31,821 nt of DNA, from positions 1 through 31,821 of the forward strand of contig CAXTTL010000027.1 of the NCBI GenBank assembly GCA_964247135.1, read 5' to 3'. Source of the stretch: an uncultured Deinococcales bacterium (GTDB taxonomy: Bacteria; Deinococcota; Deinococci; Deinococcales; JAAFIG01). Each line of letters starts with the position of its first letter. Positions within the stretch are counted from its first letter, which is position 1. The notes under the pieces are model-generated. The model did no database searches. It saw nothing but the letters and a program-made list of their open reading frames with translations, and was not told the origin of the DNA. Both the position numbers and the translations under genes were made by a program. This document shows, one piece after another, positions 1-31,821 of this stretch.

Positions 1-154
1 GTTTTTAAATAGGTTTTTAAACCTCAGAATCTCGAGATTGTCTGTTCAAGCTCGAGATTTTTTGTTGATTCAGCTTTTGTAAAGCCTTTTGGTATCTGAT
101 GAACTGTCTTCTCACCGACCTGGGTTTAGACTTTAAAATGTTTTGGAGGAATTC

Positions 155-1588
155 ATGAAGAAACCCGTTTTTGTTTTGCTGATGGTCGTGTTGTTTGGTT
201 GGGCTAATGTGAACGCCCAAGCCTTCGAGAATTCGCCAGCGCAAGCACTTTTTGACCAGGCATCGTATTATTTGTCATTCAATTATCACGGTTTCTCGGG
301 CACCGACCCGAACAGTGCGGCATTTAATGAGAAGTACCAAAAGCAACTGGATTTGTCGTGTTTTGTGCAGCGTCAAAATTGTGCCTATGACGTGTCGGTG
401 CCGCTGATCAAGGCGATGGTCGAAGAGATCGGCGACGATCACACCAATTACCTCGAGGCGGATGCCGCAGCGGATTTTGTCACCAGCACCACAGGTGACA
501 ACAGCAACGAACAGGTCACGATGGGTTTTATTCCGATTCCGTTCAGTGACGATAAAGGGTACGGCTTGCGGGTGTATGACGTGCTCGAGGGTTCCGGCGC
601 GGCGAGTGCGGGTTTGGCTCGGGGCGACCGAATTATTGCGATCAACCAGCAGGCTTTTGGGCGCGATTTGGCGGCAATGCGCAAGTTGTTGCTCGCCGCC
701 GATGCCTCTGGGCAGGATGTGCGCCTGAGCATTTTGCGTGACGAGCGCACCTTGCTCGAGTTGACCGTGCCTTCGCGCAAGTTGGTGCTCAACAGTTTGC
801 CCTACATGAGCATTAATGGCGGTGTGGCAAGAATTGTGATTCCCGAATTTGTTGGTCCCGCCAAAACCGCGCCGAAATTACACGAGTTGGTCAAACGCGC
901 GATGGATCGTAAGGTCGCTGCGATTGTTGTCGATTTGCGCAATGACCCGGGTGGGGTCAGCACCGAATGTTTGGCTGGGGCGGGCGCTTTTGTTGGCAAT
1001 TACGGGCGTTTGCGCGAATCGCGTTTCGGGCGTTTTCAAGACAATTACCGCGACGGTGGCGTGTACCAAATCGATGAAAAAGGCAAAGAGACCAAAGTCT
1101 ATCAAATTGACAATTCGCAACTTTGGACGGGCAAGCTGGCGGTGCTGGTCAATCAAGATTCGGCATCCTGCTCCGAGTATTTTGCCAGCGACGTTCAATA
1201 CGCCAAGCGCGGCGTGGTGATTGGCGAACAAACCGTTGGCGTGGGCAACACTGGAACACGACTTTTTAACCTGATCAACGGTGGCGGTCTGCAAATCACT
1301 GTCGTCAAGAGTTTTCACTTGGATGGCACGGTTTATTCAGCCAAGGTCACACCGGATGTTTTTATCAAGGACGATCTCGAGGGGTTTGTCTTTACGGGGC
1401 GCGACAACCTGATGGAACGGGCGCTCCAGGAGTTGGGCGTGCGCAACCCTCCAAAAGCTTTGATGAATCAGCCTTTAGACCTGGGGAAGCAAAAGCGTTT
1501 CTGGTTTGAACGCCCCGCCTCTCGCGTCTCGAGCGCCAGCAATTCGCTGCTCGAGCTGGCAAAAAATGCAGCTTGGAGTCTTCAATGA
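155..1588 (+). CDS. S41 family (CtpA-like) secreted serine peptidase with PDZ domain
   Basis: RBS GGAGG before ATG at 155; signal peptide (...ANVNA-Q); PDZ motif GLARGDRIIAIN; S41 motifs VVDLRNDPGG, LVNQDSASCSE and VIGEQT. Confidence 0.88.
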   Translation: MKKPVFVLLMVVLFGWANVNAQAFENSPAQALFDQASYYLSFNYHGFSGTDPNSAAFNEKYQKQLDLSCFVQRQNCAYDVSVPLIKAMVEEIGDDHTNYLEADAAADFVTSTTGDNSNEQVTMGFIPIPFSDDKGYGLRVYDVLEGSGAASAGLARGDRIIAINQQAFGRDLAAMRKLLLAADASGQDVRLSILRDERTLLELTVPSRKLVLNSLPYMSINGGVARIVIPEFVGPAKTAPKLHELVKRAMDRKVAAIVVDLRNDPGGVSTECLAGAGAFVGNYGRLRESRFGRFQDNYRDGGVYQIDEKGKETKVYQIDNSQLWTGKLAVLVNQDSASCSEYFASDVQYAKRGVVIGEQTVGVGNTGTRLFNLINGGGLQITVVKSFHLDGTVYSAKVTPDVFIKDDLEGFVFTGRDNLMERALQELGVRNPPKALMNQPLDLGKQKRFWFERPASRVSSASNSLLELAKNAAWSLQ

Positions 1589-2838
1589 TGCGATTCTTAA
1601 AACCTGTTTTGACCCTGGCTTTTGCCGTCTCGAGTTTGGCGTTTGCCAGTCCGGCACAGGATTTGTTTAATCAAGCCACCTATTATTTGGCGGTTCAGTA
1701 CAACGGGTATTCCAGTGCGGATTACGCCAATTTTAACACCAAGTATCAACCTGCGCTTGACGCGGCTTGTGCCGATTTGGGCGAATCGTGTCCGTTCACG
1801 GCGGCGACGCCGATCATTTTGCAGATGCTGACGGAATTAAACGATGGTCACACGTATTTGCTGACCAAGGAGGCGGCGCTCGAGGCGCAGCGTCAACGGG
1901 CGGGGCTTGGTCCGAGCACCCCCAAAATTGGCATGGTCACGACAACAGTCAAAGACAGTCCCAACAGGTTGATCACAGACTTGTGGGAGGGTGCGCCAGC
2001 CGCTCGAGCCGGTTTGATGCGTGGGGATGTGGTGGTCAGTTTGAACGGCAAAAGCGCTGCCGAGTTTGCCGATACGTTTCAAGTTTCGATTTCCAAAGCC
2101 ATCTCGACGGGCGAGGTGGTGACTTTGGGGGTTTCTCGAGCGGGCAAACCCCTCGAGTTTAAACTCAAAGGCGAGTTGCTGACGGTGCGTTTGCCGTTTT
2201 TGAAAGTTCTGCCAAATGGTCTTGGCGTCATGCGAATCCCAAATTTTGATGTGAACGGTCAGGTCGCCAGCAAAGTGCATGAATTGGTGGGTCAAGCCAA
2301 CAAGCAAAAACTGCGCGGTCTGATTCTGGATTTGCGCGACAATCCTGGTGGTTTGGTCACCGAATTGATGGGCGTCAGCGCCGCATTTTTGCCCAAAACC
2401 AGTTTGACGTTTGCCGCCCGCGACGGCTCGAGTACCTATACCTCTGAAAATGGTGCGGTCAATATTTCGCAGGGTGTTTTGCAGAATATTACGGTGCAAA
2501 CCATCAGCAAGCCGTCCTTATGGAAAGGGTCGCTCGAGGTGCTGGTCAACAGCCGTTCGGGTTCGGCTGCCGAGTACCTGCCGCAATTTTTGCAAGACGC
2601 TAAACGCGCCACCGTGATCGGCGAACCCACCGCTGGGGTTGGCAACACCGGCATCAGCGCTTTCGGTTTGCCCGATGGCAGCGCCCTCTACATTTCGATC
2701 ATACGGGCGCTCAGAGCCGATTCCAGCCCCTTCCCAGAGCGTGTTAGCCCAGACGTGCCAGTGACCGACGACCTCGAGCTTCTGGCGGCTTCTGGGCGCG
2801 ATGTGGTGCTCGAGAAGGCTTTGGAGTTGATGCCTTAA
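1585..2838 (+). CDS. S41 family secreted peptidase with PDZ domain (paralog of the upstream gene)
   Basis: ATGA overlap with the upstream stop; signal peptide (AFA-S); GLMRGDVVVSLNG, LILDLRDNPGG, LVNSRSGSAAE, VIGEPTAG; N-terminus SPAQDLFNQATYYL resembles SPAQALFDQASYYL of the first paralog. Confidence 0.88.
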   Translation: MMRFLKPVLTLAFAVSSLAFASPAQDLFNQATYYLAVQYNGYSSADYANFNTKYQPALDAACADLGESCPFTAATPIILQMLTELNDGHTYLLTKEAALEAQRQRAGLGPSTPKIGMVTTTVKDSPNRLITDLWEGAPAARAGLMRGDVVVSLNGKSAAEFADTFQVSISKAISTGEVVTLGVSRAGKPLEFKLKGELLTVRLPFLKVLPNGLGVMRIPNFDVNGQVASKVHELVGQANKQKLRGLILDLRDNPGGLVTELMGVSAAFLPKTSLTFAARDGSSTYTSENGAVNISQGVLQNITVQTISKPSLWKGSLEVLVNSRSGSAAEYLPQFLQDAKRATVIGEPTAGVGNTGISAFGLPDGSALYISIIRALRADSSPFPERVSPDVPVTDDLELLAASGRDVVLEKALELMP

Positions 2839-2898
2839 GACGGCGATTGAATATGTAGTCAATCAACTCGAGTTCTTTTATGTTGCTCGAGTTTGCGC

Positions 2899-3897
2899 TT
2901 AAACCAATGTTCTTGGTCTTGTCAGGGCAGGTATCACGGTCATCAAGCTCGAGAGTACAACAACACTTGCCAGCGCAATCGCAACGCTGATGGTCAATGC
3001 ATCGGGCGAGACAATTGATTGTCCGCGCAACGCCTGCCAAGTCGTCAAGAGCATCAAGCCGAAATAACCAAGTCCACCCGTCCAGAGCAGTGCCAGTTGA
3101 CGGTTTTGATTTAAGCGCTTTCGTTTTGAGAGCCAAATGCCAAGCAGCGGTATCAGTTGCAGCGCGTGCAAGCCAATAAAATGTCCAATCCGAATGTCGC
3201 CGTGTTGGGTGTTCCAACCGATCAAGGGCAAACCTGGTTCGGCATCTGGTATGGCGCTCGGGCTGCCGATGGTGTGTGCGCCAAGTAAGATGTTGACTTG
3301 TTTGGCTTGTACTGCTTTCAGTTGTATCGCGTTTGGACCCGCGCTGAGCATTGGGGTCAGCAAACCAACGGCGGTGACGACCAAACCAATTCGGATTGCT
3401 GAAGCAATGACTGGCTGTTGACGCAACCCGCGCCAAACGGCGATTAAAAGTACGACAAAAGCCGCAAACATGGTAAAAATGCCGATGGTCATGGCAATCC
3501 AGAGTGCGGAATCGAACGGCGTGGTGTAATTAAAGTGCATTGGGCGTGCTCGGGTGGCTTGGATCAGAATCATGCCAATCTCGAGGCTGAGAATGATGCC
3601 GATCACGCTGGCGGCAATGTTGGCGCTGCGGCGGGTTTTGCCGTTGGTGATGCCGATGAGCCAGATCAGGGCGAATGCCATGCAAAGGATTGAGACGGAG
3701 AACTTAAAGAGTTTTGACCAGGCGGGCGTGTTGATGATGGCGGTGGCTCGAGGGTCGAAGATCAAGCCCAAAATGCTGACGATCAATGTGCCGCTGGTGA
3801 TGGCTGCCAGAATGGTCAGGGGCAGGTTGGTCTGTCTGAAAGAGGCGATAAATCGGAGGGCTGAACTTGATGGGGTGCTCGAGGTCGCTGGGTTCAT
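2899..3897 (-). CDS. Multi-pass integral membrane protein of unknown function, probable TetR target
   Basis: 332 aa with about 8 hydrophobic segments; HFIGLHALQ motif; AGGAG RBS upstream; divergent from the TetR gene. Confidence 0.75.
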   Translation of the reverse strand: MNPATSSTPSSSALRFIASFRQTNLPLTILAAITSGTLIVSILGLIFDPRATAIINTPAWSKLFKFSVSILCMAFALIWLIGITNGKTRRSANIAASVIGIILSLEIGMILIQATRARPMHFNYTTPFDSALWIAMTIGIFTMFAAFVVLLIAVWRGLRQQPVIASAIRIGLVVTAVGLLTPMLSAGPNAIQLKAVQAKQVNILLGAHTIGSPSAIPDAEPGLPLIGWNTQHGDIRIGHFIGLHALQLIPLLGIWLSKRKRLNQNRQLALLWTGGLGYFGLMLLTTWQALRGQSIVSPDALTISVAIALASVVVLSSLMTVIPALTRPRTLV

Positions 3898-3928
3898 GGT
3901 GGTCTCCTGTGGTTGTTCTCAATTTTCT

Positions 3929-3992
3929 ATCTAATCACTGCTTAATATCCGAACAGTGATAAGATATGCTATAATCTGAACAATGTCAAGAT
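3929..3992. promoter_or_regulatory. Three imperfect 19-bp TetR-type operator boxes plus an extended -10 for a leaderless TetR transcript
   Basis: ATCTAATCACTGCTTAATA (3929-3947), ATCCGAACAGTGATAAGAT (3947-3965), ATCTGAACAATGTCAAGAT (3974-3992); TGcTATAAT at 3967-3975, 7 nt before the ATG at 3983. Confidence 0.65.
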
Positions 3993-4633
3993 CACTGCTC
4001 GAAAACACGCCCAAACACGAGCCGTACCACCACGGCAACCTGCACGCCACGCTGCTCGAGACGGCGCGTTTGCTGGTCGAAGAACATGGCATTGACGGCT
4101 TTAGCCTGCGCGAACTCGCCCGACGGGCTGGGGTCAGCCCCGCCGCGCCCTACCATCACTTCAAAGACAAGGCTGCGCTCATTCAAGCCTTGGCTGAGGA
4201 AAGCCAAATACGGCTTGGGATCGCCTCGCAACACGCCATCAAAGGCATTGACGACCCAATGCAAAGACTGTCGGCGCTGGGGGTGGCATACGTGCTTTAC
4301 GCCTTCGAGCACCCAAGCGAATTTCGCATCATGTTTAGACAAGAACTGCGCTCACCGCTGGGCGAACTCGAGCAACCCGACACTGAACCCGACCCAGCCT
4401 TTGTGCTCTTAAAACAAATCCTGATCGAATGCCGCGAGGCGGGCTGCATTCCCATCACCAGCGAGAAGGCGCTCGAGATCGCGTCCATCAACACCTGGGC
4501 GTTGGTGCACGGACTTGCCACCCTGATTATCGACGGACCGCTGTCGCACAGCTTTCGCACCAAACAGCAAGTGATCGAACTGACCCGCCAGGTGACGGGC
4601 GGGTCGCTCGCGCAACAAATTGCTGGCGCATAA
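3983..4633 (+). CDS. TetR/AcrR family transcriptional regulator (WHG-type C-terminal domain)
   Basis: YHHGNL...FSLRELARRAGVSPAAPYHHFKDK helix-turn-helix; WALVHGLATL C-terminal motif. Confidence 0.93.
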   Translation: MSRSLLENTPKHEPYHHGNLHATLLETARLLVEEHGIDGFSLRELARRAGVSPAAPYHHFKDKAALIQALAEESQIRLGIASQHAIKGIDDPMQRLSALGVAYVLYAFEHPSEFRIMFRQELRSPLGELEQPDTEPDPAFVLLKQILIECREAGCIPITSEKALEIASINTWALVHGLATLIIDGPLSHSFRTKQQVIELTRQVTGGSLAQQIAGA

Positions 4634-4672
4634 AAAAACCTGCCGCCCAAGCTGGCTCGAGCGGCAGGTTTT
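4634..4672. terminator. Bidirectional intrinsic terminator
   Basis: AAAACCTGCCGC-CCAAG-CTGG-CTCGA-GCGGCAGGTTTT hairpin between convergent genes, flanked by A and T runs. Confidence 0.8.
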
Positions 4673-4679
4673 GGTCGTT

Positions 4680-5558
4680 TCAGTTCAAGCTTTTGACGTT
4701 AAACGTATCGCACTTGTTGATATCGCCGGTGTTAAATCCTTGCATAAACCATTTCACGCGCTGGGCGCTGCTGCCGTGCGTGAACGAATCGGGGTTGACA
4801 TAACCTCTGGCACTTTTTTGGATGTGATCGTCACCGATCACTTGGGCGGCATGAACCGCATCTTGAACGTCTTTTTGCGTGATGTGTGCCGCCTCTTGGG
4901 CGGTGCTGCCCCAAATCCCGGCAAAACAATCGGCTTGCAACTCTTGACGCACACTCAAACCGTCCGCGCCCTTCATGGCTGCACCTTGCTGTGCGGCTTG
5001 CATGACCTGATCAGAAATGCCCAACTGGTTTTGCACATGATGCCCAACCTCGTGCGCGATCACGTAAGCGTTGGCAAAATCGCCGCCCGCCCCAAAGCGC
5101 TGACTGAGTTCGGCAAAGAAACTCGTGTCCAAATAGACGTGCTCGTCGCCCGAGCAGTAAAACGGTCCAGAGGACGCGCTGGCTTGCCCACAGGCGCTAT
5201 CGACCGCATCATGAAACAAAATAAGCTGTGGCGGCTGATAGGTGCGCCCGAGTTGCTTAAAAATGCCAGTCCAGGTTTGTTCGGTGCTGCCCAAAATGCG
5301 GGTCACAAAAACACTGTTTGGGTCTTTGGTGTTGACTGGACCGCTGGTGTTGGAGGTCTGAGTCCCTGGCGAGAAACTGCCCATGCCCGAGAGCAAACCC
5401 AGAATTTGCAAGGGATTGACGCCCAAGAACAAACCGACCACCACCGCCAAAATCGTTCCAACCGCACCGACCCGAATGCCGCCGCCCCTCGGCGCGTAAC
5501 CCGAGCCGCCTCCGACCTCTGAGACGTTGGTGCTTTCAGGTAAATTGTTCACATCCAT
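4680..5558 (-). CDS. ypfJ: YpfJ-like neutral zinc metallopeptidase
   Basis: GPFYCSGD, AYVIAHEVGHHVQ (HExxH), ELQADCFAG, PDSFTHGSSAQR; N-terminal TM helix; GGAGG RBS before ATG at 5558. Confidence 0.88.
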   Translation of the reverse strand: MDVNNLPESTNVSEVGGGSGYAPRGGGIRVGAVGTILAVVVGLFLGVNPLQILGLLSGMGSFSPGTQTSNTSGPVNTKDPNSVFVTRILGSTEQTWTGIFKQLGRTYQPPQLILFHDAVDSACGQASASSGPFYCSGDEHVYLDTSFFAELSQRFGAGGDFANAYVIAHEVGHHVQNQLGISDQVMQAAQQGAAMKGADGLSVRQELQADCFAGIWGSTAQEAAHITQKDVQDAVHAAQVIGDDHIQKSARGYVNPDSFTHGSSAQRVKWFMQGFNTGDINKCDTFNVKSLN

Positions 5559-5791
5559 AATGACCTCCGTCAAACCCGAGCGAGCCGAGTTTTTTGTCTG
5601 TCCTCGAGTTTAACGAATTTGGGGGTGGAGTGCCACTCGAGGATTTTATGGTTTGTTTAATGTCCTCAAAGCTGTGGATTTTAGGACTGGCACTTTTTCG
5701 CCAAAGGCTGTGTCAGCGTTCATTCACCGATTGGCTCATCAGTGGGCTTTGGGCATTGCCACAGCTTTTCAATCTCGAGTTATGCTGATTC

Positions 5792-7315
5792 ATGCCAACA
5801 ATCATTCCGCAACCGAACCATCAAAAGTTGCTCGAGGGGCAATTTGTCTTGCTCGAGAATGCCAGCATCGGCGCGAATTCTGGTGCGCGAGCGAAAGCCG
5901 AACAACTGGCTGGGTTTTTACGCCCTGCGACGGGTTTTGCACTGCCAATCATTGAAGGCTCGGGCGGCACCATTCAGCTCGAGTTGAACCCAAAAATTGA
6001 GGGTCCTGAAGCTTATGAAATAAATGTTTCAAACTCGAGTATTGAGTTAAAAGCCTCGAGTGAGGCGGGATTGTTTTACGCGATTCAGAGCTTGCGCCAG
6101 CTTTTTCTCAGCAGTATTTTTTCCGAGTCTCGGGTTGAAAACTCTTGGATTGTTCCGTGTCTCGAGATTCAGGATGCGCCACGTTTTGCCTGGCGCGGCG
6201 CACACTTGGATGTCAGTCGGCACTTCATGCCCGTCACGTTCGTCAAGAAATTTATTGACCTCATGGCGCTGCATAAACTGAACGTTTTTCACTGGCATTT
6301 GACCGACGATCAAGGCTGGCGGCTCGAAAGTTTAAAATACCCGCGTTTGACCGAAATTGGGGCGTGGCGCAAGCAAACCATGATCGGTCACGGGCTGAAC
6401 AAAAATCCTGAATTCGACGGCATACCCCACGGCGGGTTTTACACCCAAGATGAGGCTCGAGAAATCGTGGCGTATGGACTCGAGCGCCATGTGACGGTCA
6501 TGCCCGAAATCGAAATGCCAGGACATGCCCAAGCCGCCCTCGCCGCGTACCCAGAGTTTGGTAACACGGGCGAAACACTCGAGGTTTGGGACAGGTGGGG
6601 TGTCAACGAAAACGTGTTTAACCCGCTCGAGCCAACAATTTTGTTCTTGCAAGGTATTTTAAGCGAAGTGCTCGAGATTTTCCCCAGCGCCTACATTCAT
6701 GTTGGTGGCGACGAATGCCCTAAAACCCAGTGGGAACACAACGGTCCAGCGCAAATCAGAATCACGCAACTCAGCCTGGCAGACGAGCATGAATTGCAAA
6801 GTTATTTCATTGGACGCATGGATCAATTTCTGACCGCCAAAGGACGCCGGCTTGTGGGTTGGGACGAAATTCTCGAGGGAGGCTTGACCGCCAACGCCAC
6901 CGTCATGAGTTGGCGCGGCGAAGAGGGCGGCATTGCGGCTGCCAAAGCGGGACACGATGTGGTCATGACGCCCGAGTACGCCACCTATTTTGACCATTAC
7001 CAAAGCCAAAACACCGAACTCGAGCCACTGGCAATCGGTGGGTTTTTGCCGCTCGAGAAAGTGTATGCCTATGAGCCGATCCCGCCGCAGTTAACCGAAC
7101 TCGAGGCGCGGCATGTTTTGGGGGCGCAGGCACAGCATTGGACGGAATACATGAAAGACGCGGCGCACGTCGAATACATGAGCTTCCCGAGGTTGACTGC
7201 TTTTTGTGAAGTGGTTTGGAGCGATAAATCTTCAAGAAATTATGATGGGTTTCTGGCGCGACTCAAAATTCATCTCGAGCGACTGGATTTGTTAAGGGTC
7301 AATTACCGAAAATAA
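5792..7315 (+). CDS. Beta-N-acetylhexosaminidase, glycoside hydrolase family 20
   Basis: DAPRFAWRGAHLDVSRHF, HWHLTDDQGWR, PEIEMPGH, HVGGDE catalytic pair, GWDEI; no signal peptide; TATGCT -10 box 5 nt upstream. Confidence 0.95.
   Translation: MPTIIPQPNHQKLLEGQFVLLENASIGANSGARAKAEQLAGFLRPATGFALPIIEGSGGTIQLELNPKIEGPEAYEINVSNSSIELKASSEAGLFYAIQSLRQLFLSSIFSESRVENSWIVPCLEIQDAPRFAWRGAHLDVSRHFMPVTFVKKFIDLMALHKLNVFHWHLTDDQGWRLESLKYPRLTEIGAWRKQTMIGHGLNKNPEFDGIPHGGFYTQDEAREIVAYGLERHVTVMPEIEMPGHAQAALAAYPEFGNTGETLEVWDRWGVNENVFNPLEPTILFLQGILSEVLEIFPSAYIHVGGDECPKTQWEHNGPAQIRITQLSLADEHELQSYFIGRMDQFLTAKGRRLVGWDEILEGGLTANATVMSWRGEEGGIAAAKAGHDVVMTPEYATYFDHYQSQNTELEPLAIGGFLPLEKVYAYEPIPPQLTELEARHVLGAQAQHWTEYMKDAAHVEYMSFPRLTAFCEVVWSDKSSRNYDGFLARLKIHLERLDLLRVNYRK
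7274..7306 (+). repeat. 33-bp exact direct repeat, copy 1 (3' end of the GH20 gene)
   Basis: CTCGAGCGACTGGATTTGTTAAGGGTCAATTAC, identical to 9290-9322. Confidence 0.95.
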
Positions 7316-7405
7316 TATTTGGACTTCCAAAACCTCGAGTATCACTACAGCGAATTGAAGCAAAAAATGAACTTCGCTGATCAAAAAGCCTGTTATCCTC
7401 GAGCC

Positions 7406-9247
7406 ATGTTGAAATTGTCGTTGACCGTGTTGACTGGTTTGTTGTGCTGTTCGTTTTCTGGCTGTCAAAACTCCAATGCCGTCATCAATCCAGGCAAACT
7501 CGAGATTGTAAAGCTCGAGTTTGTCCAAACCCATGTGATTCCAAGTGAGGGCAAAATGTTTAGCCTTTCAGGTTTTGGCGTCAACGAACAACGCACCTTG
7601 CGCGTGGTTGCCAACCGTGATGCCCTGGTCTTGTTTCAAGCCATCAACAGTGATCTCACTCAGCCACAACTCGAGGTGCTGCAAAACGATGCAGTCATTA
7701 CTACGATCAGCCTCAACCCCCCAGCCACGCTGCCCAAAACTGAGGCGAATGGTCCAGCCTACTCGAGCAGCTCGTACTGGGCGAAAATTCCAGCCGAATT
7801 TGTCAAGTCGGGTTTAAAAGTTCGTTTCCGAACCAGCGATGCTGTCTCGGAGGCTCGAGTAGTGAACATTGGCGCTCCTGTGGATTTTAATTTGTTTGTG
7901 ATTCCAATTTACTTGTTTGGCGCGACCACCGATTTACTGTCCTTTGATGCGGTCAAAGCGCCACCTCAAAATATCACGGACGAATTCTTTGCCAAAATCC
8001 CCGTCGCCAAACTTAGCATCCTCAACCACCCGCTCGGCAAACTCGAGCTTCCAGAATTGGTCATTGCGCCACGCAACAACCAGGCAGCCTACATTGCCAC
8101 AAGCCCGAGCGATTACAAAGATGGTTTTGCTGGCATGGACGCCACACTCAGTTTGATTCACCGCATCCGTGAAGCCAACGGTGATTCGCCAACCGCCAAC
8201 CAATACTATGGTTCACTGATTCAAAAAGGCACAACAGGTGCGCTTGTTGGCACTGGCGGCGGTTTGGGCGGCGGTCATGCGGGCGTGGGCGATCATCTGT
8301 TCTCGGGCATCTTCATTCACGAGCAAGGTCATGCTTTTGGAATGCCGCACGCCAATGACGGCTTTGTCGCCAAACAATACCCGTATGTGGGTGGCAGTTT
8401 GCTCGGCTCGAGTTGGGGATACGACCCAAAGCACAACGAGTTTCTGGCACCGTTTATTCCAAACTCAAAGGGCGATGGTGTCTGCGGAAGCTACCAAGTT
8501 GACGATCAAAAACGCTGCGTCAAACAAGACCCAATGCAGTCGGGCGCGGGTACTCAAGCCAAAGGGTATCAGTACGCCATGTTCTCGGATTTTAACGCCG
8601 CCCAAGTCCAATGGTATTTTGAAGGCAACCGCTTCACCAACGACAAAGGCGCCCAAGAGTACCTGGGTGGTCGCGTCGAAATTGACTCGAGTTTTGCCAG
8701 TGGTTATAAACGATGGGATAAAATTGATCAAAAATACGTCGAATACACCGTGCCAACCGACGACAAAGGCTTGTACGGTTTAAACGGCAATTTCCCAACC
8801 GAAAAAGCTCGAGCGGTCTACACCATCATGGGAACGCTCAGCAACACCACGCCGACGGTCAACCGCATTTACGCACCCGTCAAATACATTGGAAATTTAC
8901 TGCAACAAATTGATCCAACCTCGAGCGGCGATCTGTCTGACATTCGCCCAAATGTTGGGAAATACCCGTGGTTTTGTCATGCGCGAGGTTGCGATTACAC
9001 GCTGCGCGTCACGTACTCGGATGGTAGCCAGTTGTACCGTTTGATGCAACTGGGGTTTCACAAGTGGTGGCTCAGTCCTGACATCGACCCGACTGCAAAT
9101 GACCCTATCAACCCCAACAGCTTCGGCACTTGGGCAATCAATGTTCCCGCCGACAAAACGACCTCCAAAGTGGAATTGCTGTACACGCCTAAAGGCTATG
9201 AGGGATTGCCGTCAAACCCGACTGTGGTCAGCATCTGGCAGCCTTAA
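7406..9247 (+). CDS. Lipoprotein zinc metallopeptidase, M66 family (dictomallein/StcE/TagA-like)
   Basis: Likely start ATG at 7406 after TGtTATCCT -10; lipobox FSG-C; metzincin motif HEQGHAFGMPH; GGSLLGSSWGYD and KQDPMQSG segments recalled as typical of dictomallein-like proteins. Confidence 0.8.
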   Translation: MLKLSLTVLTGLLCCSFSGCQNSNAVINPGKLEIVKLEFVQTHVIPSEGKMFSLSGFGVNEQRTLRVVANRDALVLFQAINSDLTQPQLEVLQNDAVITTISLNPPATLPKTEANGPAYSSSSYWAKIPAEFVKSGLKVRFRTSDAVSEARVVNIGAPVDFNLFVIPIYLFGATTDLLSFDAVKAPPQNITDEFFAKIPVAKLSILNHPLGKLELPELVIAPRNNQAAYIATSPSDYKDGFAGMDATLSLIHRIREANGDSPTANQYYGSLIQKGTTGALVGTGGGLGGGHAGVGDHLFSGIFIHEQGHAFGMPHANDGFVAKQYPYVGGSLLGSSWGYDPKHNEFLAPFIPNSKGDGVCGSYQVDDQKRCVKQDPMQSGAGTQAKGYQYAMFSDFNAAQVQWYFEGNRFTNDKGAQEYLGGRVEIDSSFASGYKRWDKIDQKYVEYTVPTDDKGLYGLNGNFPTEKARAVYTIMGTLSNTTPTVNRIYAPVKYIGNLLQQIDPTSSGDLSDIRPNVGKYPWFCHARGCDYTLRVTYSDGSQLYRLMQLGFHKWWLSPDIDPTANDPINPNSFGTWAINVPADKTTSKVELLYTPKGYEGLPSNPTVVSIWQP

Positions 9248-9270
9248 CCTCGAGCAGCCTTAACCTCGAG
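9239..9270 (+). repeat. 16-bp tandem duplication spanning the M66 stop codon
   Basis: CAGCCTTAACCTCGAG twice (9239-9254, 9255-9270). Confidence 0.95.
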
Positions 9271-9289
9271 CCTTCAAAACGCCTGTACA

Positions 9290-9322
9290 CTCGAGCGACT
9301 GGATTTGTTAAGGGTCAATTAC
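9290..9322 (+). repeat. 33-bp exact direct repeat, copy 2 (relic GH20 3' end)
   Basis: Identical to 7274-7306; reads LERLDLLRVNY-RHG-stop versus LERLDLLRVNY-RK-stop in copy 1. Confidence 0.95.
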
Positions 9323-9474
9323 AGACACGGTTGAAACTTCATTTCGTGATATGCAGAAAAGAGATGTTTCGTTGTACATGAACCGAGTCCAAACCTGACA
9401 AGCAAACTTCCACGTGTTAAGCTTCATTACGGTGCTGACGCGCCGTGATTTTATTTTCGCGGCTCGAGCCTCTA

Positions 9475-9510
9475 TTGACAAACGTTTGCCCCAGGGTAAA
9501 CAGCTTGGAG
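9475..9510 (+). promoter_or_regulatory. Probable purA promoter and RBS
   Basis: TTGACA (9475-9480), TAAACA (9497-9502), GGAG (9507-9510). Confidence 0.5.
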
Positions 9511-9516
9511 TCAGAA

Positions 9517-10731
9517 ATGCCAGGAATTGCAATTATTGGCGCCCAGTGGGGCGATGAAGGCAAAGGAAAAGTCACGGATTTTCTCGCACCGGACGCGCAT
9601 TGGGTCGTGCGCTATCAGGGTGGCGCGAACGCTGGGCATACGATTGTGCTGCCCGATGTGACCTTTAAACTCAATCTCTTTCCTTCGGGCGCGGTGCGTC
9701 CTGGCGTCAAAATCGTGCTCGGTGACGGCATGGTGATTGACCCTTGGAAATTTAAAGACGAACTCAAATACCTGAGAGACCACGGTCTAAACCCAGAAGT
9801 TTACGTTTCAGACCGTGCGCATTTGGTTTTGCCGCATCACAAATTTGTTGACGGCAAGAACGATTTTGTTGGCACGACGGGGCGCGGCATCGGACCCGCC
9901 TATGCCGACCGCGCACGCCGCATTGGCGTGCGGGCGGGTGATCTCAGCGATGCCAACACCCTGCGCGAAAGGCTCGAGCGATTGATCGAAGCCAAACCCA
10001 ACAGCACGGCGGGCGTCAACTGGACGAGTGTCGATAAAGCCTATGTGGACATGGCAGAAGTCCGTGACATCATCTCGCCTTACGTGCGCGACACGGGCAC
10101 GATGCTGCGCGAGGCGCTGGCGCAAAACCAAAACGTCTTGTTTGAAGGCGCTCAAGCCACGCTGTTGGACCTCAATTACGGCACCTACCCTTACGTCACC
10201 TCGAGCCACCCGACTGTGGGCGGCGTGATCGTCGGGGCTGGCGTGAACCACAAGCACATCAACAAAGTCTACGGCGTGGCGAAAGCCTTCACCAGCCGCG
10301 TCGGACATGGACCGTTCCCGACCGAAGTCTTTGGCGACCTCGAGCATCGGTTGCGCGGCGAACGCGATGCTCCAGGTGCGGAGTACGGCACCACCACCGG
10401 TCGCCCAAGGCGCATGGGTTGGTTTGACACCAAACTGGTGCGTTACGCCAGCGAGGTCAACGGCTTTGATGGTTTGGCACTCACCAAACTCGATTTCTTG
10501 TCGGGCTTTGACACCGTCAAAATTGCCATCGACCACGACGAGCACGGCATGGCAATTCTCGAGGAGATGCCAGGTTGGGGCGATTTGACGGGGATTACCA
10601 AGCGCGAGAACCTGCCCAAGGAAGTCTTGCATTACATTGCCCGAATTGAAGAGCTGGTCAATTGCCCAGTGGCGATTTTTGGTACGGGGCAAGCTCGAGC
10701 CGAAACCTTTGGGCATGTCAGTTGGAGCTAA
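9517..10731 (+). CDS. purA: Adenylosuccinate synthetase
   Basis: GAQWGDEGKGK, RYQGGANAGHT, GTTGRGIGPAY, FEGAQ, GTYPYVTSS, GTTTGRPRR, LTKLD. Confidence 0.98.
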   Translation: MPGIAIIGAQWGDEGKGKVTDFLAPDAHWVVRYQGGANAGHTIVLPDVTFKLNLFPSGAVRPGVKIVLGDGMVIDPWKFKDELKYLRDHGLNPEVYVSDRAHLVLPHHKFVDGKNDFVGTTGRGIGPAYADRARRIGVRAGDLSDANTLRERLERLIEAKPNSTAGVNWTSVDKAYVDMAEVRDIISPYVRDTGTMLREALAQNQNVLFEGAQATLLDLNYGTYPYVTSSHPTVGGVIVGAGVNHKHINKVYGVAKAFTSRVGHGPFPTEVFGDLEHRLRGERDAPGAEYGTTTGRPRRMGWFDTKLVRYASEVNGFDGLALTKLDFLSGFDTVKIAIDHDEHGMAILEEMPGWGDLTGITKRENLPKEVLHYIARIEELVNCPVAIFGTGQARAETFGHVSWS

Positions 10732-10754
10732 AAAAGCTGTTCTGCGAACGTTTT

Positions 10755-10792
10755 TATGACTCGAGACTATAACCCTCGAGTCATATTTCTTT
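10755..10792 (+). terminator. Probable purA terminator whose stem is built from two CTCGAG sites
   Basis: TATGACTCGAG (10755-10765) and CTCGAGTCATA (10775-10785), followed by TTTCTTT. Confidence 0.65.
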
Positions 10793-10904
10793 ACAATGAC
10801 AAGCTGGGATTATCTTGAGGAATCCCTTGAGCTTTTGCTTATAAAAACTTGAGCTTCTCTTAACTCGAGAACAACACTCATGAAATTTGCGCTACGCTAC
10901 CCGC

Positions 10905-11474
10905 ATGAAAAGAATTTTCTTACTGGCTGGTCTGGCAATTGCGTTCTCTTCCTGCTTTCCGGTCTACCGCACGACTCGTCCCGAACCGGTCAACCCGCAA
11001 CCACAACCCATCCAACAACCGGCTCCGGTGGTTTCGGGCGGTATCACCATTTACATTTCGGCAGGCATTCAAGTCTCGAGGATCATCGGTGATTTCCAAC
11101 CGACCAAAGGCGTGGGCGCGACCTATGTCAACGGCGAGCGTTTGGTCTTGCGTGCCGACGTTGCCTACCCTGGTTACCTGACCTTGCTGATTTACAACCC
11201 GCAACAATACGACAATTCGGTTCTGACCAACATTCCAGTCCAAGCGGGTTTGAACCTGATCTCGCAGCTTCCAAACGGCGCCGGTGAGCTTGGCGTTGCA
11301 CCGCCCTTTGGCACGACCCGCATTCGCGCGATTTTCACCCCGCGCCCAATTGCTCAGGGTTCGTACCGTTGGGTCAGTGCGCAAAGCTTGAATAATCTGA
11401 CCGCACAACTTCTGAACCCTTACGACGTCGGCGAACGCGATTTTGCCGAAACCTATCTCAGGGTCGCACCTTAA
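10905..11474 (+). CDS. Lipoprotein with a DUF4384-like domain
   Basis: Lipobox FSS-C; Pro/Gln linker; G-A-T-Y-x-x-G-E...GYLTL...PPFGTTRIRAIFT pattern; TACGCT -10 box 6 nt upstream. Confidence 0.7.
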   Translation: MKRIFLLAGLAIAFSSCFPVYRTTRPEPVNPQPQPIQQPAPVVSGGITIYISAGIQVSRIIGDFQPTKGVGATYVNGERLVLRADVAYPGYLTLLIYNPQQYDNSVLTNIPVQAGLNLISQLPNGAGELGVAPPFGTTRIRAIFTPRPIAQGSYRWVSAQSLNNLTAQLLNPYDVGERDFAETYLRVAP

Positions 11475-11492
11475 AAGCCGAATCTCTCGAGC

Positions 11493-11523
11493 AAACCGCC
11501 CTCAAAAGGAGGGCGGTTTTTTT
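11493..11523 (+). terminator. Intrinsic terminator
   Basis: AAACCGCCCTC-AAAAG-GAGGGCGGTTT followed by a T run. Confidence 0.85.
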
Positions 11524-11576
11524 GAATGGTGCTTTGAAGATGTTTCGAGTATGGCTAAACAGGTCAGAATGAAAAT

Positions 11577-12425
11577 ATGGATTCGATGACTGGAAAAACC
11601 GTGCTCGTGACGGGCGCAACCAACGGAATAGGCTTTATCACCGCGCGAGAACTGGCAAAAATGGACGCCACCGTTTTGATGGTCGCTCGAGACGAAAAAA
11701 AGGGACGCGCCAAACTCGAGGAAATTCGCAAAACCGTACCCAACGCCAAACTCGAGTTGTTGCTGGCAGATTTGTCGAGCATGGCGAGCATCAGGCAACT
11801 TGGGACCAACATCACCGCCAAATACCCGAGCCTGGATGTGCTGGTGAACAACGCCGGCGCATTTTACAGTGATCGCAAAGTCAGCAAAGACGGTTTTGAA
11901 ATGACCTTCGCGCTCAATCATATCGGTTATTTTTTGCTGACCAATTTGCTCTTGGAAACACTGAAACGCGGCAAGAATGCCCGAATTGTCAGCGTCTCGA
12001 GCGGCGCACACTTGTCGGGCAAAATCAATTTCGATGACCTTCAGCTTGAGCACAAATTTAGTGGCTGGAACGCGTATTGTGCCAGCAAACTGATGAATGT
12101 CCTGTTCACCAAAGAACTGAGCCGCAGGCTGGCGGGAACCGGCGTGACCGCCAACTGTTTGCATCCTGGATTCGTCAACACCGGTTTTGCAGGAGACTCG
12201 AGCGACTTTTTTGGAAAGGCGCTCAATTTCGCCAAGAATTTTCTTGCCATCACCCCAGAAAAAGGGGCTGAGACCATGATTTACCTGTCCTCGAGCGCGG
12301 AAGTGGCGAACGTGACGGGCGAGTATTTTGAGAAGAAAAAAATTGCCAAAGTCAACCCAATCGCGCTCGACTCGAGCGTGGCGAAACGCTTGTGGGATAT
12401 CAGCGAGAAATTAACCGCAATTTAA
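11577..12425 (+). CDS. Short-chain dehydrogenase/reductase (retinol dehydrogenase-like)
   Basis: TGATNGIG, LVNNAG, YCASK (YxxxK), LHPGFVNT. Confidence 0.93.
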   Translation: MDSMTGKTVLVTGATNGIGFITARELAKMDATVLMVARDEKKGRAKLEEIRKTVPNAKLELLLADLSSMASIRQLGTNITAKYPSLDVLVNNAGAFYSDRKVSKDGFEMTFALNHIGYFLLTNLLLETLKRGKNARIVSVSSGAHLSGKINFDDLQLEHKFSGWNAYCASKLMNVLFTKELSRRLAGTGVTANCLHPGFVNTGFAGDSSDFFGKALNFAKNFLAITPEKGAETMIYLSSSAEVANVTGEYFEKKKIAKVNPIALDSSVAKRLWDISEKLTAI

Positions 12426-12430
12426 AAATT

Positions 12431-12471
12431 GTAGGGGATGGTGTAGGAGGTGGTCTCAGACCATCCCCTAC
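12431..12471. repeat. GTAG-type REP-like palindrome between convergent genes
   Basis: GTAGGGGATGGT...ACCATCCCCTAC perfect 12-bp arms, with a second variant left arm GTAGGAGGTGGT inside. Confidence 0.7.
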
Positions 12472-12478
12472 GGTTATT

Positions 12479-14650
12479 TCACCGTTTCTGACGGGTTTTC
12501 CAAAAGTTCAACAAACCCTCAAGCGCCAATGGTTCGTTTTGTGGCGCAAGTTTTCCGGCTTGGTCTTTGTCGGACAAACCATGACAGGAGGTACAGACTC
12601 GCACCTCGCCAGGTTGGAAACTGAGCCAGTAGCGTTCTCGCACCACGCCCGTACCTGCGCCGTCGGTGAGTTGCCAGGACAAGGCTCGAGTGGCGGGCAC
12701 AAACGCGGCGAATGAACCGTCGCTTGCCACTTTGACGCTGTTGGGTACGCCCGTATTGCTTGGGTTGCTCGAGACTGCGGCAGCGTCGTGAAGTGGTTGT
12801 GCCAACACGCGTCGTCCGTCTCGAGGTGTGCTTGTGCCGCCAAGCCCACGGATCAAATCGCCTTGAAAGAATTGCAGGTTGGTCACATCGTAAACCTTAT
12901 CGCCCGCTTTGAAGCTCGAGGAGACGGTTTTCACGCCGCCTGGAACTTGCAGGTTAAACGGTTGTTGCTTGTCGAGGTCGTCTCGGGTGGTGACGTTACG
13001 CCCAACCAGCAACGCCAGGTTGTTTTGCTTTAAATAGGTTTTCAGATTCTCGAGCGTGACCCCTGTTTTGCTAAAAACATTCTGCTCGGGTTGAGGCAGT
13101 GGCGTTGTGGTCACATTTGGTCGAACTCGAGCACGCAATTCGGTGGGTTGCAGTTCCCAGAGCGTGCCATCAAATTCGAGTTTGGAATCTGGATTCCACC
13201 AACTGACTTTCTTTTGAATGCCTGCGGTGAGCGCTGTCGTGGCTTTAAAAACACCGCCTGTTTTCTCGAGTTTGCGCAACCTGAAATCGTAAACGGATTT
13301 GTTCGGGTCGTACTCGCCGTGGGTTTCAAAGGTGTGCGCGGCAATCAGATCGCCGCTCGAGAGCATCAGCGGGTCGCGGTAATGCCCTGAGTCGTTGGCG
13401 CTGGGTTGCGCGGTTGGTTCGACCACATCTCGGGTGTCGCGGTGCGTGATGTACTGAACGATTGCCGTTTCGGGGCTTTGGCTTGGCGGTGCGGACAATG
13501 CCACGACTTGCCCGCTGCCGTGCGAGTAAAACTCTGGCGCGTCGATGCCGTAATACATGCCTGGGGTGTTCGGGTCTTCCTTGATTTGCAAGAAATTCTC
13601 GATTGGGTTTGGATTGACCCTCGGGTACTGCTGGTAATACTCGGTGATAAGCGGATCATCGTTGCGTCCGCTGCCCAAGTACGAATGCAGTTCGTGCCGT
13701 CCAAGGTGGTTGATGACCTCAGATTCGGTGCCGTCCTGGTTCATCGTCCACGGAAAAAACTGATTGAAAGTGTGTGGATTGAACGGCGAATTGGCAGGCA
13801 AAGCTTGTGCCACTCGAGGTTCAGGATAAATTTCAGTTCTCGAGGTGGCTTTGGCAGTCACGGCTTCGGATTCGTAATTGAACGTGCCGTAAGTTCCAGC
13901 CTCGTAGGTATCGGTATCGGCTTGCTGGTCGCGTTGCAAATGATCCCATTGGGTAAAAAGCAGTCGCCCGAAACTGTCCACAAACGGCGTGAAGTCACCG
14001 CTTGGCGCGTGGTTGAGGATTTTCAAATTGCCAGTGCTGGCATCCAGACTCCATAGCCCAGAAACCACGGGCGCCTCCTCGTACTCGTCGCGTTGCGGGT
14101 ACAAATGCGCACTGCCATCTCGAGGGCGGTCGGTGGTGAAAATGATGCGGTCATCCGAGCCGTAAATTGGCGAGACATTGTTGTACGCGGGTTGATTGGG
14201 GACTTTGGTGATGACTGGCGTTTGGCTCGGCTCGAGGTTGCTGATTTCATACAACTGCCAGCGCGTGGTTGGCTCTGTGTATTGTTCGGTGGGCGCTCCA
14301 ACCACCATCGAAAAAATGATTTTCTTACCGTCCCAGGAGGGGCTGGGGTCGCGCACCGCAATCGCGTTCGCGCCTTGCAAACCGTCCATACCGTAACCTG
14401 CGGCTTTGGTCAGGTTTTTCAGGCTGCCGTCAGGGTAGCGAATCCACAAATCCCCACCTCGAGGCACGGCTTGAATCTCTGAACGTTGATTGCCAAAAAC
14501 GCTGGCGATGGTGGTGAAGTCATCACGTATGGGGACTTGGGTGACAAAAACGATGCCGTTGCTGGTTTTGGAAATCGGGTTGATCGGTGCGGAAGCCGCA
14601 CAAGCCGTCACGCCAATCAAGAGCATCAAGCCAACTCGAGTTACGGTCAT
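12479..14650 (-). CDS. HzsA-related (hydrazine synthase alpha-like) beta-propeller lipoprotein with a C-terminal heme-c motif
   Basis: Lipobox VTA-C; propeller-like repeats (DPSPSWDGKKIIFS, SPIYGSDDRIIFTTDR, GRLLFTQWDH); C-terminal DGSFAAFVPA...WQLTD...FQPGEVRVCTSCHG (CxxCH). Confidence 0.7.
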   Translation of the reverse strand: MTVTRVGLMLLIGVTACAASAPINPISKTSNGIVFVTQVPIRDDFTTIASVFGNQRSEIQAVPRGGDLWIRYPDGSLKNLTKAAGYGMDGLQGANAIAVRDPSPSWDGKKIIFSMVVGAPTEQYTEPTTRWQLYEISNLEPSQTPVITKVPNQPAYNNVSPIYGSDDRIIFTTDRPRDGSAHLYPQRDEYEEAPVVSGLWSLDASTGNLKILNHAPSGDFTPFVDSFGRLLFTQWDHLQRDQQADTDTYEAGTYGTFNYESEAVTAKATSRTEIYPEPRVAQALPANSPFNPHTFNQFFPWTMNQDGTESEVINHLGRHELHSYLGSGRNDDPLITEYYQQYPRVNPNPIENFLQIKEDPNTPGMYYGIDAPEFYSHGSGQVVALSAPPSQSPETAIVQYITHRDTRDVVEPTAQPSANDSGHYRDPLMLSSGDLIAAHTFETHGEYDPNKSVYDFRLRKLEKTGGVFKATTALTAGIQKKVSWWNPDSKLEFDGTLWELQPTELRARVRPNVTTTPLPQPEQNVFSKTGVTLENLKTYLKQNNLALLVGRNVTTRDDLDKQQPFNLQVPGGVKTVSSSFKAGDKVYDVTNLQFFQGDLIRGLGGTSTPRDGRRVLAQPLHDAAAVSSNPSNTGVPNSVKVASDGSFAAFVPATRALSWQLTDGAGTGVVRERYWLSFQPGEVRVCTSCHGLSDKDQAGKLAPQNEPLALEGLLNFWKTRQKR

Positions 14651-14717
14651 GGTTCAGTTTAGAACGGCTGGTAAAAATCTAGCGTTCATTCTCAAAAAAC
14701 CTTCTGAGGCTCGAGTT

Positions 14718-15656
14718 TTACGAGAACACAACAAGCGGCAGGTAACAACTGACCACCCAGTTTGGCATGTCCACGACTTCCGAAATTCTTAAATCACACG
14801 CCACGCTGCATAGCGCATACGCGTCCTTCGGCTCGAGTTTGTACGTCCGAACCATGTGGTCAATCATGGCTCGAGTGGCGTCTTTGGCGGCGAGCATCAA
14901 ATCTGGCGCGACGCCCGTGGTGGCATAATACCCTTTTTCGTCGTGGTGTCGCGTGACCGGACCACTGGTTTGAAACTGTGGACTTGGCAGGTTGCGCCCT
15001 TTCTCGAGACCAAATTTGAGAACCACGTTCATGGGGCTTTCGATGGCAGTGCCGCAAACCTCGCCGTCACCTTGGGCGGCGTGGGTGTCACCAACCGAAA
15101 ACAGTGCGCCAGGAACATCCACAGGCAAGTACAGGGTACTGCCAGCGCTCAAATCCCGAATGTCTAAATTTCCACCCACCCGACGCGGCGGCACGACGCT
15201 GTGATGCCCCACTTCGGCGGGCGCAACCCCAATCACGCCCGTGAACGGCTTGATTGGCACGCTCGCCAGTCCAGGCAGAAAATGCGCCACTCGAGCGTCA
15301 TGCTCGGAAATGACCAAATGCGGGTCTGGGAATTCGTCCGCCAACAAGCCAAACCCAGGAATCAACGCCGTCCAACCCCAACCTGAGGTTTTAAACTCGA
15401 GCAACTCGACTTTCAGGGCATCGCCTGGTTCTGCGCCCTCAATAAAAATTGGACCTGTGACAGGGTTGACATTGCCAAAATCCAAATTGATCAAATCATT
15501 TATTCCACTCGAGCGACTGAACTGCCCGCCACCCGCGTCCAAAATCTCAAACTCGAGCGTCGTGCCAGGCGTGATTCGGTGCGCTGGCGGCAAGGTGTTG
15601 TCCCAACCCAGGTGGTGCGAGTGAATGGTTTGCCAATGATGATGATGGTCGCTCAT
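14718..15656 (-). CDS. Acetamidase/formamidase family protein
   Basis: NPVTGPIFIEGAEPGD, GGNLD, GDTHAAQGDGEVCGTAIE, SEVVD. Confidence 0.93.
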   Translation of the reverse strand: MSDHHHHWQTIHSHHLGWDNTLPPAHRITPGTTLEFEILDAGGGQFSRSSGINDLINLDFGNVNPVTGPIFIEGAEPGDALKVELLEFKTSGWGWTALIPGFGLLADEFPDPHLVISEHDARVAHFLPGLASVPIKPFTGVIGVAPAEVGHHSVVPPRRVGGNLDIRDLSAGSTLYLPVDVPGALFSVGDTHAAQGDGEVCGTAIESPMNVVLKFGLEKGRNLPSPQFQTSGPVTRHHDEKGYYATTGVAPDLMLAAKDATRAMIDHMVRTYKLEPKDAYALCSVACDLRISEVVDMPNWVVSCYLPLVVFS

Positions 15657-15692
15657 GGGATTCCTTTTTGGTTTGGGTGATTGCGCTCGCCA

Positions 15693-15866
15693 CCCTCATC
15701 CCCGACCCTTCTCCCGCTGGCGGGAGAAGGGAGTTTTGGTCATTTCTCGAGAGGCAAAATAATTTTGTTTTAAACCCTCTTTCGCGGAGTGAGAGAGGGT
15801 GACGAGCCTCGGCGAGCGCCCCAAGCCCGTTAGGTGCTGCTGTAAGGGCAAGAAGTCGGGTGAGAG
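15693..15866. repeat. Pair of BoxC-like pyrimidine/purine palindromic elements in opposite orientation
   Basis: CCCTCATCCCCGA-CCCTTCTCCCGC-TG-GCGGGAGAAGGG (15693-15731) and CCCTCTTTCGC-GGA-GTGAGAGAGGG...GTCGGGTGAGAG (15775-15866). Confidence 0.6.
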
Positions 15867-15911
15867 TTTATGTGCGAAGTTTCATTCCATTTTCAATTGA
15901 ATTCGATGCTC

Positions 15912-15940
15912 GAGAGGGCGCATTTCCATGCGTCCCTACG
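15912..15940 (-). repeat. GTAG-type REP-like palindrome
   Basis: Minus strand reads CGTAGGGACGCAT-GGAA-ATGCGCCCT, immediately after the SBP stop codon. Confidence 0.6.
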
Positions 15941-15942
15941 AT

Positions 15943-17580
15943 TTATTTGGTGCTTAAACGCTCGTAAGCAATGTTGTGAATCGGGTCAATCAAATCTGTT
16001 GGTGCGCCCACCAGTTTGTCGCTGTGCATGGTGTAACGCACTTCGTTGAACATCGGAACCCAAACGCTTTGATCCATCAGTTTCTTGTAGAGTTTTTTGT
16101 ACTGCTCGAGCCTCGCGCCGCGCATTTCGGATGCGGTCATCTGGTCGGCTTTGGATGCGATAGCGTCGAGGGCTTTGTTGCAGGTGAAGGGCCAGTTCCA
16201 ACCACCTTGGACGGCGCTGCGGCAGCTTAAGATGGGCCAGTAAAAATCGCTCGGGTCTGGGTAATCTTGCGTCCATCCCATGCCACCCGACCAGACGAGC
16301 GGCGCGGTTTTGGGTGTGCCTGCGGCTTCGATCACGGTGCTGGCGGCTTGGGATTTCAATTCGATTTTGATGCCGACGGCGGCGAGGTCTTGTTGGATGC
16401 TTTGCGCGATGCGTGGGTTTGGGTCGGTGGAGTTGGTGTAGAGGGTGCTCGAGAAGCCTTTGCTCAAGCCGGCGGCTTTCAGCAGCGCTTTGGCTTTTTC
16501 GGGATTAAATTCATAACCCTTGTAGCTCGAGTCGTAGCCTGGCATTTTGGGCGGCAGAATTTGGTTGGCGATCAAACCGCGTCCGTTGATGATTTTCAAA
16601 ACTTTTTTCTTGTCGATGGCGTATTGCAGCGCTTGACGCACGCGCAGGTCGTTGAAGGGTTTGATGTTGGTATTTATTGACACGTAGGTCGTGTTGGCGA
16701 GAGCGGTGCTGACGATCAAGCTCTTGAGTTTGGGGTCAGCCTGGGCTTGCAAAAAATTTGCTGGTGCAATGCCATCACCGAGCAAATCGACCTCGCCGCG
16801 TTGCAATGCCAGGTACGCCACGCTGGGGTCTTGCCCGACTTTGATGTTGACCGTCTCGAGTTTGGGCAGGTCTTTGATGAAGTAATTTGGGTTGCGTTTG
16901 AACATCAGTTCTTGCCCCGTCGTCCAAGACTCGAGCGTGAACGGTCCGCTGCCGACGGGTTTGCGTCCCCAATCTGCGCCGGCTTTTTCGACTTCCTCTT
17001 TGGGAACAATAAACGCAAAGTTTGTGGCGAGCACGTTCAAAAATGCGGCATTGGGTTGCGACAGCGTGACTTTGACCGAGTTGGCGTTAATGACTTTGAC
17101 ACCGCTCAAGTCTTTCGCTTTGCCGCTCGAGAAGGCGTCAGAACCCGCAATATCGGCAAAAAATCCTGCGCCTGGGCTTTTGGTTTTCGGGTCAAGCACA
17201 CGCTCGAGGGTGTATTTGATGTCATCGGCGACCAGTTCGCGTCCGTTGGTGAATTTGATGCCCTTGCGAATCTGGAAGGTGTACGATTTGCCGCCGTCGC
17301 CGACTTTGGGCATGGCTGCCGCAATGCGAGGCTCGAGGTCGGCGGTGCCTGGTTTGTAATCCAGCAAAGCATCGAAGACCATTTTGATGGCGGGCCAGTT
17401 CTGCCAGTCGTAGCCCACCTGCGGGTCGAGCGTGGCGAGGTCGTCTTTGTAGGCGATGACCATGCCACCTTTGGCGGGCGATTGCGCCAGGGCGAAGGTT
17501 GCCGCGACAACCGTGACGCCCAGACCAACCAATGCTCGAGCGACGGATTTTGGAACCCTGTTCTTTGAAACCTTGTTCAT
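15943..17580 (-). CDS. ABC transporter substrate-binding protein, family 5 (DppA/OppA-like)
   Basis: Signal peptide (ALA-Q); TLDP, FDALLDY, YTFQIRKGIKFTNG, PVGSGPF, DLRVRQAL, WTQDYPDP; GGAGG RBS. Confidence 0.93.
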   Translation of the reverse strand: MNKVSKNRVPKSVARALVGLGVTVVAATFALAQSPAKGGMVIAYKDDLATLDPQVGYDWQNWPAIKMVFDALLDYKPGTADLEPRIAAAMPKVGDGGKSYTFQIRKGIKFTNGRELVADDIKYTLERVLDPKTKSPGAGFFADIAGSDAFSSGKAKDLSGVKVINANSVKVTLSQPNAAFLNVLATNFAFIVPKEEVEKAGADWGRKPVGSGPFTLESWTTGQELMFKRNPNYFIKDLPKLETVNIKVGQDPSVAYLALQRGEVDLLGDGIAPANFLQAQADPKLKSLIVSTALANTTYVSINTNIKPFNDLRVRQALQYAIDKKKVLKIINGRGLIANQILPPKMPGYDSSYKGYEFNPEKAKALLKAAGLSKGFSSTLYTNSTDPNPRIAQSIQQDLAAVGIKIELKSQAASTVIEAAGTPKTAPLVWSGGMGWTQDYPDPSDFYWPILSCRSAVQGGWNWPFTCNKALDAIASKADQMTASEMRGARLEQYKKLYKKLMDQSVWVPMFNEVRYTMHSDKLVGAPTDLIDPIHNIAYERLSTK

Positions 17581-17596
17581 ACGAACCTCCTGTGAA

Positions 17597-18118
17597 TCAC
17601 GTGGTTAAGTTTTTGCGAATCAGGCGAATCTGTCCTCGGTGGTTGATTTCGTCTTCAAAAACATGAAACCAGCACCAGTAATGGTTTGCCATGCGGGTGT
17701 CGTTGAAATGAAATTCTTGATGCAGCCAAGCATCATCTAACGTTCGGAATTTCTCGAGTGTCACATCACGAACGGTTTGAAGTTGCTCGAGGTAATGCTC
17801 GAGTGGCTCGCCCGAAATTTCTTTGGCGCGTTCACCCAGATCGAGTGCCGCAAGCCAAGGCGCGAGTTCGGGGTCGTCATCCTCGAGCCGACGGTTTTCA
17901 AAGGTTCGGGCTTGATAAAAAAATTCGACGGCGGCAAAATGTGCGAGCAGCGCCCCAATGGAATTGCCAAAACCTGCTGGCACCGTATTGAGTTGTTCAA
18001 CGCTCAAATCCTTGACTGCCCGTAAAGTGGTGGCTCGAGCATAATTCATCATCGACACCAGCCGTCCGATGTGCGGCGTAAAACCTGGTAAGTCTTTGAC
18101 CAAATAAACTGCGTCCAT
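17597..18118 (-). CDS. DinB/YfiT family metal-dependent protein
   Basis: NSIGALLAH...HVFEDEINHRGQI; GGAG RBS. Confidence 0.85.
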   Translation of the reverse strand: MDAVYLVKDLPGFTPHIGRLVSMMNYARATTLRAVKDLSVEQLNTVPAGFGNSIGALLAHFAAVEFFYQARTFENRRLEDDDPELAPWLAALDLGERAKEISGEPLEHYLEQLQTVRDVTLEKFRTLDDAWLHQEFHFNDTRMANHYWCWFHVFEDEINHRGQIRLIRKNLTT

Positions 18119-18127
18119 AATTCCTCC

Positions 18128-19045
18128 CTATCCGTATCGTACTCGAGGATCAGCCAGCGGATATGCAAGGTCGGCTAACAAATTGCCAACCACGATCATG
18201 ACCGCGCCAAGTTGCACCACGCCCAGAATCACGGGAATGTCCACCACCCGAATGGCATCCCAGACGAGCTTGCCGACGCCGGGCCAGCCAAACACGCTTT
18301 CGACCACGACCACGCCGCCCATGAACACGCCAATGTCCGAGCCGACCATGCCGATCACGGGCAGCAGCGCATTTTTCAGGGCGTGTTTGGTGATGACGCT
18401 CGAGCGCAGCACACCTTTGGCGGTGGCGGTGCGCACGTAATCTTGCCCAAGCACGTCGAGCATTTCGGAGCGAACAACTCGAGCGTACCAACCTGCGCCG
18501 CTGATGCCGAGGGTTAGGGCAGGCAGGATGATGTGGGCGATTGTGCCGTAACCGCCGAGTGGAAACAGCGCCAGTTTGAACGAAAAAATGTAGATCAGGC
18601 TTAACCCCAGCACAAATTGTGGCAGGCTGACCCCCGCAAACGAGAGCATCATCAAACTTCGATCCAAGAATTTCCCTGGGCGCAGCGCTGCCAGAATGCC
18701 AGCAGGCACGCCGATTAAAAGTTCAAACGCGATGCCCGCCAGCATCAAGAGCAACGTCGCAGGAAGCCTCGAGAGCAAGAGTTCGGTCACGTTGACGCTT
18801 TGCTTGTACGAGCGCCCCAGGTCGCCGCGCAAGACTTTACCGAGGTAAATCACAAACTGCTCGAGGATCGGCTTGTCCAAGCCCAGTTCGTGCCTGATGT
18901 TGTTGACGGTTTGCACGCTGGCGCTCGGACCGGCAACCATTCGTGCGGGGTCGGCAGGCAGCAACACTGCCAGCCCAAAGGTCAGGACGCTGACGGCGAG
19001 CAAGACCAGAATGCCTTGAAAGACCCGCTCGAGCAGCAATCGCAT
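18128..19045 (-). CDS. Peptide ABC transporter permease (DppB/OppB-like)
   Basis: LGLDKP, GDLGRS, RLPATLLL, EAA-loop DYVRTATAKG, VVVESVFGWPGVG, DPRVR; ATG at 19045. Confidence 0.92.
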   Translation of the reverse strand: MRLLLERVFQGILVLLAVSVLTFGLAVLLPADPARMVAGPSASVQTVNNIRHELGLDKPILEQFVIYLGKVLRGDLGRSYKQSVNVTELLLSRLPATLLLMLAGIAFELLIGVPAGILAALRPGKFLDRSLMMLSFAGVSLPQFVLGLSLIYIFSFKLALFPLGGYGTIAHIILPALTLGISGAGWYARVVRSEMLDVLGQDYVRTATAKGVLRSSVITKHALKNALLPVIGMVGSDIGVFMGGVVVVESVFGWPGVGKLVWDAIRVVDIPVILGVVQLGAVMIVVGNLLADLAYPLADPRVRYG

Positions 19046-19046
19046 C

Positions 19047-19946
19047 TTAAAATCCCGTCCGTTTCGCGCTGGGGTCAATGGCGTCGCGCAAACCCTCGCC
19101 AAGCAAATTAAACGAGAGCGCAGTCAGCAAAATCATGATGCCCGGAAACGCCACCAACCACGGCGCGGAGGTGAAATAACTCTGGCTTTCGTTGATGATC
19201 CCGCCCCAACTTGGCGTGGGCGGTTGCACCCCGACGCCCAAAAACGAGAGCGTCGCCTCGAGCATGACGCTGGTGCTGATGCCGAGCGTCCCCCAAACCA
19301 CGGCGGTGGGCAGCAAGCCTGGCAGCACATGACGCAATAAAACTCGAGTTTGACTTGCGCCCAGGCTTTCGGCGGCGGTCACGTACTCTCGAGATTTCAA
19401 GCCCAAAACCTGCCCGTAAACCACCCTGGCAAGGCTGACCCAATTGAGAAGCGCAATGACCAGCGCGACAATCCATAAACTCGGTTTGAGGATGGCGGTC
19501 AGGGCAATGGCGAGCAGCAAGACCGGAAACGCCGTCATCAGGTCGGTGAAACGCATCAAAAGCGTGCCAACAATGCCGCCAACAAAACCGGCGATCAGAC
19601 CGACAAACACGCCAATCAAGACCGCCGCGCCGTTCGCCAGCACGCCAATCAACAAGGAGACTCGAGCGCCGTAAACAATCCTCGAGAACAAATCGCGCCC
19701 CAGTAAATCCGTGCCAAACCAGAAACTCGAGTTTGGGGCGATGGGTGCGCCCATGTCGCTCAAGCCCTCGGGGAAGTTGAGGTCAGGATTTTTTGGGGCA
19801 AGTTGCGGCGCGAAGACCGCCATGAGGGTTAAAACGACCACTGTCAAAAGCGCAAGCATCACCAGTGGGTCGCGCCAGAATCGTTTCCAACGCGGCGCCA
19901 AGCCTCGAGTTTGCGGTTGGGTTTGGGGCAAGCCCGTGTCGGTCAT
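19047..19946 (-). CDS. Peptide ABC transporter permease (DppC/OppC-like)
   Basis: FGTDLLGRDLFSRIVYGARVSL, EYVTAAESLGA, LSFLGVG, PSWG, GEGLRDAIDP; TAGGCT -10 box 7 nt before ATG at 19946. Confidence 0.93.
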   Translation of the reverse strand: MTDTGLPQTQPQTRGLAPRWKRFWRDPLVMLALLTVVVLTLMAVFAPQLAPKNPDLNFPEGLSDMGAPIAPNSSFWFGTDLLGRDLFSRIVYGARVSLLIGVLANGAAVLIGVFVGLIAGFVGGIVGTLLMRFTDLMTAFPVLLLAIALTAILKPSLWIVALVIALLNWVSLARVVYGQVLGLKSREYVTAAESLGASQTRVLLRHVLPGLLPTAVVWGTLGISTSVMLEATLSFLGVGVQPPTPSWGGIINESQSYFTSAPWLVAFPGIMILLTALSFNLLGEGLRDAIDPSAKRTGF

Positions 19947-19980
19947 GCGCTCGAGCCTACCAGGAATTGAGGCTCGACAT

Positions 19981-20004
19981 GTAGGGGCGCTGCTTGCTGC
20001 GCCC
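19981..20004 (+). repeat. GTAG-type REP-like palindrome
   Basis: GTAGGGGCGC-TGCTTGCT-GCGCCC. Confidence 0.6.
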
Positions 20005-20100
20005 ACGGGCTTGAATGCCCCACGTCAGACGATGCACAATAAAGTTAACTGAAAAACTCGAGTCAATCTCGCATTGCAGCCAAAGCGATCAAGGAATCCA

Positions 20101-20577
20101 ATGCAACTTCTTCAACATCGCACCATCGACGCGCCAATTGAACGAATTTGTGATTTGGTTCGCAGCATCCAGGCGCACGAAGTCACCTCGAGCATCGACG
20201 GACGCGCGGTGGCGGGAAAAACTTCGGGCTTGTCGGCGTTGAACGATGTCACCACCTGGTCGGCACGGTTTTTTGGTTTGCGTTTTCAAATTGCGACTCG
20301 AGTGACCCGTTTCAACCCGCCGTTTTCGCTGACCGAAACCCTCGAGCGTGGTTTGCTGCTCGAGTTTGGGCATGTTTACAGTTTGCGAGTGCTCGAGTCC
20401 GGCTTGGTCGAACTCGAGGATTGTTTTGTGTTTCGCAGTCCGTTGGGCGCATGGGTTGATGCTCTGGTGTTAAAACCGATCATGACCAAAACCATGTCGG
20501 CGCGGTTGGATGGCTTAAAAGAATTGGCTGAAAGCGGTGGTTGGCAGAAATTTTTAGACTCGAGGAGCGAACCGTGA
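20101..20577 (+). CDS. SRPBCC (START-like) family protein
   Basis: IDAPIERICDL, VTTWSARFFG, FNPPFS, FRSPLG pattern; AAGGA RBS; coupled to the downstream gene. Confidence 0.72.
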   Translation: MQLLQHRTIDAPIERICDLVRSIQAHEVTSSIDGRAVAGKTSGLSALNDVTTWSARFFGLRFQIATRVTRFNPPFSLTETLERGLLLEFGHVYSLRVLESGLVELEDCFVFRSPLGAWVDALVLKPIMTKTMSARLDGLKELAESGGWQKFLDSRSEP

Positions 20578-21539
20578 AAATTATTATTCCAGGCGGCAGC
20601 GGACAGGTCGGCGCGGTGCTGACCAGGGACTTTCAGGCGGCAGGTCACGAGGTTGTGATTCTCGGGCGCGGGATTCAAGCCACGCTTCACGGCGCTCGTC
20701 ATGTGCAATGGGATGCCCGAACGCTCGGCGCTTGGAGCACAGAAATTGACGGCGCAGATGCCGTGATCAACCTGGCGGGACGCAGCGTCAATTGTCGTTA
20801 CACCCCAGAAAATCGTAAACTGATCACCGATTCTCGAGTTGACAGTACGCGCATTGTTGGCGAGGCGATTGAGGGCGCGAAAAACCCCCCCAAGGCTTGG
20901 TTGCAAGCCAGCACCGCCACGATTTACGCGCACCGTTTTGAGGCTGCCAACGACGACGCAACGGGCATTATTGGCGGAAATGAAGCCAACGCGCCCGACA
21001 CCTGGGTTTTTAGCATTGGCGTCGCAAAAGCTTGGGAGGTGGCACTCGAGGCGGCAAACACGCCGCACACCCGCAAGGTGGCATTGCGCAGCGCGATGGT
21101 CATGGACCCGTTTAAGGCTGGGATTTTTGACACGCTTTTAAAACTCGTGCGTTTCGGTTTGGGCGGCGACATGGGCAGCGGCAGGCAGTACATTTCCTGG
21201 ATTCACGACCAGGATTTCACCCGAGCCATTCAATTTATTCTCGAGCACGAAAACATCTCTGGAACAATCAACGTTTCAAGTCCAAACCCACTCTCAAACC
21301 ATGACTTCATGCAGCAATTGCGCCAGGCTTGGGGTATTGGGTTTGGCTTGAATTCCACAGATTGGATGCTTGAGGTTGGCACGCTTCTGATGCAGACCGA
21401 AACCGAGTTGGTTTTGAAAAGCCGTCGGGTTGTACCCTCACGTTTGCTTGAGGCTGGATTCAAGTTCAATCATCCTGTGTGGCAGGCGGCGGCGGCAGAT
21501 TTGGTGAAACGCTGGCGGGCAATATCGGCAAAACCTTAA
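20574..21539 (+). CDS. TIGR01777 family NAD-dependent epimerase/oxidoreductase (YfcH-like)
   Basis: GGSGQVG, DAVINLAG, SRVDST, GSGRQYISWIH, SRRVVPSRL; GTG start overlapping the upstream TGA. Confidence 0.9.
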   Translation: MKIIIPGGSGQVGAVLTRDFQAAGHEVVILGRGIQATLHGARHVQWDARTLGAWSTEIDGADAVINLAGRSVNCRYTPENRKLITDSRVDSTRIVGEAIEGAKNPPKAWLQASTATIYAHRFEAANDDATGIIGGNEANAPDTWVFSIGVAKAWEVALEAANTPHTRKVALRSAMVMDPFKAGIFDTLLKLVRFGLGGDMGSGRQYISWIHDQDFTRAIQFILEHENISGTINVSSPNPLSNHDFMQQLRQAWGIGFGLNSTDWMLEVGTLLMQTETELVLKSRRVVPSRLLEAGFKFNHPVWQAAAADLVKRWRAISAKP

Positions 21540-21612
21540 CGCTCGAGCATCAATATTGATACAATTCCGAGACTGCTTTTTAGTTTGTCCTGGACAGCTT
21601 AAAACCTGCCTT

Positions 21613-21631
21613 GTGACCAAGGCGTGACCAA
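21613..21631 (+). promoter_or_regulatory. Direct repeat with 11-bp period, candidate winged-helix (SARP/OmpR-type) binding site
   Basis: GTGACCAA at 21613-21620 and 21624-21631. Confidence 0.4.
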
Positions 21632-21782
21632 AATGGGTCTAAGATGTTTTTGCGGGGAACATTTTCAATCACGTATTCCTGGTTTTAAATGCTGCCACCT
21701 TAAATTTGACCTGTTCAACTCGAGACTTGATCGTCTCGAGCCTCAGTTATCATTGACAAATTTTGAGTCATGCGGGGGAACC

Positions 21783-22136
21783 ATGATGTTGAACCTTGAA
21801 AGTCGGACGCAATCGGGCATGAACGAATCGATGATGAATCACTTTGTCGGTTCGGTGGATTTAACGGGTGCAGAACTCGAGTTTGCGGGGTGTTGCCTGA
21901 ACGTGACCAACGGAAAACTTGGGCATTACGACCCCAAACGCCGTCAGGTCAGCGGCAGCCTCAGCATTGTCAGCCCCATCAAACCGAGCTTGCGCTCGAG
22001 TTTGGTCAGGATTCACTGGCGAAATCAAGAATTTGAGGTCGTCATGATTTCCTTAAAAGAAAGCACGGTGAAAGACGAATTGACCCTCAAATTTGTGGCA
22101 CGGGTGCTTTCATCACAAGCGCCTGTGAATGTTTGA
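21783..22136 (+). CDS. Hypothetical protein
   Basis: 117-aa ORF with a GGGGGAA RBS before ATG at 21783; no recognised motif. Confidence 0.6.
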   Translation: MMLNLESRTQSGMNESMMNHFVGSVDLTGAELEFAGCCLNVTNGKLGHYDPKRRQVSGSLSIVSPIKPSLRSSLVRIHWRNQEFEVVMISLKESTVKDELTLKFVARVLSSQAPVNV

Positions 22137-22202
22137 CTGGTCATTCTGAACATTCAAGTCTCCACTTTGCTCATTGGGGACTTGTGAAGCCCAAGCCCCA
22201 GA

Positions 22203-25200
22203 ATGCACAATAGGGTTGTGCTTGAACCTGCGATCAGTTTGATGCTTCGACTTTCGGGCACCTGCGTGCTTGAACAATCGGGGCGACTCGAGACGCTGGG
22301 GCGACGCTCGATGGCGCTCCTGGCGTATTTGGCGCTCGAGGGGGTCACACCGCGCTCCAGGCTGGCAGGTTTGTTGTGGGCGGATGTCGGTGAGGACCGC
22401 GCCAGGGCAAATTTGCGCCAGGAGATTTACCGCGTTAACCAAATTGCACCGTTGATTGAAAATGATCGTTTTAACGTCTGGTTGGCAAAAAACGTGCGAT
22501 CTGACCTCGAACAATTCGATGAATCAAGTGGCGAATTTGCCCAGGGTTTGGAAATTGACGACGCGCCGGACATCATGGACTGGTTGTACGCCCAGCGCGA
22601 AAGCTTATCTGAGCAACGCCGCGCCAACCTCGAGGATCAATTGAAGCAACTCGAGAATGCGGGTTCGTACCGTCAGGCGGCGGTGATTGCCCGAAAGTTG
22701 GTGGCGCTCGAGCCGCTATCGGAGGCGGCGCACGTGCGAATGCTGCGCTGCTTGTATTTAAGCGATGATCGGATTGGGGTCAGGACCGGAATCCTCGAGT
22801 TGCGGCGTTTGCTGCGCGAGGAACTGGGGGTTGAACCGCTGCCCGAAACGGCGGCGATGCTCGAGTCTCTGGAGGCGGGGCAATTGCAGTCCAGCCCAAG
22901 CAGCAAACGTCCAAGCATCCCTTTGAATGTGTTGCGCCCTCCAAGGTTGGCGGGTGTCAAGGCACTCAGGGCGCTGGTGCAGGGACTCGAGCGCGGCAAA
23001 GCCGTGTTCGTTGAGGGCGAGGCGGGCGCGGGCAAATCCAGGTTGCTGCACGATCTGGCGGCATCGCGGAGCGCCCTGGGTGGGCATGTGCTCGAGGTTC
23101 GCGCCCGCGAATCGGATCAGAGTTTGGCGTTCGCGCCCTTGATCACGGCGTTGCGCGATTTGTGGGAAGCCGGTTTTCAACCCCAGGTCGAACCGATCTG
23201 GCAACTCGAGGTCTCGCGTCTGCTGCCAGAGTTGCGCCCCAGCGGTAACCTGGAGGGGCTGGTTCAAATTGAAATGCCAACCGAAGCCAAAGTCCGTTTT
23301 CTGGAAGGCTTAACGCGTTACGTGCTGGCATTCGCCAATGACAGCGGCTTGGTGATTTTTGATGATTTGCACTGGGCGGACAGCGCCACGCTCGAGTTTC
23401 TGGCATATGCCGCCCCGCGAATCCTGGGCGAACAGGTCGGGATTTTGGGCGGTTATCGTCCGCTCGAGGTCGGTGCAAATTTGCGCCATCTGATCGGGCA
23501 ACTCGAGCGCGAGGGTTTGGCGGTCACGCAAAAACTCGAGGCTTTGGAATTGCCCGAGGTGCGCGAGTTGTTGTTCGGCATCGATCCCAAAGCCGCCGCC
23601 CTGGCACAAGCGATGCACGCCGCAACGGGCGGCAATCCCTTGTTCGTGGTCGAAACCCTGAAATACCTGCTCGAGACGGGGCAACTCGACGCCAACTTTC
23701 AACTTTCGGGGCAACTGCGTCCTCCAGAACGGATTGGGGCGCTCCTCAAAAACCGGCTCGAGCGCCTGGAAACCGACACGCGCCGCGTGCTGGCGTGTCT
23801 GGCGGTGGCGGGCGCAGACTTTAGCGCTAGCCTTGCAGGCACAGTGCTCGAGTTACCAGAATTGCGGGTTGCCGAGGGTTTGGGCGAAGCCGAAGGGGCG
23901 CAAGTCATTACCTCAGACCCCAGTTTCACCCATGATCTGCTGCGAGCCACCACCCTCGAGCTGACGCCAAACAGCGTGCGCCAAACCCTGCACCGTTTGG
24001 TCGCGCAAGAACTCGAGTTGCGGCAAGCCGCCCCGAGCCGGATTGCCGCGCACTTGCTGCAAGCGGGGCAAAACAGCGAGGCGACGGTCTGGTTGATCGC
24101 CGCCAGCGAGATCGACCTCGAGACATTCCTGCCGCAAACCGCCTTGGAGCGCCTGAATTTGGCGCTGATGCAGGCGCTCACGCCCAACCTCGAGGTTCAA
24201 GTTCGCACCCTTCGGGCGCGGGCGTTGACTGGCGTCAGGCGTGCCACCGAGGCTGAAGTCGAAGCCAATCTGGCGCTCGAGCTTGCCAAAAAACTAAAAC
24301 GCCCCGACCTCGAGCGGCGGGCGAACCTGGCGTTGTCTGGCGCCTTGATCGAACTGGCACGACCCTTGGAGGCTGCCAAAATCACGCGTCTGGCGATGCA
24401 GGATTTGTCGCAAAGCACCGAATTTGTTGCCCACGAACAACTGGGGTTTAGTTTGATGATGCTGGGCGATTTTGAAGCCGCCAGCCTCGAATTCACGGCT
24501 GCCAGCCCCGAAAGTACCGACGCGCTGTTTGGACGCGCCATCACCGCCTGGCACGTCGGCGATTTTTCACAGATGCTCGAGTTGGCGCACAGCGTTCAAA
24601 CCCGAAACCTGCCCGATTTCAAACGCGCCAGGTTTCTCAACCTCGAGGGGATCGGGCTTTGGACGTTGGGACGCTTTCATGAAGCCGAACAAAAATACAA
24701 CCAAGCCATTGGCTTGTGCGAAAGCGATCAAGCCTTGCAAGCCGTGGCGATTTACCTCTCGAGAAGCAGCCTGCACCTCAGCATGGGTGAGCTGCACAAG
24801 TCGATCAAAGACATTGACTTGGCGGTCAAACTCGAGGAACTGGCGGGCAACACCAGCAACCTTGCCGATGCCGTGCATCAAAAAGCCTGCATCCATTACC
24901 TGTGCGGCGATTACCTTCAGGCGCGCGAGTTGGTTGATGATGCGATAAGGCGCTGGTTTGAACCTGGCGCGAAAGCCTACACGACCGCCACCAAAGCCGT
25001 GATCCAAAGCGCCCTGGGACAAAACCCAGAACCCACCGCCAGCTCGGCACTCGAGATGGCACGCCAATCACGGCACACCTTTGCCCTGGCACTGACCTTG
25101 CGGGCTTGCAGTGAGGTCGCCCTCGATCTTGGTCAAGCAAAACTTGCCCTGCAACACGCCACTGAGCTGAAAACCCTGGCAAGGCAACACGGAATGCTCG

Positions 25201-25463
25201 AGCAACTGGGTTACGCGCACCTCTACAGCGCCCTGGCGGGCGAGGCAAAATACTTTAACGCCGCGCTCGAACTTTCCAGTTTACTGCCCAACCTCGAGAT
25301 CACCTGGCGAGCCGCGCAAGGCATCAATGACACCAAACTGGCAATTCGTACCTTGGAGAGCGTTTACGCCAACACGCCCGAACACTTGCGCTCTTTTTGG
25401 CAGACCAGCAAACCAGGGATTGCCTATAAAAGCCTCTCAGGGCACGAAAAACCAACGGTTTGA
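22203..25463 (+). CDS. Large transcriptional regulator: winged helix + BTAD + AAA/STAND ATPase + TPR
   Basis: ALLAYLALEG...RSRLAGLLW...ARANLRQ; BTAD (DWLYAQRE, EPLSEAAH, ELGVEPLPET); Walker A GEAGAGKS; Walker B IFDDLHWAD; TGGNPLF; FTHDLLR; TPR-like C-terminus. The true start may be GTG at 22218. Confidence 0.9.
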   Translation: MHNRVVLEPAISLMLRLSGTCVLEQSGRLETLGRRSMALLAYLALEGVTPRSRLAGLLWADVGEDRARANLRQEIYRVNQIAPLIENDRFNVWLAKNVRSDLEQFDESSGEFAQGLEIDDAPDIMDWLYAQRESLSEQRRANLEDQLKQLENAGSYRQAAVIARKLVALEPLSEAAHVRMLRCLYLSDDRIGVRTGILELRRLLREELGVEPLPETAAMLESLEAGQLQSSPSSKRPSIPLNVLRPPRLAGVKALRALVQGLERGKAVFVEGEAGAGKSRLLHDLAASRSALGGHVLEVRARESDQSLAFAPLITALRDLWEAGFQPQVEPIWQLEVSRLLPELRPSGNLEGLVQIEMPTEAKVRFLEGLTRYVLAFANDSGLVIFDDLHWADSATLEFLAYAAPRILGEQVGILGGYRPLEVGANLRHLIGQLEREGLAVTQKLEALELPEVRELLFGIDPKAAALAQAMHAATGGNPLFVVETLKYLLETGQLDANFQLSGQLRPPERIGALLKNRLERLETDTRRVLACLAVAGADFSASLAGTVLELPELRVAEGLGEAEGAQVITSDPSFTHDLLRATTLELTPNSVRQTLHRLVAQELELRQAAPSRIAAHLLQAGQNSEATVWLIAASEIDLETFLPQTALERLNLALMQALTPNLEVQVRTLRARALTGVRRATEAEVEANLALELAKKLKRPDLERRANLALSGALIELARPLEAAKITRLAMQDLSQSTEFVAHEQLGFSLMMLGDFEAASLEFTAASPESTDALFGRAITAWHVGDFSQMLELAHSVQTRNLPDFKRARFLNLEGIGLWTLGRFHEAEQKYNQAIGLCESDQALQAVAIYLSRSSLHLSMGELHKSIKDIDLAVKLEELAGNTSNLADAVHQKACIHYLCGDYLQARELVDDAIRRWFEPGAKAYTTATKAVIQSALGQNPEPTASSALEMARQSRHTFALALTLRACSEVALDLGQAKLALQHATELKTLARQHGMLEQLGYAHLYSALAGEAKYFNAALELSSLLPNLEITWRAAQGINDTKLAIRTLESVYANTPEHLRSFWQTSKPGIAYKSLSGHEKPTV

Positions 25464-25498
25464 CGATCTTGTGACGCTGATTGTGGCAAGCTAAACTC

Positions 25499-25684
25499 AT
25501 GGATTCTGCCACCGCTACCACCCGAGCCTCATACCTTGTTCGCGTCTGGTGGGAACCCAGACCGCAAGGGCAAGTCTGGCGTGCCAGCGTGACCGACCTG
25601 TCCACCGGCGAACGCAAGTATTTCGCCACCCCCGAACGTTTAGCGCGACACCTCGAGAAACGCTCAATCATGGACGGCATGTAA
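25499..25684 (+). CDS. Small conserved-looking hypothetical protein (SYLVRVW...WRASVTD...GERKYF)
   Basis: 61 aa, directly after the BTAD regulator and before a terminator; resembles small proteins I recall next to such regulators. Confidence 0.7.
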   Translation: MDSATATTRASYLVRVWWEPRPQGQVWRASVTDLSTGERKYFATPERLARHLEKRSIMDGM

Positions 25685-25713
25685 AAAGACGGGCATTGCG
25701 CCCGTCTTTTTTT
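25683..25713. terminator. Bidirectional intrinsic terminator
   Basis: AAAAGACGGGC-ATTGC-GCCCGTCTTTT followed by Ts, between convergent genes. Confidence 0.85.
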
Positions 25714-25734
25714 GTTGAGGCTCGAGTTTTGGTT

Positions 25735-26529
25735 TTAAGGTGCAGGTGTTGGGAAAGTATGGCTGAAGGTAAGACTCAATGCCGTGCCGTCAAGTTTGAA
25801 GCTGACTGAACCAGTGACCGTTTGAGTGCCGCTTGGACGGCTGCCGATGGTAATTTGAAAGCAACCCTGACCCGCGTTTAAAGCGTCACAAGTCACAGCG
25901 CCCGTGACTGGAGTTACAACCACGGCTCGAGTTAAAACTGTTGACGCACTGGATTGGTTTACAGTGGGAATGGCAATGTCGGTCAAACCTGCTTTATTGA
26001 CGGTATAAATCTGATTTCCTGCCGTTTTGACAGAAAAATACACTTTAAAGTTTAGGTTATCAATACCTTCGGTGGTCACGACCGTAGCCGAAGCTGGGAC
26101 AGGTGGTTTGGCAAAGGTCGCGGTGTAATTTAAAGTCAAAGGTGAACCATCAAGTTTAAAACTGATTGTGCCGCTGATGCTGGTGGCTGATGTTTTATCG
26201 GTCACAATTTGGAAGCAACCCTCACCAGAAACCACGCCAGTGCATTTCGTCAACGTGTTACTGACCACAACCACAGCTCGAGGGTTGTTTGGGTTGTTGC
26301 TGACAACCGTTGCCGAATCAAGGGTTTCGGCGCTGACATTGTTGAAACCAACGCCGTAATTAAAACCGTCCGTATCGGTCACTTTGTAAAAAATCTTGAC
26401 GGTTTTGCTGTCAACTCCCGACGAGGTGGTTTGGCTTGCGGTTTTTGGTGTTCCTCCAACAACAATGATGCAGCCCATCAAAGAACTGGCGACCATAAGT
26501 GCTCCAAACATTTTGAATACGTTCTTCAT
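25735..26529 (-). CDS. Lipoprotein with two tandem beta-rich, Cys-pair domains
   Basis: Lipobox LMG-C; GGAGG RBS; duplicated motifs RAVVV...C...GxGCFQI...SFKLDG. Confidence 0.75.
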   Translation of the reverse strand: MKNVFKMFGALMVASSLMGCIIVVGGTPKTASQTTSSGVDSKTVKIFYKVTDTDGFNYGVGFNNVSAETLDSATVVSNNPNNPRAVVVVSNTLTKCTGVVSGEGCFQIVTDKTSATSISGTISFKLDGSPLTLNYTATFAKPPVPASATVVTTEGIDNLNFKVYFSVKTAGNQIYTVNKAGLTDIAIPTVNQSSASTVLTRAVVVTPVTGAVTCDALNAGQGCFQITIGSRPSGTQTVTGSVSFKLDGTALSLTFSHTFPTPAP

Positions 26530-26643
26530 ACATCCTCCAGTGACGCTCGAGTCTCACTCTAGCGCAGCCAGATGACTTCGCGCCTTCACTTTTCATTAAG
26601 CTGCCCAGTACACTTGGGTCATGAAAGTTTTCGGGGGTGAATT

Positions 26644-27720
26644 ATGCGTTTTAAGATTCTGGTGTTGTGGTTTGTGGTTTTTATGAGCAGCGCCGAGGCA
26701 GCACCGCAACTCTGGCAGGCGTTCACGACCAGCGCCGTGAAACACGCGAACCTCGAGCATGTCCAATTTGGCACTGGCACGGATTTAAAAGTCACGCTCG
26801 AGAAAACCGCGACGACAGGTGTACTCGAGACTGGCATTATTGCTGTCAACGCCGATACCGCGATAGCGTCCTGGAATGCACTGACACCCGAAAACACGTA
26901 TCTCGAGGTTGAGATTCGGGCGCAGATTGGCACGCGCTGGACTGGGTATTACAAGATTGCGCATTGGAACAACGCTGGCGCTAAGTATTCGTTCGCCGTT
27001 CCCGCCGATGGCGATGGACGCGTCAGCACCGACACGTTAAAACTCAAACATGCGGCGAACGGTTTGCAATTAAGGATTTCGTTTCACTCGAGCGTTGCAG
27101 GCATCAGCCCAACACTAACGGGTTTGGCGGTGGTCAGCAGCCTCGCCAGCCAGCATTTCACGGCTGCCAGCACGGTTTCCAACCGTCAAGCTTGGGGTCT
27201 CGAGTTGCCCGTGCCAGTGCATTCACAAATGATTTACCAAGGCGGCGGCGAGGTCTGGTGCTCGCCGACCAGTGTCACCATGATGCTGGGATACTGGGGT
27301 ACAAAACTCGGCTTGAGCCTTGCCGATCCCGTTCCGACCGCCGCCAAAACCATGTGGGATACGGTCTATGACGGTTCGGGCAATTGGGCGTTTAACATGG
27401 CTTATGCCTCGAGCAAAGGCTTAAAAGCCTATGTGCACCGTCTCTCGAGCCTGACACAAGCCGAAAGTTATATCTTAGAAGGCATTCCTCTGGCACTCAG
27501 CATCGCTTGGGGCGTGAATGAACTCGAGGGGGCGCACATTGCCAAATCGGGCGGGCATTTGGTGGTCTTGCGGGGTTTCACCAAAACGGGCGATGTGATT
27601 ATCAACGACCCTGCCGCCAAAACCGATGCTGGCGTGCGCACCATTTATAAACGCGCTGAACTCGAGCGGGCTTGGATTGGGCATTCGGGCGGTGTGGTGT
27701 ACGTAATCGAGGGGAAGTAA
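26644..27720 (+). CDS. Secreted C39-like cysteine peptidase
   Basis: Signal peptide (AEA-A); SQM...EVWCSPTS (Cys), GHLVVLRGF (His), INDPAA (Asp). Confidence 0.88.
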   Translation: MRFKILVLWFVVFMSSAEAAPQLWQAFTTSAVKHANLEHVQFGTGTDLKVTLEKTATTGVLETGIIAVNADTAIASWNALTPENTYLEVEIRAQIGTRWTGYYKIAHWNNAGAKYSFAVPADGDGRVSTDTLKLKHAANGLQLRISFHSSVAGISPTLTGLAVVSSLASQHFTAASTVSNRQAWGLELPVPVHSQMIYQGGGEVWCSPTSVTMMLGYWGTKLGLSLADPVPTAAKTMWDTVYDGSGNWAFNMAYASSKGLKAYVHRLSSLTQAESYILEGIPLALSIAWGVNELEGAHIAKSGGHLVVLRGFTKTGDVIINDPAAKTDAGVRTIYKRAELERAWIGHSGGVVYVIEGK

Positions 27721-27786
27721 ACCTCGAGCCTTCAAATCCCAGCAGCAACCCAAGAATGCCACGAACCTCGAGTTGAAAAGCATGAC
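27715..27786 (+). repeat. 72-bp imperfect direct repeat, copy A
   Basis: AAGTAAACCTCGAGCCTTCAAATCCCAGCAGCAACCCAAGAATGCCACGAACCTCGAGTTGAAAAGCATGAC, matches 28740-28811. Confidence 0.92.
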
Positions 27787-27853
27787 TGCGTCTGGCATGA
27801 CTGAAATGCTCAAGGTGGGAGGACTTACGTTACTGGATTGTGAGCACAAAGCA

Positions 27854-27882
27854 TTGACAAAAACTCATAACAACAATATCAT
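27854..27882 (+). promoter_or_regulatory. Sigma70-type promoter for a leaderless transcript
   Basis: TTGACA (27854-27859), 17-bp spacer, TATCAT (27877-27882), ATG 7 nt later. Confidence 0.8.
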
Positions 27883-27889
27883 TGTCATC

Positions 27890-28335
27890 ATGATTCCACC
27901 GTTCCAAACAAACGGTAACCTCCCACCAGGAATTCACGACGCCACTTGGACCCAAATCACCACACACTTCGGACACACCCCACACCGACTTCGACTGCTC
28001 GCAGGATTGCTCGACGCAGCCCAAGCCCTACACCAAGCAGGCAGTCAATGGATTCTGGTCAACGGCAGTTTTGTCACCAGCAAAATACAACCAAACGACA
28101 TTGACGCTTGCTACGACGACACCAACCTTGACTACATATTACTCGAACAACTCGAACCAAGCCTGGTGGACTTCAGCAACCGTCGCGCTGCACAAAAACC
28201 AGATTTCACTGCGAATTCTTCCCCGCCCGAGCCGTTGCCGACAGTGCAGGACGACAATTTCGAGATTTCTTTAGGCATGACCGCAACAACCAAGACAAAG
28301 GCATTGTAAGGTTGAACTTACCCATCGTCTTTTGA
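27890..28335 (+). pseudogene. DUF6932-like (nucleotidyltransferase-fold) gene with a single frameshift
   Basis: MIPPF..GNLPPGIH, NGSFVTSK.PNDIDACY; after the A5 run at 28194-28198 the -1 frame continues TRFHCEFFPA...FRDFFRHDRNNQDKGIVRLNL to TGA at 28333-28335, next to the RBS of the following gene. Confidence 0.75.
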
Positions 28336-28346
28336 AAGGAGCATTT

Positions 28347-28745
28347 ATGATCGAGAATGATTTACAACTGCGGGTCAGCAAAACCAGATTGGCAGAATTC
28401 AAAATAACACTTCAATCACTCGAGCAAGATGACTTAAGCTCAAAAGCAAAAACCATGCGTCGCAATGCGGTGCTCAGTGTGATTGCTGAACTCGAGGAAG
28501 ACATTCAAAGTTTTGAGCACTTACGCGGCAGCCAAGCTGAAATTTTGAATCTGAGCAATCTCGAGGAACTGCCGAATCAATTGATTCAAGCGCGGGTGGC
28601 TCGAGGGTTCACGCAAGCAGAACTGGCGGCAAAGTTGAAGATGAAACCTCAACAAATTCAACGTTACGAGGCAAGCAAGTACGCCAGCGCGAGTCTTGCC
28701 AGGGTGCTCGAGGTGGCAAGGGTTTTGCAAAACACAAGAAAGTAA
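28347..28745 (+). CDS. XRE/Cro-CI helix-turn-helix protein (antitoxin-like partner)
   Basis: AAGGAG RBS; MIENDLQL..., LIQARVARGFTQAELAAKLKMKPQQIQRYEA. Confidence 0.88.
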   Translation: MIENDLQLRVSKTRLAEFKITLQSLEQDDLSSKAKTMRRNAVLSVIAELEEDIQSFEHLRGSQAEILNLSNLEELPNQLIQARVARGFTQAELAAKLKMKPQQIQRYEASKYASASLARVLEVARVLQNTRK

Positions 28746-28811
28746 ACCTCGAGTCTTCAAAATCCCAGCAGCAACTCGAGAATGCTGTGAACCTCGAGTT
28801 GAAAGCATGAC
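28740..28811 (+). repeat. 72-bp imperfect direct repeat, copy B
   Basis: AAGTAAACCTCGAGTCTTCAAAATCCCAGCAGCAACTCGAGAATGCTGTGAACCTCGAGTTGAAAGCATGAC. Confidence 0.92.
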
Positions 28812-28932
28812 CGCCGTGGTTGGTGGTCAAAGCGTTTGAAGTTGGAATGCAAATTGTGATGGCATTGCAGAATAAACCACAAAAGAAATCTCGAGCGTGA
28901 AACAAAGTTTTGACTACGGATTATCCTAGAGA

Positions 28933-29487
28933 CTAATGTTCCCAAATAAGTATTCCTTCACCGTCAAATACTTCAAAGAGAATTTTTTGTGTTGCTTGAG
29001 CAATCTCTTGTAAGCAATCTGAGCTTATTTCAGATCCTAACTGTAAATTGATTGGGCTTCCTGTTTGGAATAAACCAATTACTAGCTGATAACTAATGGC
29101 AGCTTTTACAGAATCTTCAATTAATGCACGAGTAAAGTTGTCACCGTGAAAAATAGAATAAATATAAGTTTCATAAGTTAGATAACTTATATTATGTTTT
29201 TCTAACCATGGATCACCTTTTCTCGCGCTCGCATATTCAATTATAACGCAATTATTAATGTTCTCTTTTAGATAATTAGTAGCGATTTCAGTCGCTATTG
29301 AAACTGAACTGTGTCCTTTGTTAATACCAGAATGCAGGTTTGGGAAATTTATAGCTTCTGGTAATAAGTTAAAGCTTCCAGTTTCAATTTTGAATTTCGA
29401 GTATAAAGAGGATAACGGAAGTCCAGAAACAAGTTGTTTTCGAGCATAAGTTACTAAGTCAGTATGAGTGGGTTCAATTTGTTCCAT
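28933..29487 (-). CDS. Putative immunity protein
   Basis: Strongly AT-rich 184-aa ORF 11 nt downstream of the toxin-like ORF; AGAGG RBS; no CTCGAG site. Confidence 0.65.
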   Translation of the reverse strand: MEQIEPTHTDLVTYARKQLVSGLPLSSLYSKFKIETGSFNLLPEAINFPNLHSGINKGHSSVSIATEIATNYLKENINNCVIIEYASARKGDPWLEKHNISYLTYETYIYSIFHGDNFTRALIEDSVKAAISYQLVIGLFQTGSPINLQLGSEISSDCLQEIAQATQKILFEVFDGEGILIWEH

Positions 29488-29498
29488 TTAAACCTCTT

Positions 29499-30722
29499 TC
29501 ACTTTGGCTCTATTCTCCCATCAGGATAGATACGCCACCATTTTCCACTGGGGTCTTTCCAGTCATAGTGCCCTCCGACTGGATCAGGATGATCCATATC
29601 TGGACGCAAAGTTTCTCCCGTGGTCGGATTCACCCAATTTCCATCCTTGTCTCCTGGAACACTTCCAGGTCGCCCTTTCCAAACCCAATCGGGTCCTGGA
29701 CTAGTACCAGGGGTAGCAGGAATTGTTGGTGGTGTGGATTTTGGCTGTTCACTTTCCTTCTTCTCCATTTGATGAACAAGCCACTTACCAGATTCTATAA
29801 CCTGATCGAACAACGACACCACCGAACCAAATAACTCCGCACCCGCTTGTTGACCCGAACTCGAGCACAAAAAGATACACGTGACAATAGCAGCACCAGC
29901 AAGAGGAGCACCTTCCAAAGTATTGACTGATAATGCCCCTAAAGCAGCCGCATCCTGATTCGAGCCACCCGAGCTACCACCACCCTTTGGAGAATACTCG
30001 AGTTTAATCCCGCCTTTACCATCTCGAACAACTTTGCCATTCTCGAGCGCGACAATCAAGCCCCGAATTTCATTTTCGTGATACTTGTGATTGTCAATCT
30101 TTCCTTTTAAACCAGTCCAGTATTCCAAACGTTCTCGAGGTGTCAATTGATTATATGCTTGCGAGTTGTCCATTCGGTTCAAGTAATAATCGGCTTTTCG
30201 GTCACTTCCAAGTTCTTGTCGCATTGCCAGTTGTGCTCGAATACGTGAGGCTTCAAGTTCTGCTCGCTCTTTAGCCGCCCCAGTCGAATTGTTCGCTTGT
30301 TTTTCAAGATCAGTTGCCTTTGCATCTAAATCTTTATTGGTGTCACATTCATCCGAAGCAAGTGATTGAATACATTTTCCAGCAGCGTTGTAATATCCTT
30401 GTGGCGTGACGGTCACACCACTCCCACCCGCTTGAGGCGTAACCCCACTCGCCGTTCCAGGACTCGAGCCACTCGGTGGTGTCACCCCAGAACTTGTTGG
30501 CGTGCTCGAGGTTGGCGTGCTTGCATTTGGTGGTGTGACATTGCTGGCACTTCCAGGCAAACCAACTATCGGACTCGAGTTTGGTGCGGTCACACTGCTG
30601 GCGGTGCTAATGTTCGTGATGGCTGTTGGTGTGATTGAAACTGGGGCAGCAAGGGCGGTGTTGCTCGAGAAACCAGCGGCTGGCGTTGGGGTTTGGGTGT
30701 TGCTGCTCGAGGGTACTATCAC
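29499..30722 (-). CDS. Orphan polymorphic toxin C-terminal module with an Ntox37-like tip
   Basis: S/T/P-rich linker, helical region, hydrophobic segment, then PGPDWVWKG...GNWVNPTTGETLRPDMDHPDPVGGHYDW...WRIYPDG; no signal peptide; start uncertain (GTG at 30722 overlaps the upstream TGA; the ORF track gives 30779). Confidence 0.65.
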   Translation of the reverse strand: MIVPSSSNTQTPTPAAGFSSNTALAAPVSITPTAITNISTASSVTAPNSSPIVGLPGSASNVTPPNASTPTSSTPTSSGVTPPSGSSPGTASGVTPQAGGSGVTVTPQGYYNAAGKCIQSLASDECDTNKDLDAKATDLEKQANNSTGAAKERAELEASRIRAQLAMRQELGSDRKADYYLNRMDNSQAYNQLTPRERLEYWTGLKGKIDNHKYHENEIRGLIVALENGKVVRDGKGGIKLEYSPKGGGSSGGSNQDAAALGALSVNTLEGAPLAGAAIVTCIFLCSSSGQQAGAELFGSVVSLFDQVIESGKWLVHQMEKKESEQPKSTPPTIPATPGTSPGPDWVWKGRPGSVPGDKDGNWVNPTTGETLRPDMDHPDPVGGHYDWKDPSGKWWRIYPDGRIEPK

Positions 30723-30958
30723 GGCGTTGGTGCTTTCCCAATTTGCCACACACCAGTTTCCCCACCCGCCCAAAACCATTCGCCTTCCATCGGGCGTCGC
30801 TTGAGCGCAGCCCGAATCAGTTCAAGTTCAACCCGCGAGGCAAACCGAGTCTTGGAATGCCAAACCTCGAGATTGGCGTTTTGTCCAGCGCCACGCAAGA
30901 AACTGGCGGCGCGGTTGATTGCCAAATCAAAAATCGCAGCTCGAGCGGCGGAATTCAT
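30719..30958 (-). CDS. Small hypothetical protein translationally coupled to the NUDIX gene
   Basis: ATGA overlap with the NUDIX stop; 79 aa, WHSKTRFASRV...EWFWAGG...GKAP. Confidence 0.65.
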   Translation of the reverse strand: MNSAARAAIFDLAINRAASFLRGAGQNANLEVWHSKTRFASRVELELIRAALKRRPMEGEWFWAGGETGVWQIGKAPTP

Positions 30959-31404
30959 GACAGTTCTTGAAGCGCCAGTTTGCACCAAGCACGAACTTCA
31001 TTGCCCAGCGGCAACTTCTCGAGTTGAGCAGCATTGCACCAGACAAACGGTTTGTCCTCGCTGGCGATCAAACCTTCATACCCAGATTCTGGACGGGCAA
31101 AATAAATCAAATCAATGTGCTCATGCCCCGCACTAATCCCCTCGAGTTGGATTCCTCTGGGGCGGGTGAGTTGGCGTGGCAATTCACTTTCGGGTGTGTA
31201 CTTGAGCTGGTCTGAAGCGATCAATTGCACCTGAATTCCTGCTTCTTCGAGCACTTCGCGGGTTGCAGCGTGGTCAGGCAGTTCGTTGGTTTCGATGTGC
31301 CCACCTGGCGGCAACCACTTGCCAAGCTTGCGGTGTTCGTGCAACAACACTTGGGCTTGCCAGACCACAAAAACGGCAACCGTAAAATCCCGAGTCAGGC
31401 TCAT
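30955..31404 (-). CDS. NUDIX hydrolase
   Basis: WLPPGGHIETNELPDHAATREVLEEAG Nudix box; HEHIDLIY; TAAGCT -10 box 6 nt upstream. Confidence 0.93.
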   Translation of the reverse strand: MSLTRDFTVAVFVVWQAQVLLHEHRKLGKWLPPGGHIETNELPDHAATREVLEEAGIQVQLIASDQLKYTPESELPRQLTRPRGIQLEGISAGHEHIDLIYFARPESGYEGLIASEDKPFVWCNAAQLEKLPLGNEVRAWCKLALQELS

Positions 31405-31553
31405 GAACTCAGCTTAACGGATGAAATGCTCGAGATTGACAAAACCTTAAGACCTTGATTTTACGCGTAGGTCACAACATTGCTCGAGTTTTGTAGGTCT
31501 GTCGTGCTGGAATTGTTTTGCCTTTGACCGCCCGAATTGCTATGCTAACTCAC

Positions 31554-31821
31554 GTGAATTTTGTTGTGAACCGTAACTTTAAATCCGTTTGTGTCGCTTT
31601 ACTGACCATCGCCAGCCTTTTTTGCAGCGGCGCTTTCGCTCAGACGCGACCCGCCAAGCTGGTGACACGCCAATTGATCTGGCCACTCGACGGGGCGACC
31701 GTCTTCGTCAACGGCAATCAATTCACCTCGGCATATCCGCAACGCACCGTGGACTCTCGAGCTTTGCTGCCTTTACGCGAACTCTCGAAGTTGCTGTCCA
31801 TTGGGCTTGAGCCTATCGCCG
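31554..31821 (+). CDS. Partial secreted protein with a copper-amine-oxidase N-terminal (stalk)-like domain; runs off the window
   Basis: Not in the ORF track; GTG at 31554 after TGcTATGCT; my translation is MNFVVNRNFKSVCVALLTIASLFCSGAFA-QTRP...VFVNG...RALLPLRELSKLL, open to the window end. Confidence 0.65.
   Translation, partial: MNFVVNRNFKSVCVALLTIASLFCSGAFAQTRPAKLVTRQLIWPLDGATVFVNGNQFTSAYPQRTVDSRALLPLRELSKLLSIGLEPIA

Follow-up and report, generated by a model that had tools for sequence, protein, structure and literature searches.

CTCGAG, a HIP1-like palindrome in genes and intergenic DNA of a family of uncultured Deinococcota

The DNA analysed here, a stretch of 31,821 bases from an uncultured bacterium of the Deinococcales (the window), carries the palindrome CTCGAG at 6.9 sites/kb, which raises the question of what force could keep one hexamer at such a density. 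The original prediction had put the number of sites by hand at about 220, and the exact count is 219. In 100 dinucleotide-preserving shuffles of the window the motif occurred 5.39 times on average (sd 2.14, maximum 11), and none of the 100 reached 219.

Abundance of CTCGAG and its independence from codon usage

The source genome is a metagenome-assembled bin (G000) of 5,091,702 bases in 386 contigs, the longest of 115,556 bases, with a GC content of 52.7% and a completeness of 84%. It holds 33,925 CTCGAG sites, about 6,660 per Mb or roughly 1 per 150 bases, and CTCGAG is its most frequent hexamer. Observed/expected ratios (O/E) were 24.8, 35.2, 14.4, 3.45 and 1.24 against Markov backgrounds of order 0, 1, 2, 3 and 4, the low values at high orders arising because the background is contaminated by the sub-words of CTCGAG itself; with the motif masked from the background the ratio was 36-56. 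By the order 0 and the masked estimates alike, CTCGAG shows the more than 10-fold genome-wide over-representation that characterises a highly iterated palindrome (HIP). The genome had been predicted to be non-cyanobacterial, in agreement with which no Photo_RC was found in it and HIP1 proper (GCGATCGC, core CGATCG) is not hyper-abundant, CGATCG having just 47 copies (O/E 0.03). DdrB, detected among 14 control genomes only in D. radiodurans, is present in all three genomes of a sister family (f3) and in 9 of the 18 other members of the family to which G000 belongs, and from this distribution the assignment of the CTCGAG-rich genome to the Deinococcota holds.

The excess is exactly that of the hexamer. 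Flanks in G000 are weak, no base exceeding 41% at any flank position, and extension of the palindrome beyond CTCGAG matches chance expectation. One-off neighbours occur at 0.5-1.7 times expectation, save CTAGAG/CTCTAG at 0.08, and the 20,685 copies of TCGA outside CTCGAG amount to about 1.05 times expectation, so that the core is not enriched by itself. Spacing is geometric (coefficient of variation of the gaps 0.96; variance/mean 0.91-1.12 at 0.5-1 kb) and in non-coding DNA it is random past 12 bp. Placement is near-Poisson, and the sites thus behave independently.

Table 1. Coordinates of the CTCGAG array and of individual features in the window
Feature	Position	Strand	Description
CTCGAG array	31..31761		219 copies across the window; first site 31-36, last site 31756-31761
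Phase 0 example	452..457	+	CTC GAG = Leu-Glu (translation LEA); ORF 143-1588, S41 peptidase with PDZ domain (Pfam)
Phase 2 example	1528..1533	+	gtC TCG AGc = Val-Ser-Ser; ORF 143-1588
Phase 1 example	2003..2008	+	gCT CGA Gcc = Ala-Arg-Ala; ORF 1573-2838, second S41 peptidase (Pfam)
purA	9445..10731	+	Adenylosuccinate synthetase (Pfam); 6 CTCGAG sites

The original prediction also held that codon bias alone was insufficient to explain the sites, pointed to one example in each phase (Leu-Glu, Ser-Ser and Ala-Arg), all three of which were right on translation (Table 1), and proposed a codon-preserving shuffle as a check. Protein sequences and per-gene codon usage were therefore held fixed in five synonymous-codon shuffles of 3,740 G000 ORFs, which were called crudely, with a 150-aa minimum, and are not gene-finder output, the 'non-coding' class taking in short genes. 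These ORFs contain 26,787 CTCGAG sites vs 3,723-3,822 after shuffling, a 7.1-fold excess which persisted in every phase (16,399, 4,174 and 6,214 sites observed in phases 0, 1 and 2; 2,917, 303 and 544 shuffled). Density is higher in short intergenic gaps than in coding DNA (9.5/kb vs 6.5/kb), despite an intergenic GC content of about 46%, and it is higher in convergent than in divergent gaps (10.6/kb vs 7.4/kb), a modest 3'-end preference. Genes for tRNA contain 10 sites vs 34 expected at genome density, with 10.9/kb in their flanks. CTCGAG thus occurs in each reading frame as well as in non-coding DNA, and codon usage does not explain it, as is characteristic of a HIP, and the earlier claim is borne out.

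An origin as a side effect of bias in codons, dipeptides or oligonucleotides, in which favoured CTC and GAG codons meet in a Leu-Glu-rich proteome, could be envisaged from the predominance of phase 0 (16,399 of the 26,787 coding sites), and in GC-rich relatives such as a Thermus-like control (G022) a modest 3-fold excess over composition is wholly accounted for by codon usage (0.78 times the synonymous shuffle), leaving no codon-independent excess. For the family, however, this explanation is refuted, and we give it practically no weight: the synonymous-shuffle excess reaches 5-8.5-fold in three other family genomes, away from Leu-Glu only 15% of leucines are encoded by CTC and 33% of glutamates by GAG, density is highest between genes, and GAGCTC, in which the same two codons are swapped, has no copy at all in G000.

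The proteome itself carries the mark of the motif. Leu-Glu is first among the over-represented dipeptides of G000 (O/E 2.38), and 16,399 of its 21,229 occurrences (77%) are spelled CTCGAG vs 5% expected, while 43% of possible sites are realised in phase 1 and 47% in phase 2. In a codon alignment of purA from 19 orthologues, CTCGAG at positions 678, 905, 1044, 1290 and 1426 is common to three genera (g1, g2 and g5), and at 1044 and 1290 different residues are encoded in outgroups. In purA, then, CTCGAG arose at places where outgroup residues differ. The force behind CTCGAG is strong enough to skew protein sequences and alter amino acids.

Conservation and distribution of the motif

Between congeners of 84.7% identity, 2,030 of 2,481 CTCGAG sites are intact (81.8%) vs 43% for all hexamers, which ranks CTCGAG first among 890 hexamers, its neighbours being intact at just 25-46%. 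Where a Leu-Glu pair is itself conserved, the CTCGAG spelling is kept in 554 of 609 cases (91%) vs 35.5% expected. Conservation between related genomes above that of control oligomers, a further property of HIPs, is thus found for CTCGAG. Three estimates of the scaled strength of the force (4.2, 3.7 and 2.8) lead us to infer a value of about S = 3-4.

CTCGAG hyper-abundance is a family-wide trait of this Deinococcales lineage: all 19 genomes of the family are dense in it (4.3-6.8 sites/kb; GC 50-61%), and a weaker codon-independent excess was seen in three other Deinococcales (G116, G128 and G147). No earlier report of it was found in the literature, and Elhai 2015 (PMC4390886) contains no mention of CTCGAG. 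Density is lower in mobile or foreign DNA, at about 2-3.5 sites/kb on a contig with a conjugative T4SS, 0 in AT-rich islets and 0-1 sites in a recently arrived restriction-modification (R-M) pair, a gradient which we read as residence time. A dispersed MITE- or REP-like repeat containing CTCGAG, or an artefact of assembly, library or of tetranucleotide-frequency binning (which would favour motif-rich contigs in a 386-contig bin), can be set aside with near certainty, since the flanks are nearly random, no longer palindrome is present, spacing is geometric, the sites lie in frame within intact conserved genes at positions that recur in separately assembled genomes of other species and genera, as in purA and between the congeners, and one family member (G011), a single contig of 5.1 Mb, has 23,515 sites.

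Candidate forces and the search for an enzyme

Taken together, we regard CTCGAG as a genuine highly iterated palindrome which, in a reading that we favour with slightly less than even confidence, is kept by transmission bias (molecular drive) via a putative reader. A weak, pervasive directional force would act on every site by itself, in all resident DNA, regardless of what that DNA encodes. A putative protein would read CTCGAG and, during mismatch or heteroduplex repair or during recombination with taken-up DNA, would favour the allele bearing the site, so that one-off sequences would be converted or replaced more often than CTCGAG is lost; coding and RNA constraints would keep density under the free equilibrium. 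ComEC (PF03772) would provide the channel for DNA uptake. It is encoded in 18 of the 19 family genomes and in 12 of 12 sampled genomes of other families, and since lineages that lack the excess have it just as often, it does not discriminate. We infer that transmission bias and not direct selection is the force, and that a dedicated reader exists, while noting what tells against this: no reader protein was identified; in a three-way comparison only 3 conversions to CTCGAG were counted from 102 one-off ancestral sites, near the neutral baseline, where a drive of S = 3-4 predicted an approximately 3-fold excess, these numbers being small and the sites mostly coding; and sites present in two of the three genomes (86) outnumber singletons (58).

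The divergence data alone fit transmission bias and direct selection on each site alike. Under direct selection every CTCGAG would bring a small additive benefit to the cell, for instance as a binding site for some abundant protein that organises the nucleoid or chromosome, or as part of a dense 'self' watermark for defence or repair. The approximately 10-fold protection of the motif at synonymous positions, its first rank in conservation between congeners, its effect on amino acids, a value of S that lies within the range of weak selection, and the intermediate density in resident mobile DNA are all in keeping with such selection, and Xu et al. 2018 (PMC5861425) concluded likewise for HIP1 on the same kind of conservation evidence. 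Set against this are the Poisson-like placement, with no signal of spacing or diminishing returns past 12 bp, the heavy load that some 34,000 separately selected sites would impose, and a search in which no candidate CTCGAG-binding protein was found. Direct selection is thus the strongest of the alternatives to transmission bias, though we consider it unlikely.

A little less likely again is a ratchet directed by a methyltransferase, as Elhai proposed for HIP1, in which a probably solitary CTCGAG-specific enzyme marks the sites and methyl-directed or very-short-patch-like repair turns near-cognates into CTCGAG and restores mutated sites. CTCGAG is the Type II site of XhoI and PaeR7I, and a 6-bp palindrome of this kind suits recognition by a dimeric enzyme of the R-M type; Elhai 2015 (PMC4390886) reports a matching methyltransferase for every alternate HIP. 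Systems of the XhoI type also circulate in the order, in 5 of 23 genomes of a sister family (f4), where the nucleases are paired with a 340-aa beta-class methyltransferase, and as a pseudogene in f2. Isospecific replacement has occurred within the family at the Sua5 locus, which carries a GGCC system made up of NgoPII and a C5 enzyme in G000 and an M.CbeI-like one in its congeners, so that a putative CTCGAG enzyme could likewise differ from one genome to the next. There are also beta-class methyltransferases, solitary and without assigned specificity, for example on C36.

The searches did not, however, reveal the enzymes which such a ratchet calls for. Neither the XhoI-family nuclease (PF04555) nor Vsr (PF03852) was found in any of the 19 family genomes, Vsr being present in 11 of 151 in the order. 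A search with the XhoI-linked methyltransferase of G021, from a sister family, brought up no close homologue in the family but only matches of 30-47% to the catalytic motif; the closed genome G011 gave none at all, and its own methyltransferases are each otherwise accounted for. Three candidate methyltransferases (C36, C4 and a 693-aa enzyme) are patchy: of the 18 other family genomes, only 5 have the first, 6 the second and 6 the third. Among the matches listed, up to 12 per search, no C5, beta or gamma group is common to more than two of six well-assembled genomes. The two recurrent Dam-class (alpha-class) groups are of GGCC and SacI type. No co-distributed methyltransferase was found in PF00145, PF01555, PF02384, PF07669 or PF02086, although these include several solitary enzymes without assigned specificity. 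The deamination signature of m5C is likewise absent at CTCGAG, single changes between congeners falling evenly on the outer (68), middle (65) and central (76) positions. The original prediction is thus supported as regards HIP1-like behaviour, in hyper-abundance, in all frames, in non-coding DNA and in conservation, but the co-distributed orphan CTCGAG/TCGA methyltransferase it envisaged was not found; its placing of the responsible gene outside the window agrees with the ten largest window ORFs, none of which is a methyltransferase.

A bolder proposal, in our view improbable, is of a new kind of system, independent of methyltransferases, by which the family and, more weakly, some other Deinococcales would read CTCGAG as a dense genomic watermark. 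If true, the reader would be a factor of repair, recombination or defence that favours or spares CTCGAG-bearing DNA, and the system would impose the motif on whatever the cell retains, from conjugative elements and tRNA genes to protein sequences.

Comparison with known systems

Dcm and Vsr carry out very-short-patch repair in E. coli, which raises the frequency of CCWGG and lowers that of near-cognates. This is a methyltransferase-linked, sequence-specific repair that boosts its own site; in the 19 family genomes, however, Vsr was not found, the one-off neighbours of CTCGAG are not depleted, and the effect is an order of magnitude larger. R-M systems are normally associated with avoidance of their own site. 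XhoI and PaeR7I recognise the identical sequence, and systems of this kind occur in the sister family mentioned above, yet CTCGAG shows a 25-fold excess instead of avoidance, in genomes with neither the nuclease nor a close homologue of its methyltransferase. CTCGAG sites show neither sequence conservation past the core nor any longer inverted repeat, such as REP and MITE elements have.

The uptake sequences USS (Pasteurellaceae) and DUS (Neisseriaceae) are asymmetric 9-12-mers, present about once per kb, that accumulate through transmission bias (uptake and recombination) and constrain protein sequence. They resemble CTCGAG as short motifs over-represented across coding and non-coding DNA, with a modest 3'-end preference and ComEC present. 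CTCGAG differs from them in being palindromic, limited to exactly 6 bp with weak flanks, and present at 6.7/kb, a difference that counts against transmission bias.

The closest likeness is to HIP1, also a short GC-rich palindrome that is hyper-abundant across the genome, whatever the reading frame and in non-coding DNA too, conserved above control oligomers between relatives, and a lineage-wide trait with exceptions. CTCGAG is another sequence in another phylum, a 6-mer and not an 8-mer, and is far denser (about 6,660 per Mb vs 300-2,700 per Mb for HIP1 in PMC4390886). HIP1 is accompanied by DmtA and DmtC, and CTCGAG by no co-distributed methyltransferase that we found. HIP1 is quasi-periodic on a scale of 10-90 kb according to Xu 2018 (PMC5861425), and its mechanism and function, whether biased repair, selection or DNA uptake, are debated (PMC5861425, PMC4390886, PMC13756078). 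The alternate HIPs of HIP1-poor cyanobacteria (GGCGCC, GCsGC and rCCGGy), described in Elhai 2015 (PMC4390886), are all cyanobacterial and each has a methyltransferase of matching specificity, unlike CTCGAG, for which none was found; they show that other palindromes, 5-6-mers included, can turn hyper-abundant in individual lineages. CTCGAG is a HIP1-like element, and a whole family of Deinococcota thus carries such a palindrome, maintained in genes and between them, which shapes its proteins as well as its DNA.

Abundance and exactness of the palindrome

The window carries 219 exact CTCGAG sites (6.9/kb), from 31-36 to 31756-31761, close to the about 220 originally claimed, while dinucleotide-preserving shuffles of the same DNA gave 5.39 ± 2.14 and none of 100 reached 219. 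The examples cited for each frame were all right, Leu-Glu at 452 lying in phase 0, Ala-Arg at 2003 in phase 1 and Ser-Ser at 1528 in phase 2 (phase being the position of CTCGAG relative to the codon frame). Across the whole bin (G000; 5,091,702 bases, 386 contigs, GC 52.7%, completeness 84%), of which the window is contig C27 and in which no 16S rRNA gene was found, CTCGAG is the commonest hexamer, with 33,925 copies or one per 150 bases. Markov models of order 0 to 4 gave observed/expected ratios of 24.8, 35.2, 14.4, 3.45 and 1.24, respectively. The high orders are self-contaminated, since CTCGAG supplies most copies of its own sub-words, and masking CTCGAG in the background model gave a ratio of 36-56, so that the excess held up under the genome-wide check proposed for it.

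The enrichment is confined to the full hexamer. The nine pairs of one-off neighbours stand at 0.5-1.7 times expectation, except CTAGAG/CTCTAG at 0.08, and of 54,610 TCGA copies the remainder outside CTCGAG (which takes in 33,925) are at expectation by our own arithmetic. Flanks are weakly biased, the strongest preferences being G at -1 (39%) and A at -3 (37-41%), and the palindrome does not extend beyond CTCGAG in this genome. A longer motif was ruled out, as GCTCGAGC is not favoured, occurring at only 0.84 of the expectation from independent flanks; CCTCGAGG is disfavoured, at 0.44 of that expectation. Given the hexamer-only excess, the weak flanks and the lack of palindrome extension, CTCGAG is not a repeat element. 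A local spike was seen genome-wide at starts exactly two bases past a stop codon (159 vs about 35-55 at adjacent offsets); this spacing, 5 bases from the first base of the stop, sets its final A at the weakly preferred -3.

Codon bias alone is insufficient, as the original prediction had argued. In a set of 3,740 non-overlapping ORFs, crudely called with a minimum length of 150 aa, CTCGAG was observed 26,787 times vs 3,723-3,822 after synonymous codons were permuted within each gene, the test named as capable of refuting the claim, and all three phases were raised over this shuffle (5.6-, 13.8- and 11.4-fold by phase). Density is 6.5/kb inside long ORFs, 7.2/kb outside them and 9.5/kb in short gaps between ORFs; convergent, tandem and divergent gaps carry 10.6, 9.6 and 7.4/kb, in intergenic DNA whose GC is only about 46%. 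The 66 tRNA genes predicted by ARAGORN hold 10 sites in 5,129 bases vs 34 expected at genome density, and their 100-base flanks carry 10.9/kb. A few of these predictions are doubtful, for example a 95-base tRNA-Arg, and in several the hexamer falls within stem regions.

The effect on protein sequence is large. Leu-Glu dipeptides are spelled CTCGAG in 16,399 of 21,229 cases (77%); outside such pairs CTC encodes 15% of Leu and GAG 33% of Glu, from which about 5% would be expected, and the same two codons in reverse order, GAGCTC, have no copies. Possible sites are realised at 43% in phase 1 and 47% in phase 2. Leu-Glu itself has an observed/expected ratio of 2.38, the top value among dipeptides that occur more than 200 times, and Ser-Ser one of 1.63. 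With this spelling, and a site every 150 bases, the proteome is visibly skewed.

Features of the window and loci discussed in the text
Feature	Coordinates	Strand
Two tandem S41 peptidases with PDZ domains	window 143-2838	+
723-aa protein, hydrazine-synthase-alpha middle domain	window 12479-14650	-
1,086-aa BTAD-AAA-TPR regulator	window 22203-25463	+
Predicted tRNA genes with CTCGAG in stems (examples)	C14:11589-11740; C157:3282-3938	
AT-rich islets	C13:4757-6745 and 11892-14536 (L347)	
Conjugative type IV secretion module	C75 (L342:10387-17938)	
Restriction-modification loci of the bin (examples)	C14:36040-37936; C178:2930-4752; C189:4077-5632; C207:3-1650; C320:1061-2985	
Sua5 locus, bin	G000:C14:36040-39157	
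Sua5 locus, congeners	G005:C6 (L361); G004:C78 (L362)	
XhoI-family nuclease with beta-class methyltransferase, sister family	G021:C1:74896-76793 (L123); G105:C8 (L124)	

Distribution across the order

We surveyed CTCGAG density in 151 genomes of the order. All 19 genomes of the family that includes the bin (f1, five genera) carry 4.3-6.8/kb. Density was 0.3-2.6/kb in family f2, 0.01-0.27/kb in f3 and 0.7-2.9/kb in f4, and among genera it was about 0.7-1.0/kb in g9, 1.4-3.0/kb in g13, 2.9-3.4/kb in g22 and 3.1/kb in g24; the labels Deinococcus-like (f3/g7), Thermus-like (g9) and Meiothermus-like (g13) are guesses based on DdrB, genome size and GC. In the f1 pieces sampled, GC ran from 50% to 61% with CTCGAG steady at 4.5-7.0/kb. 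Observed/shuffled ratios were 8.5, 6.7 and 5.0 for sampled pieces of the f1 members G004, G005 and G011, 3.4 for G116 (g13), where 63% of Leu-Glu is spelled CTCGAG, 3.5 for G128 (g22), from just 18.5 kb, 2.9 for G147 (f2), and 0.78 for the Thermus-like G022, a clean negative control. The trait is thus extreme in f1 and, within the order, not unique to it. The weaker excess also occurs in near-complete genomes of the order, which, from their 99-100% completeness, are probably cultured isolates; if such relatives are in culture, the question becomes experimentally testable.

When purA was codon-aligned across 19 genomes of the order, several CTCGAG sites proved common to three or four f1 genera. 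Two of them, at alignment positions 1044 and 1290, face Ala-Gly, Leu-Ala or Tyr/Phe-Glu in the outgroups and not Leu-Glu, and sites therefore also arise by amino-acid change. The purA sites of f4 lie mostly at positions other than those of f1, and accumulation has therefore been largely independent.

DdrB is a single-strand-binding repair protein of the Deinococcus lineage. Among 14 control genomes it was matched only in D. radiodurans, and it was present in all three genomes of the sister family f3 and in nine of the 18 other f1 members, a distribution that identifies the order as Deinococcales. A contig search with purA had matched only a mix of Terrabacteria, at 40-46% identity. Within f1, DdrB was seen in all eight genomes of g5 and one of two in g3 (G009, G011-G018), and was not found in g1, which includes the bin, g2 or g4 (G000-G008, G010).

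Conservation, strength and placement of sites

In a 168-kb alignment of the bin with its congeners G004 and G005 (84.7% identity), 2,030 of 2,481 CTCGAG sites (81.8%) were intact vs 43% for all hexamers, ranking first among the 890 hexamers that occur 150 times or more; its one-off neighbours, intact at 25-46%, fell below the hexamer average. Single changes were spread evenly over outer (68), middle (65) and central (76) positions, and this alignment therefore shows no signature of CpG or of m5C deamination. Protein-conserved Leu-Glu pairs kept the CTCGAG spelling in 554 of 609 cases (91%) vs 35.5% expected given that elsewhere CTC is retained at 51.9% and GAG at 68.4%, and Leu-Glu was replaced in 9.4% of cases when so spelled vs 23.5% otherwise. 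In a three-way comparison over 38.8 kb, 206 sites were common to all three genomes, 86 were shared by two and 58 were confined to one; conversion of one-off ancestral sites to CTCGAG (3 of 102, too few for a gain rate) was about at the neutral baseline. If these quantities are read in population-genetic terms, as we infer they can be, the scaled coefficient S is 4.2 from the Leu-Glu spelling equilibrium, 3.7 from the suppression of synonymous loss and 2.8 from the non-coding ratio of motif to transition neighbours. The force is sequence-exact, coding-blind, per-site, long-acting and directional, with a modest scaled strength.

Gaps between sites in the bin are near-geometric (mean 148, CV 0.96, longest 2,644 bases), every contig has at least 2.5 sites/kb, and counts per 0.5-1 kb window have a variance/mean of 0.91-1.12, similar to control hexamers; the sites therefore act like independent events of uniform intensity. 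Non-coding neighbour distances are random past 12 bases, and regular spacing or diminishing returns between sites was ruled out beyond that distance. A distance of 6 was never found, because it would create GAGCTC.

The two longest CTCGAG-free gaps are AT-rich islets on one contig (GC 26-31% vs 52% for the genome), whose ORFs (163, 393 and 360 aa) gave no Pfam match; they are probably recent foreign insertions. Contig C75 is at half the usual density and carries about 2-3/kb over the genes of a conjugative type IV secretion module, which encode a 778-aa coupling protein and an 878-aa VirB4/TraC-like ATPase. Only 0-1 sites lie in the MvaI/BcnI-type restriction-modification pair on C189. Density therefore follows the time that DNA has spent in the lineage and marks recently acquired DNA within these genomes; it is also a strong taxonomic signature for binning. 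Among the matches listed, viral contigs with three clustered CTCGAG were mostly of 58-71% GC and, unlike f1, not GGCC-poor; CTC and GAG are presumably ordinary codons there. These matches say nothing about f1 phages.

Candidate mechanisms and comparison with known palindromes

Since the force is sequence-exact and coding-blind, something must read the whole hexamer. The explanation that we tentatively prefer is a bias in transmission during repair or recombination, possibly acting via DNA uptake. Divergence data cannot separate it from direct per-site selection. ComEC is present in 18 of 19 f1 genomes and equally present elsewhere, so that it speaks neither for nor against uptake. Selection acting directly on every site, for a nucleoid or self-marker function, ranks second and seems unlikely.

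Less probable again is an Elhai-type ratchet directed by a methyltransferase. The original prediction proposed looking for an orphan CTCGAG/TCGA methyltransferase co-distributed with the bias, and none was found among the methyltransferase matches listed. Neither an XhoI-family nuclease nor Vsr occurs in the bin or in any of the 19 f1 genomes. The methyltransferases of the bin lie mostly within ordinary restriction-modification pairs, namely C5 enzymes with NgoPII-type (GGCC) and Eco29kI-type (CCGCGG) nucleases, N4/N6 enzymes with MvaI/BcnI-type and NotI-like nucleases, and a Dam-class enzyme with a SacI-family nuclease; the others are HsdM, two MmeI-like enzymes and a 1,499-aa Eco57I-like enzyme. 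These pairs agree with the near-absence of many other palindromes (GAGCTC 0, GGGCCC 1, CGGCCG 3, AGGCCT 4, GGATCC 7, CCGCGG 11), with GGCC at an observed/expected ratio of 0.02.

Candidates for the missing enzyme were rejected in turn. Of the 18 other f1 genomes, only five carry the solitary beta-class methyltransferase of C36, six the 466-aa protein of C4 and six the 693-aa HsdM-like enzyme, which occurs also in f2, f3, f4 and f5. No C5, beta or gamma group (at least 45% identity) was common to more than two of six well-assembled genomes among the matches listed. Dam-class enzymes occur in 18 of 19 f1 genomes and all ten of g13, and fall into two sets. The first, group A, matches M.CbeI (PDB 7M6B, E = 2e-94), which the available portions of PMC8616854 and PMC3425538 describe as a GGCC-specific m4C enzyme. 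The second, group B, overlaps a gene similar to SacI-family nucleases (PF09566, E = 2.7e-6), a partner that explains the absence of GAGCTC. What is left in the closed relative G011 amounts to two Type I HsdM, a Type ISP, a fused HsdM-like protein and one C5 methyltransferase, its only one, which sits in a CTCGAG-poor islet beside an HD-CE gene.

XhoI-family nucleases do occur in the sister family f4, paired with a 340-aa beta-class methyltransferase, which as a probe recovered nothing close in f1 and nothing at all in G011; the G021 enzyme is only 26% identical to the beta-class enzymes of the bin. Genomes with this nuclease are not CTCGAG-depleted (3,937 sites in the 2.3 Mb of G021, about 1.7/kb). 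XhoI would cut this CTCGAG-rich DNA to fragments of about 150 bp unless it were modified.

The Sua5 locus bears on how these negatives are read. It holds an NgoPII-type nuclease with a C5 methyltransferase (a GGCC system) in the bin, and an M.CbeI-like m4C methyltransferase with an unannotated partner of 376-397 aa in the congeners; the M.CbeI-like enzyme of G011 is solitary, flanked by a GH76 gene and a release-factor gene. Members of f1 thus do exchange one isospecific system for another, and a missing conserved orthologue does not prove that CTCGAG methylation is missing. In our ranking, transmission bias stays ahead of direct selection and of the methyltransferase ratchet, while codon bias, repeats or artefact, even together, are scarcely credible beside the synonymous shuffle and the hexamer-only excess.

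Until now highly iterated palindromes have passed for an oddity of cyanobacteria, and their origin and function are unsettled after three decades. We found no published report of CTCGAG hyper-abundance in any genome, supplementary oligomer tables aside; in the literature it was found solely as a motif that is methylated in other taxa, and the available portions of the two main HIP papers (PMC4390886, PMC5861425) do not mention it. Uptake sequences are like CTCGAG in dynamics and unlike it in form. The closest known thing is cyanobacterial HIP1 (core CGATCG) with its alternate forms, which shows the same behaviour, whereas CTCGAG differs in sequence, phylum, its higher density and the lack of any linked methyltransferase found; it is not HIP1 itself, because CGATCG is nearly absent. 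CTCGAG is an independent and denser case of a highly iterated palindrome outside the cyanobacteria, in another phylum, which suggests that such palindromes arise generally from some sequence-specific process and are not a quirk of cyanobacterial methyltransferases.

Follow-up and report, generated by a model that had tools for sequence, protein, structure and literature searches.

Insertion with long target duplication, for which Nobusato et al. (2000, Gene 259:99) is reportedly the work to cite, appears, in the form described for restriction-modification (RM) genes, to be the closest known match to the locus that we report here. Furuta, Abe and Kobayashi (2010; PMC2853133) describe RM genes inserted between direct repeats of >30 bp that are unique in the genome and often span the start or stop codon of a neighbouring gene, with no mobility gene and mostly in bacteria capable of natural transformation, with a 47/47-bp case from Thermus thermophilus among them; such cases were defined there by repeats of >30 bp, an insert of <20 kb and a single-copy empty site. 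The DNA that we analysed (the window), 31,821 nucleotides from the draft genome of an uncultured Deinococcales bacterium, carries a DUF6932-HTH cassette between two copies of a direct repeat, and here too the repeats exceed 30 bp, the insert is small, there is no mobility gene and the repeat is found nowhere else in the genome. The cargo differs, being toxin-antitoxin (TA)-like cassettes here and RM genes there, and the term 'toxin-antitoxin' is absent from PMC2853133. Set against a long target duplication, the window repeat is also an older relic, and it travels with the cassette in other genomes.

A second comparison is offered by homology-facilitated illegitimate recombination, for which Kirchberger et al. 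(2017; PMC5361080) cite de Vries and Wackernagel (2002) and Jackson et al. (2009). They describe this recombination, together with 3'-end displacement, in toxin/immunity loci which resemble the window in pairing a conserved anchor (here the 5' end of a toxin gene plus the NUDIX side) with a non-homologous join on the opposite side, in the orphaned 3' pieces left behind (here XRE tails after HTH genes) and in an adjacent polymorphic toxin/immunity pair. The differences are that the orphans here are antitoxin tails instead of toxin tips or immunity genes, and that the join proposed here uses 7-14 nt of identity at a stop codon. A literature search on TA cassettes with flanking direct repeats at terminators, covering titles and the beginnings of abstracts, returned nothing relevant, and in the works examined for a link between 'long target duplication' and antitoxins the phrase stood only in reference lists.

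Integron cassettes are small or promoter-poor, often of TA type, have repeats near stop codons and contain no recombinase; unlike them, the unit described here has no hairpin, no common site, two repeat copies only and a promoter of its own, and no integron integrase was found. The minimal mobile elements of Neisseria, a transformable bacterium, are slots between conserved genes with strain-specific cargo, which the slots in this genome (C39-NUDIX, efp, rplI and fusA) resemble; to our knowledge those elements are exchanged through flank homology and leave no flank duplication, which differs from what we find.

The DUF6932-HTH cassette and its slot

The cassette follows a Peptidase_C39_2-like gene (26644-27720, + strand; Pfam PF13529, 6.3e-22) and opens with a promoter-like site, TTGACA-17-TATCAT (27854-27882, + strand; 11/12 matches), with only 7 nt from the end of its -10 hexamer to the ATG, which makes a leaderless mRNA probable; the TTGAC box is kept in nine of ten aligned cassette promoters. 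An imperfect inverted repeat over the -10 box (27868-27889, + strand; core ACAAT-ATC-ATTGT, 27873-27885), with CAA..TAT..TTGT columns invariant in ten cassette promoters, is a candidate operator of the HTH protein, which probably represses the cassette promoter through it. The DUF6932 gene (27890-28335, + strand) begins in frame 1 at 27890 and meets a stop at 28333-28335 in the next frame: nucleotide alignment with relatives G002 and G003 places one missing base in the A-run at 28194-28198, the C-terminus is conserved but lies in the next frame, and tblastn splits the gene across two frames, although all compared genomes are draft MAGs, and faulty assembly could account for this frameshift and for some of the junctions. 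The window ORF scored 88.8 bits against Pfam PF22014, above the gathering score, over profile positions 1-105 of 142, and the intact homologue in G003 scored 128.9 bits over positions 1-141. The window DUF6932 gene is thus probably dead and its HTH partner survives, the frameshift leaving the XRE-type HTH gene (28347-28745, + strand; Pfam HTH_3, 3.4e-10; AAGGAG at 28336-28341) as the only intact gene of the pair in this genome. The HTH gene is 84-87% identical to its G002 and G003 orthologues, and the gap between the two genes is 11 nt here, against a 4-nt overlap at locus L016. The insert of ~0.95 kb contains DUF6932 and HTH only. An earlier note on this DNA had described a self-contained unit of promoter, DUF6932 and HTH; every part is present, the DUF6932 gene in a form broken by the one-base deletion. 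That the cassette is a discrete unit, as the same note held, is borne out by its occurrence at other loci in relatives with an identical left edge (27851-27854).

Toxin-first TA pairs with XRE antitoxins include HigBA and MqsRA, and nucleotidyltransferase TA proteins include MNT of HEPN-MNT and AbiEii/MenT. The cassette resembles HigBA and MqsRA in its two small coupled genes, with the XRE HTH gene second, and in the palindrome over its promoter; unlike HEPN-MNT it has no HEPN partner for DUF6932. Across many phyla DUF6932 lies directly upstream of an HTH gene (75 of 80 loci), and G59, S60, D70 and D72 (G-S..D-x-D) are invariant in 52 DUF6932 sequences. Nearly all top structure matches of the DUF6932 model (pLDDT 93.5) are nucleotidyltransferases, such as 2rff (Z 5.2, rmsd 4.3, 91 aligned), 1no5 (Z 5.2, rmsd 4.0, 96 aligned) and 8xeh (Z 4.7, rmsd 3.8, 95 aligned), all with Z < 8; Foldseek with the same model gave nothing at E<=0.001 (best E 0.19), and the DUF6932 profile had no sequence relatives in the PDB (best E 0.35, chance level). 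DUF6932 is a candidate minimal nucleotidyltransferase-like protein and the candidate toxin of the pair, the HTH protein being its candidate antitoxin. A complex model of the intact G003 pair scored 0.86, the best of three controls scoring 0.00, with contacts agreeing to at least 97% between runs and partner pLDDT of at least 81; 116 of 157 solved complexes attain the mark for this score, as against 2 of 215 mismatched pairs, counts that are only roughly valid here as our own alignments were used. The HTH protein is accordingly predicted by the model to hold DUF6932 via its N-terminal helices. An intact close DUF6932 homologue matched PADLOC PDC-M63A (8.3e-15 over 133 of 153 residues), PDC-M63 itself being a candidate defence system, and the HTH protein had no match to the PDC-M63 models. 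A literature search for DUF6932 by name found nothing.

The C39 gene is 85-88% identical at the nucleotide level in the sister-genus genomes G001, G003, G004 and G005, and homology stops at its stop codon. Beyond the cassette lies a 184-aa ORF (28933-29487, - strand) with no Pfam, NCBIfam or PADLOC match of note, immunity-like by its position after a toxin gene; this 426-aa polymorphic-toxin-like gene (29499-30779, - strand) has an Ntox37-like C-terminus (18.7 bits, below the cut-off), and its homologue on contig G004:C51 reaches 29.0 bits, above the 27.8 cut-off. The first ~25 codons of the 426-aa gene are conserved in relatives that lack the remainder, homology to the relatives picking up again at 30706-30723, and a NUDIX gene (30955-31404, - strand; Pfam 1.1e-13) forms, by synteny, the conserved boundary of the variable slot on its right. 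Cassette and repeat are both absent from this slot in G001, G003, G004 and G005, all of which keep the C39 gene and at least three the NUDIX side. The stretch from the C39 stop to the NUDIX side measures 245 bp in G005; in G001 it is 685 bp long and contains a different small ORF, and in G004 it holds a ~1-kb gene that is also found after C39 in G003. From these comparisons the C39-NUDIX slot appears to be a hot spot, filled anew with other cargo from one species to the next. The earlier note had proposed looking for empty-site alleles; the cassette-free slots answer this in part, and the pre-insertion allele, C39 followed by a single repeat copy, was seen in no genome searched, so that the single-copy empty site by which a target duplication is defined is missing for the window cassette. 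The immunity-like ORF has a syntenic, 58%-identical copy in G004:C51 and a weak match in G011, the family otherwise lacking it, and thus no allele with repeat and immunity gene in the absence of the cassette was seen; a metagenome scan with an alignment of this protein gave 594 pattern matches, none of them confirmed.

As a separate observation on the contig, GH20 lies ~31 kb from purA in G004 and G005, and we asked whether the window contig might be circular or tandemly duplicated; it has no terminal overlap. Window positions 1-5773 had no match within the GH20-purA interval of G004 or G005, and we read the arrangement as a probable rearrangement rather than a circle.

Composition of the flanking repeat

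Neither repeat copy is assigned a strand; copy A (27715-27789) and copy B (28740-28814) are each 75 nt long and 1025 nt apart, and they start, as the earlier note had seen for a slightly shorter pair, at stop codons, the first six nucleotides of copy A being the AAG TAA that ends the C39 gene and those of copy B the AAG TAA that ends the HTH ORF (at 28745). They are identical in 67 of 76 alignment columns (88%), with seven substitutions and two single-base indels counted on the alignment, and their longest identical runs are 14-16 nt. No extension beyond 75 nt was supported when the 64 nt after copy A were compared with the 121 nt after copy B (local score matched by 481 of 1000 shuffles, anchored score by 68 of 1000). 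In the 5.09-Mb assembly of the source genome (G000; 84% complete) one copy finds the other at E = 2.3e-19 and there is no third; among the matches listed by blastn-short, the next best are exact words of 17-18 nt or 23-25 nt at 88-91%, all centred on CTCGAG. Across 19 family genomes the repeat occurs at E<1e-6 only in G000, in G002 (two places) and in G003 (three pieces at one locus), each time adjoining an HTH gene of the DUF6932-HTH cassette family, and in the two other genomes there is no neighbouring C39 gene. A degenerate 33-nt repeat pattern had 0 matches in a metagenome scan. The search for further copies that the earlier note had proposed therefore ended with the two in the window, and a common dispersed element, the case that the note had held against its own reading, is rejected, as the whole genome and the 19 family genomes hold only cassette-linked further copies. 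G000 is a MAG in 386 contigs and CTCGAG words inflate short matches, which could suggest an assembly artefact or chance similarity; with the E-value given above, with copies that are not identical, as those of a collapsed or chimeric join would be, and with the same HTH-plus-tail unit in the independent assemblies G002 and G003, we consider this vanishingly unlikely.

Alignment with relatives shows the repeat to be, as judged by homology, the last codon and stop of an HTH gene, followed by a CTCGAG and by a decayed tail that belonged to a different XRE-type antitoxin gene. This tail (28768-28888, + strand), which reads ..LENAVNLELKA*.. with internal stops, overlaps copy B and continues past it; it scored 8.4 bits against an XRE C-terminal HMM, a level reached by 3 of 3000 random controls (99.9th percentile, 5.9 bits), and was also seen by tblastn. 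Copy A matched the profile weakly (3.6 bits, reached by 17 of the 3000 controls), and positions 28775-28817 of copy B are 86% identical to L017:3962-4005, inside the intact XRE gene L017:3716-4096. Longer relics of this tail, interrupted by in-frame stops, lie behind HTH genes at L017:45-245 (E 6.7e-17) and L015:666-460 (E 3.9e-13), and all tail copies are alignable with the intact XRE gene. Of 19 regions lying downstream of HTH genes in Deinococcales, five match the HMM (48.5, 36.5, 32.2, 14.6 and 8.4 bits); the other 14 cassettes examined have no XRE tail, which makes its link to the cassette lineage-specific. Other HTH genes likewise end ..AAGTAAGCTCGAG plus relic, the C39 orthologues end GGGGAAGTA(A/G), and the C39 end of G001 reads AAGTAAATCTCGAG and is divergent afterwards. 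These comparisons show that in three genomes the HTH stop plus XRE tail is how this lineage of DUF6932-HTH cassettes normally ends on its 3' side. Both window copies share a chimeric make-up, a type-1 5' part followed by a TTGAAAAGCATGAC 3' part, that is absent from G002:C566 and from the R1 copies of G003:C12, which argues that copies A and B are sisters. Their 12% divergence is about that of orthologues between species of the genus, so either the duplication is old or the copies came from different donors.

RNA-parameter folding of both copies on both strands gave z-scores of +0.94, -0.83, +1.36 and -1.88, with no significant hairpin in either copy on either strand, and the only terminator call in 27500-29100 falls inside DUF6932; on these grounds, the folds and the lack of a terminator call at the copies, the repeat as a structured RNA, attC or terminator was set aside. 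A broader possibility is that a functional element (terminator, small RNA or regulatory site) is kept in two copies and is not a scar, as the 75 nt are better preserved than the sequence immediately beyond and copy B, which sits between convergent genes, can form a 9-bp CTCGAG-based hairpin. The fold energies are no better than those of shuffles, however, copy A has no hairpin on the + strand, terminator calls are lacking and most related cassettes do without the XRE tail, making a kept functional element highly improbable.

Repeat-bracketed cargo and the CTCGAG word in the genome

The earlier note had compared the cassette with a similar arrangement at 7274-9322, and that pair holds: a Peptidase_M66 gene (7319-9247; unit 7274-9325, + strand) lies between copies of the last 36 nt of a GH20 gene (7274-7309 and 9290-9325; 36 bp, 35/36 identical). 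Genomes G001, G003 and G004 lack M66, their GH20 end being joined straight to the sequence after the second copy. The architecture, which the note had taken to occur twice, recurs far more often. Screening G000 for direct-repeat pairs of 25-200 bp at >=85% identity and 0.2-6 kb apart returned 33 short pairs, 18 of which bracket discrete small cargo; ten of these carry Pfam TA families and two more are probable. The repeats of the other 17 cargo-type pairs all differ in sequence from one another, and those around other cassettes copy the local gene end or terminator, a locus-specific pattern that is the signature of a duplicated target or flank and not of a shared att site. A BrnTA cassette after efp has clean single-repeat empty sites in four of five sister genomes, and thus displays all the features by which the RM-gene cases were defined in PMC2853133; the fifth (G005) has a Uma2 gene in the same spot, with the flank duplicated again. 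The unit after fusA has an empty site in G005. Six of the eight other TA cases tested in relatives have no clean empty site (two occupied in one relative, four in substituted regions).

These pairs bear on the proposal of the earlier note that the cassette integrated through a repeat or attachment element, and on the related reading of the repeat as a true att site, integron attC-like or other, used by a recombinase encoded elsewhere. Like many attC sites, the repeats do begin at stop codons, TA cassettes are frequent in integron arrays, and integrase-less attC clusters need no adjacent recombinase; the note was also right that none is adjacent, there being no recombinase among the neighbouring genes within about 4 kb of the cassette. 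Against this, the repeat has two copies only, 12% diverged, no significant fold and homology to XRE coding sequence, the other 17 cargo pairs have repeats unlike one another, and only one of those 17 (C35) has tyrosine-recombinase-like matches between its copies. The best TIGR02249 score for an integron integrase in G000 was 40.9 bits against a cut-off of 265, in a genome that is 84% complete, so that absence of the integrase is not proven. Taken together, these results do not sustain the proposal, and we regard a true attachment site as very unlikely.

The same note had called the repeats CTCGAG-rich. Its site counts (two in copy A, three in copy B) are correct; the richness is a property of the genome and nothing special to the repeat, the window having 219 sites (5.4 +/- 2.1 expected) and the genome 33,925, or 6.66 per kb, which makes CTCGAG its commonest hexamer. 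At the edges of the 18 cargo-type pairs, CTCGAG lies within 5 nt inside 16 of 36 repeat boundaries, against about 4-7% expected. The BrnTA (G000) and Uma2 (G005) insertions, which are independent of each other, duplicate an identical CTCGAG-to-CTCGAG interval of the efp terminator and the cargo there is edged by CTCGAG at both ends, and the M66 and C142 repeats begin exactly at CTCGAG; in the window repeat the outer CTCGAG sites stop 8 nt and 17 nt short of the edges. The word is frequent in terminators of this genome. By eye, 3-4 of about 12 synteny break points in the window lie within 10 nt of CTCGAG, which is not clearly above chance, and this signal was discarded. We speculate, as a doubtful reading, that in this Deinococcales family small addiction cassettes, among them TA pairs and Uma2 genes, could spread in an integrase-free manner through breakage and rejoining at or through the CTCGAG palindrome, with the interval between two breaks duplicated; the breaks would usually fall where a conserved gene ends, in its terminator or its last codons. 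Alternatively, the boundary enrichment may arise because CTCGAG decays more slowly than its surroundings. If true, the breakage reading would give an unexplained HIP-like word a role in genome plasticity.

Possible routes to the duplication

We favour, as probable, the reading that integrase-free recombination at a cassette hot spot left the 75-bp repeat as its footprint, and that the repeat is not an attachment element. [quoted passage not shown] The junction between the upstream copy and the C39 gene would fall within a common GAAGTAA, the common stretch extending to AAGTAAAyCTCGAG if the ancestor resembled G001.

A related alternative is homologous integration of the Campbell type, in which a circular cassette with a repeat recombined via RecA with a resident repeat beside C39, from which the cassette can loop out; the repeat would then serve as a portable homology arm. 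The common chimeric make-up of copies A and B, which marks them as sister copies, would be consistent with this, as would G003:C12, where the repeat pieces are 87-92% identical to those of the window and the cassette is ~73% identical over parts, as if the flanks had been kept and the cargo swapped. Identical runs of at most 14-16 nt are short for RecA-driven exchange, however, no allele has a single resident repeat after C39, and the cassette occurs at other loci with no repeat at all, as between hemA and hemL; we therefore think Campbell-type integration improbable, and return to integrase-free recombination as the preferred reading.

Movement of TA cassettes with no mobility gene is a poorly understood process, for which this genome provides a compact natural data set of 18 cargo units, each with its own duplicated gene end or terminator. 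In the light of our result the window repeat should be annotated neither as an att site nor as a new mobile element, and a testable idea arises, namely that break points are marked by the CTCGAG palindrome. Members of the Deinococcus-Thermus lineage are polyploid and transformable and repair shattered chromosomes, and the footprint known from RM genes is here extended to classical TA modules and to this lineage.

The repeat pair and the cassette between its copies

The cassette lies between two 75-nt direct repeats, copy A at 27715–27789, which begins with the AAG TAA ending the C39-like ORF, and copy B at 28740–28814, which begins with the AAG TAA ending the HTH ORF; the earlier note's observation that the repeats start at stop codons is therefore borne out. 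The two are identical in 67 of 76 alignment columns and we counted seven substitutions and two single-base indels, where the earlier note had about six and two over 72 bp. When the whole assembly of the source genome G000 (5.09 Mb in 386 contigs, 84% complete, the window being the entire contig C27) was searched, the copy-to-copy match had an E-value of 2.3e-19 and there was no third copy; the search for further copies that had been suggested thus ended with these two. Among the matches listed by a short-word BLAST of G000, the remaining ones were 17–18 nt exact or 23–25 nt at ~90% identity, all around CTCGAG. The repeats do hold CTCGAG sites as claimed, two in copy A and three in copy B, but this richness does not distinguish them, as the window has 219 such sites against 5.4 ± 2.1 expected, and G000 has 33,925 (6.66 per kb), over twice as many as the second commonest hexamer.

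The self-contained unit of promoter, DUF6932 gene and HTH gene that had been claimed is present in all three parts, though the DUF6932 gene is evidently frameshifted. The promoter (TTGACA-17-TATCAT, 11/12 match) ends 7 nt before the ATG at 27890, where the first ORF starts; this matches Pfam DUF6932 (5.8e-25) over profile positions 1–105 of 142 only, and it is followed by an XRE-type HTH ORF at 28347–28745 (HTH_3, 3.4e-10). A tblastn search with an intact homolog split the window's DUF6932 over two frames, nucleotide alignment showed the A-run at 28194–28198 to be one base short compared with the related genomes G002 and G003, and the conserved C-terminus is readable in the next frame up to a stop at 28333–28335; for these reasons we read the gene as frameshifted, unless the missing base is an assembly error. 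The G002 copy is broken elsewhere, near its own 5′ end, and the candidate toxin gene would therefore be disabled in both relatives of one cassette, with the HTH gene intact. An intact homolog, from a cassette 80% identical in nucleotides to that of the window, matches the full Pfam profile (2.5e-37) and the PADLOC candidate PDC-M63A (8.3e-15).

A DUF6932 gene lies directly upstream of the HTH family gene in 75 of 80 loci from many phyla, and the closest database relatives of the HTH protein come from Deinococcales bacterium MAGs. The literature search found no paper naming DUF6932. Across 52 DUF6932 sequences the residues G59, S60, D70, D72, K137 and G138 are invariant. Foldseek searches with the AlphaFold model (pLDDT 93.5) returned nothing at E≤0.001, the weak rows being mostly Pol-beta-type nucleotidyltransferases; a wider structure search had nucleotidyltransferases in nearly all rows, the best (Z 5.2) being 2rff (rmsd 4.3, 91 aligned) and 1no5 (rmsd 4.0, 96 aligned), and the model is consistent with a minimal nucleotidyltransferase fold. 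The modeled complex of the intact G003 pair scored 0.86, where the best of three controls had 0.00, with contacts agreeing to at least 97% and partner pLDDT of at least 81; the mark used for this score was reached by 116/157 solved complexes and 2/215 mismatched pairs, counts that are only rough as own alignments were used. This supports binding between the two proteins of that pair, with a predicted interface between HTH residues 14–48 and DUF6932 residues 77–124, part of which is lost in the window, where the frameshift falls near residue 103. A TTGAC box recurs in ten cassette promoters, as does an inverted repeat spanning the -10 box (CAA..TAT..TTGT), a likely operator.

An antitoxin gene tail in the repeat

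Of the 19 family genomes searched, only G000, G002 (contigs C566 and C393) and G003 (three pieces of the repeat in contig C12) had the repeat at E<1e-6, all matches adjoining HTH genes of the cassette family; in three genomes the repeat accompanies the 3′ ends of HTH genes. The 3′ half of the repeat is 86% identical to codons 83–97 of an intact XRE antitoxin gene (locus L017:3716–4096), upstream of which lies a small partner protein without a Pfam match, and longer, stop-ridden versions of the tail of that gene follow HTH genes at L017:45–245 (E 6.7e-17) and L015:666–460 (E 3.9e-13). A profile of this tail, built from eight XRE proteins, was run against the 272 nt downstream of each of 19 Deinococcales HTH genes, and it matched in five cases (48.5, 36.5, 32.2, 14.6 and 8.4 bits) and in none of the other 14. 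Copy B is the 8.4-bit match, and 3 of 3000 random genome segments scored at least as high; copy A scored 3.6 bits, a level that 17 of the 3000 attained; all repeat and tail copies can be aligned with the intact XRE gene. Based on the identity to this gene, the longer relics and the profile matches, the repeat is a stop-codon region joined to the decayed tail of an XRE antitoxin gene, one separate from the cassette's own HTH gene. The tail resembles the orphaned 3′ pieces that displacement in toxin loci leaves behind, as described in PMC5361080. On the reverse strand of L015 (G003 contig C12) at 1920–4070, three different XRE-antitoxin tails surround two HTH genes beside a transposase-like ORF, forming a small cluster of leftover antitoxin 3′ ends.

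The earlier note had proposed integration through a repeat or attachment element with no adjacent recombinase. We likewise found no recombinase near the window cassette, and in G000 (84% complete) the best integron integrase score was 40.9 bits against a cut-off of 265; integration through the repeat itself is not upheld, the repeat being two-copy, unstructured (fold z-scores lay between -1.9 and +1.4, none significant) and a derivative of an XRE tail.

As for the left junction, cassette-family HTH genes end ..A(A/G)(A/G)TAA(A/G)C(C)TCGAG and then the tail, C39 orthologs end GGGGAAGTA(A/G), and the C39 end in G001 reads AAGTAAATCTCGAG, diverging straight after. Because these gene ends share sequence, copy A appears to be what is left of an HTH gene at its 3′ end, which would have been joined to C39 within the common GAAGTAA or, had the ancestor been like G001, within as many as 14 nt. 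Copies A and B have a chimeric make-up in common that the G002:C566 and G003 R1 copies do not show, which suggests they are sister copies of one duplication. This duplication was probably integrase-free, the two candidate routes being a long target duplication downstream of an HTH gene since lost and a tandem array; contig C12 of G003 has such a tandem, in the order HTH, tail, part-tail, DUF6932, HTH, tail. The upstream copy would afterwards have been joined to C39 via short identity, by deletion or by import with the conserved toxin/NUDIX side as its anchor.

A variable slot between the C39 and NUDIX genes

The C39 gene is 85–88% identical in four same-genus genomes, with homology ending at its stop codon and restarting on the right at 30706–30723, which comprises ~25 codons at the start of the toxin ORF, kept even in relatives without the toxin, and the NUDIX gene. 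Between these flanks are 245 bp in G005, 685 bp that include an unrelated, AT-rich reading frame in G001, and a ~1-kb minus-strand gene in G004, the same gene following C39 in G003, where there was no NUDIX-side match within the extracted stretch. Each genome thus fills this slot differently, the content in the window being 27721–30705, which carries the cassette, a 184-aa ORF and the gene for a 426-aa Ntox37-like toxin. The cassette occurs elsewhere in G002:C566 (87%) and between hemA and hemL in G003:C509 (80%), its left edge of homology always falling at 27851–27854, just before the -35 box; the hemA–hemL slot of G000 holds a diverged cassette paralog, and G004:C51 has a diverged but syntenic cassette–immunity–toxin block.

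Duplicated flanks around toxin-antitoxin cargo in the genome

A self-BLAST of G000 for same-strand pairs of 25–200 bp with at least 85% identity and 0.2–6 kb apart identified 33 repeat pairs; we left out 15 (repeats inside genes, paralogous genes, and dispersed hairpin motifs), and the other 18 bracket discrete cargo, every pair with its own sequence, so the recurrence of this architecture that had been claimed holds. Ten units carry Pfam toxin-antitoxin families: PIN with RHH or MazE (contigs C127, C353 and, twice, C10), BrnT/BrnA (C151), HicB (C4), PhdYeFM (C275), PemK twice (C36), DUF433/DUF5615 (C1), and DUF6932/HTH in the window. Two more are probable, on C142 (XRE and an unnamed partner, identified by tblastn) and unit 1 of C86 (HTH_3 only). 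Other cargo comprises a Peptidase_M66, AraC with an epoxide hydrolase, an AlkZ-like glycosylase, one unit that gave no hits, the C73 unit, and 5.7 kb between 52–53-nt repeats at C35:3612–9384. The last, the sole cargo-type pair with tyrosine-recombinase-like matches between its copies (beside the left one), is a conventional integrative element and a contrast case. Inside a duplicated-flank unit at C86:6960–7100 (L141:1260–1403) is a ~140-nt element, probably a miniature dispersed repeat, with well over 100 copies (78–98% identical) spread over the five sister genomes.

In most cases the repeat is a copy of the terminator or final codons of a neighboring conserved gene (efp, fusA, rplI, IMPDH, GH20). 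We compared eight toxin-antitoxin cases across the five sister genomes: BrnTA had clean single-copy empty sites in four of the five (subject overlaps 29–52 bp), the site of the unit after fusA was empty in G005, two cases were occupied with both repeats present in one relative each, and in four the relatives carry other DNA in the region. Flank duplications around toxin-antitoxin cassettes are thus common in G000, and two are proven target duplications. In G005 the BrnTA site is taken by a Uma2 gene (1.2e-22), and the same CTCGAG-to-CTCGAG interval is duplicated around it; the efp terminator was hit twice independently, by BrnTA (C151:2176–2870, L137) and by Uma2 (G005:C77, L164:1780–2460), both insertions duplicating the interval from the hairpin-loop CTCGAG to the CTCGAG after the T-run.

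CTCGAG lies no more than 5 nt inside 16 of the 36 boundaries of the 18 pairs against roughly 4–7% expected, with the caveat that G000 terminators often contain this word; the edges of the window's own repeat are not at CTCGAG. On C176 (707–10011), a 10-kb contig that also carries an ART-PolyVal-like gene, a 38-nt motif containing CTCGAG twice occurs at least six times.

In the companion M66 case (7274–9325), the GH20 end runs directly into post-copy-2 sequence in G001, G003 and G004. GH20 ends among relatives are YRK-stop or YRHG-stop, and the window has one after each repeat copy. In the region 5774–7315 and 9381 onward, GH20 lies 2 kb upstream of purA in the window, and it lies ~31 kb from purA, beyond the NUDIX side, in G004:C164 and G005:C50; homology of the region begins exactly at the CTCGAG at 5774. 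Within 9225–9290 the M66 gene ends in CAGCCTTAACCTCGAG twice in tandem, followed, at another cassette edge, by 17 nt identical to the start of copy A (AACCTCGAGCCTTCAAA), probably by chance since the genome has several such 17-nt words.

PMC2853133, which describes the footprint of insertion with long target duplication for restriction-modification genes, notes that the insertion repeats frequently extend across a start or stop codon, and it makes no mention of toxin-antitoxin systems; in papers examined for both long target duplication and antitoxins, the former is named only in the reference lists. The finding belongs with these known footprints and is not a new mobile element guided by repeats; the most useful result beyond it is the collection, across the genome, of toxin-antitoxin cassettes with duplicated flanks, together with the reused efp slot.
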